This document shows, piece by piece, positions 1-64,000 of a stretch of 64,000 bases of DNA. Below the pieces are notes generated by a model, which worked only from the letters and a program-made list of their open reading frames with translations, did not search any database and was not told the DNA's origin. Each line of letters starts with the position of its first letter. Position 1 is the stretch's first letter. This DNA comes from a virus. Taxonomy: Duplodnaviria; Caudoviricetes. The DNA lies in the IMG/VR virus record IMGVR_UViG_3300013901_000014, positions 14,875-78,874 of that record. One strand, given 5' to 3'. The translations under genes and the position numbers were made by a program.

Positions 1-3000
1 TTGAACGGCATTGTGAACGCCAAGTTGGCCGAGGAGAAGGGCAAAGGCGGTGAAGGCAGGAAGAAGGACTATGTGAAGATAGTGTTGTACACCGAGGACG
101 GGCGGACGTGGAAATACGGTGTTGTGCTGGATGACAAATATGCGCCCAAGAAGACTTCGACCGGCTCCATGCCGTTCTACCTTGGTGACGGCTTCGGCAC
201 GCGGAAGGAGGCGCAGGCATTTGTGGATAAGCACCGCGAGGAGTGGGACGCCAAAATAGCAGACATAGAGAAGGCGCGCCGCGACTTTGTGTATTTCAAA
301 GGCACCGGCGAGCGCACCGGCCAGGACTGGCGCAAGGGTGCTGACGTGAGTGCGGAGCAACTGATGGAGCAGTTCGGCTTCCGCGGCGTGCAGTTTGGCA
401 ACTGGACCAACCAGCGCGACCGGCAGGCTGCGGTGAACGGTGCCTTTGACGCCCTTATGGACTTGGCGCAGATATTGGGAGTGTCGCCGCGCGCGCTGAG
501 CCTGAACGGCGAGCTTGGCCTTGCGTTCGGCTCGCGCGGCGGCGGCAGCGCGAAGGCCCACTACGAGCCGGACGAGGTGGTGATTAACCTCACCAAGACA
601 CAGGGGGCGGGCTCGCTGGCCCACGAGTGGTGGCATGCGCTGGACAACTACTTCGCGCGCCACGGCAACGTGAAGGGCGGCATGGTGACCGAGTCGAAGG
701 GCATAGCGATGCGCGACGAGCTGCGGGAGGCGTTCAACGCCCTCATCGACAGCGTGGCGGGCAGCGACTACAACATCCGCTCGCGCCAGCGCGGCGCCAG
801 CTATTGGGGCCGGCCCGCTGAGGAGACCGCGAGGCTGTTTGCCGCGTGGGTGAGCGACGAGCTGCAGAAGCGCGGCTTGTCGAGTCCGTTCCTTTCTGAC
901 ACCGACCCCGGTGCTGCCGAGCGGTATGCCGAGATGATGTATCGCTTATACAAGGCGATGTATGAGAGTCGCAAGGCGGAGACCGGCGGCAAGGCGATGA
1001 CTTTTGAGGAGTTCAAGAAGACGCCGCTGGCTCTGAGCGGGTTTGTGTTTCCCGGCACGGAGGAGCTTGCGGCATTCGGCGGGCATCTGCGAAACATCTT
1101 CAACACAGTTCAGGAGAAGGTGGACGGGCAGACCGGCAAGACGCTGCTGTATCACCGCGGTCCGGTGGTGGCCGAGCCCAACGAGGCCGAGCAGGCTCTG
1201 CTGGAGGCGGTGAACGGTGTGCTGAAGGACACCGGCATCGAGGTGGTGACCGACACGGACGAGGGCCAGAAAGTGCTGGACGCGGCCAACGGGAATGATG
1301 TCAAGCTGGAGGCGAGCCACAGAAGCGGGGAAGCGGAGGAGCGCAACAAGATGTGGCGCCTCATAGACCGCGCAACGGCCATGTTTACAGGCAAAACAGA
1401 GAAGGAGGCGCGTGAGGCCCGCCGCAAGGAGATGCAAAAAATCACTGCTGAGAGGAAAGAAATGTACGACAGGGTTTTGTCGGGAAACTTCGATGAAGTA
1501 ACTTTGCGGCAGATAGACAACTACATCGATAATTTCTCACCCTACAACAATGAATGGAGACCAATTTCTAAACGACTTCCACAGAAGGCACTACGAGGCT
1601 TGCGAAAAGGAGAACGCGCGAGTGCGGTCGATGTACTTTTCTCACGAATATCTGAAAGCGCAGTCCCAAAGAATGAACGAGCTGGTGCAGAAGGAAAGAG
1701 AAGAATTGAGGAGAAAAAGAAAGAACTCCTCAAAAAGTGGGCAATAGCCACCGGCAACTGGCACACAAGTGTGTCGGACTTCACCGATGCCAAAGAGCCG
1801 CTTGGCAGCGGAAAAGACTCTGACGTATACCAGTCCAAAGACGGAAAGCACGTAATCAAAGTGTCGAAAGGCAAGGACGGCCTTAAGAAGTTCCGCCCCG
1901 ACATTGATGCTGTAACGCTGTTCAACTACATATTCCCTGAAAGTAGATACGAGATTCTGGGCTATGGCGAGGTTGACGGCAAGTTCGTGAAGTTCCTCAA
2001 GCAGCCAGTAGTGGACTTCACCGGCAGCAAACCGCTGTCGGCGGAGGAGCGTGTCGCCTATATGGCCGACATGGGCTTCAAGCCCGTCAACAAGGAGAAG
2101 ACCGCTTTCAGCAACGGCACTATCGTGGTTGCCGACCTGCAGGGCAACAACATCGTCAGAGACAAGTCGGGCAACATCCGCGTGATTGACGCAGACGTGA
2201 AGCTGCACACCAAGGACTTTGGCGGGCAGTACAGCTATCCGCCCGTTGAGGCCGACACCGCCCTGCCTCAAGCCAACAACGGCGGCAATGAAAAGCCGCG
2301 CATGCAGAAGGTGTACCACGGCAGTGGGGCGGACTTCGACGAGTTCGACAACTCGCACATGGGCGAGGGCGAAGGCGCGCAGGCATACGGCTGGGGCACA
2401 TACGTGACCGAGGTTGAGGGAATTGGCCGGACTTATGCGAAAGCGACTGCCCGTTATGATGACAACTCGTCGGAGGAAGTGCTGAATAGGGTCGAATCTT
2501 TGGCCGCAGATTTGATTAAAGACCGCTTCGGCTTTAGGCCGGGGCTTAGCGTTTCGGCCCGCGGTGACAACTACGACTTGGAAATTCCATCGGACAAAAA
2601 GACACTGGAGCAGATTAAATCATATTTCGACGAGTATCCGTATATGTGGAATGCGAAAGTCGACAGGGAATTGAGTTCGTTCAATCTGGACGATGCCGCT
2701 TCAAGAAGAGAGTTTGCCAACTGGGTTTATGAAATTGTTGAGCCGTTTGCGGCGGACGCCGTAGGCTATGCGCAGAAAGAAGAGACCGCCTCCCGCCACC
2801 TCTATACTGTTGAAATTCCCGATGACAACGGCGAGAACTATATTGATTATAATGGCAGGATAAGCGACATTCCATCACAGAAAATAGATGCAATATGCAC
2901 GGAGCTTGAAAAACTCGGATGGAAACGTAAGGACTTGCCGAGCATGGTAAGGCTCACGGATGGCTATGGCAATATAGTACTTAATCCCAATGCTGCGGGA

Positions 3001-6000
3001 GCAGACCTCTACGAGGAGATTAAGGTTGCGTTGAAGAGTCAGAAACTGGCGAGCGAACTGCTGTCAAGAGCCGGCTTTGCCGGCATAAAATACCCTGCTG
3101 AGTATATGAGCGGCGGGCGCAAGGACGGCGCCAAGAACTATGTGATTTTCAACGAGAAGGACGCAAGGATAACCGACCACGTGCGGTTTTTCCGCACGTC
3201 CGGCGGCGAGGCCTACGGCTTCACGGTGGGCGGCAAGATATACGTGGACCCGCGCATAGCCACTGCCGACACGCCGATACACGAGTACGCCCACCTGTGG
3301 GGCGACATGATGCGCCGCGTCAACCCCAAGGCGTGGGGCGACATCGTGCGCCTGATGAAGGGCAAGGGCGGCCTTTGGGACTGGGTGAAGAAGAACTACC
3401 CGGAGCTGGAGACCGACGACGAGGTGGCCGACGAGGTGCTGGCGCAGTTCTCGGGCAAGCGCGGAGCCGAGCGGCTGCGCGAGGAGATGCGCAAGACTGC
3501 CGAGGGCAGCGGCAGCATAACCGAAAAGGCCAAAGCCATAAGCGCGCTGCAGCGGGTGAAGGAGGCCCTTGGCAGGTTTTGGCGCGGAGTGGCCGAGCTG
3601 CTGCACATACGCTTCACCACGGCCGAGGAGGTGGCCGACCGCGTGATGGCCGACCTGCTGCACGGCGTGGACCCGCGCAAGGTCTCTAACGACAACAGAT
3701 ACAACGAGTTTGCCGAAAAACACAAAGTAGACGCAAACGAGGTGAAGGACTATGCCACTGCCATTAAGGATGGCAACCTGATGGCCGCCAATAGGGCATT
3801 AAGTGAAATTCGCCGCACTTTGCGAGTGGCGCACAGGGAAATGAACCTGCAAGAGTTCGGCAAATTCTTTCGGCCAATAAATCAAGAACTGGCAGAGCGG
3901 TTCGGCGATATTGAAAAATTGCGTCAAGAACACATTGCAGCTGCAGAGCGAGAGCACAACGCTATGGAGGCTGCACGCAAGAAAGCCGAAGAGGAGGAAG
4001 CAAAGAAGAGGAAGCGTCAGGAAGAATTGTCAATGCTCACTGCCGACGAGATAGACAAACGCTATGCGGAAGCCCTTGAAAGAGGCGACGAGGCGGCGGC
4101 AAGAGAGATGCTTGACGAGGCTGCACGCCGCAATGGATATGGCGACACGGAGAGCGACTACCAGGGCGTGGGCGCATGGGTGGCCCCTTCCAACCCAGGC
4201 TATGAGAGTGATGAGGCGCGACGCGCCGATGTTGAGGACAATGCGCCTGACGTGAATTTGGAGGACATGGCGTTAGGGTACAACCTACAGCCGGATGACT
4301 ATTTTACGCACCCGGAGCGTTACTCACAGGACACGCCGCACGGACGGGAGTCGACGCAAGCCATACACGCCGCACTCGAAGCGCTGAAGAGAGGCGACAA
4401 GGATGTGAAGGTGAAGGTGTACAGAGCCGTGCCGACATCGGTGAAAGAGGGAAGTCTGAGAAACGGCGACTGGGTGACCCCATCGAGAAAGTATGCCGAG
4501 ATGCACGGAAAGAGCAGGCTGGAAGGCAAATACCGCATCATAGAAGACGAAGTCCCGGCCAAAGACCTTTGGTGGGACGGCAACGATGCCAACGAGTTCG
4601 GATATGATGACGGCAGGGGGTACAAGTACAAGAACACCAAGAACAACAGAAAGCTGAACGACTTGGTGACGCGCGATGATGACGGCAACATCATTCCACC
4701 GTCAAAGCGTTTTAACGAGCGTGAGCAAGATGTGCGCTATTCGCTGCGCCACGTGTTTGGCGGCAACAGCGGCTATGTGGGCTACTCGATGAGCAAGCGC
4801 GCGGCGCAGGCGCGTGAGGACGGACGCTATCCGAAAACCGACTTCCGGAAGGAGTACAGCGTGACGCCGAAGACCTTTGACGCGCTTGTGGACGCTGGCG
4901 TGATTGACAGCGGCGAGTGGCACCACACCAGCATGTATGGCAACAAGACTCCGTTCTACGGGTGGAAGCCCATGTATGACGCAGTGTATGCCGCCAACAA
5001 AAAGGAAGTTGACAAGATGGCGCGGACCCTCAAGATGCAGCAGACTGAGGCTGAGTTTTCGGACTACCTTGACAACGACAACCCTTACCGCTACCGTCCC
5101 ACTTCGGAGGAGTACCAGAAGAAGATGGGCGATATAGACCGGCAAGAGAGTCATGCCGCCAGAGACATAAACCTGATGTATGACGATGCCTACAACCCTG
5201 AGACCGAGCGGAAGAGGATGCAAGAGCTTCAATCGCTACGCGAAAAGAGCGGCAAACTTAAAGACGAGGTGCGCCGCCAATACCCCGAGGACGCAGCGAT
5301 AGAGGCCGAAAACAGGAAAGGTGTCGACTGGCACGTTGAGCAGATTGAGAAGCGCAACAAGGAGAGAGAAGCCCTAAGGCAGAAATTCCATGATTACTTT
5401 GACGCGAAGCGCGACGAGCTCGTGTACGATGAGATGGAAAAGGCTGGCATACTCACTATGGGCGCGGACGGCCCGCATTGGAGCAAGCCTAAATATGCAG
5501 AGATATTCAACCATTATAAAGACGCGGCCATTGACACCATCGCAGAGGCAATGGCTGAAAGGCTGAAGAACCCCTACGACGAGGACTATGCCGAAGGGAT
5601 TTCCGAATACCGGAAAGACCTGCAAAAGGTCAAGGCTGACAAATGGGCTGAAGGCAACGCCTTGAATGCAAAGTATAGGGACAAGGAGTTCCGAAAGCAA
5701 CACCCTGACTACTACAAGCGAGAAAAAATGCTTGAAGAGGAAAAAGAGCGGCTCAGAGAGAAGTATGAGGCTCTTGAGGAAGATGTGCTCAAGCGTCACC
5801 CGGAGGAGTTGGAACGTAGGCAGAAAGCGTTTGAGTGGCCATCTGATGAGGAGGCGCAGCAACAAGCCCGAGAGAAACTACTTGCCGAACGCTTGCAACA
5901 GTTCTTTGAGGAAGACACCGCCGACCCGGACGAGGGGAAGAAGTTTCGTCTGCTGGACGATGACGACCCGCAGGCTCAGGAGCTGTCGCTGCCCGAAGGC

Positions 6001-9000
6001 GAGCCCAAGGAGACGCTTGCGCAGGCCATGGTGCGCCGCGTGAAGGAGCTGGCGGCGAAGCTTGGCGCGAAGGTGCGCATCGTCACCAGCGCCGATGATC
6101 TGCCCAAGACTCCGGGCAGCCGCCAGCGCAGGATGAAGGGCATGTATGACACCCGGACGGGCGAGGTGACAATAGTGATTGGCAACCACGAGAACCTTGC
6201 CGACGTGGAGAACACGGTGCTTCACGAGGCTGTGGGGCACAGGGGCTTTCGCGTGCTGTTTGACACCAAGGAGAAGTTCGACCACGCCATGGACGAGCTG
6301 TACCGCGTGTCGGGCGGGAAAATCAGGAAGTGGATAGACGACAAAGTGCGCAAGCTGTATGACGACGAGGTGGACCGCATAATGGAGCGCAAGCGCAAGG
6401 AGCGCCGCGCCAGGGGCGAGGGCCCGAGCGAGCACCATTTGGAGGACATGGCCGCGGCCGCCATCGAGGCGAGCAAGAAGAAGGACCAGTTCCGCCGCGA
6501 GGCCACCGAGGAATACGGCGCCCGCCTGGCTGGCCGCATAGGCGAGAAGGGCTTTGAGAAGCTGAGCGCGGAGGAGCAGACCTTCTGGGGCAGACTGAAG
6601 TCGATGCTGCAGAAGGCGCTGCAGCGATTGGCCGAGGGGCTGAACATCACCGGCAGGCACGAGTGGACCGACAAGGACTGGGCCTACGTGCTGCACGAGG
6701 CTTACAAGCGCGAGAAGAACGGCGGCAAGCCGAGCATCTTTGACGAGGCCGACACCATAGCCATGCGCATGCGCACCGGCTTCGGCGAGGGCAAAGAGGA
6801 AGGCCGCAAGATGACCACCCTATCAGGGGAAGAGGCCAAGCAGGCTCTTAATGAGATTTTCAGCGCGGAGTCACATACGGTCAAGCCAGAGAAGATTTCG
6901 TCTCTTGCAAAGTTTAGGGATATATTCAGTAAGCCGATACGCACGTTTTTGGGTGAAGTTATAAAGGTCAAGGATGCCGTGTGGAACAAGGTCCTCCGCG
7001 AAAACCGACAGAACATTTCCGGTGCAATACTGCCCACTTTGCAAAATGCGGACTTCGCCATCCGTGATACGGACGGAAGCATACTGTATGTGAAGCGGTT
7101 CTTGAACAGTACGGGAGAATCCACCTATAACGTGGCGGTTGTAAACAAACATGGCGAACTGGAGGACTACATCAGTTCTGTTCACATAAAAACAAATAAC
7201 AACCTGCTGAACAAAATAGGAAAAGGTGCCGAACTGCTAATACCGGAAAACCGGAATGGCTATGGGCACGAAGTCCCAAGCAGTTCAACACCCGATGCAA
7301 AGATAGACATAGAAAACGAAAGCGGCAACACTTTCGGCTCGAATAAGTACAAAAAATCTTCTGATGAGAACCCGGACGAGGGCATGATGTTCCGCGACGG
7401 TGACGATGACGACATTGGCGATGTGGACCTTGGCGACGCTGTGGACAAGATGCGCGATGCGGCAGTGGAGAGCAACGCCAACAACCTGCAGGCCAAGCGC
7501 GAGGCGATGAAGGCCATAGGCGGCAACCTGAGCAAGCTGCGTCAGGCTATGTCGCGGCAGAAGGTGTATGACAAGGGCACTGTGAAGAGCGTGACCGACA
7601 TGGCGCGCGAGATGCTGCAAAACGGCATGCTTGACAAGCTGAGCGGCTACGAGGCCAAGCGCATACTCTCGGCCGCGGCCAACGTGACGGGCGCGGAGAA
7701 CACGGCCAGACAGATTAACAAGCTGATGGACGTGATGGTGGACAACCAGCTGCGCAACGCCGGCGACACATTCGGCAAGCTGCTGCACTCCAAGGGCACG
7801 CGCGTGAACGCAAGCGGCGTGGAGGTGCAGGGCAAGCTCGACCCCGACGGCGCGGCCATAGTGGACGCCCTGAAGAAAGGCGTGCAGCTTGACAAGGAGG
7901 AGCTGAACGGGCGCATCGGCAAAGCGCTTGACAAAATCGGCAGCGAGGACAAGGTCATTGCCGACCAGGCCGCCAACGAGCTGGCCGGCCTGCAGCTGGC
8001 GTCCCGCTACGTGGAGGACATCAAGGGCAGCAAAGCCGAAGAGACAGAACTGCGCGAGAGCCTGAAAGAGGCCAAGGCGCAGAAAGACGCCGGCAAGATG
8101 AGCGCGGAGGCCTACAAGCAGTATTGCGAAGCCACCGAAGATGCCATACGACAGAACAAGATAGAGCGTGCCGACGCCTACCGACAGCTGATTGCACAGC
8201 TTGGCGGAGTGATGGGAGAAAGCGCAGAGCGCGCCAAAGCGTGGCGGGAGGCCGAAAAGCAGCGGGTGCAGGACATTCAGCACAACGCCAACTCGGACAT
8301 GCAGGGCAGGCCGTGTAACGAGCACCACAAACCATCATCACTACAGAAGTTGTGCAACAGCGACCTTATAAGGGGTCTCTTGATGCCACTTGCGACCTTT
8401 GAGCAGATGCTGCGAATGTTCGGCAACAAGAACGTGCACGGTGAGGGCTATCTGTGGAACCGCTTTGTGCGCGGCTGGCTCCGTGCTTCGGAAAACGAAT
8501 ACAGCGGTTACCGCGACGCGCTGAAAGAACTTGACGACAAAGTGAGCGAGATATTCGGCAAGAAGATGCGCTGGGGCGACATATTCAGCCTTGAGCGCAA
8601 GCTGCCCACCATGGAGGTGAAGTTTTGGGACGGCGGAGAGATGAAGCCGCACACGCTGACGCAGGGCAACCTTGCATACATCTACATGGTGGACAAGATG
8701 AGCGACGGGCGCATGAAGCTGCGCGCGATGGGCATCACCGAAGGAGATGTGGAGCAAATCGCAAAAGCACTTGACCCGAAACTGAAGAAACTTGCCGACT
8801 GGATGCAGGACGAGTTCCTGGTGCAGAGGCGCAACAAGTACAACGAGGTGCACAAGCGCATGTTTGGGGCATCGATGGCCGCCATTGAGAACTACTTCCC
8901 GCTGAAGATACTCTCGGGTGCACGCACGGAGAACGTGGATGTGGCGGACGATACCGGTGAGCCTACAATGACATCCACCACCACTGGCAGCATTGTCAAG

Positions 9001-10965
9001 CGCCGCCGCAACAACCTTGCGCTCGACATCACCAATGCAGACGCATTCTCGGTAATTCTTGAGCATTTGCAAGACATGGAGCACTGGGCCGCATACTCAG
9101 AGTTTAACCGCGACCTGAACACGCTGCTATCATACAGGCGGTTCAAGAACCAGGTGATGAACATGAGCAGCGCATACGGAGCCGGTGCAACACTGTGGAA
9201 AAACTTCCGCAATGTGTGCCAGCTGGCGGCTGGTTCATACCGCCCGCCGGTGGCGACACTTGACAAGACAATGGTAAACCTCGCCAAAGGCGTGACCGCT
9301 GCAAAGATTAGCTTCAGAATATTCACCGCCATCAAGCAGTTGCTTTCGTTCCCCGCTTATCTGCCTGACGCGAGCGCAAGGTATCTGCTTCAGAACCTTG
9401 CGAACCCAGTGGGCGCATGGAAATGGAGCATAGAGAACCTGCCGCTATTCCACAAACGATGGAACAGCCGCATGGCAGGCGACCCGCGACTGCTTAAAAC
9501 TGAAATGGACTGGAAGATGTGGCGCAGCCGCGTGGTGCAAATGGCGTCAAAATACGGCATGAGCCCCAACGCATTTGTGGATGCGGTTACCGTGGCAATG
9601 GGTGCGCACGCCATCTACAAGACCAAACTCGCCAAGTACCTCAAGCAGGGCTATGACAAGGACAAGGCCGAAGAGAAGGCGCGCCAAGACGCGGAGATTG
9701 CATACAACCAGACACAGCAGTCAAGCGAAGGTGCGTTCTTGTCGACAATGCAGGCCGACAGAACGTGGGGCAGCGTGCTGTTCACAGTGTTCCGCAACTC
9801 GGCAATGTCGTACACACGTCAGGAGTATGACGCGCTGCGCAACCTTGCGCGCAAGTTGACCACGAAGGGGTACAAGGAAAAGAGCATTGGGTTTATGGCA
9901 AAGCAGATGGTGCGTGACGGCCTTGACGAAAACACCGCATGGAGGAATGCAAAGCGCACATACAGCCGCTCAATATGGCGCGAGTTTGTGCGGGTGGCCA
10001 CGTTCGGCTACATATTGCAGCTTGCGTGGAACCTTGGCGCATACTTGCCGTATCTGTTGCTCGGAGACAACGACGACGACAAGAAGAAGATGCTCGAAGA
10101 CGCAGGACTTCACGCACTTGTTGGCAGCGTGGAGGGCTTGACTGGCGGTGACGTGCTGAGCACAGCCGGCCAGTATGCACTCACGGGCGAGGGCACTATT
10201 GGCAACTTAAAGAAGGAAATGCCACTTACCTCAGACTTGCATGCAATCTACCAGAGCTTCGACTACGATGCAGTGCAAGCCACCAACGACGTGCTGAATT
10301 TGCTTGTGCAGGCAGGCGTGGGCGTTAACCCGCAATCGCTGACCGATGCCGTGGTGGGCGTGATGGACTACTGCGAAAACAACCCGGCAGACGCGCGTGA
10401 GTGCGCATTGCTGATAGCGCGCATATTCAACACTCCGCAGAGCCAGCTCGACAAGATTTATTTCGACGAGATAGACCTTGACGGCAGCGACGCACGCAAA
10501 TTGTCGCCCAAGCAGATTGCCGAGCGCTACGCAAAATACAAACTAAGACGTAACACACCGCTCACTGCTTGGATGTATGGCGAGGACGGCAGAAAGGAGC
10601 GTGTCGCCAAGTATAAAAAAGCAGCCAACGATGTGGCAAAGGAAAGACTTTCGGCGTTGACCGACAGCCGCAGCGGTGAGGACTTCACAGACTGGCGCAA
10701 TGAGTACAAGCAGACATCTGAAGGTTGGGGCCGCATAAACGGGCTGAAGGATACAGACCCCGACCAATATGCGGCAGAAAGGAAGCAAATCGCGGGAACA
10801 CCGGCCGACACACGCTACCGCATAGAGAACCGCTACAAAGCACGCATCAACAAACTGACCGATGCGTGGCTTAAGGCCAAAACACCAGCAAGGCGGATGA
10901 AACTCGCCGATGCGATGGTTGCCCTGAAAAAGGACGAAGCCAAGCATCTTGCAGCGGGTAAGTAG
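1..10965 (+). CDS. Large polyvalent protein (5' truncated), probable virion-ejected protein
   Basis: 3654-aa open frame. LPD1-like zincin (FGFRGVQFGNW...HEWWH, nt ~367-640), polyvalent kinase (LGSGKDSDVY, VIK, DLQGNNI, VIDAD; ~1800-2200), ART-like (VYHGSGADFDEFD...YGWGTY; ~2310-3180), HEYAH (~3280) and HEAVGH (~6223) metallopeptidase motifs, second ART-like (VYRAVP...GDWVT; ~4415-4620), PBECR-like nuclease (~6900-7230), long helical C-terminal part. Confidence 0.9.
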   Translation: MNGIVNAKLAEEKGKGGEGRKKDYVKIVLYTEDGRTWKYGVVLDDKYAPKKTSTGSMPFYLGDGFGTRKEAQAFVDKHREEWDAKIADIEKARRDFVYFKGTGERTGQDWRKGADVSAEQLMEQFGFRGVQFGNWTNQRDRQAAVNGAFDALMDLAQILGVSPRALSLNGELGLAFGSRGGGSAKAHYEPDEVVINLTKTQGAGSLAHEWWHALDNYFARHGNVKGGMVTESKGIAMRDELREAFNALIDSVAGSDYNIRSRQRGASYWGRPAEETARLFAAWVSDELQKRGLSSPFLSDTDPGAAERYAEMMYRLYKAMYESRKAETGGKAMTFEEFKKTPLALSGFVFPGTEELAAFGGHLRNIFNTVQEKVDGQTGKTLLYHRGPVVAEPNEAEQALLEAVNGVLKDTGIEVVTDTDEGQKVLDAANGNDVKLEASHRSGEAEERNKMWRLIDRATAMFTGKTEKEAREARRKEMQKITAERKEMYDRVLSGNFDEVTLRQIDNYIDNFSPYNNEWRPISKRLPQKALRGLRKGERASAVDVLFSRISESAVPKNERAGAEGKRRIEEKKKELLKKWAIATGNWHTSVSDFTDAKEPLGSGKDSDVYQSKDGKHVIKVSKGKDGLKKFRPDIDAVTLFNYIFPESRYEILGYGEVDGKFVKFLKQPVVDFTGSKPLSAEERVAYMADMGFKPVNKEKTAFSNGTIVVADLQGNNIVRDKSGNIRVIDADVKLHTKDFGGQYSYPPVEADTALPQANNGGNEKPRMQKVYHGSGADFDEFDNSHMGEGEGAQAYGWGTYVTEVEGIGRTYAKATARYDDNSSEEVLNRVESLAADLIKDRFGFRPGLSVSARGDNYDLEIPSDKKTLEQIKSYFDEYPYMWNAKVDRELSSFNLDDAASRREFANWVYEIVEPFAADAVGYAQKEETASRHLYTVEIPDDNGENYIDYNGRISDIPSQKIDAICTELEKLGWKRKDLPSMVRLTDGYGNIVLNPNAAGADLYEEIKVALKSQKLASELLSRAGFAGIKYPAEYMSGGRKDGAKNYVIFNEKDARITDHVRFFRTSGGEAYGFTVGGKIYVDPRIATADTPIHEYAHLWGDMMRRVNPKAWGDIVRLMKGKGGLWDWVKKNYPELETDDEVADEVLAQFSGKRGAERLREEMRKTAEGSGSITEKAKAISALQRVKEALGRFWRGVAELLHIRFTTAEEVADRVMADLLHGVDPRKVSNDNRYNEFAEKHKVDANEVKDYATAIKDGNLMAANRALSEIRRTLRVAHREMNLQEFGKFFRPINQELAERFGDIEKLRQEHIAAAEREHNAMEAARKKAEEEEAKKRKRQEELSMLTADEIDKRYAEALERGDEAAAREMLDEAARRNGYGDTESDYQGVGAWVAPSNPGYESDEARRADVEDNAPDVNLEDMALGYNLQPDDYFTHPERYSQDTPHGRESTQAIHAALEALKRGDKDVKVKVYRAVPTSVKEGSLRNGDWVTPSRKYAEMHGKSRLEGKYRIIEDEVPAKDLWWDGNDANEFGYDDGRGYKYKNTKNNRKLNDLVTRDDDGNIIPPSKRFNEREQDVRYSLRHVFGGNSGYVGYSMSKRAAQAREDGRYPKTDFRKEYSVTPKTFDALVDAGVIDSGEWHHTSMYGNKTPFYGWKPMYDAVYAANKKEVDKMARTLKMQQTEAEFSDYLDNDNPYRYRPTSEEYQKKMGDIDRQESHAARDINLMYDDAYNPETERKRMQELQSLREKSGKLKDEVRRQYPEDAAIEAENRKGVDWHVEQIEKRNKEREALRQKFHDYFDAKRDELVYDEMEKAGILTMGADGPHWSKPKYAEIFNHYKDAAIDTIAEAMAERLKNPYDEDYAEGISEYRKDLQKVKADKWAEGNALNAKYRDKEFRKQHPDYYKREKMLEEEKERLREKYEALEEDVLKRHPEELERRQKAFEWPSDEEAQQQAREKLLAERLQQFFEEDTADPDEGKKFRLLDDDDPQAQELSLPEGEPKETLAQAMVRRVKELAAKLGAKVRIVTSADDLPKTPGSRQRRMKGMYDTRTGEVTIVIGNHENLADVENTVLHEAVGHRGFRVLFDTKEKFDHAMDELYRVSGGKIRKWIDDKVRKLYDDEVDRIMERKRKERRARGEGPSEHHLEDMAAAAIEASKKKDQFRREATEEYGARLAGRIGEKGFEKLSAEEQTFWGRLKSMLQKALQRLAEGLNITGRHEWTDKDWAYVLHEAYKREKNGGKPSIFDEADTIAMRMRTGFGEGKEEGRKMTTLSGEEAKQALNEIFSAESHTVKPEKISSLAKFRDIFSKPIRTFLGEVIKVKDAVWNKVLRENRQNISGAILPTLQNADFAIRDTDGSILYVKRFLNSTGESTYNVAVVNKHGELEDYISSVHIKTNNNLLNKIGKGAELLIPENRNGYGHEVPSSSTPDAKIDIENESGNTFGSNKYKKSSDENPDEGMMFRDGDDDDIGDVDLGDAVDKMRDAAVESNANNLQAKREAMKAIGGNLSKLRQAMSRQKVYDKGTVKSVTDMAREMLQNGMLDKLSGYEAKRILSAAANVTGAENTARQINKLMDVMVDNQLRNAGDTFGKLLHSKGTRVNASGVEVQGKLDPDGAAIVDALKKGVQLDKEELNGRIGKALDKIGSEDKVIADQAANELAGLQLASRYVEDIKGSKAEETELRESLKEAKAQKDAGKMSAEAYKQYCEATEDAIRQNKIERADAYRQLIAQLGGVMGESAERAKAWREAEKQRVQDIQHNANSDMQGRPCNEHHKPSSLQKLCNSDLIRGLLMPLATFEQMLRMFGNKNVHGEGYLWNRFVRGWLRASENEYSGYRDALKELDDKVSEIFGKKMRWGDIFSLERKLPTMEVKFWDGGEMKPHTLTQGNLAYIYMVDKMSDGRMKLRAMGITEGDVEQIAKALDPKLKKLADWMQDEFLVQRRNKYNEVHKRMFGASMAAIENYFPLKILSGARTENVDVADDTGEPTMTSTTTGSIVKRRRNNLALDITNADAFSVILEHLQDMEHWAAYSEFNRDLNTLLSYRRFKNQVMNMSSAYGAGATLWKNFRNVCQLAAGSYRPPVATLDKTMVNLAKGVTAAKISFRIFTAIKQLLSFPAYLPDASARYLLQNLANPVGAWKWSIENLPLFHKRWNSRMAGDPRLLKTEMDWKMWRSRVVQMASKYGMSPNAFVDAVTVAMGAHAIYKTKLAKYLKQGYDKDKAEEKARQDAEIAYNQTQQSSEGAFLSTMQADRTWGSVLFTVFRNSAMSYTRQEYDALRNLARKLTTKGYKEKSIGFMAKQMVRDGLDENTAWRNAKRTYSRSIWREFVRVATFGYILQLAWNLGAYLPYLLLGDNDDDKKKMLEDAGLHALVGSVEGLTGGDVLSTAGQYALTGEGTIGNLKKEMPLTSDLHAIYQSFDYDAVQATNDVLNLLVQAGVGVNPQSLTDAVVGVMDYCENNPADARECALLIARIFNTPQSQLDKIYFDEIDLDGSDARKLSPKQIAERYAKYKLRRNTPLTAWMYGEDGRKERVAKYKKAANDVAKERLSALTDSRSGEDFTDWRNEYKQTSEGWGRINGLKDTDPDQYAAERKQIAGTPADTRYRIENRYKARINKLTDAWLKAKTPARRMKLADAMVALKKDEAKHLAAGK
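1476..1506 (+). promoter_or_regulatory. Internal Bacteroidetes sigma-A promoter inside the polyvalent ORF
   Basis: TTTG (1476-1479), 19-nt spacer, TAACTTTG (1499-1506) = exact TTTG-N19-21-TAnnTTTG consensus. Confidence 0.7.
1550..1747 (+). CDS. Nested out-of-frame 65-aa ORF, candidate antitoxin of the downstream kinase domain
   Basis: ATG ~40 nt after a consensus promoter, A at -3 and -6, helical charged peptide; ends immediately before kinase motif I. Confidence 0.55.
   Translation: MNGDQFLNDFHRRHYEACEKENARVRSMYFSHEYLKAQSQRMNELVQKEREELRRKRKNSSKSGQ
7212..7292 (-). ncRNA. Candidate antisense three-way-junction RNA at the end of the PBECR-like domain
   Basis: 14-bp outer stem 7279-7292/7225-7238 (two G-U pairs only on minus strand), inner hairpins 7263-7278 and 7243-7254, U-tract at 7221-7224. 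Confidence 0.55.
7298..7328 (-). promoter_or_regulatory. Antisense promoter inside the polyvalent ORF
   Basis: CAAAGATA at 7298-7305 = TATCTTTG on minus; TTG element 20 nt upstream (7326-7328). Confidence 0.6.
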
Positions 10966-10987
10966 CAGCAAGTAAGTAGTTAAACAG

Positions 10988-11031
10988 AGAGTGGGTGCAA
11001 TAATGACTAATATTGCACCCACACTGTTTTT
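10988..11031 (+). terminator. Hairpin/intrinsic terminator between polyvalent gene and portal
   Basis: GTGGGTGCAATA (10991-11002) / TATTGCACCCAC (11011-11022) perfect 12-bp stem followed by TTTTT. Confidence 0.6.
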
Positions 11032-11039
11032 GCATACTT

Positions 11040-13025
11040 ATGATAACAAAGAACAACGATAAGGACACAGCCGTGGTGCTGCTCAGCCTGAGCCGCGTGA
11101 CACCCGAGCCCGAGCCGAGCAGCGAAGAGATGGACAGCGTGAAAGTCTCGCAGCTGCAGCAGGACAGGCGCGCGTTTGACGTGCTGATGGAGGCACAGTA
11201 CTACTGGAACCAGATGGATGACTTCCGCCGTGAGCGGCAGCGCAACAAGCGCTACGCCTACGGCAAGCAGTGGGACGACCTGATTACCGTGGACGGCTGC
11301 ACGATGACCGAGGAGGAATACATAAAGAAGCAGGGCAACGTGCCGCTGAAGAACAACCTCATCCGCCGCCTGATGCGCAACGTGATAGGTGTGTTCCGCA
11401 GCCAATCGAAAGAGCCGACATGCACCGCCCGCGACCGCGACGAGCAGCGGTTGGGCGAGGCGATGTCGACACTGCTGCAATGCAACATGCAGCTGAACCG
11501 CATGGACGAGTTGAATGCGCGCACTATGGAAGAGTTTCTGATAAGCGGCATAGCAGTGCAGCGCAAGAGCTATGGCTGGAGAAATGGGCGTGAGGACTGC
11601 TGGACCGATTATGTGCAGCCGAACAACTTCTTTATCGACAACAACATGCGCGACTTCCGCGGCTGGGACGTGGGCTTTCTTGGCGAAGTTCACGACATAT
11701 CGTTTGGACAGCTGTGCGAGCAGTTTGCCTCCACTCCCGACGACTACAGACGGCTGCGCGAGATATACCGCAACGCATCGCGCAAAGACTACATAGCATC
11801 GTACGCCGCCAGCTTCGGCTACAGCAAGCTCGACAACTACGACTTCCTGTTCACCAGCGAGCCGGGCCGCTGCCGCGTAGTGGAAGTGTGGCGCAAAGAG
11901 CAGAAGCCGCGATACCGCTGCCACGACTACCAGAACGGCGACATCTTCAAGGTGGACGAGGAAGACTACGCATCGCAGGTGCTTGCCGTGAACGAGCAGC
12001 GCATGCAGATGGGGCGCGAGTATGGCATGGAAGATGACGACATACCGCTAATCACCGCCGAGTGGTTTATGGACGATTACTGGTACTTTTACTACCTCAG
12101 TCCGTTTGGAGACATACTGAAAGAGGGCGAAACCCCGTTTGAGCACGGCTCCCACCCTTACGTGTTTAAGGTATATCCGTTCATTGACGGAGAGATACAC
12201 AGCTTTGTGGGGGACGTGATAGACCAGCAGCGGTACACCAACCGCCTGATAACACTCTACGACTGGGTGATAAGGAGCACCGCCAAGGGCGTGCTGCTTG
12301 TGCCCGAGGACTGCCTTCCCGACGGCGTGAGCATGGACGACATAGCCGAGCGGTGGTCGGAGGTGAACGGAGTGATAGCGTTCAAGCCGAGCAAGAGCGG
12401 GGCGGTGCCGAGCCAAGTAGCCAGCAACGCCACCAACATAGGCGTCGCCGAGCTGCTGAACATGCAGCTGAAGTTCTTTGAGGACATATCGGGCGTGAAC
12501 GGTGCTTTGCAGGGCAAGCCAGGCTACAGCGGCACAAGCGCGGCACTCTACAACCAGCAGACACAGAACGCCACCACATCGCTGCTTGACTTGCTCGAAG
12601 CGTTCAGCTACTTTGTGAAAGACGGAGCATACAAGGACGTGAAGAACATCCAGCAGTTCTATGACGAGAAGCGCGTGCTGAACATTGCCGGCAAGAGCGG
12701 CGCGGCAATACAGCTCGACCCACAGAGAATACGCGACACAGAGTTTGACTTGAGCATTACCGAGAGCACGAGCACGCCAGCATACCGCACGCTTGCCAAC
12801 GACATACTGATGCAGCTGTGGCAGGCTCAGGCAATCAGCGTGGAGCAGTTGCTTGAATACGGCAACTTCCCATTTGCCGACGACTTGCTGCAAAGCATTC
12901 AGTCGCAAAAAGAACAGATACAGAACGGCCAGACACCGGAGGGCATGTCGCCGCAGCTGCAACAGCAGGTGCAGGCACAAGCCAACCCACAGGCAATGGA
13001 ACGGCTACAACAATACATGCAGTGA
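11040..13025 (+). CDS. Portal protein, phage A
   Basis: ~660 aa, N-terminal RRERQRNKRYAYGKQW / NNLIRRLMRNVIG, Q-rich tail typical of podoviral portals; ATG at 11040 chosen over upstream TTG. Confidence 0.8.
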   Translation: MITKNNDKDTAVVLLSLSRVTPEPEPSSEEMDSVKVSQLQQDRRAFDVLMEAQYYWNQMDDFRRERQRNKRYAYGKQWDDLITVDGCTMTEEEYIKKQGNVPLKNNLIRRLMRNVIGVFRSQSKEPTCTARDRDEQRLGEAMSTLLQCNMQLNRMDELNARTMEEFLISGIAVQRKSYGWRNGREDCWTDYVQPNNFFIDNNMRDFRGWDVGFLGEVHDISFGQLCEQFASTPDDYRRLREIYRNASRKDYIASYAASFGYSKLDNYDFLFTSEPGRCRVVEVWRKEQKPRYRCHDYQNGDIFKVDEEDYASQVLAVNEQRMQMGREYGMEDDDIPLITAEWFMDDYWYFYYLSPFGDILKEGETPFEHGSHPYVFKVYPFIDGEIHSFVGDVIDQQRYTNRLITLYDWVIRSTAKGVLLVPEDCLPDGVSMDDIAERWSEVNGVIAFKPSKSGAVPSQVASNATNIGVAELLNMQLKFFEDISGVNGALQGKPGYSGTSAALYNQQTQNATTSLLDLLEAFSYFVKDGAYKDVKNIQQFYDEKRVLNIAGKSGAAIQLDPQRIRDTEFDLSITESTSTPAYRTLANDILMQLWQAQAISVEQLLEYGNFPFADDLLQSIQSQKEQIQNGQTPEGMSPQLQQQVQAQANPQAMERLQQYMQ

Positions 13026-13420
13026 TGAGGCTTATACTATTCTTGCTCAGGTACACGCCATTTGTGTTGACGCTGCTGATGATAGTCCACACGGCTCTGC
13101 TGCTGCGCGGAATTGATTGCAGCGTGCTGAACCATGCGTGCTTGTCGCCTTTGCCCTATGCGCTGTATATGGCGTTGAGCGTCAAGATGAAGTTCTGCGT
13201 GTTCCACCGCCTTGCACTGACATACACGTTTGTGTTGTATATTTGCATAACGTTGCAGAGCTACAACGCCTTTGATGCTGTCGGCATTAACCTGCAAAGC
13301 GCGCGGCTGGTGATGCTGATAGTGGGAGTGATATTACTCACGGCATTTTTCACGATTAAGTTCTATGAATGGAAGAGAGGAATTAAATGCGGTGCTTGCC
13401 GAAATTGCGGCAGCTGCTAA
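13025..13420 (+). CDS. Small multi-pass membrane protein
   Basis: ~131 aa with 3-4 hydrophobic segments; overlaps portal stop. Confidence 0.65.
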   Translation: MRLILFLLRYTPFVLTLLMIVHTALLLRGIDCSVLNHACLSPLPYALYMALSVKMKFCVFHRLALTYTFVLYICITLQSYNAFDAVGINLQSARLVMLIVGVILLTAFFTIKFYEWKRGIKCGACRNCGSC

Positions 13421-13667
13421 CGATAACATTTGTGGCATGGGTGATGAGACGCTGCACACGCTGGCCGGAGCATTGCGCACGATGTTCCGCGCCAAAGTGC
13501 CGCACACTTATTCGCGCGAGAGCGCGGCACGAGAGTTGGGCATCAGTGTGCGCCAGCTTCAGCGTGATGTACAGGCGAGCGGCGTGTGCTTCCGCAGAAA
13601 TGGTGAGAGCAAGGTGTGGTTGACCGAAGAAGACATTAAGCGATTACGGAAATATCGTGAGAAGTAG
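13365..13667 (+). CDS. HTH DNA-binding protein
   Basis: YSRESAARELGISVRQLQRDV helix-turn-helix. Confidence 0.75.
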   Translation: MNGREELNAVLAEIAAAANDNICGMGDETLHTLAGALRTMFRAKVPHTYSRESAARELGISVRQLQRDVQASGVCFRRNGESKVWLTEEDIKRLRKYREK

Positions 13668-13702
13668 ATTTCTTTGATTCTGGTTAGAATGTAAATTCAG
13701 GG

Positions 13703-13751
13703 AATGGCCCAGCTGTGAAGCCGGGCCATTTTATTGGCGGCAATAAAATGG
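13703..13751. terminator. Two overlapping hairpins at a convergent gene junction
   Basis: AATGGCCC...GGGCCATT (13703-13730) and CCATTTTATTG-GCGG-CAATAAAATGG (13726-13751). Confidence 0.65.
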
Positions 13752-13770
13752 TTTCCGCGCCAAAAAAAAC

Positions 13771-13816
13771 ATACAAGATTTCGGCAAAATTATATACAAG
13801 AATTTGGCAAAATTAT
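13771..13816. repeat. Two tandem imperfect 23-bp repeats
   Basis: ATACAAGATTTCGGCAAAATTAT / ATACAAGAATTTGGCAAAATTAT; each contains CAAAATTA (TAATTTTG on minus). Confidence 0.85.
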
Positions 13817-13824
13817 ATATCGGC

Positions 13825-15912
13825 CTAAAACGAAGCCTCGGAAATGGCCTTTGCGTGTGGTGCTGAATAGGTGGCGCGGGTGACAATCGCGGGCGGGTCC
13901 ATTTCGCGGAAACAGATATGCAGGCCAATGGCGCGCGTCATCAACAAGTCGTCGTGCTTGCCGATGATAGCGCCGAAAGCCCCATTCGGCTTGCGCTCGT
14001 AGGTAATGTACTCATCAAGACAGCGCGCGTCACGCTCAACATACATGCGCTCGCGAATGACCTTGACCAGCGTGGAGATAATCATAGGCTTGGTTGCGAC
14101 ATTGGTATGAAAGCCATACTTGCGCGGCAGCCCCTCGCGTATCTCCTCCTCAGACTGCTTGCGCTCGTAGAGGTTGGGATACACATCCTTTATCTGATTG
14201 AGGATATAACCAGACTGGTCGCCGTCGACCTGGCGCTGGCGGTCGTGCGTCTCAAGCGTGTTGCTCTCAATCACAAGCAGAGAGTTGTTGTAATAGGCCG
14301 CTATCTGCGCGGCTTTCCACGCCAGCAAGTCAATGTCGATATGCCCATACCATTGTGCGACAACCACCGGTTTGCCGCCGTCAGCCATGAACAAGCGGTC
14401 GAACACGACCACGACCGACCAGTCGGCCTTGTTGCTGCGGCCGCCAACATCGACCACAGTAAGATAGCGGTTGGTGACAATCTCTCTGCCGTCGGGCTCA
14501 GGGTCGGCCCATACCCACAGTTGCCCTTGCGAGTCGTCACGGAAGCGCAGCGACTTGAGGGCATCGCCGCCCTCGTCGCCATCGGCATACACATCGCCTA
14601 TGCGCTTGGGCGCGCGGCAAGCATCGCGGAACCGCTCGACAAGTCCGGCATCAAACACGTGCGCGCCAGAGTTAACAAACGCCTCCACATCATCGCTTGG
14701 GTACTCAGCCGCCATCTGGCCGTGGTCGGTGTACTTGGCGCGCTCGCCAACATACCAGTTAATGGCTTCAAGCGTGGCCCCCTTCTCCCACAGCCGCCAC
14801 AGATAGCGTCCGCTTTCCTCACGGCTCGACACCGCATTGTCGCGCTCACGGTTGAAGTAGAGCCATTGAGCGAACTCCACGGCATCGTCAAGCGGCTGCG
14901 AGTATGCCTCAATGTCGAACCACGAAACGAACATAGCCTCGAACTGCGAGCGCTTCTGCGGGTCCTTGGCGTCATCATACTCACGCTGAAAAAAGTTGCC
15001 CGTGCCGTTGGCAGTGCTTTCGTAGACAATCATAGTGTAAGGCTTGAGCAGAATACCAGAGCAGGCCGACCGCACAATATCCTCCGGCTTCTTTCCTTCG
15101 GTGGCTTTCCACAATCCCACCTCCGAAAGATGGACAAGGTTGTAGTCGCCGCCGCGGCAGGAGTCGGGCCGTTCAGCCGTACCGATTTTGATTTTGCAGT
15201 TGCGCTGCGGCACACGGAATATGGAGCCGGATCGTCCGACGCCCACAATCTTAGGCTCGTTCTCGTTGTACCGTTCGCCAAGTTGGTGCAGCATACTTAC
15301 CGGGTAAACCTTAATCATGCGGTCGAACATGTCCTTGATTTCGTCAGAGCCCGCACCCTGATGGGCAATGATGAGCGAGTTAAGGCCCACCTGGTGGACA
15401 AGCTGCAACCACGCCATATAGATTTGCGAAGTGGTAGAACCGCCCCACTGGCGTGCCTTGAGCAGCACTATGCGTATAGGCTTGCCCGCAAGACGCAGCG
15501 ACTCCAACCGCGCCACAAAGCGGCGCTGCGGGCGCGTGAGACGGAACAGCACATCATTGCCGCCGCCCTTGTTTTTGATGTAGACAAACATAGCCGCCCA
15601 AAAAGGGAAGTCGTGCTTGCAGCGCACGCGCACGAGCTGGTCTACAACCTTGTGCCGCTCCTCATCAGACGGCTCTACATTGAGCTTGGCAGACAGAAAC
15701 TCATCGACACTGCCGCACTCCACAACCTGCTTCACCAGCGGTACGGAAAGCATGGAGGCGGGCAGCCACTGCTCGGCCAGCGGGAAGTCGGGCAAGCGCA
15801 CAAGCGTGCGCTCGCCGACAGAGCCAAGGCCGGTAATAGGATTGAAAGGCGCATTAATCTCAGCGTTGCGCCGCTCATTCTCTTTGAGTATGTCTTCTAT
15901 CTCCTTTTCCAT
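13825..15912 (-). CDS. terL: Terminase large subunit, phage A
   Basis: IVLLKARQWGGST Walker A, IVYESTANG Walker B region, LTVVDVGG and KHDDLLM RNase H-like nuclease motifs; start set at MEKEIED. Confidence 0.9.
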   Translation of the reverse strand: MEKEIEDILKENERRNAEINAPFNPITGLGSVGERTLVRLPDFPLAEQWLPASMLSVPLVKQVVECGSVDEFLSAKLNVEPSDEERHKVVDQLVRVRCKHDFPFWAAMFVYIKNKGGGNDVLFRLTRPQRRFVARLESLRLAGKPIRIVLLKARQWGGSTTSQIYMAWLQLVHQVGLNSLIIAHQGAGSDEIKDMFDRMIKVYPVSMLHQLGERYNENEPKIVGVGRSGSIFRVPQRNCKIKIGTAERPDSCRGGDYNLVHLSEVGLWKATEGKKPEDIVRSACSGILLKPYTMIVYESTANGTGNFFQREYDDAKDPQKRSQFEAMFVSWFDIEAYSQPLDDAVEFAQWLYFNRERDNAVSSREESGRYLWRLWEKGATLEAINWYVGERAKYTDHGQMAAEYPSDDVEAFVNSGAHVFDAGLVERFRDACRAPKRIGDVYADGDEGGDALKSLRFRDDSQGQLWVWADPEPDGREIVTNRYLTVVDVGGRSNKADWSVVVVFDRLFMADGGKPVVVAQWYGHIDIDLLAWKAAQIAAYYNNSLLVIESNTLETHDRQRQVDGDQSGYILNQIKDVYPNLYERKQSEEEIREGLPRKYGFHTNVATKPMIISTLVKVIRERMYVERDARCLDEYITYERKPNGAFGAIIGKHDDLLMTRAIGLHICFREMDPPAIVTRATYSAPHAKAISEASF

Positions 15913-16412
15913 TTGCAGAACAAAAAGCGCACCGCAGCGCACAGCAGCCCCAACAAGTAGCACCAAAGGTGGACAGCCGCGCTTGAATTGGGCAGCGCAA
16001 AACCTATAGCCAGATACAGAGCCATGCAGCACTGATAGTACCAACGGCGGCGCACATCGAACGACAGCAGGCCGAACAAGGCGTAGACCATTCCCGACAG
16101 CCCTATGGTGGGCGTAAGCAGAGAAGCGAACCAAGCGCCAAGCCAGGCAGCCGGCACAGATGCCGCAATGGCAGCAGCCAGTAGCAGCCGCGGCCACCTG
16201 ACCTCATACAAGAACACGACAGAGAGCAGACACCAGCAATTGAGTGCGGCATGCAGCAGATTGGCGCGGAAGAACATGTAGGAGAGCCTCCCCCACCACG
16301 GGCCGCCGGCATACAAGCCGACCAAGAGCCAATCAACGTGAACAACAGCCACGCAAATCAGAATTAGAGACAGCCATAGAGCCGCAGCCTTTTCAGTTTT
16401 TCTTCCCTCCAT
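15897..16412 (-). CDS. Rhomboid-family intramembrane serine protease
   Basis: Highly hydrophobic; FFRANLLH (HxxxxH-like loop motif), GLSG catalytic Ser, AVHL catalytic His. Confidence 0.8.
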   Translation of the reverse strand: MEGRKTEKAAALWLSLILICVAVVHVDWLLVGLYAGGPWWGRLSYMFFRANLLHAALNCWCLLSVVFLYEVRWPRLLLAAAIAASVPAAWLGAWFASLLTPTIGLSGMVYALFGLLSFDVRRRWYYQCCMALYLAIGFALPNSSAAVHLWCYLLGLLCAAVRFLFCKWKRR

Positions 16413-16807
16413 TTCTTGCGGGCTTTGCAGATTATCAGTTTCGCACTGCCGGCCGACAGATAGAACCTTGGGGCGGGCTGCGCCACAACCTCGGCGCATA
16501 ACTCCGTTGTAGTCCAATCGGGGTGCAGCTCGCGCAGTTCCAGCACACGGCGGTATATCTCCATGAACATCTCACGCTTGAGCGGACGCATGCGCAAGTG
16601 CTTGCGCTCGCCGCGCATTATTGCGGCCACCACCACAGAGGCGCGTATGTCGGAGACCCAGAAGCGTTTGGCGGGCGACTCCACCACGGCCTGATAGATG
16701 TCGGGCATGCGGATTTGGGCGCACGCGGCGATGTGCCGGTCATACGTCCTCATAAGGTCGGCCACCCTTTCATCTGAATACTCCATCTTACTGCCAAAAT
16801 GCTTCAT
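16364..16807 (-). CDS. Conserved phage protein, possible small terminase or regulator
   Basis: 147-aa basic helical ORF heading the terminase operon (PAKRFWVS, PAPRFYLS repeats). Confidence 0.7.
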   Translation of the reverse strand: MKHFGSKMEYSDERVADLMRTYDRHIAACAQIRMPDIYQAVVESPAKRFWVSDIRASVVVAAIMRGERKHLRMRPLKREMFMEIYRRVLELRELHPDWTTTELCAEVVAQPAPRFYLSAGSAKLIICKARKKWREEKLKRLRLYGCL

Positions 16808-16885
16808 GCCTAACACGTTGATTTACCATAAAGTTAGCGATTTACAGCCGTAAGAAGATAAACAGACAGAGCCTATATGGGCGAT

Positions 16886-16893
16886 TAATTTTG
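16886..16893 (+). promoter_or_regulatory. -7 promoter box for the scaffold/capsid operon
   Basis: TAATTTTG 38 nt upstream of ATG 16931 in a divergent intergenic gap. Confidence 0.55.
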
Positions 16894-16930
16894 TGAAGAG
16901 AATTATTAACGCTACATACGAAATATAGAT

Positions 16931-17719
16931 ATGGCTGAAAATAAGGAAGTTAAGAGCAACCGCGACACGATGCTTGAGCGCATGCGCAACAAGTATCCCG
17001 ACGAGAACTTTGACGACGACGAAGCCTTGTACGGCAAAATCAATGCCGATTACGACGATTACGACAGCAAGCTGAAAGGCTACGAAAACGACAACAAAGT
17101 GTTGTCGGACATGTTCGCCGCGGACCCGAGAAGCGCGCAGTTCCTATCGTCGTGGCAGCAGGGCAAAGACCCCGCGATACAACTGGTGGAGCTGTTTGGC
17201 GATGACTTCGTAGACGAGTTGAAGAAGCCCGAGAAACAGGAGGAGCTTGCGCAGGCGAGCAAGGCGTTTGCCGAGCGCGTGGCGAAAGAGAAAGAGTACG
17301 AGCAGCAGTACAACGACAACATCGAGCAGACACGCAAAACCGTGGAGCAGATGCAGAAGGACGAAGGCCTGAGCGACGACGACATTGACCGCGCGATGGA
17401 GTTCCTCGTGAACGTGATGCAGGACGGCATTGTGGGCAAGTTCTCGCCCGAGAGCATACACATGGCGCTGAATGCGCTTGATCACGACAACGACGTGGAG
17501 CAGGCCGACCGCGAAGGAGAGGTGCGCGGACGCAACGCCAAGATTGAGGAGAAGCTGCGCAAGCCCAGAACCGGAGACGGCACAGCCGACCTTGCAGGCA
17601 AGAACGCAGGCGGCACAGGACTGCGGCAAGCGCCCGAACTTGGAGCGATAGGCCAGTACGGCGACGCCAACAAGAGCATTTGGGAGCGCGGAGGTTTCCG
17701 TCGCCGCTCAGGAAGATAA
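16931..17719 (+). CDS. Capsid scaffolding protein, phage A
   Basis: Acidic coiled-coil protein directly upstream of the capsid gene. Confidence 0.7.
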   Translation: MAENKEVKSNRDTMLERMRNKYPDENFDDDEALYGKINADYDDYDSKLKGYENDNKVLSDMFAADPRSAQFLSSWQQGKDPAIQLVELFGDDFVDELKKPEKQEELAQASKAFAERVAKEKEYEQQYNDNIEQTRKTVEQMQKDEGLSDDDIDRAMEFLVNVMQDGIVGKFSPESIHMALNALDHDNDVEQADREGEVRGRNAKIEEKLRKPRTGDGTADLAGKNAGGTGLRQAPELGAIGQYGDANKSIWERGGFRRRSGR

Positions 17720-17751
17720 CAACAATCACCATTTAAGAGAGACAGATAGAT

Positions 17752-19191
17752 ATGAACAAATTCAAGACAATTCTGAGCTTTATGCTCAACGGCCTGGCCA
17801 TGCTGGCCACGGCTGTAGTTAGCGCCTCGTGCGGAGTGATGATGGCCGATGCCACGGCACTGCCCGACGCAGGCAAGACAGAAGGCGGCAACGGCACCAC
17901 CGACCAGACCCCCGACGGCATTGCCACCGAGACCCGCGGACGCGCAGACGGCGACCCCGACTTCTACATGTCGGACGTAGACAAGCGCATTGTGAAAATC
18001 CGCCCCATGGCAACGCCCATCGACCAGATTTCGCGCTATGCGAAGTCGTCGAGCAGCAACAGCTTTGAGGTGAAGTATTACAGCGTGGGCACACGAGAAA
18101 TCAAGTGCAAGACCACCGCAGCCGTGGAGGAACAGACACAGGGCGCGAGTGTGAAGTTGAGCGTGGCCGACACCAACATGTTCACCCTCGACGACACAAT
18201 CCGCGTGGTTGGCGTCAAGGGCGTGACCAACGACAAGGGCGTGGCCTACAATCAGAAAGACCCCAACTGCCCCGACCTCGTGCTGTGCGTGTGCGGCAAG
18301 GACACCGAAACCAACATGCCCATCGTGTATGCCGTGAACGGCAACATGGACACTTCGAGCAAGCAGCCCATTCTTGTGCCCGCAATTCCCAACGGCACAA
18401 CACTGGTGCGCATGGGCAAGGCGTGTGGCGAGCTTGATGTGCAGACCGGCCGCTTCAACAACATACCCATGCCCGAGACCCAGTATTGCCAGAACTTCAT
18501 GATACAGGTGGAGCAGTCAACATTCGACAAGATTGCAGCCAAGGAGGTCAACTGGGGCTTCAGCGACGTGGAGGAAGACGGCATCTATGACATGCGTCTC
18601 GCAATGGAGAACAGCTTCCTCTTCGGTGTGAAGAACATGATTAAGCACGTGACCAAAGACGGCATGGCTACATGGTTCACCGGCGGCCTTTGGTGGATGG
18701 CCGGCAAGGACATTGAAGTGGGTACATGGGACGCCCAGAACAAGTGTGCCGTAATCAGCGACGACAACCTTGTGGACATCACAAAAGACCTGTTTGTGGG
18801 CACCGGCATCGGCAACAAGCAGAAGATTTTGTTCTGCGGTTCGGACATGCTTTCGGCATTCTCGAAAATCAAGAGCGAGAAATTCCGCCTCAAAGACACC
18901 GTGGAGGCATGGAACCTCAAGTTCAAAAGTTGGGATACCGACTTTGGCGAAGTGCTGACAATCCACCACGAGCTGTTTGACGTGAACGGAATGAGCGACT
19001 GCGGCTTTGCAATGGACCCCGAGTATTTATCGAAGAAGACCCACGTGAGCTGGGCGCGCAACGTGCTCGACCTGCAAAAGGCCGGCATCCGCCGCACCGA
19101 TGCAGTGGTGATTCAAGAGGTGTCGTGCCTCTATCTGCGATATGCCAAGGCCCATGCGCGCCTGAGACTTGCGCAGGCCCCCACAGAGTAG
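17752..19191 (+). CDS. Major capsid protein, phage A
   Basis: 479 aa, strong codon bias, position after scaffold and before a strong terminator; resembles DUF5309/SU10-type capsid proteins (YCQNFMIQVE, KSWDTDFG). Confidence 0.75.
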   Translation: MNKFKTILSFMLNGLAMLATAVVSASCGVMMADATALPDAGKTEGGNGTTDQTPDGIATETRGRADGDPDFYMSDVDKRIVKIRPMATPIDQISRYAKSSSSNSFEVKYYSVGTREIKCKTTAAVEEQTQGASVKLSVADTNMFTLDDTIRVVGVKGVTNDKGVAYNQKDPNCPDLVLCVCGKDTETNMPIVYAVNGNMDTSSKQPILVPAIPNGTTLVRMGKACGELDVQTGRFNNIPMPETQYCQNFMIQVEQSTFDKIAAKEVNWGFSDVEEDGIYDMRLAMENSFLFGVKNMIKHVTKDGMATWFTGGLWWMAGKDIEVGTWDAQNKCAVISDDNLVDITKDLFVGTGIGNKQKILFCGSDMLSAFSKIKSEKFRLKDTVEAWNLKFKSWDTDFGEVLTIHHELFDVNGMSDCGFAMDPEYLSKKTHVSWARNVLDLQKAGIRRTDAVVIQEVSCLYLRYAKAHARLRLAQAPTE

Positions 19192-19213
19192 CCTTCATAT
19201 AGAGTAAATAACC

Positions 19214-19259
19214 GACGCGTGGCGGACGGACAACGAGCCGCCGCCACGCGTCATTTTTT
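19214..19259 (+). terminator. Intrinsic terminator after capsid gene
   Basis: GACGCGTGGCGG / CCGCCACGCGTC 12-bp stem then ATTTTTT. Confidence 0.85.
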
Positions 19260-19270
19260 CAACAAGCGAT

Positions 19271-19648
19271 ATGATAAAGACATACAAATCAAATTCAAGC
19301 ATAAGCATCAGCGTGGTGCTGCCCGGTACCGGCAAGAGCCTGCATGTGGCGTTCTCACCGCTGAGCGACGGCAGCAGCACATTCGCGACCGCCGACGCCA
19401 ACATACAGAAAGCCATTGAGCGCCATTACAGATTTGGCTCAATGTTCTTTGAGATTGAGACCCCCAAGGAACCCGAGAGAGTGCAGCAAAAAAAAGAGCA
19501 GAAGCCGCTGACAGTGAAGGTTACAGACCTCGACTCCGCAAAAGACTACCTCGCCGAGACCTATGGCGTGAGCCGCACACAGCTACGCACGCAACGTGCC
19601 ATAGAAGCAGCGGCAGCGGCCAACGGAATTGTGTTTGAGGGCATTTAA
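19271..19648 (+). CDS. Hypothetical head-associated protein
   Basis: 125-aa ORF in structural operon with matching codon usage. Confidence 0.7.
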   Translation: MIKTYKSNSSISISVVLPGTGKSLHVAFSPLSDGSSTFATADANIQKAIERHYRFGSMFFEIETPKEPERVQQKKEQKPLTVKVTDLDSAKDYLAETYGVSRTQLRTQRAIEAAAAANGIVFEGI

Positions 19649-19662
19649 CGCACGGCCGCACT

Positions 19663-20298
19663 ATGGTGTACAAACTTGATGACGTGTTGCGCGATGTGCG
19701 CGTGGCCCTCGACCGCAACGGAGTTTCGGCCCCGCTGATAGAAGAGGGAGACATCGACACATTGTCGCTGAACGAAGTGATACGCAGCAAGGTGGTTGAA
19801 GCCGCGCGCCGCATAGAGTCGGAAGCCCCCGCGCACCTGCTGGAGGGCGGCCACACATTCGGAGATGCGGTGTATTGGGCCGACAAAGGCTGCGGCTGGG
19901 TGCTGCTGCCCGACGACTTCATGCGGCTTATAGTGTTTGAGATGAGCGACTGGGAGCGGCCCGTGTACAGCGCCCTATCGGCAGACGATGCGCGGTTTGC
20001 GCTGACACACAGCCGCTACAAAGGACTGCGCGGCACACCGCAGCGTCCCGTGTGCTCCATAGTGTACCGCCCCGAAGGCCGCGCACTTGAATTCTGCTCG
20101 TGCAAAGACGAGACAGCCCAAGTCGCGCAAGGCAACTATCTGCCCTATCCCAAGACAGACGACAATGGCGGAATAGACCTGTGTGAGCGCTGCTACACCG
20201 CAATCGTGTATCAGACCGCGGCGCTTGTGGCAATGACATACGAAGAGACCGACAAAGGTTCGGCGTTAAACGAATTAGCTAAATCAGCATTAATATGA
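19663..20298 (+). CDS. Putative head-tail adaptor/stabilisation protein
   Basis: 211 aa between capsid and tailspike; overlaps next start. Confidence 0.6.
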   Translation: MVYKLDDVLRDVRVALDRNGVSAPLIEEGDIDTLSLNEVIRSKVVEAARRIESEAPAHLLEGGHTFGDAVYWADKGCGWVLLPDDFMRLIVFEMSDWERPVYSALSADDARFALTHSRYKGLRGTPQRPVCSIVYRPEGRALEFCSCKDETAQVAQGNYLPYPKTDDNGGIDLCERCYTAIVYQTAALVAMTYEETDKGSALNELAKSALI

Positions 20299-23200
20299 GT
20301 TCCATACCTACAAAAGAATTGGCGGGCGACATCAGCGTGGGACGCAACGCCACAATGGGCGGTGACGCCACCGTGCGCGGCAAACTCACCATCGGGCATA
20401 ACCTGAAAGTGGAGGGGTGGCTTGACGCGGCCAACATCAAAGGGCCGTCGAAAGGGCTGTTCGCCACACTCGACAACCTGAAAGAGGCGTACCCACTACC
20501 AACGGCCGGCTGGTGGGCGCTGGTGGGCGACACACTGCCGGCAGCCGTCTACATTGTGAAAGACGGCGTGTGGACCGCCACCGGCAAGACCGGCGGCACA
20601 ACCACGATAAGCAGCGACGAGATAGACAAGCTGCGAACCGAAGCCAACAGCGCGCAGGCCATAGGAGAAGACAACGCCAAGGCCATCACAAAACTGCAAA
20701 CCGACTTCCAAAGCGGACAGGCCGAGCAGAATGTGAAGATAGCCAACAACGCCAGCGACATCACCGAGCTGAAAGAGACCACGGCAACGCACGGCACGGA
20801 GATAGCGGACATATACACCGACACAATCAAGCGGCCAGGCGACTTTGTGCTGACCGCAGCCAGCGCGGCTGTGCCCTCATCGGCCACGCGCGCATATATT
20901 GGGGCGGCAGTAAACCCGTCATCGGAGCTGAGCATAACCATTCCCGCAGGCGTGGAACTCGCATTCGGGCGCGACGGCAAACTCGGAGCCAACGTCAAAC
21001 TGAAACTGAACAGCACAAAGATAGTGGCGCGCCCCGACCAGCAGATATTTACGGCTGGCTGCAAAGTGAGCGGCCCGTTCAACTGCCCCTATATTCCCGT
21101 GGAGTGGTGGGGGGCCAAGGGCGACGGCGTGACAGACGACACAGAAGCCATCAACAACGCCATCAAGTACGCCGGCCGCACGACTGTGCTGCTCGCCGCA
21201 GAACGTTATTACGTGGCCGGCACGGTGCGCATAGTGGAGGGCGAGAGCGACAAGAGTTATTACGACGAGTCGGACGACCAGAACTATATGACCGACGGCA
21301 TGTATGGCCAGAACGTGCTGGTGCGCGGTTCGATATGGGGGGGCAAGGCAGCTTCGCCAGTTTTGTATATAGACCAAAGCAGCCTCACACTGGAAGTGCG
21401 TGGAGCCGTAGTGTGCCACAAAGATGCCGACTGCGCAGTGTGGGCCAACACCGAGCGCAGCACCGACATATACATTAACCGCATAGGGCGTGCGCGAGAC
21501 TACACACAAGGCGTGCAGTCGGAGGACGACATCACCAAGTACGGCTTTGGCAAAGGCACGGCATTCCGCCACTATGGAGGCCGCGGTGCGCGCATCTGCA
21601 TCAATACCATATTCGGCTTCAAGTATGGTTACAACGCTTCGACAGACGATGCCGACTACTACATAGGCTGGATGTGTAACGAGATAAAGCTTGGCAACGT
21701 GGTGTGCAGTTACCCGATATACGTGCATCTTGCCGAGAACGGCCCGAGCGTGAACCGCAACCAATCGTTCTTTAACAGCAACAGCATAAGGCTGCAAGCG
21801 TCGGTAGTTGGCTGGAAACCCAAAGTGCAGGCACAGATAGCCTCCGAGGACCACGACACCGCCGTGCTGACAATGGTAGACGAGACAGGGTGGCCAAGCG
21901 CAAAAATATCGGACTGCGATGTGGAGATAATGGCGCTGGACTGCGCATGCTACAAGGTGTGCCACGTGCAGCGCACAGCCATGCTGAGCATCACGGCCCG
22001 CGGAGCATACAACGACGTGGCCGGCATGGGTGGAGTGAACGGCGATGCAATGCGCGCGTGCTGCAACAACCAAGCCCCCTACTCCGACACGCGCAAAATC
22101 GTGGAGTTCATCGACAGCGAGCAGACCCGCTACATAGTGCAGGGCACCCCAACCCCACCCGAGGCAATGCTGGTGAAAGGCTGCCGAGACTTTCGCACCA
22201 ACATATTGCAGAACTACTACAACCTTGACCAATGGTTTATACTCGTCCCAGAAAACTTCTGGTATGCCGCGAGCTTCGAGCCGGCCTCACTGCTTGAAAC
22301 ACTTGGAGGCGACACAAGCAAGAACTCCCTTGCCGCCAACGGACAGGCAATGTTTATTGACAGCGGCTGTCTTGACAAGTGGAACGTAACCACAATATCG
22401 AGCGAAAAGGAAGCGACAAGCGACGGCTTATATCAACTGAAGCGCGACAGCAGCCGCGTGTGCGCCGTGCTTGAAGTGAAGTCGGGTGTCAAGCATTGGA
22501 TAGGCTATGTGATACCTAACGGTGAGCGCGGCCCGATGGGACCGCAAGGCCCCAAGGGAGACAAAGGAGATACCGGGCCGCAAGGCAGCACCGGCCCAAA
22601 GGGCGACACCGGCGCGCAAGGCCCGAAAGGTTCGCAAGGCGATAAGGGTGATACCGGAGCCAAAGGTGACCAAGGTGAAAAGGGTGACACTGGAGCGAAG
22701 GGTGACCCGGGCAACGATGCTGTGGTGTACAGGCTGCTGCCTGGGGCGCTTGTGTACAAGGCGGACACGACGGCAATCACCTTGTCGCTGCTGAAGACGG
22801 AGGGCGAGAGCACCACGACTGCGGAGCTGCCGAGCGGCTGGCGTGTGGTGGTCAGTTGGAATGCCACGGGTGGGCTGACGAAGAGCGCCACGCTGAGCAC
22901 GCTGGCGGCTGTAAACCCGAACTCGCTGGCTGGGGCGACGAGCGTGCAGTTGGCGCTGTTCACGGCCGACCCAGAGGCGAGCGGCAGCAGTGCGCAGCTC
23001 GTGGACAGCGCCACGATGCTGCTGGTGGCTGACGGCCTCAAGGGCGACAAAGGGGATGACGGCACGCTGACCAACTACCCGATTGAGGCGGTAAGCGGAG
23101 GCGAGATTGTGCTGAGCGACATTTATCCCAACCGCATCTACAAGGGCGGCACGTGTACGACAGTGAGCGTTGATGTGGTGCATTACAGCGATGGCACAAG

Positions 23201-23393
23201 CGGCAGCGACTTCAGCGCCCACGGGGGCGTGGCCGATGAATACGTGCTTGACTTCGTTGCGGGGGCGAGCTGCAACGTTTCGCTGCCCGCCTCGCTCAAG
23301 TGGGCGTTCACCCCCTCGTTTGACGAGGGCAAGCGCTACGTGATTAGCATAGTTGACAACCTCGCCATTGCGGCAGAGTTTAACGGGGAGTAG
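20295..23393 (+). CDS. Tailspike/tail fibre with pectate-lyase-3-like beta-helix and collagen-like repeats
   Basis: VEWWGAKGDGVTDDTEAINNAI motif; G-X-Y run at ~22522-22712; module shared with phage B fibre. Confidence 0.85.
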   Translation: MSSIPTKELAGDISVGRNATMGGDATVRGKLTIGHNLKVEGWLDAANIKGPSKGLFATLDNLKEAYPLPTAGWWALVGDTLPAAVYIVKDGVWTATGKTGGTTTISSDEIDKLRTEANSAQAIGEDNAKAITKLQTDFQSGQAEQNVKIANNASDITELKETTATHGTEIADIYTDTIKRPGDFVLTAASAAVPSSATRAYIGAAVNPSSELSITIPAGVELAFGRDGKLGANVKLKLNSTKIVARPDQQIFTAGCKVSGPFNCPYIPVEWWGAKGDGVTDDTEAINNAIKYAGRTTVLLAAERYYVAGTVRIVEGESDKSYYDESDDQNYMTDGMYGQNVLVRGSIWGGKAASPVLYIDQSSLTLEVRGAVVCHKDADCAVWANTERSTDIYINRIGRARDYTQGVQSEDDITKYGFGKGTAFRHYGGRGARICINTIFGFKYGYNASTDDADYYIGWMCNEIKLGNVVCSYPIYVHLAENGPSVNRNQSFFNSNSIRLQASVVGWKPKVQAQIASEDHDTAVLTMVDETGWPSAKISDCDVEIMALDCACYKVCHVQRTAMLSITARGAYNDVAGMGGVNGDAMRACCNNQAPYSDTRKIVEFIDSEQTRYIVQGTPTPPEAMLVKGCRDFRTNILQNYYNLDQWFILVPENFWYAASFEPASLLETLGGDTSKNSLAANGQAMFIDSGCLDKWNVTTISSEKEATSDGLYQLKRDSSRVCAVLEVKSGVKHWIGYVIPNGERGPMGPQGPKGDKGDTGPQGSTGPKGDTGAQGPKGSQGDKGDTGAKGDQGEKGDTGAKGDPGNDAVVYRLLPGALVYKADTTAITLSLLKTEGESTTTAELPSGWRVVVSWNATGGLTKSATLSTLAAVNPNSLAGATSVQLALFTADPEASGSSAQLVDSATMLLVADGLKGDKGDDGTLTNYPIEAVSGGEIVLSDIYPNRIYKGGTCTTVSVDVVHYSDGTSGSDFSAHGGVADEYVLDFVAGASCNVSLPASLKWAFTPSFDEGKRYVISIVDNLAIAAEFNGE
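22716..23057 (+). repeat. ~340-bp direct repeat, copy 1 (shared fibre module)
   Basis: Aligns ungapped to 62648-62989 (offset 39932); about 25 mismatches in the first ~320 bp by manual count. Confidence 0.95.
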
Positions 23394-23396
23394 CCT

Positions 23397-24104
23397 ATGA
23401 GCCAGCTAAGGAGATTTTTAATGAGCAAGCCGCTACCGAGCGTGATAGACGGCTACGTGCGTGACGGCCTCGTGCTGTGCTTTGACGGATACCAGCCGCC
23501 CAGCGGTGGCGTGTGGAAAGACCTCAGCGGCAGCGGAAATGATATGATACAAGGGAGCGCAACGGCCTATGACGAGGTTAACCACTGCTGCGCCTTTACA
23601 ACGTCAGACAACTATACCACGGGCGTTGTGCCGCACCCGCTGCTTGTAACCGTAGAGGTAGTTGTGAGTATGACGGGTTATTGCATCATTTACAGGTCGA
23701 AAACTGCACCGTGGCCGTATCAGCCGGAATTGTTTTTCGGCAATTTTTTGTATTTAGCATACAACAAGGCGTCAGGTAGCGGCATTGCATACGTCAATCT
23801 GCCCACGTTGGTATCTGTTGTGCCGACCGATGACGCCAGCCAGCCGAGCATTTATCAGATTTGGCAGAATGACACGCAGAGCGGGGCGTGGTCATATCGC
23901 TATGACGAAAAAAAGGCTTGGCAGAGCGGGCCTGGGGCCCGAAACGCAGATATGGCCGAGACGGACGGACAAATCCTATTTGGCGACGTGTCGAGCGGCA
24001 ACACGCTGCGCATTTATGCCCTGCGCATATACAACCGCTGCCTCTCGCAAGACGAGATGGCGGCAAATCGAGAACTCGACATTAAAAGATTTAACATAAT
24101 ATGA
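23397..24104 (+). CDS. LamG/concanavalin-A-like lectin-fold tail accessory protein
   Basis: GLVLCFDG...WKDLSGSGND N-terminus and IYALRIYNRCLSQDEMAAN C-terminus; lower GC. Confidence 0.75.
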   Translation: MSQLRRFLMSKPLPSVIDGYVRDGLVLCFDGYQPPSGGVWKDLSGSGNDMIQGSATAYDEVNHCCAFTTSDNYTTGVVPHPLLVTVEVVVSMTGYCIIYRSKTAPWPYQPELFFGNFLYLAYNKASGSGIAYVNLPTLVSVVPTDDASQPSIYQIWQNDTQSGAWSYRYDEKKAWQSGPGARNADMAETDGQILFGDVSSGNTLRIYALRIYNRCLSQDEMAANRELDIKRFNII

Positions 24105-24433
24105 CACACTACGAGAGAGAGGGCGAGCGGTTCACGCAGCCGCTCATCACCGCCAACGGGCGGCAGATTTTCAACCCCACGGCCGAGCAGATGGCCGCTG
24201 AGGGGTGGGTGCTAACAGAGGACACGGCCACCGAGCCGACAGCCGAGGACAAGGCACGGCAGCGCATTGCCGAGCTGGAGGAGCAGTTGAGGGCGAACGA
24301 CTACAAGGTCATCAAGTGCTTTGAGGCGCAGGCCACGGGCGGCACAATGCCATACGACATTGCCGCACTGCACGCTGAGAGAGAGGCGGCACGCAGCGAG
24401 ATTAACGAGCTGCAACAGAAGTTTAACGTTTAA
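24101..24433 (+). CDS. Small tail-associated protein (C-terminus shared with 63767 gene)
   Basis: RIAELEEQLRANDYKVIKCFEAQATGGTMPYDIAALHAER. Confidence 0.8.
   Translation: MTHYEREGERFTQPLITANGRQIFNPTAEQMAAEGWVLTEDTATEPTAEDKARQRIAELEEQLRANDYKVIKCFEAQATGGTMPYDIAALHAEREAARSEINELQQKFNV
24262..24388 (+). repeat. >=127-bp direct repeat, copy 1
   Basis: Matches 63874-64000 (offset 39612) with 4 mismatches, last ~69 bp identical. Confidence 0.95.
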
Positions 24434-24446
24434 CAAGGAGGTTCCT

Positions 24447-24755
24447 ATGTACATTGTATTATCGGTATTGGGCCTCGCCGTGGTAGCCTTCGGGTTTGCA
24501 TTCGCGGCGGAGCGGCAAAACAAACTCGCAGCCATTAGCGAGATCATGCGCAAGCGGCACATCATCGAGGCGCAGCGCGAGCAACTCGAGAGCATCAAGG
24601 AGATGCTCAAGAACGCACGCAGCCAGGAGGACGAGGCGAGCGCCGAGGCGGCCGCACTGAAGGCAAAGCTCTCACGCAAGAGCTGTGGCACATCGAAATC
24701 AAAGAAGGCCAGAGGCGGTGCACAGCCGAGGGCCATTAATTCACATATTGTTTAA
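24447..24755 (+). CDS. N-terminally anchored coiled-coil membrane protein (spanin-like topology)
   Basis: MYIVLSVLGLAVVAFGFAFA TM helix followed by coiled coil; ATG 24447. Confidence 0.6.
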   Translation: MYIVLSVLGLAVVAFGFAFAAERQNKLAAISEIMRKRHIIEAQREQLESIKEMLKNARSQEDEASAEAAALKAKLSRKSCGTSKSKKARGGAQPRAINSHIV

Positions 24756-24772
24756 TTCTTAAATTTTTTCTT

Positions 24773-25603
24773 ATGGACTCTGAAAAAATCTATTGCACCG
24801 ATTGCAGAAGCAACGACGCGCTGTGAGCAGCCACAATGGCCAACAGCAGGAACAACAACGACCCGATGGCCATGGCGGCCATGATGAACGGCGGAATGGG
24901 CAACCAGTGGAACAACCCCTTCATCTACCTCGTGTGGATGATGTTTGCCCGCCGGATGTGGGGCGACGAGGGCGGCAACGTCCAGAACGCCGAAATCCAG
25001 GGGCAGCTCAACGCGCTGCGCACCCAGATGAGCGACAACCAGAACGCGAGCAACATCATCGACGCGGTGAAGGGCGTGGGCTGCAACGTAAGCCAGCTGG
25101 CCGCGAACCTGAACTGCGACTTCAACACGCTGAATGCAGCCATTTGCGACGTCCGCGGCGGCATCGACCGCCTCGGCGGGGCTGTGGGCATGAGCGCCGA
25201 GCGCGTAATCAACGCCATCGGCACGGGCAACCTCAACCTCGTGCAACAGCTGAAGGACTGCTGCTGCACCACACAGCAGAACATCACGCGCATGGGCTAT
25301 GAGAACCAGCTCGGCCAGAAGGACATCATCAACACGATGCAGTCGGGCTTCGACCGCACCAACACCGGCCTCGAGCGTGGCTTCTCGGCCCTGGGCTATC
25401 AGATGGCCACAGACAAGTGCGACATTCTGCGCAGCAACCAAGACAGCACGCAGCGCATCATCGACACGCTGAACCAGCACTGGCAGGCCGACCTCCAGCA
25501 GCGCTACAACGACGCGCGCCTGGAACTGAGCCAGCAGCGCCAGAACGCGACGCTGATCGCAGCGCTCAAGACCACCACGACGACGGCAGCCGCGGGCGCA
25601 TGA
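24773..25603 (+). CDS. Conserved gut-phage coiled-coil protein (DCCC motif) with in-frame TGA at 24824
   Basis: MDSEKIYCTDCRSNDAL*AATMANS...; ORF track starts at ATG 24836, upstream ATG 24773 is in frame. Confidence 0.7.
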
Positions 25604-25631
25604 CGCACCCGGCCGCCACGGCTGAATGAAT

Positions 25632-25684
25632 AAAAACGCCCGCGCTCACGAGCGCATGGCTCAGAACGCGGGCGTGTTTTTTTA
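25632..25684. terminator. Bidirectional-type intrinsic terminator
   Basis: AAAAACGCCCGCG ... CGCGGGCGTGTTTTTTT. Confidence 0.7.
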
Positions 25685-25711
25685 TGGACTCTAAAAAACA
25701 TTTGCGAAGTT

Positions 25712-26221
25712 ATGAATTTCAAAGATATTCGACAAGGCTACCCGGTCTATATTTTAGACAAACAGGCATTATCCCTCAGCGAAGGCAAGGTCACCGCCGT
25801 GGGCTTCCCGTATTTCCCGACCCAGACGCCGGGACCGGCCGCCCCGGGGGCGCAGCCGCTCGGCATGAGCGTTGACGTTACCATCGAAGCCGGGGGCAAG
25901 GCCGCCACCTACACAATACCCGAGCAGTTGTCGGTGACCTTCGCGGGCAACCTCGTGCTGAGCACCGACCGCGCCGGGCTTGCCGCAGAGGTGGAGGCGA
26001 TGCGCACAGCCGCCCGCCAGGCCCTCGAAGGAATGGAGCGGCAGAAGGAAATCGTGGCCGCGGCCGACGGGCTGCTGGCCCAGCTCAAACCTGAGTATCG
26101 CGAGCGGGCCGAAACCGAGAAGCGCTTCAGCGTACTCGAGGGCGCGATGGCCGACGTTAAGAGCCTGCTGCGGGAGATGGCCGACGAGCTGAAGAACAAC
26201 AGAACGCAAAACAACACATAA
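25712..26221 (+). CDS. Conserved hypothetical phage protein
   Basis: 169 aa, MNFKDIRQGYPVYILDK N-terminus, coiled-coil C-terminus. Confidence 0.75.
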   Translation: MNFKDIRQGYPVYILDKQALSLSEGKVTAVGFPYFPTQTPGPAAPGAQPLGMSVDVTIEAGGKAATYTIPEQLSVTFAGNLVLSTDRAGLAAEVEAMRTAARQALEGMERQKEIVAAADGLLAQLKPEYRERAETEKRFSVLEGAMADVKSLLREMADELKNNRTQNNT

Positions 26222-26223
26222 AT

Positions 26224-26835
26224 TTGACAAAGACAATTAAAACGATTACAAGCATGCTCAAGACCCTCGCATTCAACCTCGGCCCCGTTTTGCTCATCAG
26301 CACACTCGGCACCGAGCTGGCCGCCGTATTGTTCGATTTAAGATATATCGCCCTGTTCATCGCGGCGCTGTTGATGATGGATTTTTGGTTCGGCAAAAGC
26401 GAGAGCAACATGCGCTACAAGGCCGCCGAGGCCCGGCACGACACGGCGGCGATGATACTTTATGAGTTTCATTTATCGAGGGCCACGCGGCGCACCGCCG
26501 TCAAGGCCGTCGATTACACGGGCGTGCTGGCGCTTTTCGTGCTGGCGGGGCTGATACTCGAGCAGTGCAAAATCGGGGTGACGCACGTCCAGATGGCCGC
26601 CATATCGCTGATTTGGGCGGCATGCGCCGAGGGCTGGAGCATTCTCACCCACATCCTCGTGCTGCGCGGCCACCATATCGACCGCAGCAGCCTGGGCACA
26701 ACGCTCCGCAGCGTTGCCCGCGCCGTGGCCGTGAGCTGGCTCAGGAGTAAGAGCGAGAGCCTGGGCAACGCGGTGGACAAGGCGCTCGACGGGCTGCCGC
26801 AAAGCACCGGCGGCGATGGCGACAAAGACGACTAA
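26224..26835 (+). CDS. Holin-like membrane protein
   Basis: Several TM segments with SRATRRTAVKAVDY motif typical of Bacteroidales phage holins; start may be ATG 26254. Confidence 0.65.
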   Translation: MTKTIKTITSMLKTLAFNLGPVLLISTLGTELAAVLFDLRYIALFIAALLMMDFWFGKSESNMRYKAAEARHDTAAMILYEFHLSRATRRTAVKAVDYTGVLALFVLAGLILEQCKIGVTHVQMAAISLIWAACAEGWSILTHILVLRGHHIDRSSLGTTLRSVARAVAVSWLRSKSESLGNAVDKALDGLPQSTGGDGDKDD

Positions 26836-26867
26836 CCAATTTTGTTTAACATTCAAATATTTTCATC

Positions 26868-27131
26868 ATGGACATGGACAAAGTTCTTCATTTTGCAGTT
26901 TGCGCGGTGGTAAGCGCGGTTTTTGGCACACTGGCAATGCTATGCGGGGGCAATTTCGGAGCCGGAGCGATAGCAGCCATCGGCACGGGCCTGGGCGCGG
27001 GTCTCGGCAAGGAGTTTGGCGACGCGGCAGCGGCAGACAACCGCTGGGATTGGTATGACGTGGCAGCCGACGCCGTCGGCGTTGTCCTCGGCGTAGCCTG
27101 GTGCGCGATGTTCTACTATTGCAAGGGCTAA
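26868..27131 (+). CDS. Small membrane protein (DKVLHF...KEFGD...WDWYDVAAD; VanZ/YfiM-like)
   Basis: 87 aa, glycine-rich TM helices with conserved acidic motif. Confidence 0.7.
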   Translation: MDMDKVLHFAVCAVVSAVFGTLAMLCGGNFGAGAIAAIGTGLGAGLGKEFGDAAAADNRWDWYDVAADAVGVVLGVAWCAMFYYCKG

Positions 27132-27149
27132 GACAACCACACAACGGAG

Positions 27150-27173
27150 AGGCGGCCAAGTGCCGCCTTTTTT
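27150..27173 (+). terminator. Intrinsic terminator ending the late operon
   Basis: AGGCGGC-CAAGT-GCCGCCT then TTTTT. Confidence 0.85.
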
Positions 27174-27256
27174 GCTATATAAAAGATGAGCCGCGGCAAT
27201 GAAGCCACGGCCCAAAGGTGTTATAAGAGCAAAAAATAATTGCTTGTACAAAGATA
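27168..27256 (-). ncRNA. Candidate minus-strand rod-shaped RNA with own -7 box, directly downstream of int
   Basis: CAAAGATA 27249-27256 (TATCTTTG on minus); 9-bp IR 27168-27176/27228-27236; inner 10-bp stem with two minus-strand G-U pairs. Confidence 0.4.
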
Positions 27257-27284
27257 GCACGAAGAACTGACAGCGGCAAATCAT

Positions 27285-28454
27285 TTAACGATTTTCGGAA
27301 CCCGGGCCAACCACGGCATCAATGACGCGGCGGTTGGCGATGTCGACCTTCGAGCGGTCGAAGCGGATGTAAATGTCCGTAACCGAGCCGCTGGAGTGGC
27401 CCAGGCCCTCGGCGATGACCTCCTTCGGCACATCAAGCTCGGCCGCCGCCGTGGCCCAGGAATGCCGTGCCCAGTAGGTGGTGAGCTGGCCAAAGCCAGG
27501 CAGCCGGTGAAGCCCGGCGTTTATTTGCATATTCGCGCTGCGCAAATCGGAATAGCGCTCATGCAGGTCGAGGAGCCACACACCGCCGGGCGAGCGGTAG
27601 CGCTCAATGAGTGCCGCTGCCTCGGGCTCCACCTTTATATCGTAGAGGTGGCCCGTTTTGGCGCGCCGGTAGCTGAGACGGCCGCCGCTGTAGTCCTCGG
27701 CCCGGAGGCTGAAGAGGTCCGTTGCGTTGATGCCCATCAGCAGGAAGATGAGGCGGAACATGTCGAGGGCAAAGGCCTCCAGCGCGCCAGCGGGCTGAAG
27801 CGTCCACAACGAGCGCAAGGCTAACAGCTCAAGCGACCGCTTCGCGGTTGGCTCTTTCTTGAGCTTATAGCGGCGGAACGGATACGCGGTTGTCGCCTCA
27901 TCATCGATGGCGGCATTGAACACCGCCCGGAGGCATCGAAGATAAAGCCCGCATGTGTTAAGGCAGTTGCCGCGCGCAAGGTTCCATGACACAAACCCGT
28001 CCAGCCATTGCCGGTTGACCTCGTCGAAAGTAACCGAGGCGAACCCGGGGCACCAGGCGCGCAGGGCCGACAGCGCCGTGGCGTAAGCGTGCCGGGAATT
28101 GGCGCTGCGGCGCGAGTTCATCACACGCTCGAAGTAGGGCAGGAGGAGGTTTGCCTTCGCCGGCTTCTCGGGCTCATAGAAGCGGGCCAGGAGCGCGGTG
28201 CGGATGTCGGCAAGCGGCATGCCCTGCATATCGAGCAGCGCGGCCTCGATGTCGAGGTAACGGCGCATCAGGTAGTTGTTATAAGCGGCGCGGCTGGGGT
28301 GCTTCACCACGCGCTGGGCGCGGGCGTCCCACTGCCCCGGGGCGAGGCTGATGTTAGTAGGCAGATAGACCGCGGAGTTCTTTTTGCGGATTGCGAATTT
28401 AAGCGGCGAGAGGTCCTTGCCGTGACGGGTATCGAGATAAAGCGAAAGTTTCAT
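27285..28454 (-). CDS. int: Tyrosine integrase (Bacteroidales arm-binding + SAM-like + catalytic domains)
   Basis: GINATDL, YRRAKTG, YWARHSWATAA, LGHS...VTDIYIR catalytic motifs; start MKLSLYLD at 28454. Confidence 0.92.
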   Translation of the reverse strand: MKLSLYLDTRHGKDLSPLKFAIRKKNSAVYLPTNISLAPGQWDARAQRVVKHPSRAAYNNYLMRRYLDIEAALLDMQGMPLADIRTALLARFYEPEKPAKANLLLPYFERVMNSRRSANSRHAYATALSALRAWCPGFASVTFDEVNRQWLDGFVSWNLARGNCLNTCGLYLRCLRAVFNAAIDDEATTAYPFRRYKLKKEPTAKRSLELLALRSLWTLQPAGALEAFALDMFRLIFLLMGINATDLFSLRAEDYSGGRLSYRRAKTGHLYDIKVEPEAAALIERYRSPGGVWLLDLHERYSDLRSANMQINAGLHRLPGFGQLTTYWARHSWATAAAELDVPKEVIAEGLGHSSGSVTDIYIRFDRSKVDIANRRVIDAVVGPGSENR

Positions 28455-28699
28455 TTTTGGTGCATTGTTTTGAACATTGTCGGCGCTGCAAAGGGCAGCA
28501 GCCGCGGGCGGAAAAGTGCGAAAATAATGCACCCCGGAAGCGCCCGGGAGCATTGCCGGCAAACGAATGCCGCATAAATAAAGGGCCGGCGGCTTTGCGC
28601 GCACAACTCTTATTACTTATTTATAGCGCTTTCGCAATTATTTTATTTTCAGACAGTTGTGATTTGGCCGCGAAATCGGTGCATTGTTGTTGCACTTTT
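28455..28699. other. Putative intact attP
   Basis: 22-bp inverted arm-like sites AAAAGTGC-N6-AATGCACC at 28512-28533 and 28678-28699, third GGTGCATTGTT at 28459-28469, AT-rich centre. Confidence 0.6.
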
Positions 28700-28983
28700 A
28701 GGTGGCGTTTTACGCGCTCGGCGTCCCACCCGGGGGCATAGAAGCGGCCGTGCCCCGAGAGCAGCCAGGAGGGGCTCACGCCGAAGTCGCGGGCCAGCAG
28801 CTCGAGCCACGACAGCTGGAACATGTCGCGCCAGGGCTCGCGCCGCTGGGTGGCGAAGTTCCACTTGTTGAACCCGTAGATGCGGGCAAACGCGCTCACG
28901 CCGCGGATGGCCCCGTCGGCCGCAAGGCGGTCGAGGGCGCGGTAAAAGCGGAGGACGATTTGCTGGCTTTGTCCGTTTTGCAT
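28621..28983 (-). CDS. XRE-like HTH regulator
   Basis: LELLARDFGVSPSWLLSGHG motif; 3' end overlaps attP arm site. Confidence 0.75.
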   Translation of the reverse strand: MQNGQSQQIVLRFYRALDRLAADGAIRGVSAFARIYGFNKWNFATQRREPWRDMFQLSWLELLARDFGVSPSWLLSGHGRFYAPGWDAERVKRHLKVQQQCTDFAAKSQLSENKIIAKAL

Positions 28984-28991
28984 TTTCAAAT

Positions 28992-29366
28992 TCAGTGTGA
29001 CACGTTTATGTGATTTTCAGCCGCCGCGCCCTGGGGCATGGCGAGGAGGCGGTTTGTCAAATCGGTGTTGCGGCGGCGCTCGTTTTCAAGCAGCCGCGTG
29101 AGGTTCTCGATTTCGCCCATCAGGCGGGCGCGGCATTTCGTGAGGCTTTCGATGTGTGTCATGTAATTGCCGCTGATGTATTCAGCCAGACGGGTGAGGC
29201 CGCCCACGATTTCATTTGTGCGGTCGATGCGGTTCTCGCTCGCGGCGAGGAGTTCGCAGAATTGCCGCATTTGCATTGCCATGCAGCCCATGTCGCAGGC
29301 CGGGCCGTGGGCGCGGCGGGCGGGACGGCTGGCCGCGCGGGATTGTTCATTGTGTTTGTTTTTCAT
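28992..29366 (-). CDS. Hypothetical coiled-coil protein
   Basis: 124-aa ORF in the repressor operon. Confidence 0.55.
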   Translation of the reverse strand: MKNKHNEQSRAASRPARRAHGPACDMGCMAMQMRQFCELLAASENRIDRTNEIVGGLTRLAEYISGNYMTHIESLTKCRARLMGEIENLTRLLENERRRNTDLTNRLLAMPQGAAAENHINVSH

Positions 29367-29378
29367 ACTACTTTTTAA

Positions 29379-29822
29379 TTATTGATTGTTTTTATAGCTC
29401 GCGGCCAGGAGGTCGATGAGCTTTTTGTTCTGCTCTATCAGCTGCGCGTTTTGGTCGAGCAGCTGGGCCACGGTGGCCGCATCGCCGCCGGCGGGCGTAA
29501 CGGAGGAGCCGCCAACGGCCTGGACCGCCGTGGCACTGCCGGAGGCGTTCACGCGGTTGCCGCGCGCGTCGATGTTGATCGTGTTGACCGCCGCCGCGCC
29601 CCGGGCCATCATATCGCCCTCGCCCGTGAGGAGCCAAGCGACCGAGAAGCCGTAGGCGTCATGCAGCTTCTGCGCAGTCTGGCGGCCGAGGCTACATTTG
29701 CCATTAAGCATCAAATTAACGTAAGCTTGGGTCGTGCCTAATGTTTCGCCAACTTGCTGTTGAGTAATGCCTTGTGCCTTGAAGAATTTTTTCAGTTGTA
29801 TGTAAAATTTTTCGCTCTGCAT
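29379..29822 (-). CDS. CI-like repressor (XRE HTH)
   Basis: GITQQQVGETLGTTQAYVNLMLNG...GFSVAWLLTGEG; divergent from early operon. Confidence 0.85.
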   Translation of the reverse strand: MQSEKFYIQLKKFFKAQGITQQQVGETLGTTQAYVNLMLNGKCSLGRQTAQKLHDAYGFSVAWLLTGEGDMMARGAAAVNTINIDARGNRVNASGSATAVQAVGGSSVTPAGGDAATVAQLLDQNAQLIEQNKKLIDLLAASYKNNQ

Positions 29823-29889
29823 AATCAATTGAATATTAACGATTTATAAAATAATAAACAAAATATTTATAAAATAACCCATGATTCAC

Positions 29890-29920
29890 TTGCATTATAA
29901 ATATAATGCTTATATCTTTG
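29890..29920 (+). promoter_or_regulatory. Early rightward promoter with palindromic operator
   Basis: TTG 29890-29892, TATCTTTG 29913-29920; perfect IR GCATTATA-AA-TATAATGC at 29892-29909. Confidence 0.75.
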
Positions 29921-29943
29921 CAGCGTAGTTAAAAATAACGATA

Positions 29944-29974
29944 CAAATATAATTAGAAACTAAATATAAAACAA
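29944..29974 (-). promoter_or_regulatory. Leftward (repressor) promoter
   Basis: CAAATATA 29944-29951 (TATATTTG on minus), TTG 20 nt upstream at 29972-29974. Confidence 0.65.
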
Positions 29975-29975
29975 G

Positions 29976-30380
29976 ATGAAGACGATTAAGACGAATGACA
30001 TTAAGGCGATGACGAAGCTCTTCAAGCTGAGCGACCTCGAGGCCATCTACCTGCAGGGGTTTGCAGACAGCATCAACGCAGAGAAGAGCGATACCTGCGG
30101 CGACCTTCAATTCTACCTGATCCACGGGACGAGCGACAACGCAGAGCGCCGCGCAGCCATCAACGCCCTGCTGATCTACGAGGCAGCGAAGGCGCAGGCG
30201 GACAACGACCTCCACATGGCGCTCGACAAGACCTCATGGGTGGTGGCCGATACGCTGAAATGCAGCTGCTACCAGCTAATGCTTTGGTACAAGGGCCTGC
30301 CCCTGAAGCGCGACCGCTTCGGCGAGCACGTCGAATGCAGCGACACATTCGGGCTGAATTATCTGGAGGTAACACTTTAG
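29976..30380 (+). CDS. Hypothetical early protein
   Basis: 134-aa ORF, first gene after early promoter. Confidence 0.7.
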   Translation: MKTIKTNDIKAMTKLFKLSDLEAIYLQGFADSINAEKSDTCGDLQFYLIHGTSDNAERRAAINALLIYEAAKAQADNDLHMALDKTSWVVADTLKCSCYQLMLWYKGLPLKRDRFGEHVECSDTFGLNYLEVTL

Positions 30381-30401
30381 CGACTAAAAGGAGGAGAAGA
30401 A

Positions 30402-30668
30402 ATGAAAAATAATGCATACACAAGCAAGCACACGCTCAGCAGCAGCGACTTCGATTTAACCTTCAAGGGCCGCGGAGCCTACGAGATAACCTACACCACG
30501 CCGCGCCGCGGCGACTACTGGCGGGCATACATCACCGACATGGAACTGGTGAACGACACCCTGCACGAGGACGAGCCGACGCAGGCAGCCTGGAAGCGGC
30601 TGCGCGACAAAGTGAAGATGAACGGCACGCATTACAGCAAGTGCGGCGAAAGGATTTACAACGACTAA
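30402..30668 (+). CDS. Hypothetical early protein
   Basis: 88-aa ORF, good codon usage. Confidence 0.7.
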   Translation: MKNNAYTSKHTLSSSDFDLTFKGRGAYEITYTTPRRGDYWRAYITDMELVNDTLHEDEPTQAAWKRLRDKVKMNGTHYSKCGERIYND

Positions 30669-30682
30669 TCGGAGGAAAATAA

Positions 30683-30904
30683 ATGAGATATCACGGCAAT
30701 TACATCACCAACCAGGGCACCCAGATGGCTGCCCCTGTATACGACACCAACAAGGCGCGGCTTGCCCGCGACCTGCGCGAGATGCTGCGCGGCAACACCG
30801 AGAGAGGCGGCAGCGGCTGCTGGTATATCAACGACGAGCACGAGCGCCACATTGACGGAGGCTCAATGATTTGCGGCAAATGGTACAAATGGGACAACGA
30901 CTAA
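30683..30904 (+). CDS. Hypothetical early protein
   Basis: 73-aa ORF tiling the operon. Confidence 0.65.
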   Translation: MRYHGNYITNQGTQMAAPVYDTNKARLARDLREMLRGNTERGGSGCWYINDEHERHIDGGSMICGKWYKWDND

Positions 30905-30915
30905 TAAATTCAGAT

Positions 30916-31137
30916 ATGGAGATTAACGACTACATGACCAGCACCCAGCTGGAGCGCGCAAGGCGCCACAGCGAGATTTGTGAGGCATACCGCAGCCTCG
31001 CGGGTATAGGGCTGAAGCCCTACGGGGCTATGAGAGTGGTTGCGGGCAGATACAATATGACGGTGCCCGGAGTGAACCGCATCATCACGGCGGCCGGGCT
31101 TTATACGCCGAAGACGAGAAAGGGGGCGGAGTTATGA
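30916..31137 (+). CDS. Cro-like small HTH protein
   Basis: AMRVVAGRYNMTVPGVNRII HTH-like; ATG 30916. Confidence 0.65.
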   Translation: MEINDYMTSTQLERARRHSEICEAYRSLAGIGLKPYGAMRVVAGRYNMTVPGVNRIITAAGLYTPKTRKGAEL

Positions 31138-31322
31138 TCAAGGCATTGAAATTATCGGTATTCATCGCGATGCTCACTGTGGCATTCGGGAGCATATACC
31201 TCGGCGGCCGCGCGCTGATAGTGGGCGGAAACGTATTCGCCGCCGTCCTGTGGGGCGGCGTGGCACTGATAAGCGGGCTGCTGGCCCGCGAGCAGGCCCT
31301 CGAGGAGGAGGACGAGCCATGA
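31134..31322 (+). CDS. Small two-TM membrane protein
   Basis: Two hydrophobic helices, ATGA overlaps on both ends. Confidence 0.7.
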   Translation: MIKALKLSVFIAMLTVAFGSIYLGGRALIVGGNVFAAVLWGGVALISGLLAREQALEEEDEP

Positions 31323-31516
31323 CACCGCACGAGCCGAAGGTGGCGGCCAGCGACCGCTACACCATCACCCAGGCGGCCGAGCTGCTGGGCATGCACCGCA
31401 ACACGCTGTGCGATTATTGGAGGCGCGGACTCATCAAGTGCGGCTTCAGGCGGCCCACGGGGCGGAAGTTCTTCACAGGGCGCGAGATTGTCCGGTTTTG
31501 GAACGCGCAGCTCTGA
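31319..31516 (+). CDS. Excisionase-like HTH protein
   Basis: YTITQAAELLGMHRNTLCDYWRRG winged HTH; ATG 31319. Confidence 0.75.
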   Translation: MTPHEPKVAASDRYTITQAAELLGMHRNTLCDYWRRGLIKCGFRRPTGRKFFTGREIVRFWNAQL

Positions 31517-31642
31517 CAAGGCACAGGGCGCCGGGAGGGCGCTCCCGATTAAAAACATATTATCTAACTTGACACATTTTCATTTGTGTATTAGTGTTTT
31601 TACACACGCCCCGCCCGCGCTGTGAAGCGCAGCGGGAAACAA

Positions 31643-31736
31643 GCCGGGCGCAGCGCCGCCGCCTCCGCTGGGACAAGGGCCTCGGGAGCTGGAGGGACGC
31701 GCGGGCGGTGCGGGTTCGACCCCCACACCCGGCACA
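31643..31736 (+). ncRNA. tRNA-like element 1 (acceptor stem + T arm)
   Basis: GCCGGG/CCCGGC stem, GGTTCGACCCC T-loop, ends GGCACA; no canonical D or anticodon arm. Confidence 0.55.
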
Positions 31737-31889
31737 AGAGACAAGGGCGCAGCGGCGCCCACGGGGCAATCGCAATTCAGTCAATAGTTTTAGGAATAAA
31801 TAGTAACGCGCGCCGCCGCCCCGCGGCGCACACACAGCGCGGGCGCAAGTAGTCAACATTATTAGTCCTATTTTGCACCCTCCCAAAAA

Positions 31890-31982
31890 TGCCCGCGCCG
31901 GGAGGTGGAGCCCATGGCCAATGGCCGGGGTAAGTCAGGCAGCGGCCTGGCGGGTGCGGTTCGACTCCGCGCATGGGCACAC
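31890..31982 (+). ncRNA. tRNA-like element 2 (acceptor stem + T arm)
   Basis: TGCCCG/TGGGCA stem, GTGCGG-TTCGACT-CCGCGC T arm, ends GGCACA. Confidence 0.6.
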
Positions 31983-32018
31983 AGTTAACTCAATAAAACA
32001 TAAAAAAACAAAGACATC

Positions 32019-32858
32019 ATGAACGAAGTTCAAATCATCAACACCAACGACGCTCTGCAGGCCATCAACCGTGCGGAGATTGACATTCAAGTCAACACAG
32101 CCAAGCAGTTCCCCCGCGAGCTGCCCGTGGTTCTCAACAAGATAGCCACGTTCGCCACTATGGACACAGAGACGGCTGCCGACTGCTTCTACGTGCTGCG
32201 CCGCGGTGGCGCGCACGGCTCGCAGACCATTGAGGGCCTTTCGGTGCGCATGGCTGAAATCATCGCCAGCGCCTGGGGCAACCTCCGCGTGCAGACGCGC
32301 ATCATCGGCAACGACGGCCGCACCATCACTGCTCAGGGCGTGTGCCACGACCTGGAAACCAACGTGGCAGTGTCGGTCGAGGTCAAGCGCCGCATCACCG
32401 ACAAGCAGGGCCGCACGTTCAGCGACGACATGCAGGTGGTCACCGGCAATGCGGCCAGCGCCATTGCATTCCGCAACGCCGTCCTAAAGGTCGTGCCCAA
32501 GGCCGTGACAAAAAAGGTTATTGCCGAAGTCAAGAAGGTGGCCATGGGCCAGAGCCTCGACCTCGAAACAAGCCGTCAGAACATGATTGCCTACTTCGCC
32601 AAGTTGGGCGTAACCGAGCAGATGCTGCTCGACTATCTCGACATCACCAAGCGCGAGGAAATCGATAAGGAGATGGTGTTCGAGCTCAAGGCCACAGCCA
32701 ACGCCATCAAGGAGGGCACGACCACCGTGCAAGAGAGCTTCATCAAACCACTTGAGGAGAAGAAGAAGGCAATTGAGGCCAAGAGCCAGGCCGACGCAAT
32801 CAAGGAAAAAGCGGCAGCCGCCATCGCAGCCGCAACCAAGAAGGAGGATAAGCAATGA
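32019..32858 (+). CDS. Single-strand annealing recombinase (Rad52/Erf-like fold, inferred)
   Basis: IEGLSVRMAE...AWGNL motif; directly upstream of lambda-type exonuclease. Confidence 0.7.
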   Translation: MNEVQIINTNDALQAINRAEIDIQVNTAKQFPRELPVVLNKIATFATMDTETAADCFYVLRRGGAHGSQTIEGLSVRMAEIIASAWGNLRVQTRIIGNDGRTITAQGVCHDLETNVAVSVEVKRRITDKQGRTFSDDMQVVTGNAASAIAFRNAVLKVVPKAVTKKVIAEVKKVAMGQSLDLETSRQNMIAYFAKLGVTEQMLLDYLDITKREEIDKEMVFELKATANAIKEGTTTVQESFIKPLEEKKKAIEAKSQADAIKEKAAAAIAAATKKEDKQ

Positions 32859-33817
32859 AGCCCGCAGTCCCCTACGAGATTATCCGCCCCGCCACTCAGG
32901 CCGAGTGGCTCGAAGTGCGCAAGCACGGCATAGGCTCCAGCGAGGCTGGGGCGGTCATGGGCCTCAATCCGTGGCAAAGCGCCTACCAGTTGTGGCGGCA
33001 CAAGCTGGGCATCGACCCGCCCGTGCAAGAGAACTTCGCAATGCGTGCGGGGCACTATCTGGAGGGCGTGGTGGCGCACTTCTACGCCGACGCCACTGGC
33101 GCAACCATCATCAAGTCCAGTGCGGGCGACTGGATTGCGCGCGACCGCAAGCAGCCGTGGCTGCAGGTGTCGCCCGACCGCCTGGCGTGGCCCGCTGGCG
33201 TTAGCCACTCCCCCGCAAACCGCATGATAGTGGAGTGCAAGACCACGCAGCGCACCATCGACCCCGACCACGTGCCTATGTCGTGGTTCGTCCAACTGCA
33301 ATACCAGCTGATGGTGATGCGCCTCAACCGCGGCGCGCTGGCATGGCTCACCGCCGGGCGCGACTTCGGCTATCTCAACGTTGAGCGCGACCCCACGCTC
33401 TGCGAAATGATAGAGACAGCCCTGGCCGCATTCTGGTGGGATAACATCGTCGGGCGCAAGGAGCCCGCGTGTATCACCGGTGACGATGCCGAGCTGCACT
33501 GGCCGCGTCAGGCCGACGGCAAGACAGCCGAGGCCGACGGCAATCTGCTTGATGTGGTGGCCAACCTGCGCTACATCAAGGCGCGCATCGCCGAACTCAC
33601 CACCGCCAAAGCCGAGCTTGAGGGCCGCATAAAGGCCGCCATGGCCGATGCCGAGCTGCTCGTCGACGACTTCGGCAACACGCTGGCCACATGGCGCACG
33701 CCCAAGCGCGACCCCGCGCCCAAGTTCGACGCCAAGCGCTTCCAGGCCGAGCACCCCGACGAGTGCGCGCCCTACATGGTTTCTCAGCCCCCTACTCGGC
33801 GGCTGCTGATAAAATGA
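32855..33817 (+). CDS. YqaJ/lambda-type exonuclease
   Basis: WLEVRKHGIGSSE, SPDR, VECKT, QLQYQL motifs. Confidence 0.9.
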   Translation: MKPAVPYEIIRPATQAEWLEVRKHGIGSSEAGAVMGLNPWQSAYQLWRHKLGIDPPVQENFAMRAGHYLEGVVAHFYADATGATIIKSSAGDWIARDRKQPWLQVSPDRLAWPAGVSHSPANRMIVECKTTQRTIDPDHVPMSWFVQLQYQLMVMRLNRGALAWLTAGRDFGYLNVERDPTLCEMIETALAAFWWDNIVGRKEPACITGDDAELHWPRQADGKTAEADGNLLDVVANLRYIKARIAELTTAKAELEGRIKAAMADAELLVDDFGNTLATWRTPKRDPAPKFDAKRFQAEHPDECAPYMVSQPPTRRLLIK

Positions 33818-33824
33818 GCGGGTC

Positions 33825-34001
33825 ATGAGGTATCTGCTCACCAAGACGGACAAGGCCGCGGTTGAGCGTCTTCTTCAGGCGCTCAGCCGTAGGCGGGCCG
33901 TCACCACACGCGAGCTCAACGAGAACCGCATGGCGCGGCTCATGCTCACGAAATTAACGAAGTTGAAAACCACCGGTAATGAGTTGGATAAAGCTACATA
34001 G
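33825..34001 (+). CDS. Small basic protein (58 aa)
   Basis: MRYLLTKTDKAAVERLL... translated by hand; fills gap between exonuclease and replication gene. Confidence 0.55.
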   Translation: MRYLLTKTDKAAVERLLQALSRRRAVTTRELNENRMARLMLTKLTKLKTTGNELDKAT

Positions 34002-34860
34002 GAAGTTTATGGCTTGGCAGTGGTACACCGATGCCAACATGGTGCGTGTGTTCATTCACCTGCTCCTGAGTGCCGCCCACGAGGATGGCATGAAGCAGCG
34101 CGGCATCGAGGTTCGGCGCGGCCAGGCGGTAATCGACACCACCGATCTTGCCGAAGCTCTGATGATAGGCCGGCACGCTGTGCGCATCTGCTTGGACAAA
34201 CTCAAGGAGACCGGCGAGATAACCATCACGACTACGCGCGGCCGCATGGGTTACACGGTCGTGACGATTTGTAATTATGACAACTATCAATCTGTAAGCA
34301 AATCAAACTCGGGCCAATTTAGGGCCAATTTAACGGCCAATTTAGCGGCCAATTTAACAAGTAATTCAACTTCCGATAAATCAATAGTTTACAAAGAGCA
34401 AGAAAAAGAAACGGGCCAATTTAGCGACCAATTTAAAAACCGTAACGCGGCCATTCTATATAATAATAAGGTAAAAGAAGAACAAGAATATATCGTCGTA
34501 GCAGACGCGCGCGCACGCGAGGAGGCGATTAAAAAGCTGCGCTGCGAGTTGCAGTCATCGCCGCTGAAAATCGAGGCCGCCATGCGGGCTACAAGAATTA
34601 CCGATGCCGCCCGCCTCTTCGACCTGTGCGAAGAAGTCTTCGCCGAGTGGTCGCTGCGTACCGATGGTTCTATCGATTGGCCGCACCTGCTCAACCAGGT
34701 GCGCATAAAGGCCGAGGCGCAGCGGCGCGACGCCAAGCGCCTGGCCGCAATCCCCGAATCCAAGAAAGACGTCCAGCAATGGCGCCGCGACTTCATGACC
34801 GACTACACGGCCTATATCAACAATCAACTTAACTCAAAAAAGAACAATGGAACTGAATAA
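33979..34860 (+). CDS. Phage replication initiator (lambda O-like)
   Basis: MSWIKLHRKFMAWQWY...FIHLLLSA N-terminus, VTICNYDNYQ, internal iterons. Confidence 0.85.
   Translation: MSWIKLHRKFMAWQWYTDANMVRVFIHLLLSAAHEDGMKQRGIEVRRGQAVIDTTDLAEALMIGRHAVRICLDKLKETGEITITTTRGRMGYTVVTICNYDNYQSVSKSNSGQFRANLTANLAANLTSNSTSDKSIVYKEQEKETGQFSDQFKNRNAAILYNNKVKEEQEYIVVADARAREEAIKKLRCELQSSPLKIEAAMRATRITDAARLFDLCEEVFAEWSLRTDGSIDWPHLLNQVRIKAEAQRRDAKRLAAIPESKKDVQQWRRDFMTDYTAYINNQLNSKKNNGTE
34312..34435 (+). repeat. Iteron array, putative replication origin
   Basis: GGCCAATTTA at 34312, 34323, 34335, 34347, 34414 and GACCAATTTA at 34426, in an AT-rich island. Confidence 0.8.
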
Positions 34861-35503
34861 CTCAATCACCCGCGCCCAAAGCGCACTGCCAGCAGCCGCC
34901 AGCCGCGAGCCGTGGGCGCTCGCCCTCCGTGCCTGCTATGGCGCCGACGGCCAGATGCTGCGCGCGTGGTCGCCCGACAAGCGCGACTACTGCCTGGCCA
35001 ACATCGCCGGCGCAGCCATGTCGCCATCGGTTGTGCGCATGCTCAAAAGCTACCCTGAGGCGTGGCCCGTGGCCGTGAGCAACGCCGTGGCCGCCACACT
35101 CGTAGAGACCACCGATGCCGAAGCCGCGCCCACCGCGCCCGCCGACATCACCCGCATGGTCGGCCGGCTGCTATCCGACGACCGCTTGCGCACGCTGCCC
35201 GCCGGTATGCTCTGGGCGTTCTTCGCCCGCCTTGGCGCACGCCGCTACACCATCTACGGCAAGCACGCCACCCCAGGCCGCATGCTCGACACCCTTCAGC
35301 GCGAATACCCCAACCTCCGCGCCGAGGTGCAGCGCGCGCAGGCCGAAGCCGAGAGCCGCGACAAGGCCGAGCGCGAGGCCCGCCACAGGGCCGATGCGAT
35401 GAATTGGCAGCAGTACGCCCGCAGCCGCGGCCTTGATCCCCGCAACAACCCACTCGAAAAGTTCAACCCCTCAAACGATACACGACATGGCAACAACGAC
35501 TGA
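34847..35503 (+). CDS. Replication accessory protein (helicase-loader position)
   Basis: 218 aa overlapping the initiator gene end; function by position only. Confidence 0.6.
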   Translation: MELNNSITRAQSALPAAASREPWALALRACYGADGQMLRAWSPDKRDYCLANIAGAAMSPSVVRMLKSYPEAWPVAVSNAVAATLVETTDAEAAPTAPADITRMVGRLLSDDRLRTLPAGMLWAFFARLGARRYTIYGKHATPGRMLDTLQREYPNLRAEVQRAQAEAESRDKAEREARHRADAMNWQQYARSRGLDPRNNPLEKFNPSNDTRHGNND

Positions 35504-35840
35504 CACTCCCATAATCCCCGCCCCTCATGCGGTCATTACCGAAATGCTGCTCACTATGAGCCGCAGCTACGCCAACCGCGAGCCGCTCCTTGAGAGCGAC
35601 AACGAGGCCAGCGTGTGCGGCTGGGCCGACGGCATCGAAATCGGAGGCCTGCACTACTACGCCGACATCGAGGCCACCGCCGTCATCGACGGCGAGGACG
35701 ACACCTACGACTGCCCCGGCTGGTCGGAGGCCACCGTGGAATACATCGACTACCTTGACGGCAACGTGCGCGACGATGACGATAACATCGTGGCCACTCT
35801 CGACTTCGATGTGCGGGACTTCATAGGGGAGCGTCTTTAA
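35487..35840 (+). CDS. Hypothetical acidic protein
   Basis: ATG 35487, 117 aa. Confidence 0.65.
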   Translation: MATTTDTPIIPAPHAVITEMLLTMSRSYANREPLLESDNEASVCGWADGIEIGGLHYYADIEATAVIDGEDDTYDCPGWSEATVEYIDYLDGNVRDDDDNIVATLDFDVRDFIGERL

Positions 35841-35918
35841 CGTAGAGCCACCAAAGAGCCGCGCTGACGGCATTAAATTACTCAGACGATAACTTACCCA
35901 TTTAAGAAAATTAAAGCG

Positions 35919-36500
35919 ATGAGAAAGCGAAAACGATACAACATTACCGCCGCGCAAAAACGCTGCAAGTGCCAAGCGATTGATTGGGCAAAGGTGGACG
36001 GCATAGTTGCCGCAATTAAAGAAACCGAAACAATACGCGACAATATGCTGCGCATCTACAACGACCGCAAGCTGCAAGACCAATTTGAGGACAAGATTGC
36101 TGTGCTGCGCAAGGAGCGCGATGAACTGCTGGCACAGATAGAGGCCGACCGCCAGCGCATGGCCCGCGCCCTCATCACTTCACTCGCCTGCTGCGACCTT
36201 GCGGCCACCATGGCCGAGCGGTTCAGCGACATAGTGAAGCGCGTGAGCAAGATTGACTTCGCAGGCAACGCCTACACGCAGAGCGTCAAGGAGGCCCGGA
36301 CGCACACAAACAACCTCCTGAAGAAGGTACTCGAGAGCGAGCGCCTCTGGGAGGGCCTTGTGAGTTCCATCGACGGACCCGGCGACAACACCACCTCACT
36401 GCGCTATGCCGACATCAGCGAGCGTTTTGCGCAAGCCGTTCAGCCTATCGTGGAGAAGTTCGAGCGAGAGATGGAAGATAAGTATACGGAACAATTTTAA
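35919..36500 (+). CDS. Hypothetical coiled-coil protein
   Basis: 193-aa ORF. Confidence 0.7.
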   Translation: MRKRKRYNITAAQKRCKCQAIDWAKVDGIVAAIKETETIRDNMLRIYNDRKLQDQFEDKIAVLRKERDELLAQIEADRQRMARALITSLACCDLAATMAERFSDIVKRVSKIDFAGNAYTQSVKEARTHTNNLLKKVLESERLWEGLVSSIDGPGDNTTSLRYADISERFAQAVQPIVEKFEREMEDKYTEQF

Positions 36501-36513
36501 CCCAATAAACGAT

Positions 36514-36705
36514 ATGGAATACAACGAATTATGCGACCTATGCAACAGGCTGAAGAACGACATCAAGCAGCTCAGCGATTACGTGTTCGAGCTGCGCGAG
36601 GATAACGAGAGCGACACGCTACGCTCCATCAGTGATTATGACCTGATTGCAGAACTTGAAGACCGCGGCTATGACGTGGTTAAACACAAGGAGGACGAGC
36701 AATGA
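36514..36705 (+). CDS. Hypothetical protein
   Basis: ATG 36514, ISDYDLIAELEDRGY motif, ATGA overlap with next gene. Confidence 0.65.
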   Translation: MEYNELCDLCNRLKNDIKQLSDYVFELREDNESDTLRSISDYDLIAELEDRGYDVVKHKEDEQ

Positions 36706-37124
36706 AGAGGACTAAGCGATTAATTGTTGAGAACTGCTTCTCATTTACGAGCGCCCACGGCTGGGGCAACGGCTACGTTGCCGTGCCTCCCGGGCATCCG
36801 CTGTGGGGCAAAGCGTATAACGACGACGATTATCCTGATATGGACGTACACGGCGGCGTGACCCTCACCGAGCCTGTGCTGCTTGGCGAGTGCATGGCCG
36901 CAAGCAAATGCAAGGTGCACCCCGAATATGTGGGCAAGCGGCAGCCGCTGTTTGACTTTGCCGAGTGCCTCGACGGAGATATTCCCGACAACTGGTGGCT
37001 CATCGGCTTCGACACCTGTCATGCGGATGACAGCGCGGACGTATGGCCGAAAGACAGGGTTGTCGAAGAGACAACTAAGCTGCAGGAGGAAATTGAAACG
37101 CTGGAACAACAGAGTCATGAGTAA
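36702..37124 (+). CDS. Conserved phage protein (GYVAVP...VHGGVT...IGFDTCH)
   Basis: Recognisable small-phage-protein motifs. Confidence 0.75.
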   Translation: MKRTKRLIVENCFSFTSAHGWGNGYVAVPPGHPLWGKAYNDDDYPDMDVHGGVTLTEPVLLGECMAASKCKVHPEYVGKRQPLFDFAECLDGDIPDNWWLIGFDTCHADDSADVWPKDRVVEETTKLQEEIETLEQQSHE

Positions 37125-37647
37125 TCGCATAATCATAGGCATCGACCCCGACGTGAAGGACAGCGGGGTGGCGCGCCTTGACTGCTCGACAAGGCAGGTC
37201 AGAATCGCATCGCTGCCCTTCCCGGACCTGCTCGACTACCTGCGCAGGGCGAAATTGACCGCCACGGCCGCAAATACGCCCTGTGTGGTGGTCATCGAGG
37301 CGGGGTGGATGAACAAGACGCATTGGCACATCAGCCCCCGCGACAGCCGCCAGGCAGCGGCCGCAAAGGGCAACCAGGTGGGGCGCAACCACGAGACGGG
37401 CCGGAAGATTGCCGAAATGTGCCGGCACTGGCAAATCCCCTTCGTACTGCAGCGCCCGCTCCCGCTCCGTGCCGGAGGACGCCCGCTGTGGAGCGGCAAG
37501 GACGGCAAGGCCTCGCAGGCCGACATCGAGGCGTTCATGGCTTTCACCCCGTCACGGACCAACCAGGAAGGGCGCGACGCTGCCCTGCTTGCATGGCATC
37601 ACGCAGGGCTCCCGATAGTGATAAACAGACAAAGCAAACAGAAATGA
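37117..37647 (+). CDS. RuvC-like Holliday junction resolvase
   Basis: IIGIDPD, VVIEAG, NQEGRDAALLA motifs; ATG 37117. Confidence 0.8.
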   Translation: MSNRIIIGIDPDVKDSGVARLDCSTRQVRIASLPFPDLLDYLRRAKLTATAANTPCVVVIEAGWMNKTHWHISPRDSRQAAAAKGNQVGRNHETGRKIAEMCRHWQIPFVLQRPLPLRAGGRPLWSGKDGKASQADIEAFMAFTPSRTNQEGRDAALLAWHHAGLPIVINRQSKQK

Positions 37648-38338
37648 GAGACATCACATTCAACTACGACATAACGGACCTTGTGACTCCCGAACAGCCT
37701 AAGAAACGCCGCTGGCGGCGCATCAAACAACGCCAAATTGACATCGTTGTGGCCAACGCCGACAAGGTGCCCCACAGCCGGCTTGGGGCGCTGGCGGGCA
37801 TAAGCCAATCGGGAGTTGCCCGCATTTTGAGGGATAACGGATGCCGCATATTCGATCAGGCGGCGGCCAGACAGCGCGCTGAGGAGGCCGCCCGCAACGG
37901 GTACAAGACAAAATCACTGCGCGAGATGGCCGAAGAGCCGGCGTGGGCAAGTCCACGATCAAGCGCGCTATGGCCCGCCTTGGGCTTGAGCGCCCCGAGG
38001 GGTATGCCGAGAAGGTGCGCGCACGCAACGTGGAGCGCCTGGCCGCTGGCCGCGGCAACGTGGACAGAAATCGCTTCGGTTCCCGGAGGCGGCTGCTCGT
38101 GCGCCGCGAATACGAACGCCAGGCGATGGGGATGCCGCAACGCACCGCCGTGCGGCTAAGGCCCGCCTGCCTTACCGCCCGCAGCTACAAGGCGCGGTGG
38201 TCGCTGTGCAAGCGCTACGGATACAGGATTGACCCGGAGCACCCCATCCGCCTGCTTTATTCCCCTGGTCAGCGCCGGTCCCCGCGCGAGGACCATTACA
38301 CTGCGAAATACGGCTTTGAGTTTACTGAGGTTCAATAG
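37644..38338 (+). pseudogene. Double-HTH protein split by a 1-nt deletion at ~37937
   Basis: Restoring one G joins SLREMAEE to AGVGKSTIKRAMARLG, completing an HTH. Confidence 0.7.
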
Positions 38339-38370
38339 GCTGAACAGCTGATAGAAAACTGAAATATCTA

Positions 38371-38402
38371 TTTGTGTTGCAAATATATTTTGTGTAACTT
38401 TG
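38371..38402 (+). promoter_or_regulatory. Putative late promoter
   Basis: TTTG 38371-38374, 20-nt spacer, TAACTTTG 38395-38402. Confidence 0.75.
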
Positions 38403-38511
38403 CCCAAAGGGCACGCACATTATGAGACCCTGGCGTACGCGGGCTCTTGGACATCTGCCTCCAAGGGCCCGCAAACGCTTATGATACAAACAAATCAATC
38501 CGCACACAGAT

Positions 38512-40128
38512 ATGACGACAAAACAGGTTAAATTATCCCAAGTCAAGGTCAATAAGGAGAACCCTCGCACGATCACAAAGGACAAGTTCCAGAAGCTTGT
38601 AAACTCGCTGCTGGTGTTTCCTGACATGCTCGAACTCCGTCCCGTCGTGGTTGACGCCCGCATGGTGGCGCTCGGCGGCAATATGCGCCTTAACGCCCTC
38701 AAGGAGATCTCCAAGATGGCCGGGGCCGAAATCGAGCGGCGGCTTGGGGATATGCCGGAGTACAGGGTGCTGACAGAGGCCGAGCGCCAGCGTCTCGTTG
38801 AGCGATGGACGGGCTGGCTCGGCAACCCCTCGGTACCGGTAATCGACGCCCGCGCGCTGACAGAGGCCGAGCGCCGGCAGTTCATCATCAAGGACAATGT
38901 CAGCTTTGGTGCCTGGGACTACGATGAGCTTGCGAACAACTGGGAAGACACGCAGCTTGAGCAATGGGGCATGGACGTGTGGAGCTGGAACGACAGCCCG
39001 GCAGGGGGCGAGCCCGGCAATGCGTCATCCTCTCCTTCCGATGCTCCGCTTGACGACGGGGAGGTCTACGATGTACAGGCTGAGGAGCCGAAAAAGACAG
39101 GCACCATCGAGAAGCGATTCCTAATACCCCCGTTCTCGGTGCTGAACAGCAACAGCGGGAGGTGGAAAAAGCGCAGAAACTATTGGCTTTCGCTTGGAAT
39201 AAAGAGCGAGATAGGACGGCACAAAGGACTCACATTTGCGTTGTCGGCGCAGCCTCCGGGGGCCTATGAGAAGAAGAGTAAACTCGAGGCGGAGCTTGGC
39301 CGAACCTTGGGCTGGGACGAGTTCGCCCAAATGTCCCCAGACGCCATCACTATGACTGGGACGTCAATATTCGATCCTGTAGTGTGCGAGCTGGCCTACC
39401 GATGGTTCATGCCGTCGGGCGACGGCCTTGTGATAGACCCGTTCTGCGGCGGCAGCGTGCGCGGCATAGTGGCCGCCCTCGTGGGCAAGCGGTATTGGGG
39501 TAATGACCTTCGCCAGGAGCAGGTGGACGCTAACATTGCCAATGCCGGTGAGGTTTGCCACGGCAACATGATGCCCGCATTCTCATGCGGCGATAGCTGT
39601 GACATTAAAGTCCTGTATGACAACGGAGGCAAGGCCGATCTCATCTTCTCGTGCCCGCCATACGCAGACCTTGAGCGATACAGCGATGACGCGCGCGACA
39701 TCTCAACGATGAAGTATCCCGATTTCTTGCAGAAATACAATGAGATCATCGCACAGGCCTGCTCCCTTCTCAAGGACGGCAGATTCGCGGTATGGGTCGT
39801 TGGGGAGGTGCGCGGCAAGGACGGCGAATACTATAACTTCGTTGGTGACACGATAGCGGCGTTCAAGGCCGCCGGGCTAAAATACTACAATTGCTTCGTG
39901 CTCTACAACAGCACTTGCAGTATAGCCATGCGCATAACACGGACATTTAAGACGCGTAAATGCGGCCCCTGCCATCAGTACGTTCTCGTGTTCTACAAAG
40001 GAGATCTTGCCAACATCAAGGACGAGTTCGAACCCGTCGACCTGTCATATTTGACCGAGACCGAGGGCGGTGACGATTTAAATGCTGAAGACGATGATGA
40101 AACAGACGAAACCAATGCGGATGAGTGA
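38512..40128 (+). CDS. ParB-like domain + DNA amino-methyltransferase fusion
   Basis: VKVNKENPRTI/RPVVVD/LGGNMRL N-terminus; IDPFCGG SAM motif and SCPPY catalytic motif. Confidence 0.85.
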   Translation: MTTKQVKLSQVKVNKENPRTITKDKFQKLVNSLLVFPDMLELRPVVVDARMVALGGNMRLNALKEISKMAGAEIERRLGDMPEYRVLTEAERQRLVERWTGWLGNPSVPVIDARALTEAERRQFIIKDNVSFGAWDYDELANNWEDTQLEQWGMDVWSWNDSPAGGEPGNASSSPSDAPLDDGEVYDVQAEEPKKTGTIEKRFLIPPFSVLNSNSGRWKKRRNYWLSLGIKSEIGRHKGLTFALSAQPPGAYEKKSKLEAELGRTLGWDEFAQMSPDAITMTGTSIFDPVVCELAYRWFMPSGDGLVIDPFCGGSVRGIVAALVGKRYWGNDLRQEQVDANIANAGEVCHGNMMPAFSCGDSCDIKVLYDNGGKADLIFSCPPYADLERYSDDARDISTMKYPDFLQKYNEIIAQACSLLKDGRFAVWVVGEVRGKDGEYYNFVGDTIAAFKAAGLKYYNCFVLYNSTCSIAMRITRTFKTRKCGPCHQYVLVFYKGDLANIKDEFEPVDLSYLTETEGGDDLNAEDDDETDETNADE

Positions 40129-40687
40129 TTATCGCCGCGCGCAGATCCTGCGCCTTGACATAATCAGCGAGCTCTACAAGCGCGGCTACACGTACCGAGC
40201 CATTCGCGAGGAGGTGATGGCGCGGCTCGACCTCGACGCATACTCACTGCAGACCGTACACAAGGATGTGCAGCGCCTGCTGGCCGAGTGGCGAGCAACG
40301 CGCATCGAAAACGTTGACCTGAACATGCAGCTCGAGCTGCAGCGTCTCGACGACCTCATTCGCGAGGCATGGGCGGCTTGGGACAAGAGCAAGATTGACT
40401 ACGAGCACGAGCGCACACGGCAAACGGGCGTTCCCGGGGCTGGCGGCAGCGGGCAGCAGGGCGCATCTGTTGAGACCGTCAAGATAGAGAAGACGAGGGA
40501 AAACGTTAATGCATGCGGTGACCCCCGGTTCCTTGAGATGGTTCACAAACTGCTCATCGAGCGCCGCAAGATTCTCGGCCTCTACTCGCCAGAGAAGAAG
40601 GAGGTCACGGGAGGGATAGCAATCAGCAAAGAGATAACGATGGACGAGGCGCGAGGCCTGATAGCGGACCTCGAGGCCAACACTTAA
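40115..40687 (+). CDS. Putative terminase small subunit (HTH)
   Basis: LYKRGYTYRAIREE...TVHKDVQ HTH directly upstream of terL; start uncertain (40082/40115/40121). Confidence 0.65.
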   Translation: MRMSDYRRAQILRLDIISELYKRGYTYRAIREEVMARLDLDAYSLQTVHKDVQRLLAEWRATRIENVDLNMQLELQRLDDLIREAWAAWDKSKIDYEHERTRQTGVPGAGGSGQQGASVETVKIEKTRENVNACGDPRFLEMVHKLLIERRKILGLYSPEKKEVTGGIAISKEITMDEARGLIADLEANT

Positions 40688-40702
40688 CTAACGACAACGG
40701 CG

Positions 40703-42139
40703 ATGGCGGCAACAGCGACAACGGCAATAACCCATGAGGGCGTGACGAGGGCGTGGACAATGCAGTCCATGCTCAACTTCACGCGCTATTTTTTCGCTGC
40801 GGCCAACCCCGGCAAGAGATACGTGGTAGGTGACCACCACCGCGCCATTTGCGCAAAGCTCGACGACGTGTTCCAGGGTCGATGCCGCCGCCTGATCATC
40901 AACATCGCGCCCCGATATGGCAAGACCCTCCTGGCCGTTCACAGCTTCATTGCCATGGGCCTCGCGCTCAACCCGCGGGCTCGGTTTATCCATTTGAGCT
41001 ATTCGGGCGCGCTGGCCCAGGACAACAGCATGGCCATCAAGGACATCATCAACAGCGACAAGTATCGCGCGCTCTTCGACACTCGCATCAAGTATGGCAG
41101 CGACACCAAGAGCTGGTGGGACACCGAGCAGGGCGGCGGCGTTTACGCAACCTCCACCCTTGGCCAGATTACCGGCTTCGGAGCCGGCCTTGTGCCCAAG
41201 CCTGGCGAGCCATACCGCTTCGGCGGGGCAATCGTGATAGACGACCCCATCAAGCCCGAGGATGCCCTGAGCGATGTGGTGCGCGAGCGCGTGAACCGCC
41301 GCTTCGAGACCACAATCCGAAACCGCGTGAACGACCGCAACACGCCCATCATAATCATCATGCAGCGCCTCCACGAGCACGACCTTTGCGGTTACCTCGA
41401 AGGCCTCGAGCCGGACGGATGGGAGGTCCTCTCGCTGCCATGCATCAAGGAGGATGGGCAGCCGCTATGGCCATTCAAGCACAGCCTCGAGGAGCTGCGG
41501 GGCATAGAGGCGGCGAACGCATTTGTATTTGAAACGCAGTACATGCAGAACCCGCGCCCGCTCGAGGGCCTGATGTATTCGGGCTTCAAGACATACGACA
41601 CCCTGCCCACCGAGCCAATGCGCCGCTGCAATTATACCGACACGGCCGACACGGGCGCCGACTATTTGTGCAGCATCTGCTACAGCCGCACGGCTGCGGG
41701 CGAGATATACGTGACCGACGTGCTCTATACCCAGAAGCCGATGGAGTACACCGAGCCCGAGACCGCCCGACTGCTGATGCGCAACGACACCGACCAGGCC
41801 GTGATCGAGGGCAATAACGGCGGCCGCGGCTTCGCCCGCAACGTGGAGCGGCTCGTGCGCCAGACGGGCAACACCTGGATGCGCATATCCACATTCACGC
41901 AGACGGCCAACAAGGCCGTGCGCATATTCACCCACAGCGCCGATGTCCAGAACATGGTGCGCTTCCCCGTGGGCTGGGAGACGCGCTGGCCCGCGTTCTA
42001 CAACGCCCTGACCAGTTACCGCAAGGAGGGCGGCAACGCCCACGACGACGCCCCGGACGCGCTCACGGGGGCATTCGAGCGCTCCAGCGGCCGCGCCACT
42101 CTCGACGTCGGGCGCATCGCCGCCAGGATAAACCGATAA
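40703..42139 (+). CDS. terL: Terminase large subunit, phage B
   Basis: IINIAPRYGKT Walker A, IVIDDP Walker B, YTDTADTGADY and AHDDAPDALT nuclease motifs. Confidence 0.92.
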   Translation: MAATATTAITHEGVTRAWTMQSMLNFTRYFFAAANPGKRYVVGDHHRAICAKLDDVFQGRCRRLIINIAPRYGKTLLAVHSFIAMGLALNPRARFIHLSYSGALAQDNSMAIKDIINSDKYRALFDTRIKYGSDTKSWWDTEQGGGVYATSTLGQITGFGAGLVPKPGEPYRFGGAIVIDDPIKPEDALSDVVRERVNRRFETTIRNRVNDRNTPIIIIMQRLHEHDLCGYLEGLEPDGWEVLSLPCIKEDGQPLWPFKHSLEELRGIEAANAFVFETQYMQNPRPLEGLMYSGFKTYDTLPTEPMRRCNYTDTADTGADYLCSICYSRTAAGEIYVTDVLYTQKPMEYTEPETARLLMRNDTDQAVIEGNNGGRGFARNVERLVRQTGNTWMRISTFTQTANKAVRIFTHSADVQNMVRFPVGWETRWPAFYNALTSYRKEGGNAHDDAPDALTGAFERSSGRATLDVGRIAARINR

Positions 42140-42172
42140 CACCGATTTTCACTTTTTACGCACATTAGACAC

Positions 42173-43561
42173 ATGACTGTAGATGAGATTTTGAACAGCG
42201 GCGGCACAATAGAGGAAATCATCGCCGCCTTGAAGAACAAGACGCTGGCCGTGCCCCTGTGGACGGGGCCGAAGGGACTGCAATCCGAATACGACCCGCG
42301 GCTGCACCCGGTAATGGACCGGGCCAAATACCCCGATATCGTGACCGCCGACGGCGTGACACGGGTAACGCGCATCCCGTGCGACCTCCAGCGCCTGGCC
42401 ACCAAGCGAATGACGGAGCTCGTTTGTGGCATCCCCGTGAAGCGGGTTTACAAGGCCGAGAGCGAGCGCCAGAACGAGATTGCCGGCTACATCGAGGCCG
42501 TGCTCCAGCGCAACCGCATTGACAGCGTGAATGTCGAGCGCTGCAACATGCTTTTTGCCGGCTGCGAGGTAGTAACGCTCTGGTTTGCGGCCGCCCAGCC
42601 GAACACCGATTACGGGTTTGGCAGCCCCCTGAAGCTGCGATGCCGCAATTTCAGCCCCATGCTGGGCGACAGCCTCTATCCGCTATTTGACGAGTATGGC
42701 GACATGATAGCGCTGAGCGTTGGCTACGCCCGCAAGGTAAACGGCAACCGCGTGGAGTATTTCGACTGCTACACGGCCGACCGCCACATCAAGTGGAGCG
42801 ACGCATCGGGGCAATGGGCCGAGGAGGAGCACGAGCTGACCACCGTGGGGAAGATACCCGCGGTTTACGCCTGGCGCCCCGCGCCTGTTTGGGAGCAGTC
42901 ATCGCCAATCGTCTACGAAATCGAGTGGTCGCTCAGCCGCAACGGCAACTATTTGCGCGAGAACAGCAAGCCGCTTTTTGTCGTGTTTGCAGACGAGGCC
43001 ATCGCATACGGCGACGAGAAGGACGTGGACAAGGAGTTCAGGGCTGTTATGCAATACCCCAAGGGCAGCACCGCCCAGTACATCACCTGGCAGCAGGCCG
43101 TCGACAACCTCAAATTTTACGTAAGCGAGCTGCGCTCGCAGTTTTTCACGCAGCTCCAGCTCCCCGATTGGAGCTACGAGAAGATGAGCAGCATCGCCCT
43201 GAGCGGAGAGAGCCGCAAGCAGTTGTTCATCGACGCCCAGATGAAGGTGAAGGACGAGAGCGGCCGCCTGCTGGAGTTTTTCGACCGCGAGGTTAACGTG
43301 ATAAAGGCATTTCTCAAAATCGCCCTGGGGGCCGCGTACGAGGCCGACATCGACGCCCTGCGCGTGGAGACGGTCATCACCCCGTTCACCATCACCGATG
43401 AGACGGACACCGTCAACCGCCTGACCGCGGCGACGGGCGGCAAGGCCATCATGAGTCAGCGCGAAGCCATCCAGGAGTTCGGCCACAGCAGCGACCCCGA
43501 CAAGACGCTGCAGGAGATAGCCGAGGAGGGCCGCCTCGACGCAATGGACATGGCCATGTGA
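42173..43561 (+). CDS. SPP1-like portal protein, phage B
   Basis: 462 aa after terL; LSGESRKQLF...K, IMSQREAIQ motifs. Confidence 0.85.
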   Translation: MTVDEILNSGGTIEEIIAALKNKTLAVPLWTGPKGLQSEYDPRLHPVMDRAKYPDIVTADGVTRVTRIPCDLQRLATKRMTELVCGIPVKRVYKAESERQNEIAGYIEAVLQRNRIDSVNVERCNMLFAGCEVVTLWFAAAQPNTDYGFGSPLKLRCRNFSPMLGDSLYPLFDEYGDMIALSVGYARKVNGNRVEYFDCYTADRHIKWSDASGQWAEEEHELTTVGKIPAVYAWRPAPVWEQSSPIVYEIEWSLSRNGNYLRENSKPLFVVFADEAIAYGDEKDVDKEFRAVMQYPKGSTAQYITWQQAVDNLKFYVSELRSQFFTQLQLPDWSYEKMSSIALSGESRKQLFIDAQMKVKDESGRLLEFFDREVNVIKAFLKIALGAAYEADIDALRVETVITPFTITDETDTVNRLTAATGGKAIMSQREAIQEFGHSSDPDKTLQEIAEEGRLDAMDMAM

Positions 43562-43851
43562 TGATGAGAAGGAGCACAAACAACCGCAAGCCGATAGGCG
43601 CCGTCCCCGCCCGGCAGGAGGCACCTGTCCGCCATTGCTGGGATTGCGATCTCGTGGCTGACACCTATGGCGTGAACCGGGCGGGCGCTCCGATCCTTTG
43701 CCAATGCCCGCATGGGGGCAAGCACTATCACTTTTTGTCCGATACCGCCTGTGCGCATTTTAGGGCCGCAGACGCAACCAAGCAACAGCAACAGACAGCA
43801 CATGACCGAGGAGGAAAGACGCGCGCAGCGGGCGCGCATTGCAGCGATTGA
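43558..43851 (+). CDS. Small Cys-rich protein
   Basis: CWDC...CQCP...C motif; fills gap between portal and MuF. Confidence 0.5.
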   Translation: MMMRRSTNNRKPIGAVPARQEAPVRHCWDCDLVADTYGVNRAGAPILCQCPHGGKHYHFLSDTACAHFRAADATKQQQQTAHDRGGKTRAAGAHCSD

Positions 43852-46156
43852 GCGCAAGTATAACCAAACCCATCTGCGCAACCTCGCGCAATATCAGGCG
43901 GAGATTACGCGCATATTCGAGGACGTGGCCCAGGAGGCCGCGCGCCTCGGCGTGACCCTTGACGCCCCCGGTGGGCGGATGCTTTCCTTCAACGACCTGC
44001 CCGCTGCCAAGCGCCGCGTCAACGCCATGCTTAAGGCCATGCGCAAGCGGCTGGAGGCGGCGGTGGTCAACGGCATAGACGCGGAGTGGGCGCTCGCCAA
44101 CGGCAAGAACGATGCCGTCGTCGAGCAGATAGCGGCTGCGGGGCTGACGAAGGGCGACACGAAGGTCTACTTCAACAGCCACGCTGCCGCCCTCAAGGCG
44201 TTCAAGGCACGCAAGACGGCGGGCATAGGGCTGAGCCGCCGCGTGTGGAACCTTACGCAGCAGTACAAGAGCGAGCTCGAGATGGCGCTCGACTGCGGCA
44301 TCCGCGACGGGCTGTCGGCACAGGAGATGGCCCGGCAGCTGAAGCAGTACCTGAATTATCCCGACAAGCTGTTCAGGCGGGTGAGGGACGAGCACGGGGT
44401 GCTCCAGCTGAGCAAGGCGGCTGCGGCGTTCCACCCGGGCCGCGGCGTGTACCGCAGCAGCCACAAGAATGCGCTGCGTCTGGCCGGCACCGAGACGAAC
44501 ATCGCCTACCGCACGGCCGACCACGAGCGCGTCCAGGCCCTCGATTTCGTCCTCGGCATAAAAATCGTACTGAGCAACAACCACACCATCCGCAACAGCA
44601 AGGGCCAGCGGGTGCCGCTGACCGACATCTGCGACGAGCTGGCGGGCAGCTACCCCAAGGGCTTCAAGTTCACGGGGTGGCATCCGAACTGCCGCTGCCA
44701 TACCGAGACAATCCTCCTGAGCGGTGCGGACTTCGAGAACTTCATCAAGGCCAAGCGCGAGGGGCGGGCCTACGACATCACCAAGGCCAGGGGCTACGTG
44801 GCCGAGCCACCCGCGGCATTCAAGGCCTGGGTGAAGGGCAACGCGGGGCGCATTGCCGCAGCGGCCAAGGCGGGCACCACGCCCTACTTCATCAAGGACA
44901 ACCAGGGGGCCGTGGACGCGCTGCTCGGCCAGTCCAAGGCGGCATCGAAGCCCGCGGCGTCGACCCAACCCGCACAGGTTGCAAAGGAGCCAACCGAGAT
45001 TGAGGCATTGGCCAAGAGGCTGGGCATCGAGGCAGGCGAGCCGATGACGCATGAGCAGGCAAACACCATGAGGCCGAACCCCCACTTCCAGGAGGATGAG
45101 CAATATCAAATCAACTGCCAAAGCGCGGTCGTGACATACGAGCTGCGCCGCCGCGGCCTGGATATTGAGGCGTTCGGAAATCCGGGCTCACCGGATTACG
45201 CACCCAGATGGCTGTCATACAACACGCGCGCCGCATGGCTTACGGACGATGGCAAGCTCCCCGAATGGATATATCGCGTGAGAGAAGTGAAGGGGTGGAC
45301 CGCGGACAAACTTGGACGGGCGCGGCGCACATACGAGAAGCCCGATGAGGTATGGCTGGACTTCGCAGATAAGACTAAGGCGCCGGGGCGCTATCACATC
45401 AGCTGGACCTGGAAAAATGAAAGAGCGGGTCACATAATAACGATGGAAGTCAGCGAGAAAGGCCGCCGAAGTTTTTATGACCCGCAGACGGGCCAAAACT
45501 CAAGGACCATCATCACGTGGCTCATGGATGGCCGCAAATGCCGGATTGACCTGGACAAAGGCATCTGGGGCTACCGGGTAGACAACGCCCACCCGAATGC
45601 CGAGATTGTAAGGGGCGTTGTCAAGAAGGCGGGGTCGAAGGCGAAGACGCCAAAGATCAGCGCCGAGGCGAAGGACGCATTCCTCAAGCTCCAAAACGGG
45701 AAGAACTGGACGCAGGCGGGGGCAACATCGCAAGTTGGGGCAGGAAGGGATCCGGGTATATTTCAGAAACAAAAAGAGGTCAGAAAAGACAGAAGCAAAT
45801 TTGTGACTTCTGTATTAAAAGATTGTCCAGGTACAAAAACGGGTAAACTTTGGCATAATGGCCAGTCAAGAAAAGCCGTTATCGCACATTTGCGCCACGA
45901 GGAGGAAATCCCCGCGGCGGAATATGCGTGGAGCAATCCGCAAGAGCTGCATTTCGTCAAAAAAAGTCCATTAGGAGAGGGAAAAGACATGTCGACAGAG
46001 AAAGCGCAAAATAACATTGCACGAAAAACAGCACGCGGGGTGCAATATTATAACTTGTACGAATTTGAGTTCAACGGGAAAACATGGCACATGAAAATGG
46101 AGGTCATACAAAAAGGGGCGGCTCTTTTTGAGCAGTTTTACAGTTTAGTCCCATAG
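43802..46156 (+). CDS. MuF-like minor head protein with papain-fold toxin domain and C-terminal BECR/LPD3-like domain
   Basis: WHPNCRCHTE (MuF); NCQSAVVTYELRRRG...GHII...YDPQTG (Cys-His-Asp papain fold); AT-richer last ~150 aa with YNLYEFEF...MKME; ATG 43802. Confidence 0.85.
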   Translation: MTEEERRAQRARIAAIERKYNQTHLRNLAQYQAEITRIFEDVAQEAARLGVTLDAPGGRMLSFNDLPAAKRRVNAMLKAMRKRLEAAVVNGIDAEWALANGKNDAVVEQIAAAGLTKGDTKVYFNSHAAALKAFKARKTAGIGLSRRVWNLTQQYKSELEMALDCGIRDGLSAQEMARQLKQYLNYPDKLFRRVRDEHGVLQLSKAAAAFHPGRGVYRSSHKNALRLAGTETNIAYRTADHERVQALDFVLGIKIVLSNNHTIRNSKGQRVPLTDICDELAGSYPKGFKFTGWHPNCRCHTETILLSGADFENFIKAKREGRAYDITKARGYVAEPPAAFKAWVKGNAGRIAAAAKAGTTPYFIKDNQGAVDALLGQSKAASKPAASTQPAQVAKEPTEIEALAKRLGIEAGEPMTHEQANTMRPNPHFQEDEQYQINCQSAVVTYELRRRGLDIEAFGNPGSPDYAPRWLSYNTRAAWLTDDGKLPEWIYRVREVKGWTADKLGRARRTYEKPDEVWLDFADKTKAPGRYHISWTWKNERAGHIITMEVSEKGRRSFYDPQTGQNSRTIITWLMDGRKCRIDLDKGIWGYRVDNAHPNAEIVRGVVKKAGSKAKTPKISAEAKDAFLKLQNGKNWTQAGATSQVGAGRDPGIFQKQKEVRKDRSKFVTSVLKDCPGTKTGKLWHNGQSRKAVIAHLRHEEEIPAAEYAWSNPQELHFVKKSPLGEGKDMSTEKAQNNIARKTARGVQYYNLYEFEFNGKTWHMKMEVIQKGAALFEQFYSLVP

Positions 46157-46158
46157 GC

Positions 46159-46227
46159 ATAAAAAATCCCAGTCCCTGCCCACTTAAGAGCCGGCGCGTT
46201 CATACCCACGCCTTGCGACTGAGATTC
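46159..46227 (-). ncRNA. Candidate antisense three-way-junction RNA after the MuF toxin gene
   Basis: 10-bp outer stem 46217-46226/46165-46174 (G-U only on minus), two inner hairpins, U-tract 46161-46166. Confidence 0.6.
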
Positions 46228-46233
46228 TCAGTG

Positions 46234-46241
46234 CAAAAGTA
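46234..46241 (-). promoter_or_regulatory. -7 box of antisense promoter
   Basis: CAAAAGTA = TACTTTTG on minus, 7 nt from the start of the structured element. Confidence 0.6.
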
Positions 46242-46286
46242 GTACTTTTTTTCGACCCACGAAACAATCAGTATCAAAAAAAGTAT

Positions 46287-46294
46287 TAAATTTG
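46287..46294 (+). promoter_or_regulatory. -7 box for a two-gene moron
   Basis: TAAATTTG 33 nt before ATG 46327. Confidence 0.55.
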
Positions 46295-46326
46295 CCCTGC
46301 TATAAAACATTTAACAACATTTTGGC

Positions 46327-46473
46327 ATGGAAGATTTTAAGAACAAAGTGGCGGAGCTGGCCGAAATCCTGCTCCAGATGAAATGGGCGTATCCCAACGG
46401 GTATCAACAGCTGCTGCGTGAGGCCCAAAGGCTTTTCGAGGAATTGTCCGACCCCAGCGGCTGGGAGGAGTAA
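46327..46473 (+). CDS. 48-aa protein (AYPNGYQQLL motif)
   Basis: Translated by hand: MEDFKNKVAELAEILLQMKWAYPNGYQQLLREAQRLFEELSDPSGWEE; not in ORF track. Confidence 0.65.
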   Translation: MEDFKNKVAELAEILLQMKWAYPNGYQQLLREAQRLFEELSDPSGWEE

Positions 46474-46499
46474 AGCCACCACGAACACGGCAAACAAAA

Positions 46500-46727
46500 A
46501 TGGAAGAAGAAAAAACAATCATGCGCGAGCGCCTGGAGGATTTAAGGCTCGCAATTTCATGGCGCGACATTGCAAACCGATATTTTAGCAAATCGGCCTC
46601 CTGGCTGTACCACAAGCTCGACGGCATCGATAGCAAAGGCGGTTTTACCGAGGAGGAGGCGGAGCAGCTGAAGCGCGCGCTTTACGACCTTTCGGACCGG
46701 ATAAGAGCCGCCGCCGATAAGATATGA
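46500..46727 (+). CDS. DUF5053-like HTH protein
   Basis: ISWRDIANRYFSKSASWLYHKLDGID...FTEEEAEQLKRALYDLSDRI. Confidence 0.8.
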   Translation: MEEEKTIMRERLEDLRLAISWRDIANRYFSKSASWLYHKLDGIDSKGGFTEEEAEQLKRALYDLSDRIRAAADKI

Positions 46728-46768
46728 CAACATCGCCCACCGGTGGGCAAAATAAAAAAAAACACATT

Positions 46769-47185
46769 ATGAGAAAAATCAGAGAAATCATCGTCCACTG
46801 CTCGGCCACACCCGAGGGCAAGGACTTCACCACGGCCGACATCGACCGCTGGCACAAGGCCCGCGGCTTCCGCTGCATCGGCTACCATTATGTGATTTAC
46901 AGAGACGGCAGCGTCCACCGCGGCCGCCCGGAGGCCGATGTCGGCGCGCATTGCACCGGGCACAACGCCGCGAGCATCGGCGTTTGCTACATAGGCGGCT
47001 GCGCGGCCGACGGCAGGACACCGAAGGACACCAGGACGGCAGCCCAGAAGGCCGCGCTGCTGAAACTCCTCACCGAACTCAAGCACCGCTATCCGTTAGC
47101 AACGATCCACGGGCACCGCGACTTCGCGGCCAAGGCCTGCCCGAGCTTTGACGCCACAACCGAGTATCGCTGCATAAAGGCATGA
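46769..47185 (+). CDS. N-acetylmuramoyl-L-alanine amidase endolysin (T7 lysozyme-like)
   Basis: IIVHCSAT, IGYHYVI, GAHCTGHN, HGHRDF...KACP; ATG 46769. Confidence 0.93.
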   Translation: MRKIREIIVHCSATPEGKDFTTADIDRWHKARGFRCIGYHYVIYRDGSVHRGRPEADVGAHCTGHNAASIGVCYIGGCAADGRTPKDTRTAAQKAALLKLLTELKHRYPLATIHGHRDFAAKACPSFDATTEYRCIKA

Positions 47186-47676
47186 AGAAGACAATGATTG
47201 CGGCCGTGATTGCCGCGGCCTGGGCCGGATGGTGGCTGGCCGAACGGAGGGCGGCCAGCCAAGGCGAAACCCTCGTGCGCGTTGACACCATCACACGCAC
47301 CGACACGATTATCGCCCGCGCCCCCGCGGCGCGCGGATGCACGCTGGTGAGATACATCACCGTGCGGGCGCCCGCAGTGCGCGGGGACACCGCCACAGGC
47401 GCCCACGAGGCTACGGGGGACACCGCCGAGGTGGCCCTGCCGATAACGCAGCTGCGCTACACCGACGACAGCACCTACACGGCGTGGGTGAGCGGCTACC
47501 AGCCGCGGCTCGACAGCATACGCACCTACAGGCGCACGGCCACCATCACGCGTGAAATCACGCGCCAGGCACCGCGCAGCCGCTGGGGCCTCGGCGTGCA
47601 AGCCGGCTACGGCCTGACCCCGCACGGGTTCCAGCCGTATATCGGTCTGGGTATAAATTATCGAATCGGAAAATAA
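47182..47676 (+). CDS. Rz/spanin-like envelope protein
   Basis: N-terminal hydrophobic anchor, VDTITRTDT repeats, C-terminal WGLGVQAGYG...YIGLGINY beta strands; follows endolysin. Confidence 0.65.
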   Translation: MKKTMIAAVIAAAWAGWWLAERRAASQGETLVRVDTITRTDTIIARAPAARGCTLVRYITVRAPAVRGDTATGAHEATGDTAEVALPITQLRYTDDSTYTAWVSGYQPRLDSIRTYRRTATITREITRQAPRSRWGLGVQAGYGLTPHGFQPYIGLGINYRIGK

Positions 47677-47687
47677 AAAAGAGAAAA

Positions 47688-47915
47688 ATGAAGCAGAAAT
47701 ATTTGCAAGAAGCAAAAAAGATGGCCCGGAATTTGGGCTATCACGACGCGGTGCGCCGCGGCACCTGGAACGGCTACGAAGTGGTCGCTCCGGTATTCAC
47801 CGACAACGAGATGCACATCATCGGCCTGCCGCAATACATCCTTTACAAGGACGGCAAGCTGAACTGGACCAAAGGCATGGAGGGGCTCAAAATCATGAGT
47901 GCGCTGATGGGTTAA
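47688..47915 (+). CDS. Small protein, candidate immunity protein for the papain-fold toxin
   Basis: GTWNGYEVVAPVF...GLPQYILYKDG resembles small genes seen beside papain-toxin MuF genes (recall, unverified). Confidence 0.55.
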   Translation: MKQKYLQEAKKMARNLGYHDAVRRGTWNGYEVVAPVFTDNEMHIIGLPQYILYKDGKLNWTKGMEGLKIMSALMG

Positions 47916-47968
47916 CCACATTATTAACAACGTAGCAATGTAAAAGTTATGAAAATTATGTATTTGCA

Positions 47969-47998
47969 TTGAAAATCGAAAAATTATCTGTATATTTG
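47969..47998 (+). promoter_or_regulatory. Promoter for scaffold/capsid operon
   Basis: TTG 47969-47971, 19-nt spacer, TATATTTG 47991-47998. Confidence 0.6.
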
Positions 47999-48021
47999 CC
48001 GAAAACAAACGTTTGCACAAA

Positions 48022-48726
48022 ATGAGATACCGACAACTAATCATCGACACGCTCAAAGCCAATTTCAAGGGGGTGAGCGACAAGATCATCGGCAGACTTG
48101 CCGACAAGCTGGCCGCGAAGGCCGCGACCGAGGAAGACGCGAAAGCAGCCGCCGAGGCGGTGACATTCCAGCAGGTGCTGGACAGCTATGGCGACAGCCG
48201 CGCCACCGAGGCCAGCATTACCGCGGTCAAGAACTATGAAAGCAAGTACGGCCTCAAGGACGGGGTCTCAACGGCCAATGAGGGGGACGGCAAAGAGGAC
48301 CCCGCCAGCACCATCAAGAAGGATAAGCAGCCCAAGGGAGCGGACGACATGCCCGCATGGGCGCAGGCCCTCATCGACAGCAACAAGAAGCTGAGCGAGG
48401 ACCTCGCGAACATGAAGCGTGGCAAGGTAACCGAGACCAGACAGGCACAGCTCGCAGAGATAACCTCGAAGCTGCCCGAGAACCTGCGCAAGGCATACGC
48501 GCGCACACCCCTCGACAAGCTCACAGACGAGGAGTTCGAGACACTCAAGGGCGACATCACCACCGAGGTGAGCGGCCTGCAGACCGAGCTCGCAGCGAAG
48601 GGCGCGATCTTCGGAAAGCCCGCAGCCAACCACGGAGGCGGCGGAGGCGCCGAGCTGACCAAGGAGCAGCAGGCGGCAATCGCACACCGCGAGGGCCTGC
48701 CCACGGCCGACAACCAGCCCTTCTGA
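48022..48726 (+). CDS. Capsid scaffolding protein, phage B
   Basis: DDMPAWAQALID motif, coiled coil, upstream of head genes; ATG 48022. Confidence 0.75.
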   Translation: MRYRQLIIDTLKANFKGVSDKIIGRLADKLAAKAATEEDAKAAAEAVTFQQVLDSYGDSRATEASITAVKNYESKYGLKDGVSTANEGDGKEDPASTIKKDKQPKGADDMPAWAQALIDSNKKLSEDLANMKRGKVTETRQAQLAEITSKLPENLRKAYARTPLDKLTDEEFETLKGDITTEVSGLQTELAAKGAIFGKPAANHGGGGGAELTKEQQAAIAHREGLPTADNQPF

Positions 48727-48766
48727 GAAATCCACAATTCGTTTAACCCAAAAAACAATCATCAAC

Positions 48767-49354
48767 ATGGCAATGACTGTGAAGCGCAGAAAGGACTCGG
48801 CAACGAGACCGATTTTTGTGCACAAGATAGCAGACGTGCGCGGCGGCGTTTCTGTCGCCACCAGCGACCTCGCGGGCAACTACCTCGCCGAGGGCGCGCC
48901 GCTGTATTACGCCGATGGCAAATGGCACGCTCTGAAGTATGCCCGCGTAATCGAAAAATCGACTACGACCGACGTCAAGGTCGAGAAGACGCACAACCTC
49001 AAGACGGGCGATGTGCTTTTGGCTACCATCGACAATGGCAGCAGCGGCAGCGTCACCAAGATAGACACCAGCAAATCGGCCTACGACACCATCACGTTGT
49101 CGGCGGCCCTCGGTACGCTTGAGGCAGGCGCGGTGCTGCTTGAGGCAGGCGCGGTGCTGCTTGAGGCAGGCAATGCGCAGGAACAAGCAGAGCTCTCCAC
49201 CCTGAAGCACACCATCGACGCCCTGAACGGCACCGGCAACTTTTTCCCACCCAACAGCAACGTCATCACCGACGCATGGCTCATCGGCGTAATCAAAGAC
49301 CCCGGCTTCCCTGCCGATGCCCTGCCAAAGGGTATCACCAAGTATCCATTCTAA
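48767..49354 (+). CDS. Head decoration-like protein
   Basis: 195 aa between scaffold and capsid. Confidence 0.65.
   Translation: MAMTVKRRKDSATRPIFVHKIADVRGGVSVATSDLAGNYLAEGAPLYYADGKWHALKYARVIEKSTTTDVKVEKTHNLKTGDVLLATIDNGSSGSVTKIDTSKSAYDTITLSAALGTLEAGAVLLEAGAVLLEAGNAQEQAELSTLKHTIDALNGTGNFFPPNSNVITDAWLIGVIKDPGFPADALPKGITKYPF
49117..49171 (+). repeat. Perfect 21-bp tandem repeat, 2.6 copies
   Basis: GCTTGAGGCAGGCGCGGTGCT x2 + 13-bp partial; encodes LEAGAVL repeats. Confidence 0.95.
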
Positions 49355-49369
49355 AAATCCGATTTTGAC

Positions 49370-50464
49370 ATGGAAGGAACAGTTATTAACACCCTCATAC
49401 ACGGGCTCTCGCAGCAGATGGTCCAGGCGCGCCTGAACACCGCCGACGCGAAGCCCTTCCTGTTTGGCACCCACTTCCCGGTGAAGAAGGTGAACGGCTT
49501 CAATTGGCGCACCCTCGAGAACCAGGTGGGCCGCGCCCACGTAGCCGCCGACCTGCACGCCGACAACGGCACCATCGTGCGCAAACACCGCCCTCTGTTC
49601 GCCAGCGCCAAGGGCGACATCCCCTTTATTGCCATCAGCCGCGAGATGAAGCGCTCGGAGCTGAAAGAGTATCAGACCGCCCTCGCATTCGCCCAGGACA
49701 GCGACGCGACCGCCCTCGTGGAGTACTGGGGCAATGACATCGATTTCTGCTTTGACGGCGTTCAGAGCGAGCTCGAATTCATCGCCTGGCAGGTATTCAG
49801 CAAGGCCGGCAAGCTGCATTTCACCACCTCGAACAACGCGACCTTCGCCAACGAGTTCGACCTCGACTACGACGTCGACTCCGAGTTCAAGGTGAAGGCC
49901 GCCACCAAATGGAGCGAAGCAGCCAACGCCGACGTGATAGGCGACCTCGTGAAAATCATCAAGAACGGCAAGGCCGCGGGGCTCAACCCCAAGTTTGCAT
50001 TTGTCAGCCTTGACGAGTTCTACAAGATAGCCAGCAGCGACCAGATCATCAAGGCCTGCGCCAGCTACCTCACCAACGCGGTGGGTATTTCGCAGACCCC
50101 GGACCTCGCCAGCGTCAACTCGATGCTTGCGCGCCAGGCATGGCTCAACGGCCTCCAGCTCCGCGTGATTGACCAGAGCATCACCCGCGAGCTCCTCGAC
50201 GGCTCCGTGTCAAGCGGCAACCCATTCGAGGATAACGTGATTGTGCTCACCGAGAGCGAGCAGCTGGGCCGCACGCAGTACGACATCCTGACCGAGGACA
50301 ACCCGGCGGTTATCCGCGCCGAGCGCGCCCACACGGTCATCAAGAAGTATGGCACGACCGAGCCCACGGCTGAGATCACCATCGGCCAGGCCGATGCGAT
50401 ACCCGTGCTTGACACAGCCTACCGCAACATCTATGTGCGCACCGACGGCACGGAATGGCAATAA
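49370..50464 (+). CDS. Major capsid protein, phage B (lambda gpE-like)
   Basis: 364 aa, very strong codon bias, GDIPFIAISREM, KWSEAANADVIGDL. Confidence 0.85.
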   Translation: MEGTVINTLIHGLSQQMVQARLNTADAKPFLFGTHFPVKKVNGFNWRTLENQVGRAHVAADLHADNGTIVRKHRPLFASAKGDIPFIAISREMKRSELKEYQTALAFAQDSDATALVEYWGNDIDFCFDGVQSELEFIAWQVFSKAGKLHFTTSNNATFANEFDLDYDVDSEFKVKAATKWSEAANADVIGDLVKIIKNGKAAGLNPKFAFVSLDEFYKIASSDQIIKACASYLTNAVGISQTPDLASVNSMLARQAWLNGLQLRVIDQSITRELLDGSVSSGNPFEDNVIVLTESEQLGRTQYDILTEDNPAVIRAERAHTVIKKYGTTEPTAEITIGQADAIPVLDTAYRNIYVRTDGTEWQ

Positions 50465-50493
50465 TTAAGCATTAACCGGCAAAGCAGCGAGCA

Positions 50494-50823
50494 ATGACCA
50501 TTATCAGCGCAATCCAAAGTCTCACGGCATACCCGGTGCCCCACGAGCTGCTGGCGGCGATAGCCCTCAGGCACGGCTTCAGCCCAACGACCGAAGCCAG
50601 CGAGGAGGACCTCGCCAGTAGCCGCATGAGGCTCGCCACAGCGGACCTGTACCTATGGCTCGCCAAGGCCCCGAATGTGAGCCAGGGCGGCCAGTCGTAC
50701 AGCTTCAGCGACGAGCAGCGGGCCGACTTCCGCCGATGGGCGCAAGCCATCTATTCAGAGCTTGCCCCGGAGGAGAAGATGGCCGCGGGCATTGTGTACG
50801 GCTACAAAGGCAGCAGACTATGA
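50494..50823 (+). CDS. Head-tail connector
   Basis: APNVSQGGQSYSFS motif, position after capsid. Confidence 0.7.
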   Translation: MTIISAIQSLTAYPVPHELLAAIALRHGFSPTTEASEEDLASSRMRLATADLYLWLAKAPNVSQGGQSYSFSDEQRADFRRWAQAIYSELAPEEKMAAGIVYGYKGSRL

Positions 50824-51218
50824 TCATCGCGAACGGGCATATCGAGGTATTGCAGACCACCGGCGCGGCAGTGGCCAACGGCGGCAGCGCCCTGACCATT
50901 GACGGCCGCCCGGTAACCGCGACAGGCGCCGGCGCCCTCGACGGGGACGGCTACCCGGTGGCCGTGCCGGCCGCATACGGCGAGCCGATACCATGCCAAA
51001 TTGTCCCCGTAAAAGTCGACAGGCTGGCCAAGAATGACGGCGAGCGCGTGAAGGCGGAGGCATACGAGCTATATGTGGCCATGGGCGACATGCCCGGTGA
51101 CATACGCATTTTGCGCCTGACGTGGCACGGCCGCGACCTCGGCAAGTTCAGCGTCACCAGCATCGAGCCGCTGGCCGCAGTCCAGCAGGTTAAAATCCAG
51201 GTAAGCCATGCCGATTAA
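50820..51218 (+). CDS. Head closure/stopper protein
   Basis: ATG 50820 overlapping previous stop; position. Confidence 0.6.
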   Translation: MIIANGHIEVLQTTGAAVANGGSALTIDGRPVTATGAGALDGDGYPVAVPAAYGEPIPCQIVPVKVDRLAKNDGERVKAEAYELYVAMGDMPGDIRILRLTWHGRDLGKFSVTSIEPLAAVQQVKIQVSHAD

Positions 51219-51675
51219 GATGACCACACCGAGAGATGCCGTCAAAGAGAGCATCAACCGCTTCCTCCAGGCGGCGCGGCAAGAGTTGATCACCAGACTC
51301 GCGCACATCGGGGAGCAGGTAGTGAACGAGGCGAGGTCATACAACGGCAAAGCCTACCAGGATCAGACTGGCAACCTTCGAAGCTCGACGGGCTACGTTA
51401 TCGTGGAGGACGGGCGCGTGATAGACATCAGCGGATTCTCCCAGATACCGCCCAAGAGCGACCCGAAGGGCGAGGCCGGCAAAGGCTCGGCCACGGGCGA
51501 GGCGTATGCGAGGAGTCTCGCTGCCGGATACCCGCAGGGCATCACCCTGATCGTGGTGGCGGGCATGCAATATGCGGCTTATGTAAGCGCGCGCGGGTAC
51601 AACGTGCTCGACAGCGCGGAGGTGCTGGCCAGGCGGCTCGTGCCGGAAATGCTTAAAAAACTGACAAGCGAATGA
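51208..51675 (+). CDS. HK97 gp10-like neck protein
   Basis: YQDQTGNLRSSTGY and AGMQYAAYVSARG motifs. Confidence 0.8.
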   Translation: MPIKMTTPRDAVKESINRFLQAARQELITRLAHIGEQVVNEARSYNGKAYQDQTGNLRSSTGYVIVEDGRVIDISGFSQIPPKSDPKGEAGKGSATGEAYARSLAAGYPQGITLIVVAGMQYAAYVSARGYNVLDSAEVLARRLVPEMLKKLTSE

Positions 51676-52091
51676 GAACGGCATCACAGATAACAGGCGA
51701 CTTCTACAAGGCCCTGCGCAACGGGGCCTTGGCAAAGGAGCTGAACGGCGGAGTTTACCGCGAAGGGCTGCGGCCCGTAAGCAGCCGCCAGGAGGACGCG
51801 GTGCTGGTATTCACCCAGGGCACGGCGGGACAGCTCGACACGGGCACCATAACGGTGCTGGTTTTCGTCCCCGACATCGATAACGACGGCACCGGCTCGC
51901 TGGTGGAGGACAAGCGCCGCACCGCCGAGATTGAGGCCGCGGCCCTGAGCTGGGTGAAGGAGCTGCAGAGCGGCCTCACCGGCTACAAGACGGAGCTCGC
52001 GCAAACGATTTTAACGCTGCCCGACATTGCCATTAAGCAGCATTTCGTCAGCGTCAAAATCAATTACGAGAGCCTCGATGAATCCGATTAA
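51672..52091 (+). CDS. Tail terminator protein
   Basis: 139 aa upstream of tail tube gene. Confidence 0.65.
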   Translation: MRTASQITGDFYKALRNGALAKELNGGVYREGLRPVSSRQEDAVLVFTQGTAGQLDTGTITVLVFVPDIDNDGTGSLVEDKRRTAEIEAAALSWVKELQSGLTGYKTELAQTILTLPDIAIKQHFVSVKINYESLDESD

Positions 52092-52113
52092 TAACTAAAA
52101 AATTTCACCACAC

Positions 52114-52620
52114 ATGGCAAAGAAAGTAATAATGGCCTGGAGCAAATGTAAGCTCCAAATTGGCAAGATGGGCAGCGACGAGGCGATGGGCACGACCCTC
52201 ACCGAGATTGGCCCGCTGAAGTATCAGAGCACCGAGCTCACAGCCGACGACGGCGACACCCTCCAGATGCAGGAGGAGGGTGCGGGACAGGTGGGTTATG
52301 AGCAGCTGCCTGGCGCGTATTCGCTCACCACGCGCGTGATTGAACCCGACGACGCGCTCTATACCCTGCTCGGCCTCGGCAAGGCCGGCAGCGGCTCGGG
52401 CGCGGGCTTTCAGGTATCGACCCACGTCGTGGCCGACTACTTCAGCATTCAGGTTGACCCGCTCCACACCGGCGCGCGCGGCATCAAGGCCCCGAAGTGC
52501 TCGGTGAGCGTGAAGCCCGGCTTCAGCACCCAGGACGGCAACTACATGGACATCACCTTCGGCATCCTTAACGGTGCCGCCGGCTATTGGTACGAGCGCA
52601 CCACCAAGGCTGCCGAGTAG
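52114..52620 (+). CDS. Major tail (tube) protein
   Basis: 168 aa, strong codon bias, position before chaperone and tape measure. Confidence 0.75.
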   Translation: MAKKVIMAWSKCKLQIGKMGSDEAMGTTLTEIGPLKYQSTELTADDGDTLQMQEEGAGQVGYEQLPGAYSLTTRVIEPDDALYTLLGLGKAGSGSGAGFQVSTHVVADYFSIQVDPLHTGARGIKAPKCSVSVKPGFSTQDGNYMDITFGILNGAAGYWYERTTKAAE

Positions 52621-52689
52621 GCATCCTTTCTTTTTAGATTTTCATCTCTTTTCTTCAGCCAGCCGCGGGCGGGAATACGCGGCATATAT

Positions 52690-52761
52690 CGCGGGGTGGA
52701 GCAGCGGCAGCTCGTCAGGGTCATGACCTGAAGGTCGTCGGTTCGAGTCCGGCCCCCGCCA
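52690..52761 (+). tRNA. tRNA-Met (CAT), initiator-like, no encoded CCA
   Basis: Full cloverleaf: CGCGGGG/CCCCGCC acceptor (C1:C72 mismatch), GAGC/GCTC D stem, TCAGG/CCTGA anticodon stem with loop GTCATGA, GTCGG-TTCGAGT-CCGGC T arm. Confidence 0.9.
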
Positions 52762-52785
52762 CAAAAGACCAAAAACGCGCACATT

Positions 52786-53376
52786 ATGAGCAAAGAACCA
52801 CAGAAGCCCAAGGGCCAAAGCACCATCGAGGCGGCAGCCGCCGACACCATACTCCAGCAGCCGCGCGAGGTGGAGATCGCGGGAAAGCGTTATCAGATAG
52901 CGCCACCCACGCCCGCCACGCTATTTCTCGTGAGCAAGCAAATCAGTTACCTCCCGCCCATCAACCAGGGCGCGAAGAACGTGCTGGCCGAGGTGCTCAG
53001 CAAGGCGAAGGACTGCCGGCCGGTCACACGGATTGCGGCCATTCTCGTTCTTGGCGCAAAGCGCATCAACGAGAAGCGCGAGGTGGAGGTGACCCGCCGA
53101 GAGCTCACCGAGCAGGAGCCGCCCAAAGGGCTGCGGCGCTTGTTTCGCAGGCGCAAGGCGCAGCGCGTGACGGAGCACAGGCGCGCGATGCTCGAAATCG
53201 ACTGGCTGTCGGCGCAGATCGCCGAAAACATGACCATTCAGGAGCTAAGCCAGCTGGTCATCACCGAGCTCGGAGGGCTCGGCATCGGCGATTTTTTCGG
53301 GCTTACCGCTTCCCTGAGCGCGGGCAATCTGCTCAGGCCGAAGGCGGCCGAGACCCCGCAAGCCCCTGGGGCCTGA
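52786..53376 (+). CDS. Tail assembly chaperone G
   Basis: Between tube and tape measure; ends with slippery site. Confidence 0.8.
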   Translation: MSKEPQKPKGQSTIEAAAADTILQQPREVEIAGKRYQIAPPTPATLFLVSKQISYLPPINQGAKNVLAEVLSKAKDCRPVTRIAAILVLGAKRINEKREVEVTRRELTEQEPPKGLRRLFRRRKAQRVTEHRRAMLEIDWLSAQIAENMTIQELSQLVITELGGLGIGDFFGLTASLSAGNLLRPKAAETPQAPGA

Positions 53377-53564
53377 TAGCCGGCTGGGCCGCGGCGCTGC
53401 ACATGACCATCGACACGGTGCTATACGACACGAGTCTGGCCAACCTCATGCTTTACACCGCCGCGCTGCCCCGCTATGGCGACGAGGAGGACAAGCCCTT
53501 TAACCCCGCGCTCGACGCGGACAACCCCGACAATTTCGACGACCAGCCCGACGGCTTCGTCTAA
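53292..53564 (+). CDS. Tail chaperone GT extension via -1 programmed frameshift
   Basis: T-TTT-TTC slippery heptamer 53292-53298 in G frame; -1 frame open to TAA 53562-53564 (SPWGLIAGW...YDTSLANLMLY). Confidence 0.75.
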   Translation, partial: FFRAYRFPERGQSAQAEGGRDPASPWGLIAGWAAALHMTIDTVLYDTSLANLMLYTAALPRYGDEEDKPFNPALDADNPDNFDDQPDGFV

Positions 53565-53585
53565 TCCATAAACGCATCACCACTC

Positions 53586-56500
53586 ATGGCACAATCAAGC
53601 GACAACGGAGCACTCAATTACAGCATCAGCCTTGACACCGACGGGCTGTGGGAAAGCGCGCGCCGCACGCAGGAGGCCTTCGACCAGATAGGCCAGGCCG
53701 CAACGAATGCGGGCCGGCAGATGGACGAGGGCATCGGCGACGGGGCAAGTGCCGCGGGCGACAAGGTCAAAGATTTTGCCGATGACGCCAAGGACGGCCT
53801 CGGGGGCGTGGAGGACATCATCGGCCGCGTGAAGAAGGCCGCCGCAGGCATGGCCGCCGCCTTTGGCGCGCGCGAGCTGATTAGCAAGGTCATCGATGTA
53901 AGGGGCGAGATGCAGCAGCTCGATGTGGCCTTCACCACGATGCTGGGCAACGCGCAGGCGTCATCGGCGCTTATGCAGCAGCTCGTGCAGACGGCAGCAA
54001 CAACGCCATTCGGCCTGACCGATGTGGCCAACGGCGCAAAGCAGCTGCTCGCATACGGCACGGCGGCCGAGGACGTGAACGAGACGCTTGTCCGGCTGGG
54101 CGATATAGCGGCCGGCCTGAGCATACCGCTCAACGACCTTGTATATTTGTACGGCACCACAATGGCCCAGGGCCGCCTTTACACACAAGACCTCAACCAG
54201 TTCACCGGTCGAGGCATTCCGATGCTGGGCGAATTGGCCAAGCAGTTCGGAGTGGCCCAGAGCGAGGTCAAAGGGCTTGTCGAGGCGGGCAAAGTGGGCT
54301 TCCCGGAGGTGCAGAAGGTGATCGAAAGCCTGACCGAGCAGGGCGGCAAATTCGGCGGTCTGATGGCGGCCCAGAGCAAGACCATCACCGGCCAGATTTC
54401 CAACATCGAGGATGCCCTTGATATGATGTTCAACGACATCGGCCAGCAGAGCGAGGGTGTAATCAACACAGCCCTCGGTGCGGTAAGCACGCTCATCGAG
54501 AACTACGAGCGCGCAGGTCGCGTGATAGCCGGCCTTGTGACCGCATACGGCCTTTATCGCACCGCGCTGCTGATTGCCACCGCGGCCGAGAACGGGGCCA
54601 CTATTGCCACTGTCGCACACGCAGCTGCATCCAGGGCCGCGGCCATCGCCATGAAGCTGCTGAACGCGTCAATGCTCAGCAACCCATTTGTGGCCGTAGC
54701 CGCCGCGATTGGCGCGGTAGTCGTAGCCCTGGCGAGCATGAAGACGGAAGCCGAATATGCCAAGGAGGCAACCGACAACTACGAAGAGAGCAAGCAGCGG
54801 ATTATCGACGCGGAGGCGGAGCACAAGCAGAAAATCGATGAACTTTGTGCCACCGCAGGCGACGAGAGCCAGGCGACATCGCTGCGCCGCCAGGCACTGC
54901 TTGAGCTTGAAAAGCAGTATCCGTCAATTTTTGCAAAATACGACACCGAGGCCGAGAAGTTGCGCAATATCGCCAACATCAAGCGCGAAATCGCCGCACT
55001 TGATGGCAAGAACGCTTTCAATGAGGAGAAGTGGAACAACAAACGCATCGAGGAACTGAAAAAGAAAAAAAATCGAAAACAGGTTATCGTATATGATGCC
55101 GAGGGCAAGGCGCACACTCAAACTATTGAGAACACAGGCCCGGCAACGTCAGAAGAGGCTGCTGAGCTCAAAGTGCGCCTTAAGAAGCAAAAAGAACTTT
55201 ATAAGCAGACGCAAACCCAGCGCACCGATGCATATTTTTTGAACCTCCAAAACACCAGCGACAACGTGCTGCGATATCGCAAGAAGCAGCTCGACCGAAT
55301 GATGGGCAAGGCCATGCGTGCGGGCGGTGAAAAGGGCGCGGTCAGCAGCACCGACACGGCGCTGTTTGGTACCATAGCCTACGACCTGCCAACGCTTCAA
55401 GCATACTACAACAAGGTGACTGACGAGCAGAATCGTCGTGCCGGAAAAGGCGGTGGTAAGACAACTCCCACTACCCCTGCCACGCCAAAAAGTGGCGGCA
55501 AGGGCGGAGGCAAAGGCGGCCGCACAGGCGAAAAGACAACCCCGGACAAGGCAGAGACCGATGAGGCGGCGAAGAACGCCGACACGGCCTACAAGCTGCA
55601 GCAGGATGCGCTGAAACGTGAGCAGGAGCTCGACGAGCAAAAAGACAAGGTCGAGCAAGCGCGCATCGACACTATCACCGACAACGGGGAAAAGCAGCGC
55701 GCCCAGCTGGAACTCAACCACAAGAAGGAGCTGCGGGAGCTTGAGCAGGAGCGCCGCGACTACCTCAACCAAAAGGTCGAGAGCGCCAAGGCCGCATTCG
55801 ATGCCAACCCGAAGAACAAGGGCAAGGCATTCAACTATTCAGCCGTGACGCTCACCAGCGAGGAGGAGAAATTATTTGACGGCCGCCGCAGCCTGCTTCT
55901 GCAGAAGCAGCAAATCGAGAACAGCGCCCTCCTGGAAGCCGAGCGCCAGGCACACAACGAGTATTTGAAGCAGTACGGCTCCTACATGGAGAAGCGCGCC
56001 GCAATGACGGCCCTTGCCCAGAAGCAGCAGGCCCAGGCGGCCACACAGGGCGAGAAGGACAGCATCGCAGCCCAGCTGAAGAAGGACCTCGAGGCGCTCG
56101 ACTTCGAGCAGTTCAAGAAGCAAATGAATTGGGAGCAGGTATTCGGCGACCTCGGCACCATCGGCACCGAAGCCTTGGAAAGCCTCCGCGACCAGCTGAC
56201 CCGCTTCATCAGCGTCAACAAGGACCTCGATCCGACGAACATCAAAACCATCACTGACGCAATCAAGAACATCGATGACACGCTGGCCACGCGAGACCCA
56301 TTTGGCAAACTCGTGAGCGGGATCAAGGAGTATGCCGCACTGACCGGACGGCTCAAGCGGGCGAACGAGGACCTGAAGTCGGCGGGCAAGGTGACCGCCG
56401 TGGGCGGCAATGGCGAAAGCCTTGCCGAGGCATACCGCAATGCCGTGGCCAGCGGCGACCAGCTGAGGGCTGAGCAACTGAAGGAACAGGAGGTGACGAT

Positions 56501-57959
56501 GGTCACCGCCAATGCCAACGGCGAGCTCACGGCGAAGCTGATGACCTATGGCGAGGCCCTCGAATATGTAACCAAGCTGCAGAACGATGCCAGCAGCAGC
56601 GGCTCGAAGCTCGCGGGGGCATTCAGGGCCGCGGGTGGCAACCTCAGAAGCATCGCATCCGTCGGCAAGAACGCCAGCGAACTGCTGGGCGAGTTCGGGG
56701 TGAAGGTACACGAGGGCATCGGCAAGGCGCTGAGCGGCCTCGGAGACATGGGCGACGCCCTGGAGGCATTCGACGTGACCAAGCCCGGCTCATTCCTGAA
56801 TATCAACAACTACATCAACTTCGCCAAGGGCGCGGTTCAGGCGGTGAAGGGCATATTCACGGGCATAGCCGGCATTTTCGGTGGCGGCTACGACTGGGAC
56901 GCATACAACGAGATGGTCGAGAAGTACAAGGCCCTGAACGCCCAGTGGGACGAGCTTATCAAGAAAAAGCGCGAATATATCGCCGAAAGCTGGGGCCAGG
57001 AAGCCGCGGCGGCGGGCGAAGCGGCCAACGAGATGGTGCGCTCGCAGACCGAGGCGGCCCGCAACATGGCGAGGACATGGACCGAGGCCGGCAAGGATTG
57101 GAGACACCACAGCCAGGGCTACAACCTGAACAAGGCCCTGAGCGACGAGGCCAAGAGCGAGGCACAGAAGTTCATCGGCTCGAATTGGCAGCAGGAGGTG
57201 CTTTATAACCTCACCCCCGACCAGCTGAAAAAGCTGATGGAGGATCCCCAGATGGCGACATTCTGGGCCGAGGTGAAAGCCAACGCGGGCGACTTCTACG
57301 AATACCTGCAGCAGATAGCCGCTGAGAGCGAAAACCTCAAGACCAACACCGAGGCCACCTACAAAGCGCTAACATTCACCGATTACGACAGCCTTGAAGA
57401 CAGCTTTGCATCGATGCTCACCGATATGAGCAAGAGCGCGAAGGACTTCTCGGAGGACCTCGAGAAGCAGTTCAGGAACGCAGTGCTCCGCGGCCTGATT
57501 AATCAAAAATATACGAGCCAGCTCAAGGCGATTTATGAGAAGTGGGCAAAGCTGACCGAGAGCGGCAACGAACTGACCGCCGACGAGGCCGCGGGGCTTA
57601 AAAAGGAGTATGAGTCCATCGTGAACAGCGCGCTCAAGGACCGCGACCAGCTGGCCACCTCGATGGGCTGGAGCAAGGACGCCACGAGCCAAAGCAGCAG
57701 CACAAGCGGCTTCGAGGCGATGAGTCAGGACACGGCCAGCGAACTCAACGGGCGCTTCACCGCCCTGCAGATGGACACCGCCGCAATACGCGCGGAGGCA
57801 GCCGCAAATTTCGCCACGCTGAACCAGAGCGTTGGCGAGATACAGAGCATCGCCCTCCTCGGCCTCGGGCACCTCGAGGACATCAGCCGAAACACCCGGC
57901 AGCTCTATGAGATTAAGGACGCATTAACGGACATCAAAAAGCATACGCAGCGATTATGA
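53586..57959 (+). CDS. Tape measure protein
   Basis: 1457 aa helical; TAATTPFGLTDVANGAKQLLAYG...GRLYTQDLNQFTGRGIP tape-measure domain. Confidence 0.92.
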   Translation: MAQSSDNGALNYSISLDTDGLWESARRTQEAFDQIGQAATNAGRQMDEGIGDGASAAGDKVKDFADDAKDGLGGVEDIIGRVKKAAAGMAAAFGARELISKVIDVRGEMQQLDVAFTTMLGNAQASSALMQQLVQTAATTPFGLTDVANGAKQLLAYGTAAEDVNETLVRLGDIAAGLSIPLNDLVYLYGTTMAQGRLYTQDLNQFTGRGIPMLGELAKQFGVAQSEVKGLVEAGKVGFPEVQKVIESLTEQGGKFGGLMAAQSKTITGQISNIEDALDMMFNDIGQQSEGVINTALGAVSTLIENYERAGRVIAGLVTAYGLYRTALLIATAAENGATIATVAHAAASRAAAIAMKLLNASMLSNPFVAVAAAIGAVVVALASMKTEAEYAKEATDNYEESKQRIIDAEAEHKQKIDELCATAGDESQATSLRRQALLELEKQYPSIFAKYDTEAEKLRNIANIKREIAALDGKNAFNEEKWNNKRIEELKKKKNRKQVIVYDAEGKAHTQTIENTGPATSEEAAELKVRLKKQKELYKQTQTQRTDAYFLNLQNTSDNVLRYRKKQLDRMMGKAMRAGGEKGAVSSTDTALFGTIAYDLPTLQAYYNKVTDEQNRRAGKGGGKTTPTTPATPKSGGKGGGKGGRTGEKTTPDKAETDEAAKNADTAYKLQQDALKREQELDEQKDKVEQARIDTITDNGEKQRAQLELNHKKELRELEQERRDYLNQKVESAKAAFDANPKNKGKAFNYSAVTLTSEEEKLFDGRRSLLLQKQQIENSALLEAERQAHNEYLKQYGSYMEKRAAMTALAQKQQAQAATQGEKDSIAAQLKKDLEALDFEQFKKQMNWEQVFGDLGTIGTEALESLRDQLTRFISVNKDLDPTNIKTITDAIKNIDDTLATRDPFGKLVSGIKEYAALTGRLKRANEDLKSAGKVTAVGGNGESLAEAYRNAVASGDQLRAEQLKEQEVTMVTANANGELTAKLMTYGEALEYVTKLQNDASSSGSKLAGAFRAAGGNLRSIASVGKNASELLGEFGVKVHEGIGKALSGLGDMGDALEAFDVTKPGSFLNINNYINFAKGAVQAVKGIFTGIAGIFGGGYDWDAYNEMVEKYKALNAQWDELIKKKREYIAESWGQEAAAAGEAANEMVRSQTEAARNMARTWTEAGKDWRHHSQGYNLNKALSDEAKSEAQKFIGSNWQQEVLYNLTPDQLKKLMEDPQMATFWAEVKANAGDFYEYLQQIAAESENLKTNTEATYKALTFTDYDSLEDSFASMLTDMSKSAKDFSEDLEKQFRNAVLRGLINQKYTSQLKAIYEKWAKLTESGNELTADEAAGLKKEYESIVNSALKDRDQLATSMGWSKDATSQSSSTSGFEAMSQDTASELNGRFTALQMDTAAIRAEAAANFATLNQSVGEIQSIALLGLGHLEDISRNTRQLYEIKDALTDIKKHTQRL

Positions 57960-58396
57960 AGTATCGGTTATATATCAACGGCAAGCTCGCCTCGGCCCAG
58001 GGCATAATCCTCGGCCAGGGCTCCGTGGCCGCGCTCCGCCAGCACGGGGGGCTTAAGGATTGGCCCTCGAACGAGAACGCGGGCATCGACGGGAAACGCG
58101 TATTGCCCGGCTTCACGCCAAAGGCAGCCGCCCGCGACGTGCAGCTGACGCTCGGCCTTCAGGCCGCGAGCTTCGCGCAGTTCATCGAGCGCTACAACAA
58201 GTTTGTGGACACCCTCGAGGCCGGAGCTGTGGACATGCGCATCGACGCCTCGGCGGACAACGGCGCAACGTGGACCACGGGTGAGACCTATCACCTGCTT
58301 TATGTGAGCTGCGCGCAGTATAGCGAGTTCAACGGCCGCCTGGCGAAATTTGTCGCCAAGTTCAACGAGCCAAATCCGAAAAACAGAAAGGCATGA
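57956..58396 (+). CDS. Distal tail protein (putative)
   Basis: 146 aa after tape measure, ends FNEPNP. Confidence 0.65.
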   Translation: MKYRLYINGKLASAQGIILGQGSVAALRQHGGLKDWPSNENAGIDGKRVLPGFTPKAAARDVQLTLGLQAASFAQFIERYNKFVDTLEAGAVDMRIDASADNGATWTTGETYHLLYVSCAQYSEFNGRLAKFVAKFNEPNPKNRKA

Positions 58397-61300
58397 ACGG
58401 CATCGAGCATATAACGATCTACACCCAGACGGGCGGGGTGAGGGCTGAAGTGATACCCAACGACGGCAGCACCTACTCGGCCGAGCTGATGAAGAAGGAG
58501 GAGCTGGCGCTGAAGTTCACGCTGGCCGAGCCGGTATTGTTCCAGCTGGGCGATTGGTGCGAATGCCGAGGGGGACGCTTCGAGGTGACGCAGCCGCAGC
58601 GGCCCACGGCCAACAGCGCGGGCGGCTGGCGCTACGAGTTGACGATGCCCGCCCACTATTGGAAATGGGCGAACAAAATCCTCTATTACGACCGCCAGCA
58701 CGCCCGCGAGTGCAGCTTCACGCTCACGCACGACATCGCCCACCACGCGGCGCTGATATTGAGCAACCTCGCGGCGCTCGGCTACCAGTACGAGGGCAAG
58801 GACTACACAACGAGCATCGGCAGCGATGTGACCGCTGAGCTGCGGCTCGTGAGCTACTCGAACACGAGCATCACCGACGCGCTCACGGCCATCGCCGACG
58901 CCTTCGAATGCGAATGGTGGGTGACGGGCAACGTTATCCATTTCGGCCGCTGCGAACTTGGCACGGAGGTCGAGCTGGCCGAGGGCGACGAGGTGCAGGG
59001 CATGAGCGCCAGCGACAGCAGCCAGAGCTATGCCACGCGCCTTATCGCCTTCGGCTCAACGCGAAACCTTACGCAGGCATACCGCCCGGACACCGAGGAG
59101 GTGGTCGTGGGCAGCATACGCGAGAAGCGGCTGATGCTTCCGGCTGGCACGCCCTACATTGACACCGAGGAGGGGCTCAGCACCGAGCGCGCAGTAGAGA
59201 AGGTACTCGTTTTTGACGACATCTATCCACGCCGCGTCGGCACCATCGCCGCCGTGACGACGAAGACCTACACCGACGAGGACACCAACACGGGCGAGAA
59301 GACCGACTGGCAGGCATACCGCTTCACCGACGAGGGCATCAACTTTTCAAGCGATTACAGGCTCAAGGACAGCACCGAGGCGTTGAAGGTGATATTCCAG
59401 AGCGGCAGCCTCGCGGGCATGACGTTCGACGTGAACTTCAACCCCGACGGCCTGGCCGAAAAGGACGGCGCGGGGGCATGGAACAAGGCCGCACAGGTTT
59501 ACGAGATTGTGCGCAACGACACCTATGGCATCAAGCTGCCCAATGACACGCTGAAGCCCGCGGCGGGGGATAAGTATGTATTGTTTAATTTCGACATCAG
59601 CTATCTCAGCGCAGACCTCGGGGGCAAGAGCAATTACATCGGGCTGGCCGAGCAGGAGCTGCTCGAAGCCGCCAAGAAGGAGGCCGAGAAGTTGAAGGTG
59701 GACAGCAAGAGCTACTCATGCCCGATGAACATCGTGCGCTATTACGGCTACACCGAGGGCGCCGATGGCAAGCTCACCCACGCCACCGCCGACGAGCTCG
59801 ACTTCAGCCTCGGTCAGAAGATAAAGCTCGTGAACCCCGCCTTCTTCAAGAGCGGGCGCTCATCGCGGGTTTACGGCTTCGAGAAGTACCTCGACGGCAC
59901 GAAGGTGACCTACACGGTGAGCGGCAACAGAGAGTATTCGCGGCTGCAGGAATTGAGCGACAGCATCAGCACGCTTGCCTACAACGGCTACACCTACAAG
60001 GGAGCAGCGGGCGGCCAGGGCGGTGGGGCAAGCATATACCTCATCACCACGCACGACGCGACCACGCCAAGCGATAACAACGCCTACTCGGCCGCCCGCG
60101 CCTTGGCGCAGTTCGCCGACAAGGACGCGGCATATAACGACTTCCTGCGCAAGAACACAGGCGACAAGGCGACGGGGTATATCACCTTTGAGGGCGGCGC
60201 GAGCGTGACCGAGCTGGCGGTGACAACGCTGGCCGATATCGCGCGGGCCATCATCGCCAAGGCAGGCAGCGAGCGCTTCAGCGACGGCTTCACCGGCGAG
60301 GGCTGGCAGATATGGCAGCAGAACGGGGAGAGCAGCATGACGCTCGACCGCATCACCGTGCGCAAGGCCATGACCGTGCTCGAGCTGCTCATCGAGCGCA
60401 TCCGCGCCATCGGCGGCCAGCTGATAGTGAGCGCCGCCAACGGCAAAATTAAAGAAGTGAAGAAGGGCGGCGGATATTACAACCTCACCCTCGAGGAGGG
60501 GCACGGCACGTTCACCGCCAACGATTATGTGCGCTGCCAGGCATTCACCGGCGGTGCTGTAAAAAGCTACTGGGCGCGCGTCAGGGCCGTGAGCGGCGAC
60601 ACAATATCGGTCGACGCGGCCGACATCACAGAGGGCAACGACCCCGCAGCGGGCGACGAGCTGGTGCTGCTGGGCAACGCCACCGATGAGGCAAGGCAGA
60701 GCGCGGTGAGCATCAGCGCCACCGAGGACGGCAAGCCGCGCATCGATGTGCTCAACGGCATCACCGGCCCGACGCTTGAGGGCTGCCTGCGCGCCCGCCT
60801 GGGCGATTTGTCGGGCATCAGCGACAGCTACTTCCCGGCAAACGTGCAACCCCAGGGACACGGCCTTTATAGCGATAACGCCTACCTTCATGGCACGTTC
60901 GTGCTCAAGGACGGGCGCGAGGTGAGCCAGCTATTCAGCATCATGGACGGCAAATTGCAGAGCGTGATCAGCGAGGACTGGAACAGGCACAACCTGCTCG
61001 CAAACGGCTGGTTTCTCAACGGCCCGCTGGGCTGGCAGAACGGGTCGGGTGGCATACCGCAGCCAGGCGGCACGGCAATCGGCGTTACCGCAGACGGGGT
61101 GCTCACGAATATCGGCTACCCGGTAGTTACCGGCAAGACGGCATCCGAGTGGGCCGTCAAGGCCGAGGGCGGAATAACTTATCTCGCCATCACAGGTAAC
61201 GACGGCACGCTGCAAACGATGTACTTCAACAATATGCCGGCAGAGGCGGGCGCGTTGACGCTGAGCCTGAAAGTACGCACTGCCAACACCAGCGTTGGCA

Positions 61301-62424
61301 CGAGCCTCACCGTGCTGCTGCTGTACAACGACGGCGAAACATTCATGCCGGATGCCGAGGTGCCCGCGGGCACGGAATGGACAACGCTCAGCTTCGACCT
61401 CAACGCGGAGGTGAAATCGATAACAGGCCTGATGTTCATGGCGGGCATCAGCGACGACGTCGAGATGGACTTTGCCCAGATAACGCTCGCGGCAAAGCAG
61501 ATCACGCGCAGCGAGATCAAGCAAACGGCCAAGAGCATCAGCCTGAGCGTGACGGAGGACAACAACGGCAAGCTGAAGAAGGCGGGAATCGACATCGACA
61601 AGGAAACCGTCACAATCAGCGCGGCTCACACGCTCATCGAGGACGAAAACGGCAACCCCGTTGCGGCCTTCGAGGGCGGCAAACTGAAGACCGCATTCCT
61701 CGACCTGGGCTCTCTAAATCTCAGCAGCGACGACATTCCGATGATTGGCGAGCTCACTCCCTCGATCAACAACGAGGCGGTGACGGCTGCGACGAAATCG
61801 GTTGCCCTGAGCGGCACAAACGGCACAAAATCGACCGAGACGCTGACGTTCAGCGTGGCCTCGTTCGTCAACGACACCGCGAGCAAGCGCATCTACTTCA
61901 GCGCGCGGGCAAGCGCAAACGACAGCCTCTGGCTGCGCATAACGGAGACAGAGGTTGTCGTCGAGTACGAGAGCAGGATATCGGACGACCTTTACAAGAC
62001 CGAGAGCTGCACGCCGACCTATCGCGGCGGCGGCAACTGGAGTTTCGAAACCGACAAGCCGATAAGGAACCTGAAGGTGACGCTGACCGCGAAGACGCTC
62101 ATCAGCACGGCATCGAGTATGGAGGTTGCCGGGCGGCTCACGCTCAGCATCGGCGGCTATCAGGGCGGCGACGCAATAGCCATTGTGCCGCTCAGCAGCA
62201 CCAGCATGCTCACCGAGACCATCATCGGAGCCAACGGCTTCGCAAGCATTTGGCAGTCATCATTCATATTTCACCTGCAGTCTAACAGCAAGACCTACAT
62301 CGACGGCAACGGAGTGGCGCATGATCAGCCGGCCGGCTGCACCATCATGGCGGGTGATTACGGCTGGCGCATCACCGCGGGTGGCATACAGACGACAGCC
62401 GACCGCGGGCTGAATTGGAAATAA
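58393..62424 (+). CDS. Tail tip/baseplate hub protein with C-terminal host-specificity region
   Basis: 1343 aa; YATRLIAFGSTRNL, FDDIYPRR, LIVSAANG, carbohydrate-binding-like segment near aa 870-1030. Confidence 0.8.
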   Translation: MNGIEHITIYTQTGGVRAEVIPNDGSTYSAELMKKEELALKFTLAEPVLFQLGDWCECRGGRFEVTQPQRPTANSAGGWRYELTMPAHYWKWANKILYYDRQHARECSFTLTHDIAHHAALILSNLAALGYQYEGKDYTTSIGSDVTAELRLVSYSNTSITDALTAIADAFECEWWVTGNVIHFGRCELGTEVELAEGDEVQGMSASDSSQSYATRLIAFGSTRNLTQAYRPDTEEVVVGSIREKRLMLPAGTPYIDTEEGLSTERAVEKVLVFDDIYPRRVGTIAAVTTKTYTDEDTNTGEKTDWQAYRFTDEGINFSSDYRLKDSTEALKVIFQSGSLAGMTFDVNFNPDGLAEKDGAGAWNKAAQVYEIVRNDTYGIKLPNDTLKPAAGDKYVLFNFDISYLSADLGGKSNYIGLAEQELLEAAKKEAEKLKVDSKSYSCPMNIVRYYGYTEGADGKLTHATADELDFSLGQKIKLVNPAFFKSGRSSRVYGFEKYLDGTKVTYTVSGNREYSRLQELSDSISTLAYNGYTYKGAAGGQGGGASIYLITTHDATTPSDNNAYSAARALAQFADKDAAYNDFLRKNTGDKATGYITFEGGASVTELAVTTLADIARAIIAKAGSERFSDGFTGEGWQIWQQNGESSMTLDRITVRKAMTVLELLIERIRAIGGQLIVSAANGKIKEVKKGGGYYNLTLEEGHGTFTANDYVRCQAFTGGAVKSYWARVRAVSGDTISVDAADITEGNDPAAGDELVLLGNATDEARQSAVSISATEDGKPRIDVLNGITGPTLEGCLRARLGDLSGISDSYFPANVQPQGHGLYSDNAYLHGTFVLKDGREVSQLFSIMDGKLQSVISEDWNRHNLLANGWFLNGPLGWQNGSGGIPQPGGTAIGVTADGVLTNIGYPVVTGKTASEWAVKAEGGITYLAITGNDGTLQTMYFNNMPAEAGALTLSLKVRTANTSVGTSLTVLLLYNDGETFMPDAEVPAGTEWTTLSFDLNAEVKSITGLMFMAGISDDVEMDFAQITLAAKQITRSEIKQTAKSISLSVTEDNNGKLKKAGIDIDKETVTISAAHTLIEDENGNPVAAFEGGKLKTAFLDLGSLNLSSDDIPMIGELTPSINNEAVTAATKSVALSGTNGTKSTETLTFSVASFVNDTASKRIYFSARASANDSLWLRITETEVVVEYESRISDDLYKTESCTPTYRGGGNWSFETDKPIRNLKVTLTAKTLISTASSMEVAGRLTLSIGGYQGGDAIAIVPLSSTSMLTETIIGANGFASIWQSSFIFHLQSNSKTYIDGNGVAHDQPAGCTIMAGDYGWRITAGGIQTTADRGLNWK

Positions 62425-62443
62425 CATTTAATACTTATAAATC

Positions 62444-63760
62444 ATGGCAATAGACATCAACGAATTAACACAGGCGGTGGCCGCGGAGCTCCGAAACGGG
62501 GCGACGGACCTGGGGAATGTGCCCGTGGCATCGTCGGTAACCGACGACGATATGCTGCTGGGCCAGAGCGGCTCATCGCTGAAGAAGATAAAGGTCGCCG
62601 CCATTGCGGCGAAGGGCAAGCCCGGCGACCCCGGCACACCGGGAGCGGATGCTGTGGTGTACAGGCTGCTGCCTGGTGCGCTTGTGTACAAGGCCGATAC
62701 GACGGCCATCGCGCTGAGCCTGCTGAAGACGGAGGGCGAGAGCACCACGACTGCGGAGCTGCCGAGCGGCTGGCGTGTGGTGGTCAGTTGGAATGCGGCG
62801 GGCGGACTGACGAAGAGCGCAACGCAGAGCACGCTGGCGAGCGTGAACCCGAACTCGCTGGCAGGGGCGACGAGCGTGCAGTTGGCGCTGTTCACGGCCG
62901 ACCCAGAGGCGAGCGGCAGCAGTGCAAAGCTCGTGGACAGTGCCACGCTGCTGCTGGTGGCTGACGGCAAGAAGGGCGACAAGGGGGATAAAGGCGATAA
63001 GGGCGACACTGGACCGAAAGGCGCAGACGGCAGCGGAGCAGGCTCGCTGGTGCTGCACCCCTACAACGATTTGGCGCATTTCCGCCTGTCGGCAATGGAT
63101 TACGAAACGGGCATTGCCACGCTCCAGGCTGCCCCCGAGGGTGTGAGCGTGGGCGACTTCTGCGCAATCGCCTATGACGTGGCCGACGCCATAGGCAGGT
63201 ACAACCGCTTGCCCGACAGCAAGTCAACAACCGTGCCGAGTAACAGCAGCCGTGCTAATGCAATTGCTTATGGCTACATCACCGCCATCAGCGGCACAAG
63301 TGTGACAACTACGTTCATTTACACGGGCAAGGGCACGCTGGCCACCCCCACAAACTATATGCTCGTGTGCTTTGGCGCCAGCGAGCCAACAACAGACTTG
63401 CAGATTACGCTGCCGAGCGGTTTTCAAGGGAAGCCGCTGAAGGTGGAGCTGTGGGGCCAGGCGATGAATAAGAATGGCCAATGGGACACTTGGAGCGTCA
63501 AGGCTGGCAACCAGAGCACTCTTAGTGATGTCGGGGGCGATAATGGCCACGGCAGCTATGTACACGAGGTTTATGAGTTCAACGGCCACACCGTCGGCTA
63601 CACCGATTTGGCCTATGCGACAGGAGCTTGGACGGCTGGAAGTTATCGGCAGAAGGACATTCTCATTAAGTGGAATTACAACGTTGCGGAGATGACGAGA
63701 GTCGTTGTGCCGTGGCAGTTTGGCATGTACGGTAACGTGGTTATTATTAGTTTATTATAG
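62444..63760 (+). CDS. Tail fibre protein, phage B
   Basis: Collagen-like G-X-Y joints around the shared module; AT-richer C-terminal domain. Confidence 0.8.
   Translation: MAIDINELTQAVAAELRNGATDLGNVPVASSVTDDDMLLGQSGSSLKKIKVAAIAAKGKPGDPGTPGADAVVYRLLPGALVYKADTTAIALSLLKTEGESTTTAELPSGWRVVVSWNAAGGLTKSATQSTLASVNPNSLAGATSVQLALFTADPEASGSSAKLVDSATLLLVADGKKGDKGDKGDKGDTGPKGADGSGAGSLVLHPYNDLAHFRLSAMDYETGIATLQAAPEGVSVGDFCAIAYDVADAIGRYNRLPDSKSTTVPSNSSRANAIAYGYITAISGTSVTTTFIYTGKGTLATPTNYMLVCFGASEPTTDLQITLPSGFQGKPLKVELWGQAMNKNGQWDTWSVKAGNQSTLSDVGGDNGHGSYVHEVYEFNGHTVGYTDLAYATGAWTAGSYRQKDILIKWNYNVAEMTRVVVPWQFGMYGNVVIISLL
62648..62989 (+). repeat. ~340-bp direct repeat, copy 2
   Basis: Matches 22716-23057. 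Confidence 0.95.
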
Positions 63761-63766
63761 CAAAAT

Positions 63767-64000
63767 ATGCAAGAATTATATCAAGACGAGAGCGGCAAGT
63801 GGTGCAAGCGCACAATTGCCGACACTGAGAAGAGCAGCGAGCAGCAGCCGAGCGAGGCATCGCAGGCGAGATGGCGCATTGCCGAGCTGGAGGAGGCGTT
63901 GAGGGCCAACGACTACAAGGTCATCAAATGCTTTGAGGCGCAGGCCACGGGCGGCACAATGCCATACGACATTGCCGCACTGCACGCTGAGAGAGAGGCG
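63767..64000 (+). CDS. Small tail-associated protein (3' truncated), paralogue of 24101 gene
   Basis: MQELYQDESGKW...RIAELEEALRANDYKVIKCFEAQATGGTMPYDIAALHAEREA, translated by hand. Confidence 0.75.
   Translation, partial: MQELYQDESGKWCKRTIADTEKSSEQQPSEASQARWRIAELEEALRANDYKVIKCFEAQATGGTMPYDIAALHAEREA
63874..64000 (+). repeat. >=127-bp direct repeat, copy 2 (runs off window)
   Basis: Matches 24262-24388. Confidence 0.95.

Follow-up and report, generated by a model that had tools for sequence, protein, structure and literature searches.

Polyvalent and MuF proteins are regarded as 'weapons' that the virion injects, and their tolerance by the producing cell or the lysogen has so far been explained by protein immunity genes, which are shown or proposed for some MuF toxins only. 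The 64,000-nt stretch of DNA analysed here (hereafter the window) raises the question of whether toxin-type domains of virion proteins can instead carry their antidotes with them, as small genes written into or behind the toxin gene. As read from its sequence, the window holds two prophages of gut bacteria, and small units with their own predicted promoters lie in or behind toxin-like domains of their virion proteins. A sequence-only reading had described four such units: an open reading frame nested at a kinase, an antisense RNA at each of two nuclease-like domains, and a small gene paired with a papain-fold domain. All four were recovered where they had been placed, and three of the four bear strong comparative signs of function; it is their conservation, rather than single-sequence statistics, that shows these features to exceed chance.

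The first 10,965 nt of the window (1..10965, plus strand) form a single open frame, the 3' two-thirds of a gene for a polyvalent virion protein of 6123 aa, which starts upstream of the window (L035:7468) and is followed by a P22-type portal gene at 11013. Within the window, Pfam identifies a Kinase-PolyVal domain (1711..2208, plus strand; PF18762, E 5.6e-36, aa 571-736), LPD1 and LPD5, and in the part of the protein lying upstream (L035) a MuF_C domain (2.2e-8). This is the organisation described for polyvalent proteins (Iyer et al. 2017, PMC5512222), giant virion-associated ORFs made of Kinase-PolyVal, LPD, MuF_C/PBECR-type and other enzymatic modules that are shuffled among relatives. Unlike in that description, in the text of which the words 'promoter' and 'antisense' are absent, the modules here contain embedded genes. 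No comparable small unit was found at the other enzymatic modules of the giant protein.

The first embedded gene would encode a protein of 65 aa (1550..1747, plus strand) in the +1 frame of the polyvalent ORF. It covers a linker and reaches no more than ~12 codons into the Kinase-PolyVal match, and its stop codon lies ~50 nt ahead of the kinase glycine loop, so that the order is that of an antitoxin followed by a toxin. Just upstream, a predicted internal Bacteroidetes-type promoter (1476..1506, plus strand) reads TTTG-N19-TAACTTTG, with the -33 TTTG at 1476-1479 and the -7 box at 1499-1506. The window has 4 copies of the full -33/-7 pattern versus 0.30 expected, and none of 100 shuffles reached 4. 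A TAnnTTTG box was found at the homologous position in all ~32 related loci, orphan copies included. In 16/17 homologues the underlying Val-Thr-Leu is written with the rare codons GTA ACT TTG, and in the one exceptional homologue, which reads GTA ATT TTG, the TAnnTTTG is preserved. A -33 TTTG and a -7 TAnnTTTG separated by 19-21 nt and kept in homologues are the features of Bacteroidetes sigma-A promoters; the elements described here have these features and are predicted to be such promoters.

The nested frame is open with an ATG in 17/17 homologues, the third frame carrying 3-8 stops, and in 9 additional loci it aligns free of stops. Under synonymous reshuffling of the main frame, the probability that the nested frame would be open was 0.003-0.13 per sequence; it was open in 15/15. 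Synonymous codon identity of the main frame reached 0.83-0.86 over the nested ORF versus 0.5-0.6 in the kinase, and the drop in synonymous variation coincides exactly with the nested coordinates. Variability at the three codon positions was.19/.11/.16 over the nested ORF versus.17/.13/.48, a shift toward the third positions of the alternative frame. Both signatures of an overprinted gene, an alternative frame kept open with its start and a suppressed synonymous variation of the main frame, are therefore present, and we have little doubt, on these comparative grounds, that the nested ORF is a real functional gene. Pfam and PHROGs searches with the nested protein gave no match, and a PDB profile search with the family returned spurious apolipoprotein helices only.

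Might the nested ORF, and the hairpins described below, have arisen by chance in an A-rich coding strand? Single-sequence statistics alone give modest values, the polyvalent ORF contains a fair number of 14-bp inverted repeats (14 pairs in 11 kb), and a 65-codon alternative ORF has a 3-13% chance of being open. All the comparative tests oppose this explanation, which conservation effectively refutes and which we consider extremely unlikely. Another possibility is that the nested frame is reached by +1 ribosomal frameshifting, to yield a truncated polyvalent protein with another C-terminus. In one locus (L053), the upstream polyvalent part does share the frame of the nested sequence and terminates at the nested stop codon, and the kinase comes next in a frame of its own. 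However, no locus lacks the promoter just upstream, an ATG is present in the short open stretch of every homologue, several homologues have in-frame stops 7-15 codons upstream of the conserved part, orphan copies retain the promoter and the ORF only, and the family has free-standing members. Frameshifting thus appears very unlikely as the route to this protein. L053 was considered as proof that the nested frame is a C-terminal extension and rejected as decisive: the 1-nt frame change is seen on this one contig and may be an indel.

How tightly is the nested gene tied to its kinase? The promoter, the nested ORF and the kinase form one conservation block (~1400-2215) whose flanks diverge. The nested-protein family comprises 42 clusters. 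Intact orphan genes with their promoter lie between host genes in bacterial chromosomes (L024, L036, L038), where the kinase is missing and the main frame is disrupted; these orphans resemble orphan immunity genes. Other relatives are free-standing with no kinase near (L049-51, L062-64), often in clusters of small genes, and the nested ORF is still present beside truncated kinases (L022/23, L044-47). Conversely, among 17 Kinase-PolyVal loci sampled from 401 Bacteroidales genomes, just 3 have the nested gene upstream, and L016 contains another kinase copy, with a -7 box at equal distance, where no ORF of the nested family is present. The proposal that toxin and antidote were captured as whole cassettes is supported in that the unit and its domain are inherited as one block; the lack of the nested gene at most of the sampled Kinase-PolyVal loci counts against it as a general rule.

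The second unit lies on the minus strand at a predicted RNase fold of the polyvalent protein, a BECR/PBECR-like domain (6820..7230, plus strand). The identity of this domain, called a PBECR-like nuclease in the sequence-only reading, rests on weaker evidence than a profile match, as a Pfam search of 6700-7230 gave no match to E 10 and hence none to the PBECR and MuF_C profiles (PF18809-PF18819). In the Atlas, a language-model lead, the nearest clusters carry PBECR2, PBECR3 or MuF_C (scores 0.90-0.92). The AF2 model (pLDDT 73) gave weak VIA-align matches (Z 3.8-4.6) in a list rich in colicin E5/D, ParE, RelE, BrnT and CdiA-CT. The predicted structured RNA (RNA2; 7205..7292, minus strand), within the polyvalent coding sequence at the 3' end of the domain, consists of a 14-bp closing stem, two inner hairpins and a U-tract, and its predicted promoter (7298..7331, minus strand) has the -7 box TATCTTTG at 7305-7298 and a TTG ~20 nt upstream. 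For 7212-7328, the minus strand folds at -33.7 kcal/mol (z -3.4; 0/200 shuffles as good), and the plus strand has z -1.8. The box is TATCTTTG or TAACTTTG in 7/7 homologues and is conserved along with the U-tract; two loci (L027, L029) have, as read from their sequences, a complete TTTG-N19/20-TAnnTTTG. Among the 7 homologues, synonymous codon identity is 0.79-0.97 over RNA2 versus 0.45-0.55 in the domain, and third-position variability 0.18-0.23 versus 0.5-0.6. In their alignment 94% of the cells are paired and 4 pairs show compensatory changes, a covariation exceeding 500/500 shuffles and all slid controls. Domain and RNA2 form a single conservation block (~6880-7305) with diverging flanks. 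RNA2 is, in our view, very probably a real functional gene. A control -7 box on the minus strand at 5253 has no structure behind it (z +0.3), hence not every -7 box carries an RNA.

The third toxin-type region is found in the second prophage, in an 814-aa MuF-family virion protein (43712..46156, plus strand) that follows an SPP1-type portal gene. Its N-terminal 463 aa (43712-45100) belong, by PHROGs, to head morphogenesis and minor head families and to the Bxa family (phrog_35295, 2.3e-129; phrog_16625, 1.5e-79), the Pfam Phage_Mu_F profile reaching E 2.1 only. An N-terminal MuF head domain beside a portal gene and exchangeable C-terminal (CT) domains, glutamine deamidases among them, characterise the MuF polymorphic toxins of temperate phages (Jamet et al. 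2017, PMC5576092), of which the Bxa family was described in Bacteroidales (Alexei et al. 2024, PMC11699363). The protein shares these features and, unlike those toxins, has two toxin-type domains. The internal one (45110..45493, plus strand; aa 467-594) matches the papain-fold glutamine deamidase profile Gln_amidase (E 1.4e-9), with Cys (NCQS), His (GHII) and Asp (YDPQ) invariant in 6 homologues; what had been counted as a separate papain-fold toxin is thus part of this same protein.

The outermost domain (45833..46153, plus strand; type A) appears RelE/BECR-like. Neither Pfam (45650-46153, no match to E 10, and so no PBECR or MuF_C profile match) nor the Atlas gave a match. The AF2 model is weak (pLDDT 54 overall, 63-89 in the core), and its VIA-align matches (Z 4.2-6.1) include BrnT (6.1), a Salmonella TA toxin (5.5), MqsR (4.9), colicin D, HigB and RelE. 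PHROGs gave no match for either nuclease-like domain, Foldseek nothing significant, and BLASTP no similarity between the BECR-like domains of the polyvalent and MuF proteins, nor between the two polyvalent copies. Behind type A lies a second predicted antisense RNA (RNA3a; 46160..46229, minus strand) made of a 12-bp closing stem, two hairpins and a U-tract, which ends ~5 nt beyond the MuF stop codon (46154-46156). The minus strand of 46159-46241 folds at -33.6 kcal/mol (z -4.6; 0/200 shuffles as good). RNA3a is conserved in four loci (L030, L031, L041, L059). One-sided changes affect 5 of its 27 predicted pairs, and pairing persists in 5/5; in the peripheral outer helix two pairs are broken, in one sequence each. 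The conserved -7 box, TACTTTTG (46234..46241, minus strand, read 46241-46234), is found in all homologues, loci with the other CT type included, as GCAAA(A/G)GTAGTA, and similarity with L031 ends exactly there. It faces a plus-strand box (46287-46294) in a divergent promoter region predicted to drive the lysis cassette as well. RNA3a is probably a real functional gene. The sequence-only reading had attributed to this nuclease an RNA of the same architecture as RNA2; the RNA and the layout were borne out (~70-85 nt, a -7 box, a long closing stem round inner hairpins and a U-tract terminator), whereas Pfam does not recognise the nuclease and the RNA2 covariance model (R1) misses RNA3a.

Comparison of related MuF loci revealed that the RNA changes with the toxin-type domain. 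Type A CTs go with RNA3a, in the window and in the four loci above. A second, type B CT, with weak similarity to CdiA_C, goes with a different structured minus-strand RNA (RNA3b) in L032 and L055-58. The two types sit on MuF N-terminal parts that are 80-90% identical, a variable CT on a common trunk. RNA3b has the same position and -7 box as RNA3a, and the breakpoint falls at this common box; in L055-58, the 185-nt gap behind MuF holds no protein ORF. In our analysis, CT type and RNA type are swapped jointly, just as toxin and immunity genes are at polymorphic toxin loci. By contrast with known MuF toxins, what is swapped with the outermost CT here is a minus-strand structured RNA and not a protein ORF.

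A further antisense unit (RNA1; L035:12952-13189) was found upstream of the window, after the polyvalent protein's MuF_C domain, a bona fide Pfam match. It is conserved in L018 and L038, with the TAnnTTTG box in 3/3, and its pairs show 1 compensatory and 5 one-sided changes. Strand-specific compensatory or wobble changes, which mark a structured RNA, were seen in RNA2, RNA3a and RNA1, at a small depth of 7, 4 and 3 sequences respectively and of fewer independent lineages. Rfam covariance models found only a tRNA at gathering score and nothing near threshold at the RNA2 and RNA3a sites. The R1 model left RNA1, RNA3a and RNA3b undetected and gave weak matches (E 1-5) at other minus-strand -7 boxes. 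Judged from their sequences, the RNAs have a common layout and no detectable common family. Viral contigs scanned for the RNA regions and the small ORF, with proteins or DNA patterns as queries, yielded nothing useful, and one metagenome scan gained only 2 loci.

These conserved stretches could be cis signals of the late mRNA (terminators, stability or processing sites) or recombination hot-spots instead of genes. They do lie at borders of shuffled modules, and a stem followed by a U or A tract might terminate transcription in either direction. However, G-U pairs are possible on the minus strand only, in RNA2 as in RNA3a, and the one-sided changes fit that strand only; a minus-strand TAnnTTTG box is kept at a fixed upstream distance though variable positions change; a sense-strand terminator inside an 18-kb ORF would be harmful; and the variability shift to the alternative third positions in the nested region is of the coding type. 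We therefore consider cis signals unlikely.

The fourth unit is a small ORF of 75 aa (47688..47915, plus strand), which by its homologues and synteny is a real, conserved gene and a candidate protein immunity factor. Homologues 85-95% identical are present in L031 and L032, and the database holds 6 close relatives; Pfam and PHROGs gave no match. In L031 the homologue stands directly after MuF and its RNA, as a presumed immunity ORF downstream of a MuF toxin would, and in L055-L060 it is syntenic, ahead of the homologue of the gene at 48013. The gene had been presented as adjacent to the papain-fold toxin; it exists, but it lies 1.5 kb from the deamidase domain, a lysis cassette with a 48-aa ORF, DUF5053, Amidase_2 and DUF6808 standing between them. 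MuF toxins normally have protein immunity genes, as that reading stated and as two studies agree (PMC5576092, PMC11699363). Unlike theirs, the candidate here is displaced by the lysis cassette and is missing in one relative, L030, where the deamidase nevertheless looks intact, with its Cys, His and Asp. It occurs with both type A and type B CTs; the element that co-varies with the CT is the minus-strand RNA, not a protein gene immediately downstream.

Do these units neutralise their neighbours? They are, from comparison of their sequences, small autonomous genes embedded in or abutting toxin-type virion domains, each inherited as a block with the neighbouring domain, the conservation of the block stopping at the promoter of the unit. 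Conservation beside homologous domains, on which the proposal had staked itself in advance, was found for the nested ORF and for the RNAs. The linkage as modules and the orphan copies favour an antidote role, and we put the chance that the units act to neutralise the adjacent domain at a little below even. They would then be cognate neutralisers physically tied to the toxin module, and their own promoters would be active in the lysogen or producing cell at a time when the giant late transcript is absent or barely begun. The nested protein would bind or counteract the kinase, in the antitoxin-first order of type II pairs. The RNAs might work in the manner of type I systems or of lambda OOP, by base-pairing to the toxin mRNA that they complement, which would then be degraded or silenced; or, in type III fashion, the folded RNA would attach directly to the RNase-like domain. 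As RNA3a lies outside the coding sequence, its antisense control would need the 3' UTR. The ORF at 47688 would be the protein immunity factor of the deamidase domain, as proposed for Bacteroidales MuF deamidases (PMC11699363). The free-standing relatives, the 3/17 kinase loci, the truncated kinases and L030 count against the generality of this role, the case for the two BECR-like domains being toxins depends on weak fold matches (Z 4-6) and the language-model lead, and virion-delivered domains may be harmless to the producer.

The strongest competitor is that the genes are real without being antidotes: accessory genes or regulators, expressed in lysogeny or early, overprinted on dispensable linkers of giant genes. 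The nested gene could, for example, encode a small protein for regulation or exclusion, and the RNAs could be cis-antisense regulators that set the timing of late virion genes or shut them off, or that act on host mRNAs in trans; linkage to toxin domains would then reflect module shuffling at linkers, not function. The breadth of the nested family and its frequent occurrence without kinases fit this explanation, as do the absence of the nested gene from most Kinase-PolyVal domains, its outlasting of truncated kinases and the position of RNA3a in a promoter region shared with the lysis cassette. Regulatory phage antisense RNAs opposite convergent genes are moreover known: lambda OOP and P22 sar have a promoter, a stem and a U-tract and regulate the convergent gene, OOP overlapping the 3' end of its target, cII. 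On the other hand, in four cases in two phages (RNA1, RNA2, RNA3a, RNA3b) an RNA lies right behind a BECR- or CdiA-CT-type domain, the joint swap of CT and RNA types is not expected of a pure timing device, and the selection on RNA structure evident from compensatory pairs goes beyond the need of simple cis-antisense pairing. A purely accessory function is a real possibility, at distinctly less than an even chance. The fullest form of the antidote proposal, in which the structured antisense RNAs are cognate antidotes of BECR/CdiA-CT-type RNase domains, the kinase antidote is overprinted and polyvalent genes are strings of toxin-antidote cassettes, is more doubtful still. In that form, the RNAs would be swapped with the toxin domain and, for internal domains, written into the coding sequence.

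Should the RNAs prove to be antidotes, they would be the first case of RNA-based immunity among polymorphic toxins and would explain MuF toxins without an immunity ORF; as regulators only, they would still form a new class of small RNAs conserved among Bacteroidales phages, beside a new family of small proteins. Giant virion genes can, on either reading, hide whole predicted transcription units, a second-frame protein gene and antisense RNA genes, that gene callers and domain surveys miss. The claim of novelty stood in the literature searched: no earlier account was found of a promoter, an antisense RNA or a nested gene within genes for polyvalent proteins or MuF toxins, which is not proof of absence.

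The units can be compared with known systems. Like type I toxin-antitoxin and phage cis-antisense systems (hok/sok, OOP-cII, sar), the RNAs are short, structured and antisense, with their own predicted promoter and terminator, opposite a possibly harmful or tightly controlled gene. The overlap with the toxin mRNA lies at least 7 kb inside the ORF for RNA2 and is complementary to the 3' UTR only for RNA3a. The partner here is a domain of a 6123-aa or 814-aa virion protein, not a small hydrophobic peptide. With type III systems (ToxIN, AbiEi-like RNA antitoxins) they would share, as we propose, an RNase-type toxin linked to a structured RNA; unlike those, the RNA is single-copy, has no tandem repeats and lies on the opposite strand, and the fold is BECR/RelE-like rather than ToxN-like. 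The nested gene recalls HipBA, a type II system with a kinase toxin, in that a small gene preceded by the promoter lies directly upstream of, and slightly overlaps, a Ser/Thr-type kinase. In contrast to HipBA, it is overprinted in another frame on the N-terminal extension of a kinase that is part of a giant protein, and no sequence relation to HipB or HipA was found. As in lambda Rz1 inside Rz and the phiX174 overlaps, a second protein is encoded in an alternative frame and synonymous variation is suppressed. Unlike these, the nested gene is predicted to form its own transcription unit within an 18-kb ORF, and the same small gene also occurs free-standing.

The window is taken from a 78.9-kb IMG/VR virus record (bases 14875-78874) and is most closely related to MAGs of Muribaculaceae and other Bacteroidales. 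It carries the genomes of two phages, arranged in tandem. The first, phage 1, extends to ~28.6 kb and its giant ORF crosses the left window edge; joined to the upstream piece, L035, this ORF comprises 6123 codons (L035:7468 to window 10965) and is followed by genes for a P22-type portal, an SU10-type capsid protein, a tail fibre and an integrase. As the encoded protein bears Kinase-PolyVal (5.6e-36), LPD1 and LPD5 domains, and MuF_C upstream of the window, it is a polyvalent protein as defined in PMC5512222. Phage 2 encodes, in order, a YqaJ recombinase, a methylase, a terminase, an SPP1-type portal and an 814-aa MuF-type protein with an internal papain-fold glutamine deamidase domain (1.4e-9) and an additional C-terminal domain. 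A tRNA-Met lies within phage 2 (52690-52762; Rfam and ARAGORN), and a 90-nt tRNA-Ile-like sequence (anticodon aat; ARAGORN only) was called in the gap between the phages (31891-31980).

The sequence-only reading had proposed that toxin domains of virion proteins each carry a concealed, separately promoted antidote unit. Comparison with related loci (L-numbers) confirmed the small units at these domains and strengthened the case that they are under selection and have promoters of their own. Against an expectation of 0.3, the window has four full matches to the Bacteroidetes promoter pattern TTTG-N17-21-TAnnTTTG. Unit 1 (1476-1747) combines a promoter with a 65-aa ORF (1550-1747) nested in the +1 frame of the giant ORF, before the Kinase-PolyVal domain; the remaining three full -33/-7 matches are all intergenic, one at 27249-27280 (minus strand) and two arranged back to back ahead of the methylase gene (38371-38408, both strands). 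Unit 1 was compared across 25 homologous loci (62-97% protein identity). The +1 frame is open from the ATG to a common stop in 17/17 gap-free homologues, each of which has several stops in the third frame, and the nested protein aligned over its full length without stops in 9 further loci. The nested frame stays open in 0.3-13% of synonymous-codon reshuffles per sequence; the real sequences are open in 15/15. We regard synonymous variation as the decisive test for this ORF: codon identity at residues identical in the main frame is 0.83-0.86 exactly over 1540-1720 versus 0.49-0.60 across the kinase domain, and already reaches 0.69-0.74 over the promoter. Pairwise differences at codon positions 1/2/3 average.17/.13/.48 over the kinase and.19/.11/.16 over the nested stretch. 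In the latter the third position of the alternative frame is the most variable, which is the hallmark of overlapping frames that are each under selection. All ~32 loci have the -7 box at the corresponding position; the rare codons that form it, GTA ACT TTG, are identical in 16 of 17 homologues, and the exception, GTA ATT TTG, still matches TAnnTTTG. A profile built from 21 nested proteins retrieved 42 clusters (at 50% identity), mostly of 54-118-aa proteins, sharing the motif YLNDFHR.WNE.CMKE...SM.FS.EY.KAQS.R. We regard the nested gene as real. One family gene is tandemly duplicated (L052:616-1011), and another member adjoins a SocA_Panacea (antitoxin-type) gene (L054:926-2267).

The link between the nested gene and the kinase is weaker than the case for the gene itself. 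The block of promoter, nested ORF and kinase (~1400-2215) is conserved, with both flanks falling to ~20% identity, and a solo 280-aa Kinase-PolyVal gene (L070:1441-2283, minus strand) bears an 80-aa alternative-frame ORF with a YINDFHR motif over its N-terminal extension. However, a number of family members stand alone, with no kinase found nearby, the nested gene is present at only 3 of 17 Kinase-PolyVal loci in 401 sampled Bacteroidales genomes, and the nested ORF is kept beside truncated kinases. In four independent contigs (L044-L047) the polyvalent gene is split at identical positions into overlapping ORFs, the kinase being cut after 86 residues and the nested ORF retained; this split could reflect recurrent frameshifts or programmed recoding. 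At three chromosomal loci only the ~300-bp unit of promoter and nested ORF is present: between a MazG-like gene and dtd (L024), and adjoining an HtrA-like protease gene (L036) or a GH127 gene (L038). Homology runs from just before the -33 element to the stop codon of the nested ORF. All three loci lack the kinase and have the nested ORF intact, and the main frame is broken in L024 and L038.

Unit 2 is an antisense RNA (RNA2) inside the polyvalent ORF (~7292-7205, minus strand). Six homologues of the preceding domain were found, giving a minus-strand alignment of seven sequences. The domain (6904-7190) has a synonymous codon identity of 0.44-0.61 and a third-position variability of 0.5-0.65, even at 88-97% protein identity; over 7216-7290 the values are 0.79-0.97 and 0.18-0.23, despite a protein identity of only 0.53-0.57. 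All seven sequences keep a 14-bp stem around two hairpins, with 94% of alignment cells paired and both-sided changes in four pairs, two of them C-G to U-A replacements in the outer stem. None of the 500 shuffles and none of the slid controls reaches the covariation score, and G-U pairs of the outer stem would become A-C mismatches in a plus-strand reading. All seven retain a -7 box, as TATCTTTG or TAACTTTG, with the full -33/-7 pattern in two lineages; the U-tract is also kept, the main frame there reading Asn-Lys-Ile-Lys-Lys/Asn-Gly. A Pfam search of the preceding domain gave no match; its closest Atlas clusters carry PBECR2, PBECR3 or MuF_C, and in structure it weakly resembles colicin E5/D, ParE, RelE, BrnT and CdiA-CT.

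Unit 3, the RNA behind the MuF gene (RNA3a; ~46229-46160, minus strand), is conserved in L030, L031, L041 and L059. One-sided changes affect five pairs, each of which is still paired through a G-U that the minus strand alone can form; in a peripheral outer helix two pairs are broken, in one sequence each. In L031, similarity stops right at the -7 box. The best structural neighbours of the abutting C-terminal domain, taken from a weak model, are BrnT (Z 6.1), other RelE-family toxins and colicin D. The most telling point on this unit, in our view, comes from MuF proteins with a different C-terminus: those of L032 and L055-58 are 80-89% identical in the N-terminal part and end in a domain with a weak CdiA_C match, and a different minus-strand RNA occupies the equivalent site (L032:3769-3860; L055:3358-3452). 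The fold of this RNA (z -3.9) has three hairpins and ends in a terminator hairpin with a U-tract; between L032 and L055 the stems are kept and the loops changed. It is followed by a GCAAA(A/G)GTAGTA box, as in RNA3a loci, and by the shared backbone, and no ORF is present in the gap behind the MuF gene in L055-58. The cassette that is exchanged thus consists of toxin domain and RNA.

The units may be captured toxin-antidote cassettes, an inference that fits the blockwise conservation, the joint exchange of toxin and RNA types, the orphan copies of the nested gene and the antitoxin-first order before the kinase. A rival explanation has almost the same probability: accessory genes and regulators that have been overprinted on linkers of giant genes. 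The literature searched gave no account of embedded units of this kind.

A third antisense unit lies in the same giant ORF upstream of the window (L035:13200-13309, minus strand; TATCTTTG box and structure), directly 3' of a significant Pfam MuF_C domain (L035:12952-13189). Its single-sequence fold is not significant (z -1.4). The stem structure is nevertheless conserved in L018 and L038, at a nucleotide identity of 81-84%, the L038 protein being only 41% identical; the TAnnTTTG box is kept in 3/3 sequences, and one pair change is compensatory and five are one-sided. As a negative control, no structured RNA follows a TAAGTTTG box in the giant ORF (5253-5260, minus strand; z +0.3). Weak covariance-model matches (E 1-5) at L044:3186-3300, L016:895-1028 and L007:4920-5026 fall on additional -7 boxes on the minus strand of polyvalent genes and may represent further antisense units.

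Unit 4, ORF 47688-47915, is a real gene, narrowly distributed (6 close relatives). Bacteroidales MuF deamidases are reported to precede small ORFs put forward as immunity proteins (PMC11699363), and unit 4 is therefore the conventional part of the picture. Its candidacy as the deamidase immunity gene is loosely supported: in the window it lies downstream of a lysis cassette with its own plus-strand -7 box (46287-46294); its homologue is directly 3' of MuF and RNA in L031, still precedes the counterpart of the gene at 48013 in L032 and L055-60, and is absent from L030, whose deamidase keeps Cys/His/Asp. Divergent -7 boxes (46241-46234, minus; 46287-46294, plus) surround a short spacer in the region 46234-46473, the plus box preceding a conserved 48-aa ORF (46327-46473) at the head of the lysis cassette DUF5053-Amidase_2-DUF6808. 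At least one of the 48-aa ORF and ORF 47688 is present at every related locus, and some loci have both.

What the first reader, a model, noticed from the sequence alone, without database searches (positions are those of the whole stretch)
1476..1747. Perfect promoter and nested out-of-frame 65-aa ORF inside the giant gene, just before the kinase domain
Seen: TTTG-N19-TAACTTTG matches the Bacteroidetes sigma-A consensus exactly; ~40 nt downstream is an ATG with A at -3 and -6 opening MNGDQFLNDFHRRHYEACEKENARVRSMYFSHEYLKAQSQRMNELVQKEREELRRKRKN..., which stops at 1747, ~50 nt before kinase motif I. The main frame has no ATG between the promoter and the middle of the kinase, so this transcript could make the peptide but not an intact kinase. 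Inference: a kinase toxin / small antitoxin pair (HipA-like logic) captured with its promoter, the antitoxin surviving as a dual-coded overlap.
Basis: partly seen in the sequence, partly recalled or inferred. Interest (0 to 1): 0.8.

Follow-up and report, generated by a model that had tools for sequence, protein, structure and literature searches.

The report
Hidden small gene inside phage kinase
A 65-residue protein gene with its own promoter is written in a second reading frame inside a giant phage effector gene, just before the kinase domain. Gut Bacteroidales keep orphan copies of it after the surrounding phage gene has decayed, so it probably matters to both phage and host.

Summary
The motif TTTG-N19-TAACTTTG (1476-1506) and the +1-frame ORF 1550-1747 lie inside a 5'-open polyvalent-protein gene (1-10965) of a complete, integrase-bearing 78.9-kb virus record.

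In the window alone the ORF is unremarkable. This gene has seven alternative-frame ATG ORFs of 50 aa or more, and P(open) is 0.08.

Comparison settles it:
- The frame is open, with an ATG, in all 27 nested homologues examined.
- Host-frame synonymous codon identity is 0.88 over 1549-1745, against 0.55 in the kinase (p=4.5e-19).
- The best 66-codon window of the whole alignment starts at 1549.
- Both promoter boxes are frozen at synonymous sites, while the spacer varies.
- In 14 stand-alone chromosomal copies the small frame has 0 stops inside the ORF; the host frame has 27 and the third frame 52.
- Homology to the phage gene erodes from both sides down to promoter plus ORF.

The product is a new family with no Pfam, PHROG, PADLOC or NCBIfam hit, predicted as a helical hairpin.

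Stand-alone Kinase-PolyVal genes of Bacteroidia carry an analogous nested +1 ORF. A role as kinase partner (antidote or immunity) is plausible but untested. The scan noted this stretch before only on this same genome.

The parts
1..10965 (+). 3' part of the giant polyvalent-protein gene (host frame, frame 1; open at the window's 5' end)
   Evidence: Pfam finds LPD5, LPD1, Kinase-PolyVal and ART-PolyVal. The genome is a 78.9-kb virus record rated 100% complete.
1441..2265 (+). Conserved kinase cassette of the host frame (aa 481-755): a helical N-terminal extension plus the kinase
   Evidence: Pairwise amino-acid identity among homologues is 0.6-0.95 here and 0.2-0.45 in the flanks. The AF2 model of aa 469-759 has pLDDT 87 and pTM 0.87.
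1476..1479 (+). -33 box TTTG of a Bacteroidetes sigma-ABfr-type promoter
   Evidence: The codon at 1477 has synonymous identity 1.0. The box is kept in 26 of 26 nested upstream regions aligned on the -7 box (as T[T/A/G]TG) and in most stand-alone copies, including ones whose spacer has been replaced.
1499..1506 (+). -7 box TAACTTTG (consensus TAnnTTTG)
   Evidence: Codons 1498-1506 have synonymous identity 1.0, against 0.39-0.85 in the spacer (0.39-0.62 at four of its five codons). The box survives a V-to-L change in the host frame (CTAACTTTG). It is present in 43 of the 47 loci returned by the peptide search, within 130 nt upstream of the match. The consensus is cited from PMC7366714.
1550..1747 (+). 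Nested +1-frame gene for a 65-aa protein (stop included), predicted as a helical hairpin with a basic tail
   Evidence: The frame is open, with an ATG, in all homologues. Synonymous suppression of the host frame matches these coordinates exactly. The gene is intact in stand-alone copies whose host frame is broken. pN/pS is lowest in this frame. The AF2 model has pLDDT 85.
1711..2208 (+). Kinase-PolyVal domain (PF18762), host-frame aa 571-736
   Evidence: Pfam E=5.6e-36, 124 bits against a cut-off of 27. The G-loop, the VIK lysine, the D..N loop and the IDAD motif are invariant in A6. Foldseek gives weak ePK-like matches.

Best explanation
**What it is.** Window 1476-1747 holds a genuine, independently transcribed gene overprinted on the giant polyvalent-protein gene of a temperate Bacteroidales phage.

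**How it is expressed (inferred).**
- A sigma-ABfr-type promoter (-33 TTTG, -7 TAACTTTG) is embedded in the coding sequence. It would start a short-leader mRNA near 1513.
- On that mRNA the first ATG (1550) opens the +1 frame.
- The product is a 65-aa helix-turn-long-helix protein with a basic C-terminal tail.

**Dual coding (shown).** The same nucleotides encode, in the host frame, three helices of the N-terminal extension that packs on the Kinase-PolyVal domain. Both readings are therefore constrained.

**Most likely role (inferred, not shown).**
- The small protein is probably the dedicated partner of the adjacent kinase, acting as a neutraliser or immunity factor.
- Made from its own host-type promoter, it would be independent of late transcription of the giant gene, for example in the lysogen.
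- It would keep the kinase of the resident or an incoming related phage in check.
- Bacteria that retain only the promoter and small gene from decayed phage fragments would hold it as an orphan immunity gene.

**Odds.** I put the gene and promoter being real at about 0.9. The kinase-partner role stands at about 0.45-0.5.
For: **The gene is real**
- The +1 frame is open from a conserved ATG to the same stop in all 27 nested homologues tabulated, and in 8 further viral loci found with a kinase-only query.
- Given the host protein and codon usage, the per-sequence chance of an open frame is 0.055 at the median.
- Host-frame synonymous codon identity is 0.879 over 1549-1745, against 0.547 in the kinase and 0.478 upstream (Mann-Whitney p=4.5e-19). 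The best 66-codon window of the alignment starts at 1549.
- In 14 stand-alone copies the stops inside the ORF coordinates number 0 in the small frame, 27 in the host frame and 52 in the third frame.
- Homology to the phage gene ends at different points in different loci, but always leaves the promoter and ORF.
- pN/pS is 0.47-0.52 in the small frame, 0.73-0.79 in the host frame and about 1.0 in the third frame.
- Indels are in-frame, for example a 6-aa insert in L074-L076.
- A profile search finds 52 cluster representatives, mostly 55-120 aa, that were called as separate genes.

**The promoter is real**
- The boxes are invariant at synonymous sites while the spacer is free.
- The boxes and their 19-nt spacing persist in non-coding stand-alone copies whose spacer has been replaced (L063, L064).
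- The modal gap from the -7 box to the ATG is 25 nt. This fits the 23-nt modal 5' UTR of B. thetaiotaomicron (PMC7366714).
- The full promoter motif recurs in this phage far more often than shuffles predict (3 matches vs 0.17 expected); the match at 38371-38402 (+) lies upstream of the ORF at 38512.

**The link to the kinase**
- The cassette of promoter, small ORF and kinase is the conserved unit within otherwise mosaic polyvalent proteins.
- Every relative in this kinase clade carries the ORF.
- Stand-alone ~215-aa Kinase-PolyVal genes were found in 39 of 401 Bacteroidia genomes, with no conserved neighbours in the 29 loci examined. They carry their own nested +1 ORF ending about 22 nt into the kinase domain. 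Synonymous identity there is 0.73-0.94, against about 0.43 in the rest of the gene.
- Two isolate genomes hold the orphan small gene but no Kinase-PolyVal anywhere.
- The phage encodes an integrase.
Against: - There is no expression, interaction or toxicity data, and co-folding could not be run.
- Distant family members lie next to HTH_3 genes, with no trace of a kinase. The protein may therefore act independently of the kinase.
- The two nested-ORF families (A3 and A5) show no detectable homology (hhalign probability 1.6%). The shared geometry could be convergent, or could reflect a translational role rather than a shared partner function.
- The sequences share ancestry, so the p-values overstate independence.
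- The kinase has not been shown to be toxic.
Confidence: 0.5

Rival explanations
1. The gene is real, but its function does not involve the kinase. It would be a moron-type small gene, for example a lysogeny-expressed exclusion factor, regulator or anti-defence protein. It happens to be overprinted on the kinase's N-terminal extension and is retained by hosts for that other function.
For: - Distant stand-alone members sit beside Xre-type HTH_3 genes or DUF5763, in regions that look like mobile elements, with no kinase remnant.
- Orphan copies have no conserved neighbours.
- Its own constitutive-type promoter inside a late virion gene, in an integrase-bearing phage, is typical of morons.
Against: - The gene co-occurs with this kinase clade in every case.
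- The cassette is conserved as a unit.
- An independent nested ORF occupies the same position in stand-alone Kinase-PolyVal genes. That is hard to explain if position relative to the kinase were irrelevant.
Confidence: 0.28
2. The small protein or its translation is a positive factor for the kinase. It could be an activating subunit or chaperone. In the stand-alone genes it could be a leader ORF whose translation controls kinase translation, as mok does for hok.
For: - In stand-alone kinase genes the two start codons lie 7-19 nt apart behind one promoter.
- Ten of 29 such loci lack a kinase-frame ATG.
- The geometry is conserved in both families.
Against: - In the phage the kinase is translated as part of the giant protein and needs no internal start.
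- Orphan copies persist in genomes with no kinase at all.
- The peptide sequence itself is conserved, not merely the act of translating it.
Confidence: 0.1
3. The +1 frame is reached by programmed ribosomal frameshifting from the giant ORF. This would give a truncated polyvalent protein ending in the small-protein sequence, rather than an independently initiated protein.
For: - The region is A-rich (CTCAAAAAGTGG near 1725-1736).
- A few database proteins are hybrids of the host frame and the small frame (P0030, P0040, P0056).
Against: - A conserved ATG sits 21-54 nt behind a conserved promoter in every locus in which a -7 box was found.
- Stand-alone copies start at that ATG with no upstream ORF.
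- The hybrids join the frames at different points and look like deletions in decaying loci.
- No canonical slippery heptamer lies upstream of 1550.
Confidence: 0.03
4. The frozen synonymous sites reflect a non-protein element (a structured RNA, a DNA site or an antisense gene), and the open frame is a by-product.
For: A minus-strand frame is also open across the region in most loci (window ORF 1542..1925 on the minus strand).
Against: - There is no Rfam hit.
- The predicted fold is no better than shuffles (z=-0.47).
- The constraint stops at 1747, whereas the minus-strand ORF runs on to 1925 through baseline-variable sequence.
- The minus frame is broken in L063.
- pN/pS is lowest in the + small frame, and indels keep that frame.
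Confidence: 0.03
5. A chance ORF next to a chance promoter-like motif, with no function.
For: In the window alone both features are within reach of chance.
Against: All the comparative results count against it.
Confidence: 0.01

Closest known systems
Overprinted (out-of-frame, same-strand) genes of phages, e.g. lambda Rz1 inside Rz, or phiX174 E inside D and B inside A
   Same: A complete small ORF lies in a shifted frame inside a larger phage gene. Both products are constrained, and synonymous-site suppression of the host frame is the diagnostic signature.
   Different: - Here the nested gene has its own host-type promoter inside the coding sequence of a ~6000-aa virion effector gene.
- It sits at a defined position relative to one enzymatic domain.
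- It also survives as a free-standing gene in bacterial chromosomes after the host gene decays.
Toxin-immunity logic of polymorphic toxins, and orphan immunity genes of Bacteroidales (acquired interbacterial defence islands)
   Same: - A small gene is tightly linked to one effector domain.
- Orphan copies occur in genomes that lack the effector.
- The toxin part decays while the small gene is retained.
   Different: - The immunity gene normally follows the toxin domain as a separate ORF. Here it is written in another frame inside the effector gene.
- Neutralisation has not been tested.
- The effector is phage-delivered, not T6SS- or CDI-delivered. This comparison rests on my own knowledge of those systems.
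HipBA-type kinase toxin-antitoxin modules
   Same: A protein kinase paired with a small, separately translated protein encoded at its 5' side. The stand-alone kinase genes are solitary, self-contained modules in variable contexts.
   Different: - The kinase is PF18762, with a minimal ePK-like fold, not HipA.
- The small protein has no HTH and no similarity to HipB.
- The overlap is almost total rather than a few bases.
hok/mok overlapping reading frames
   Same: A second reading frame overlaps the start of a toxin gene on the same mRNA. This resembles the stand-alone kinase genes, where the two starts lie 7-19 nt apart.
   Different: mok matters through its translation, not its peptide. Here the peptide sequence is conserved, and it is kept without the kinase.
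Polyvalent proteins of phages and conjugative elements (Kinase-PolyVal, ART-PolyVal, LPD domains)
   Same: The host gene is a typical member.
   Different: I found no report of embedded out-of-frame genes or internal promoters in polyvalent-protein genes. That search covers only the held library.

Membership tests
Bacteroidetes sigma-ABfr promoter | -7 box TAnnTTTG | tested here: met
   TAACTTTG lies at 1499-1506. It is kept in 43 of the 47 loci returned by the peptide search, within 130 nt upstream of the match. Synonymous identity at its codons is 1.0. The consensus is cited in PMC7366714.
Bacteroidetes sigma-ABfr promoter | -33 box TTTG at about 19 nt from the -7 box | tested here: met
   TTTG lies at 1476-1479 with N19 spacing. 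The box and its spacing persist in stand-alone copies whose spacer has been replaced.
Bacteroidetes sigma-ABfr promoter | A mapped transcription start a few nt downstream of the -7 box | not testable with these tools
   No transcriptome data exist for this uncultured phage. This needs dRNA-seq or 5'RACE.
Overlapping (dual-coding) protein gene | The alternative frame is open, with a start codon, across diverged homologues | tested here: met
   All 27 nested, 8 further viral and 14 stand-alone copies are open. The chance expectation per sequence is 0.055 at the median.
Overlapping (dual-coding) protein gene | Host-frame synonymous variation is suppressed over exactly the overlap | tested here: met
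   0.879 against 0.547, p=4.5e-19. The best window starts at 1549.
Overlapping (dual-coding) protein gene | Purifying selection acts on the alternative-frame protein itself | tested here: met
   pN/pS is lowest in the small frame (0.47-0.52). The frame is intact where the host frame carries stops. The distances are saturated and the sequences are related, so this is supportive rather than exact.
Overlapping (dual-coding) protein gene | Evidence of translation (Ribo-seq or mass spectrometry) | not testable with these tools
   No such data are available.
Kinase-PolyVal (PF18762) | Profile match above the gathering score, with catalytic motifs present | tested here: met
   124 bits against a cut-off of 27. 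The G-loop GxGxDS, the VIK lysine, D..N and IDAD are invariant in A6.
HipBA-type toxin-antitoxin | The toxin is a HipA-family kinase | tested here: not met
   The only kinase family hit is PF18762. The nearest folds are ePKs such as DAPK1, and only weakly.
HipBA-type toxin-antitoxin | The antitoxin is an HTH DNA-binding protein | tested here: not met
   No Pfam, PHROG, PADLOC or NCBIfam hit. The AF2 model is a two-helix hairpin.
HipBA-type toxin-antitoxin | The toxin arrests growth and the antitoxin neutralises it | not testable with these tools
   This needs co-expression assays.
Effector-immunity pair with orphan immunity genes | The small gene is tightly linked to the effector domain | tested here: met
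   It is always found overlapping the N-terminal extension of this kinase clade.
Effector-immunity pair with orphan immunity genes | Orphan copies occur in genomes without the effector | tested here: met
   G002 (Prevotella sp. AGR2160) and G003 (P. conceptionensis) hold the small gene but have no PF18762 match. The kinase remnants in L027, L054 and other loci carry stops.
Effector-immunity pair with orphan immunity genes | The immunity protein binds and neutralises the effector | not testable with these tools
This needs pull-down and rescue assays.

The most novel reading that the evidence does not exclude
Giant polyvalent effector genes of phages may carry out-of-frame immunity genes for individual toxic domains, each with its own host-type promoter. 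This would solve the problem of pairing an antidote with a domain buried in a single multi-thousand-codon ORF. Gut Bacteroidales would then salvage these embedded genes from phage DNA as orphan defences against phage-injected kinases. The same 'antidote nested in the toxin's own reading frame' design would also underlie the solitary Kinase-PolyVal genes found in about 10% of the Bacteroidia genomes sampled.
Probability: 0.3. Interest if true: 0.88.

Novelty: new variant of a known kind. Interest (0 to 1): 0.74.

Why it matters
- **An unannotated protein family.** Gene callers almost never see it. Only 6 close proteins turned up in a 5.8-billion-protein index. It is nevertheless under clear selection in temperate Bacteroidales phages and in their hosts.
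- **Regulatory and coding capacity inside polyvalent genes.** It shows that polyvalent-protein genes can hide promoters and second genes. This changes how these giant genes should be annotated.
- **A handle on Kinase-PolyVal.** The domain has no known target or regulation. This gives a partner protein to test and natural orphan copies to use in phage-sensitivity assays.
- **A possible new gene architecture.** If the partner is an antidote, this would be a toxin-immunity architecture with the immunity gene nested out of frame. It would also be a new class of host-acquired anti-phage immunity.
- **A second family awaiting study.** The nested ORF in the stand-alone kinase genes suggests that the arrangement is general rather than a single accident.

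Tried and rejected
**Searches on the small protein that found nothing useful**
- Pfam, PHROGs, PADLOC and NCBIfam gave no meaningful hit.
- The ESM Atlas gave no usable hit.
- Foldseek against the PDB gave no match for the 65-aa model.
- A profile search against PDB sequences returned only short apolipoprotein A-I matches. I read these as amphipathic-helix composition, not homology.
- Rfam found nothing in 1300-2000.
- The RNA fold z-score is -0.47, so a structured-RNA reading was dropped.

**Homology and context tests**
- hhalign between the two nested-ORF families (A3 and A5) gave probability 1.6%. Homology is therefore not claimed.
- I looked for conserved neighbours of the orphan copies and of the stand-alone kinases and found none.
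- I looked for tandem or array-like copies of the small gene and found one per locus.

**Readings considered and set aside**
- The antisense-gene reading was rejected, because the constraint ends at 1747 while the minus-strand ORF runs to 1925.
- The programmed-frameshift reading was rejected on the conserved ATG and promoter, and on stand-alone copies that lack any upstream ORF.

**Literature**
- Searches for overlapping genes in polyvalent proteins and for Kinase-PolyVal found nothing relevant.

**Errors and limits**
- One call failed on a wrong argument and one script failed on a missing key. Both were corrected.
- Co-folding of the peptide with the kinase could not be run with the tools offered.
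Full report
**1. What is in the window**

- Positions 1-10965 (+) are the 3' 3654 codons of a giant ORF that is open at the window's 5' end.
- Pfam finds LPD5, LPD1, Kinase-PolyVal (aa 571-736, 124 bits) and a sub-threshold ART-PolyVal match. The gene is therefore a polyvalent protein.
- The window lies in a 78,874-bp IMG/VR virus record rated 100% complete.
- The record encodes a tyrosine integrase upstream of the window, so the phage is probably temperate.
- G+C is about 58%, and homologues come from Muribaculaceae, Prevotella and other Bacteroidales MAGs and viral contigs.

**2. The observation**

- All the sequence statements are correct:
  - TTTG at 1476-1479, 19 nt of spacer, then TAACTTTG at 1499-1506.
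  - ATG at 1550, with A at -3 and at -6.
  - A 65-codon ORF in frame 2 that ends at 1747, about 53 nt before the kinase G-loop.
  - No host-frame ATG before 2062.
- On this sequence alone neither feature is compelling.
  - The exact motif is expected 0.08 times in the window, and 8 of 100 shuffles hold one.
  - Frame 2 of this same gene holds seven ATG ORFs of 50 aa or more, up to 125 aa.
  - Resampling synonymous codons of the host protein leaves this frame open 8% of the time.
- With 18-20 nt spacing the full motif occurs three times, against 0.17 expected. The match at 38371-38402 (+) lies upstream of the ORF at 38512. The motif therefore looks meaningful in this phage.

**3. Comparative test of the nested ORF**

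- Searches with the host-frame protein, the peptide alignment and the kinase alone returned about 70 loci.
- In every nested homologue, down to about 46% peptide identity, the +1 frame is open from an ATG to the same stop.
- The chance of that, given the host protein and codon usage, is 0.055 per sequence at the median (range 0.004-0.33). It held in 27 of 27 sequences.
- I built a codon alignment of 16 non-redundant homologues and measured the codon identity of amino-acid-identical pairs.
  - It is about 0.48 upstream and about 0.55 in the kinase.
  - It is 0.88 over 1549-1745 (Mann-Whitney p=4.5e-19).
  - The best 66-codon window of the whole alignment starts at 1549.
- This is the standard signature of an overlapping functional element, and its edges match the ORF.

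**4. Stand-alone copies**

- Fourteen loci carry the small ORF with no long overlapping frame. They lie in unrelated chromosomal settings, for example:
  - between mazG and dtd;
  - next to tRNA-Glu;
  - beside a TonB-dependent receptor gene, a GH127 gene or htrA.
- Similarity to the phage gene ends at different points in each locus, but always spares the promoter and ORF.
  - In L026 (=L045) it runs from the -7 box to the stop codon.
- Inside the ORF coordinates the small frame has 0 stops. The host frame has 27 and the third frame 52.
- pN/pS is lowest in the small frame, at 0.52 in stand-alone copies and 0.47 in nested ones. The host frame gives 0.79 and 0.73, and the third frame about 1.0.
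- A 6-aa insert in one subgroup keeps the frame.
- A profile search of 1.84 billion cluster representatives finds 52 members, mostly 55-120 aa and called as separate genes.
- The word-index search had found only six close proteins. Gene callers evidently miss the nested form.
- I conclude that this is a real protein-coding gene.

**5. The promoter**

- Codons 1477 and 1498-1506, which carry the boxes, never vary synonymously. The spacer codons vary more freely (0.39-0.85, most of them 0.39-0.62).
- A V-to-L replacement in the host frame still preserves CTAACTTTG.
- In stand-alone copies with no coding constraint upstream, the spacer has been replaced but TTTG, the 19-nt distance and TAnnTTTG remain (L063, L064).
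- The modal distance from the box to the ATG is 25 nt.
  - The window's lineage has lost that ATG and uses one 43 nt after the box.
  - Close relatives keep the 25-nt start.
- These distances fit the sigma-ABfr consensus and the 23-nt modal 5' UTR reported for B. thetaiotaomicron (PMC7366714).
- The TSS itself is inferred.

**6. The two products**

- The small protein has no family match.
- With the 41-sequence alignment A3, AF2 gives pLDDT 85. The model is a helix at 9-26, a turn, and a long helix at 32-64 ending in a basic tail. Foldseek finds nothing.
- Conserved positions are polar: NDFH, WNE.C, S.E...AQS.R.
- The host-frame segment over the overlap is not a linker.
  - The model of aa 469-759 has pLDDT 87 and pTM 0.87.
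  - Its helices lie at model residues 60-67, 71-86 and 95-116, and they lead into the kinase strands.
- Both readings therefore look structured.
- The kinase keeps its catalytic motifs and has a minimal ePK-like fold.

**7. Link to the kinase**

- The unit conserved among otherwise mosaic polyvalent proteins runs from about 1441 to 2265. It comprises the promoter, the small ORF and the kinase.
- A query made from the kinase domain alone recovers 11 viral loci. The eight tested, six of them new, all hold the small ORF.
  - 39 have a match. This tally includes one unpublished genome, G184; no other claim rests on it.
  - Most matches are solitary ~215-aa genes. The 29 loci examined share no conserved neighbours.
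- These genes do not contain the A3 family.
- They do carry another conserved +1-frame ORF of 45-49 aa (A5). It starts 7-19 nt after the kinase start, behind a TAnnTTTG box, and stops about 22 nt into the kinase domain.
- Synonymous codon identity is 0.73-0.94 over those first ~55 codons and about 0.43 afterwards. Host-frame amino-acid identity is low there.
- A3 and A5 are not detectably homologous.
- Two isolate genomes with orphan small genes have no Kinase-PolyVal anywhere.

**8. Interpretation**

- Shown:
  - a real overlapping gene with a selected internal promoter;
  - its obligate association with this kinase clade in phages;
  - its survival in hosts after the kinase has decayed.
- Inferred:
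  - The small protein is made from host-type transcription, independent of the late giant mRNA.
  - It acts on the kinase, most simply as a neutraliser or immunity factor.
  - Orphan copies then serve as host immunity genes.
- Against a strict kinase link, distant members lie beside HTH_3 genes with no kinase trace. A kinase-independent moron function is therefore the main rival.
- The cofactor or leader-ORF, frameshift, RNA or antisense, and chance readings are weaker, for the reasons given under the rivals.

**9. Comparison and novelty**

- Same-strand overprinted genes are known in phages, so the kind is not new.
- The following features are new as far as the held literature shows:
  - an internal sigma-ABfr promoter and a complete gene inside a polyvalent effector gene;
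  - a fixed position relative to one enzymatic domain;
  - recurrence of the same geometry in solitary kinase genes;
  - salvage of the gene as orphan copies by the hosts.
- I class it as a new variant of a known kind. If the antidote reading holds, the gene architecture would be new.

**10. Caveats**

- The homologues share ancestry, so the p-values overstate independence.
- p-distances are saturated at synonymous sites.
- Many loci are from MAGs whose binning is unreliable. Several carry Firmicutes names yet have Bacteroidales-like content.
- No expression or biochemical data exist.

Noticed in passing
L093-L121 (stand-alone Kinase-PolyVal loci in Bacteroidia genomes), about 125 nt upstream of the Pfam match to about 22 nt inside it: There is a second, unrelated nested +1-frame ORF family (A5, 45-49 aa, motif SFQERAKLG..LSKQ.PVTL, basic tail). 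It overlaps the first ~50 codons of solitary ~215-aa kinase genes. Synonymous identity is 0.73-0.94 there, against about 0.43 in the rest of the gene. Ten of 29 loci have no kinase-frame ATG.
   Followed up: partly
window 27249-27280 (-) and 38371-38402 (+): These are the only other full TTTG-N18-20-TAnnTTTG matches in the window. The second lies about 110 nt upstream of the 538-aa ORF at 38512. They are probably genuine phage promoters.
   Followed up: no
G000:C1:3485-3970 (outside the window; locus L078): A tyrosine integrase (PF00589, 60 bits) lies in the same 78.9-kb virus record, so the phage is probably temperate. A weaker second match lies at C1:42234-42398 (-).
   Followed up: no
window 1525-1552, compared with L001/L033: The window's lineage (with L006/L032) has lost the usual ATG 25 nt after the -7 box and starts 18 nt further on. 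This shortens the N-terminus from MSHQ.T.TGD to MNGDQ. The start codon has shifted within one clade.
   Followed up: partly
proteins P0028, P0030, P0040, P0056: These database proteins switch between the host frame and the small frame at different points. One example is a 2116-aa polyvalent protein that ends in the C-terminal half of the small protein. They look like deletions in decaying loci, but could be checked for real trans-frame products.
   Followed up: no
L055 (=L025) about 2390-2720: A ~320-bp remnant of the phage cassette (promoter plus small gene) sits alone between the housekeeping genes mazG and dtd/uvrC in a Bacteroidaceae MAG. How such a small fragment was inserted is unexplained.
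   Followed up: no
L123 77-684; L127 342-1428: Distant members of the small-protein family lie directly after, or divergent from, Xre-type HTH_3 genes and next to a DUF5763 gene. L127 still has TAACTTTGCAG..ATAAAC upstream.
   Followed up: partly
window 1542-1925 (-) and equivalents: A minus-strand frame stays open across the overlap in most loci. This is probably a by-product of the codon content of the plus-strand frames. It is broken in L063, and it extends beyond the constrained window.
   Followed up: partly

Follow-up and report, generated by a model that had tools for sequence, protein, structure and literature searches.

A candidate antisense small RNA gene overlapping the tail of an RNase-like cassette in a giant phage protein

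Comparative sequence analysis indicates that a real antisense small RNA (sRNA) gene lies within the coding sequence of a giant phage protein, and that it is linked to cassettes for RNase-like domains. The site is on the minus strand of a 64,000-nucleotide stretch of phage DNA (the window), and an antitoxin role for the RNA is plausible. The reading we prefer, with a probability of roughly 0.4, is that this sRNA gene, located in the disordered tail of the RNase-like cassette, would be the cassette's own RNA antidote. Promoter motifs, structure, strand, selection at the nucleotide level, and linkage to the cassette and to PBECR-class domains are all supported from sequence; transcription, the ends of the RNA, RNase activity, and any neutralisation are things that we only infer. 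All of the elements named in a sequence-only reading of this DNA, namely the promoter, the 14-bp stem, both hairpins, and the tail, were found where it had placed them on the minus strand (Table 1).

A low-GC cassette in a polyvalent protein gene

The host of the element is a giant, virion-delivered (injected) polyvalent protein of a gut Bacteroidales phage. The gene encodes 6123 amino acids at full length (genome positions 7468-25839), with Pfam matches to Kinase-PolyVal, LPD1, LPD5, and ART-PolyVal, and a MuF_C domain (Pfam) further upstream. A relative (P0006) is 84% identical and has a protein of more than 5000 amino acids. Within the gene, the cassette stands out by a GC content of 46.8% compared with 62–64% in its flanks. 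Both flanks (..RTGFGE and SDDENPDEGMMFR..) are kept in relative L001, where a different module lies between them that has neither TAnnTTTG nor the RNA, so that domain, RNA, and promoter are all missing together. In relative L002, the 119 nt over promoter and RNA are identical and the flanks have diverged. Judged from these sequences, the domain, the RNA, and the promoter are one low-GC cassette unit.

More than 400 homologues of the domain were found. The AF2 model used was built on a trimmed, deeper alignment, replacing a first model of pLDDT 57; it has a pLDDT of 72 and a pTM of 0.70, and shows helices followed by four strands; a BECR fold has one or more helices and then a four-stranded antiparallel sheet. 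The best VIA structural neighbours, at Z scores of only 3–4.2, are CdiA-CT, colicin D, colicin E5, BrnT, and the RelE/ParE/YoeB toxins, and a Foldseek search with the domain model gave nothing at E<=0.001. Conserved H, K, and R residues are present in the domain (SSVHIK, YVKR). PBECR and MuF-C domains, the latter counted among the former, have been described as predicted metal-independent RNase or RNA-binding modules that are virion-packaged or delivered by conjugation, and shuffled as cassettes (Iyer et al. 2017, PMC5512222). The domain studied here has the same protein context, but it matches none of the Pfam models of that paper: neither the domain nor any of 11 homologues gave a Pfam hit at E<=10, PBECR1-5 and MuF_C included. 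As for the earlier designation as a PBECR-like nuclease, the weak fold matches are consistently to BECR toxins, and a Pfam PBECR match is lacking. Alignment by hhalign of the family-1 domain with the MuF_C-tail alignment gave no homology, which is weak evidence because the alignments are gappy, and tblastn searches with either domain against GenBank phages and PLSDB plasmids gave no match. A word search of PMC5512222 found neither 'antisense' nor 'noncoding RNA', and so the paper appears to describe no RNA partner.

Table 1. Features at the site (positions in the window).
Feature	Positions	Strand	Basis or remark
Polyvalent protein gene, 3' part	1..10965	+	ORF list and translation; carries the element
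In-frame cassette: BECR-like domain, tail, antisense RNA gene, and promoter	6790..7356	+	Low GC
RNase-like domain core, BECR-like, unclassified	6868..7245	+	Homologues and AF2 model
Dual-coding tail codons GAELLIPENRNGYGHEVPSSSTPDAKI, overlapping the RNA and the -7 box	7225..7305	+	Synonymous variation, codon use, pLDDT
-33 element TTG	7326..7328	-	Spaced 20 nt from the -7 box
-7 element TATCTTTG, Bacteroidota sigma-ABfr type TAnnTTTG	7298..7305	-	Kept in 33/33 homologues
Predicted sRNA, ~85 nt	7210..7294	-	Single-sequence fold; RNAalifold consensus of 35 sequences; covariance model
P1 5' arm GGUGUUGAACUGCU, closing stem	7279..7292	-	Pairs with AGCAGUUCGGCACC at 7238-7225
P2 hairpin UGGGAC-UUC-GU(G)CCCA	7263..7278	-	4/5 pairs change on both sides across homologues
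Junction strand J2/3 UAGCCAUU	7255..7262	-	Positions partly invariant: T92, G94, and A97 of alignment A3
P3 hairpin CCGG-UUUU-CCGG	7243..7254	-	Made by Pro and Arg codons
P1 3' arm AGCAGUUCGGCACC, closing stem and likely terminator stem	7225..7238	-	Fold and alignment
U-rich tail, intrinsic-terminator-like, directly 3' of P1	7210..7224	-	Conserved as UUUNUUUAUUUU

Promoter, fold, and strand of the predicted RNA

The comparative set consists of 35 distinct homologous loci with 54–92% protein identity, many of them closely related, so that independent lineages number roughly 8–12, not 35; promoter and codon counts refer to 33 sequences. The sigma-ABfr consensus TAnnTTTG was taken from PMC7366714. 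Variation in this box among the homologues is confined to the two 'nn' positions, and on the coding strand it corresponds to A(GCA)-K/N(AAn)-V/L/I(nTA) codons. A TTG lies 19–21 nt upstream of it in 31/33 sequences and in 11/12 upstream-sequence clusters, other spacings each scoring 0–1, and this TTG sits within non-conserved protein sequence. Of the two forms of the -33 element, TTTG and TTG, the site has the shorter and not the full TTTG, and intergenic promoters of the same phage share the layout TTG-N20-TATCTTTGCA. Both parts of the proposed promoter are conserved across homologues (33/33 for TAnnTTTG and 31/33 for a TTG at 19–21 nt). In the distant relatives L047 and L048, the -7 box is shifted by ~6 nt and the fold is retained. 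The window contains 26 copies of TAnnTTTG, where 15.8 would be expected. A sigma-70 scan found no promoter at the site, but such a scan is irrelevant to a Bacteroidota host.

The predicted 5' end of the RNA lies 4–7 nt past the -7 box and the predicted 3' end falls in the U tract. Stem P1 has 14 bp, two U.G pairs among them, and the U-rich tail reads UUUUCCUAUUUU at 7224-7213 on the minus strand. Together they resemble a conserved Rho-independent terminator, with a G+C-containing stem followed by a U tract. The tail is encoded by NKI(K/G)(K/N)G codons, of which ATA and AAA are nearly fixed. As a candidate terminator stem P1 is atypical, as it closes a multiloop. The covariance model R1 scores 88.5 bits (E 1e-20) at the sRNA, its sole match in the genome; searched against the phage genome and five MAGs, it detected no copy that stood apart from the domain context.

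The fold previously proposed is the minimum-energy structure of the minus strand in RNAfold, at -33.5 kcal/mol (z -4.34), and none of 200 shuffles was as good. The plus strand at the site gave -26.2 kcal/mol (z -2.71), so that the minus strand is the better of the two. The single sequence alone is unconvincing, because its fold is only ~2.9 SD below the GC-adjusted mean and outside the top 30 (the 64-kb window being scanned as 8,522 windows of 90 nt), and because TAnnTTTG is common; comparative evidence raises the site far above chance. RNAalifold, run on 35 sequences with no structure supplied, returned the same Y-shaped fold with 23 pairs, eight of them with compensatory changes, which is the covariation that a real RNA structure had been expected to leave in homologues. 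By pair counting, 98% of cells are paired and 37 are double-changed, a result matched in 0/500 shuffles, and slid controls reached at most two pairs and seven cells.

Each of the three stems contributes to this pattern. In P1, 99.8% of cells are paired, and the pairs 71-120 and 74-117 change from U-A to C-G, an Asn-Asn to Ser-Ser replacement being matched by synonymous changes in Leu codons. Variants of P2 include CGGGG/UCCCG, UGAGC/GCUCA, and CGGAAC/GUUCCG, with peptides that change to DGTLFR, DELLAQ, and YGHEVP, and the fourth pair of P3 covaries as U.G, A-U, or G-C. Wobble pairs give the direction: the minus strand has 69 G.U pairs compared with two A.C (equal to G.U on the plus strand), which upholds across homologues the minus-strand reading that had been based on U-G pairs in one sequence. 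Folding was better on the minus than on the plus strand in 12/12 loci tested, and the plus strand also beats shuffles (z -1.2 to -5.0). These comparisons support a Y-shaped RNA that is conserved and for which the minus strand alone gives the correct reading.

The overlapped codons carry the same signal. Over the RNA, normalised synonymous entropy falls to 0.20, compared with 0.69 in the domain core (p=3.7e-9, at equal amino-acid identity), and codon choice for a given residue agrees in 86% of cases in the tail compared with 54% in the core. The P3 codons are CCG in 32/33 sequences and CGG in 32/33. Past about Arg2418 the tail is predicted to be disordered (pLDDT ~39, all residues after ~2418 being below 50), and from here on its pattern of conservation is RNA-like and not protein-like. 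The overlapped peptide had been described as a non-domain linker dictated by the RNA; the codon data agree that it is largely so dictated, but it is not an unconserved linker: GAELLIP, at its start, still forms part of the domain's final strand, and more than 100 homologues share the complete tail motif. A plain conserved protein motif with an accidental RNA was considered and dropped on the codon-level data.

Searches for a known identity of the RNA gave little. Rfam 15 had no match at E<=10 over 6500-8000, and at gathering score the whole window contains one tRNA only (52690-52761). ARAGORN found no tRNA or tmRNA at the site. An antisense protein gene was rejected, as each of the three antisense frames is interrupted by stops among the homologues and no ORF is conserved. 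The junctions of 0–1, 8, and 4 nt are, by eye, unlike a hammerhead core, and Rfam agrees in arguing against this or another three-way-junction ribozyme. The FopS/GibS sRNAs are a different, intergenic family (PMC11697453), and we found no paper in the literature that describes this antisense RNA.

Recurrence and comparison with known systems

The same arrangement is found behind the MuF_C domain of the same gene, where the RNA has 22 pairs, eight of them compensatory. Behind PBECR1, the architecture is present in 24/26 phage loci, compared with 1, 0, and 0 of 26 in control zones. Across six giant genes, 10/12 antisense promoters are behind PBECR-type domains; conversely, an antisense promoter follows 10/12 PBECR-type domains and only 2/24 other Pfam domains (p=1.5e-5). 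The exceptions are two promoters behind non-PBECR regions (LPD13, and a region past a methyltransferase domain) and one PBECR5 domain without an antisense promoter. The RNAs of the four domain families are unrelated in sequence. These counts support a link of the RNA to BECR/PBECR-type RNase-like domains that holds in four domain families.

The sequence-only reading had invoked type III toxin–antitoxin systems. In these (ToxIN, AbiQ/antiQ, CptIN), RNA antitoxins that bind RNases are made as tandem repeats and processed by the toxin. The likeness is one of logic, in that a structured small RNA would neutralise an endoRNase, as proposed here, with tight genetic linkage. Membership fails: TRF found no tandem repeat at the locus, and the covariance model indicates a single copy in the genome. 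The type III antitoxin lies upstream in sense behind a terminator, whereas this RNA runs antisense within the coding sequence for the domain's 3' tail. The toxin folds differ too, being ToxN/Kid-like in type III and putatively BECR-like here.

The closest antisense systems are lambda OOP, RatA/TxpA, SR4/BsrG, SymR/SymE, and RalA/RalR, the last two with nuclease toxins. In common with OOP and type I RNAs, the predicted RNA is short (~77–100 nt in that group), highly structured, carried by a mobile element, provided with its own promoter and intrinsic terminator, and antisense to the end of a coding unit; like a type I antitoxin it overlaps the toxin mRNA, here the tail codons 7225-7305 completely. 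It differs from them in its location at a domain boundary midway through an 18-kb ORF, in moving with an in-frame cassette, and in a three-way junction closed at both ends. Type I toxins are small and usually hydrophobic or stand-alone, whereas the present domain has ~150 amino acids in a 6123-aa protein. The anatomy is explained just as well by antisense action of the type I or OOP kind. Among host RNAs, the DonS family and the 78 antisense RNAs of B. thetaiotaomicron share the TAnnTTTG/TTTG promoter grammar, the size range, and the extensive folding, but they lie opposite susC-type 5' regions or in intergenic DNA, and none was described as overprinted on the domain tail of a phage polyvalent protein (PMC7366714).

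Possible roles and significance

In the mechanism that we favour, a host-type sigma-ABfr promoter would start transcription at ~7293, and the ~85-nt transcript would fold into a three-way junction whose 14-bp closing stem, with the U tract, would also end transcription. The RNA antidote would then protect the phage's own cell and transcripts from the RNase module, in the leading version by direct binding to, and inhibition of, the RNase domain in a type III-like manner; pairing of the antisense RNA with the sense mRNA would inevitably add a second layer. Because the RNA gene lies inside the codons of the domain, the two would be inseparable when cassettes are shuffled. Expression from a host-type promoter could also make the antidote a timer, with the injected RNase working first until the incoming genome stops it.

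Cis-antisense regulation alone, of an OOP- or type I-like kind, is possible though somewhat doubtful. The RNA would pair with the giant mRNA and leave the protein domain untouched, and duplex cleavage or a block to translation would keep the amount of polyvalent protein low, for instance, in lysogens or ahead of the late phase. Complementarity to the mRNA is perfect by construction, the RNA carries a promoter and a terminator of its own, resembles CopA, Sok, and OOP in its compact shape and abundance of hairpins, and, in common with OOP, RatA, and SR4, extends over the 3' end of a coding unit. Furthermore, Bacteroides has cis-antisense RNAs of 78–128 nt that fold extensively and repress their sense genes (PMC7366714). 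Such regulation leaves unexplained why the position is nearly exclusive to PBECR-type domains and is not behind kinase, ART, methylase, InPase, or ParB modules, and a cut in the middle of an 18-kb mRNA would silence all modules alike. An unlikely alternative is that the sRNA acts in trans or as a decoy and that its function (targeting host mRNAs, mimicking a host RNA, or countering RNA-guided defence, for example) has nothing to do with the domain; it would be housed in a permissive disordered linker and inherited with PBECR cassettes by common descent. The partly invariant T92, G94, A97, and A113 (alignment A3) could be a seed or recognition surface, a host-type promoter would allow the RNA to be made early from incoming DNA, and a disordered tail is the easiest place in which to overprint an RNA gene. 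Yet the unrelated sequences in the four families argue against a common target, the link to one domain class over a very old divergence argues for functional coupling, and the covariance model found no free-standing copy.

It is much less probable that there is no stable RNA, and that the pairing acts in the sense mRNA as a translational pause, in ssDNA, or as a recombination signal at the cassette end. The element does lie exactly at the boundary between cassette and domain, and the plus strand, too, folds better than its shuffles; nevertheless, the excess of G.U over A.C pairs (69 compared with 2) favours the minus strand, where a full promoter upstream and a U tract downstream are both conserved. 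An ssDNA hairpin promoter does not fit, because the -33 element is outside the structure. Last, a chance inverted repeat beside a chance promoter-like motif in coding sequence would be in keeping with the modest rank of the single-sequence fold and the frequency of TAnnTTTG; it is contradicted by all of the comparative results and is refuted as far as sequence analysis can do so.

Extending the antidote reading to PBECR-class modules of Bacteroidota phages and mobile elements in general is a more speculative step. These modules would have a new form of immunity, in which an antisense antidote is overprinted on the module's own disordered tail and cannot be split from it by recombination. If true, this would be a new toxin–antitoxin-like class, with dual-coding tails in which the protein sequence is set by the RNA.

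Polyvalent proteins are a major class of weapon of phages and conjugative elements, and to our knowledge no one knows how their many toxic modules spare the producer. An sRNA gene that sits within RNase cassettes and is kept across hundreds of gut-phage sequences would be a concrete and testable answer to this question of self-protection. It would also add several structured RNA families to the sparse RNA catalogue of the Bacteroidota, and would provide a clean case of dual coding in which an antisense RNA shapes a peptide tail. For annotation, conserved 'linker' motifs and suppressed synonymous variation in giant ORFs can flag hidden RNA genes.

The antisense RNA gene and its promoter

The virus record is 78,874 bp in length with a GC content of 58%, and the window covers its bases 14875-78874. 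By its Pfam content, MuF_C included, the giant 6123-aa ORF encodes a polyvalent protein as defined by Iyer et al. 2017 (PMC5512222). Close relatives occur in metagenome-assembled genomes (MAGs) of Muribaculaceae, Bacteroidaceae, and Tannerellaceae, and in phage contigs from gut metagenomes, which indicates that the host is a Bacteroidales bacterium and that sigma-ABfr provides the applicable promoter grammar. Promoters of this type have a -7 element TAnnTTTG and a TTTG near -33 (PMC7366714). The two clearest intergenic promoters of the phage read TTG-N20-TATCTTTGCAGCG, and the antisense site at 7210-7328 reads TTG-N20-TATCTTTGCATCG.

All elements of the sequence-only reading, an antisense promoter followed by a Y-shaped RNA, were found on the minus strand at the positions given for them, and RNAfold returned exactly the proposed fold. 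The minus strand folds with -33.5 kcal/mol (z -4.34) vs -26.2 kcal/mol (z -2.71) for the plus strand. The fold alone is unremarkable, at ~2.9 SD from the GC-adjusted mean among 8,522 90-nt windows, and the TAnnTTTG motif is frequent in the window. No Rfam family matches the RNA, and no antisense ORF is conserved across homologues. A small terminator-like hairpin (CGAAAG..CUUUCG then UUUUCU) at 7317-7336 (-) shares sequence with the promoter's -33 region; among the homologues, only the window lineage and L002, a 92% identical relative, have it.

Features of the antisense RNA gene, its host gene and related sites (window coordinates unless stated)
Feature	Position	Strand	Remarks
3' part of 6123-aa ORF	1-10965 / genome 7468-25839	+	Pfam Kinase-PolyVal, LPD1, LPD5, ART-PolyVal; MuF_C further upstream
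TTG (-33 element)	7328-7326	-	20-nt spacer to -7 box
-7 box TATCTTTG	7305-7298	-	
P1, closing stem	7292-7279 with 7238-7225	-	14 bp, including two U.G pairs
P2, enclosed hairpin	7278-7263	-	
P3, enclosed hairpin	7254-7243	-	
Tail UUUUCCUAUUUU	from 7224	-	
Second promoter TTG-N20-TATCTTTG and end-closed structured RNA	genome 13210-13340 (L051:1711-1841); site at 13302-13309	antisense	MuF_C tail, own giant gene upstream of the window
PBECR1 sites	L079:~1014, L080:~4972, L082:~1120, L083-L117	antisense	polyvalent proteins of other Bacteroidota phages
Two-copy or duplicated cases	L004:412-492 and 1009-1089; contig OGNQ01000264.1 (L024, L027); L065-L067		domain-plus-RNA cassettes or MuF_C tails

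Conservation of structure, promoter, and codons

Homologous DNA was gathered from IMG/VR, GTDB genomes, and metagenomes, giving a gapless alignment of 33 distinct sequences that was extended to 35 with two more distant ones. From the larger alignment, RNAalifold recovered the Y shape with no structure supplied, and 8 of its 23 pairs are compensatory. Counting pairs directly, 98% of cells are paired and both sides have changed in 37 cells; none of 500 shuffles was as good, and slid controls did not exceed 2 pairs and 7 cells. Chance is excluded as an explanation. The window lineage pairs GAACUGCU with AGCAGUUC and the majority of others pair GAAUUGUU with AACAAUUC, which means that two Leu codons change synonymously in step with the Asn-Asn to Ser-Ser replacements. 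Pairing in P2 is retained (CGGGG/UCCCG, UGAGC/GCUCA, CGGAAC/GUUCCG) although the peptide shifts from DGTLFR to DELLAQ to YGHEVP. The structure belongs to the minus strand, as had been proposed: non-Watson-Crick pairs there are 69 G.U vs 2 A.C, and minus outfolds plus in every locus tested.

The -7 box occupies an identical column in all 33 sequences, where it is antisense to Ala(GCA)-Lys/Asn(AAn)-Val/Leu/Ile(nTA) and varies only at the two 'nn' positions. A TTG lies 19-21 nt further upstream in 31 of the 33, and 11 of the 12 clusters into which the upstream sequences fall (<70% identical) have it too; the protein is unconserved in this region, and all other spacing windows score 0-1. In the more distant loci L047/L048, the box is shifted ~6 nt upstream, and the fold is retained with additional compensations. 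We regard a structure that acts with no RNA product as improbable.

The overlapped peptide, GAELLIPENRNGYGHEVPSSSTPDAKI, had been read as a non-domain linker dictated by the RNA. It is in fact the end of a ~150-aa domain with several hundred homologues in polyvalent proteins, and carries a recurring tail motif, GAELLLPxxRxxDGxxSRNNSTPxAK[VLI]; the codon pattern does fit a constraint from the RNA. On conserved-residue columns, normalised synonymous codon entropy is 0.20 over the RNA (23 columns) vs 0.69 in the domain core (76 columns; Mann-Whitney p=3.7e-9), and the same residue uses the same codon in 86% vs 54% of cases. Amino-acid identity is comparable (67% in the core, 71% in the RNA region), and this codon-level pattern rules out plain protein conservation as a reading of the tail motif. 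Furthermore, a 119-nt block spanning promoter and RNA is identical in L002, with diverged flanks.

A mobile cassette linked to RNase-like domains

In L001, a relative of the giant protein that retains both flanks, a different module lies between them, with no RNA and no promoter. GC content is 46.8% across 6790-7356 vs 62-64% on either side. Together these observations indicate an in-frame cassette in which domain, tail, RNA, and promoter travel jointly. Searching with a covariance model gave a single copy in this phage and 1-2 copies in each of five MAGs, every one of them associated with the domain; one of the MAG copies, a paralogue located 12 kb away within a related element, has a TATCTTTG of its own. 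Some elements carry two domain-plus-RNA cassettes, in tandem 600 nt apart or separated by 30 kb, and in some MuF_C tails the segment encoding the RNA is partly duplicated internally. Just past the cassette, a 15-nt coding repeat (2.2 copies, 7404-7436, +) encodes acidic DDDIGDVDLGD.

The domain is matched by no Pfam model. An AF2 model from a trimmed alignment (pLDDT 72, pTM 0.70) has helices followed by a four-stranded sheet, with the tail past about Arg2418 disordered (pLDDT ~39). Exhaustive structure comparison gives Z 3-4.2, insufficient for significance alone, and BECR-fold toxins make up most of the highest-ranking entries (CdiA-CT, colicin D and E5, BrnT, RelE, ParE, YoeB); Foldseek with the domain model found nothing. 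A BECR-like assignment is thus plausible, short of established.

The second antisense site of the giant gene lies ~1.5 kb before the window start, behind MuF_C, a PBECR domain in the classification of Iyer et al. (PMC5512222). In 12 IMG/VR homologues, the MuF_C tail has an antisense TAnnTTTG at the matching position, in most with TTG ~20 nt upstream. In the RNA downstream of it, a long closing stem and a hairpin with loop AAUUGGG are conserved, 8 of 22 pairs are compensatory, and a U-rich tail follows. Scanning the full promoter pattern over ~70 kb in six giant genes gave 12 antisense and 3 sense matches, the latter all at one conserved position ahead of the kinase domain. Ten antisense matches fall within ~50 aa past a PBECR-type domain (PBECR1 three, PBECR3 one, MuF_C one, the present domain five); domains of PBECR type are followed by such a promoter in 10 of 12 cases, other Pfam domains in 2 of 24 (Fisher p=1.5e-5). 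The two antisense promoters with no recognised PBECR domain before them are both in L081 (~1248, aa ~316, and ~5298, aa ~1666), one in an LPD13 tail and the other ~100 aa past a Methyltransf_23 domain. LPD13 may be a further RNase-like module, or the PBECR link may not be absolute. Among IMG/VR homologues of PBECR1 (25-62% identity), a full antisense promoter lies 122-148 aa past the domain start at 24 of 26 loci, and control zones gave 1/26 (upstream), 0/26 (sense strand), and 0/26 (core). On visual inspection, most of these promoters precede a ~90-nt stretch in which a 5'-3' closing stem, variable in sequence, and a U tract can be made out.

Two further sites were observed in the window. A full sense-strand promoter, TTTG-N19-TAACTTTG (1476-1506, +), lies inside the giant ORF directly 5' of the Kinase-PolyVal domain, in a protein context (D[ED]VTLR.ID.YI) shared by three giant genes (the phage's own, L079, L002); it may drive internal expression of a shorter product. 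No other structure in the window folds as strongly as the ~100-nt one that follows a TATCTTTG at 27256-27249 (-) (27140-27256; -45.1 kcal/mol, z -6.4). This element, which could be an intergenic sRNA or a cluster of terminators, lies ~30 nt downstream from the minus-strand ORF 27285-28604.

Possible functions of the antisense RNA

The evidence for a functional antisense RNA gene is as strong as sequence analysis can provide; its function we infer. No description of such RNAs was found in the literature searched, in Rfam, or in a word search of PMC5512222, which amounts to absence of evidence only. The sequence-only reading drew on type III toxin-antitoxin systems, and membership fails on repeats and gene order; for type I systems, it fails on the nature of the toxin. 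With either, the cassette has at most a working logic in common. A purely antisense regulator, OOP-like or type-I-like, would suit an RNA lying opposite the domain's tail, and is nearly as likely as an antidote, if itself doubtful. A trans-acting or decoy RNA is less likely again. That the RNA is tied so closely and so often to RNase-like or RNA-binding domains, and to none of the other module types, points to the RNase-like domain as its target. We tentatively favour (probability about 0.4) an RNA antidote that would bind the RNase module and block it, backed by antisense pairing as a second layer. Because the RNA gene is written over the tail of the domain itself, cassette shuffling would be unable to separate the pair, and this inseparability is exactly what an antidote needs.
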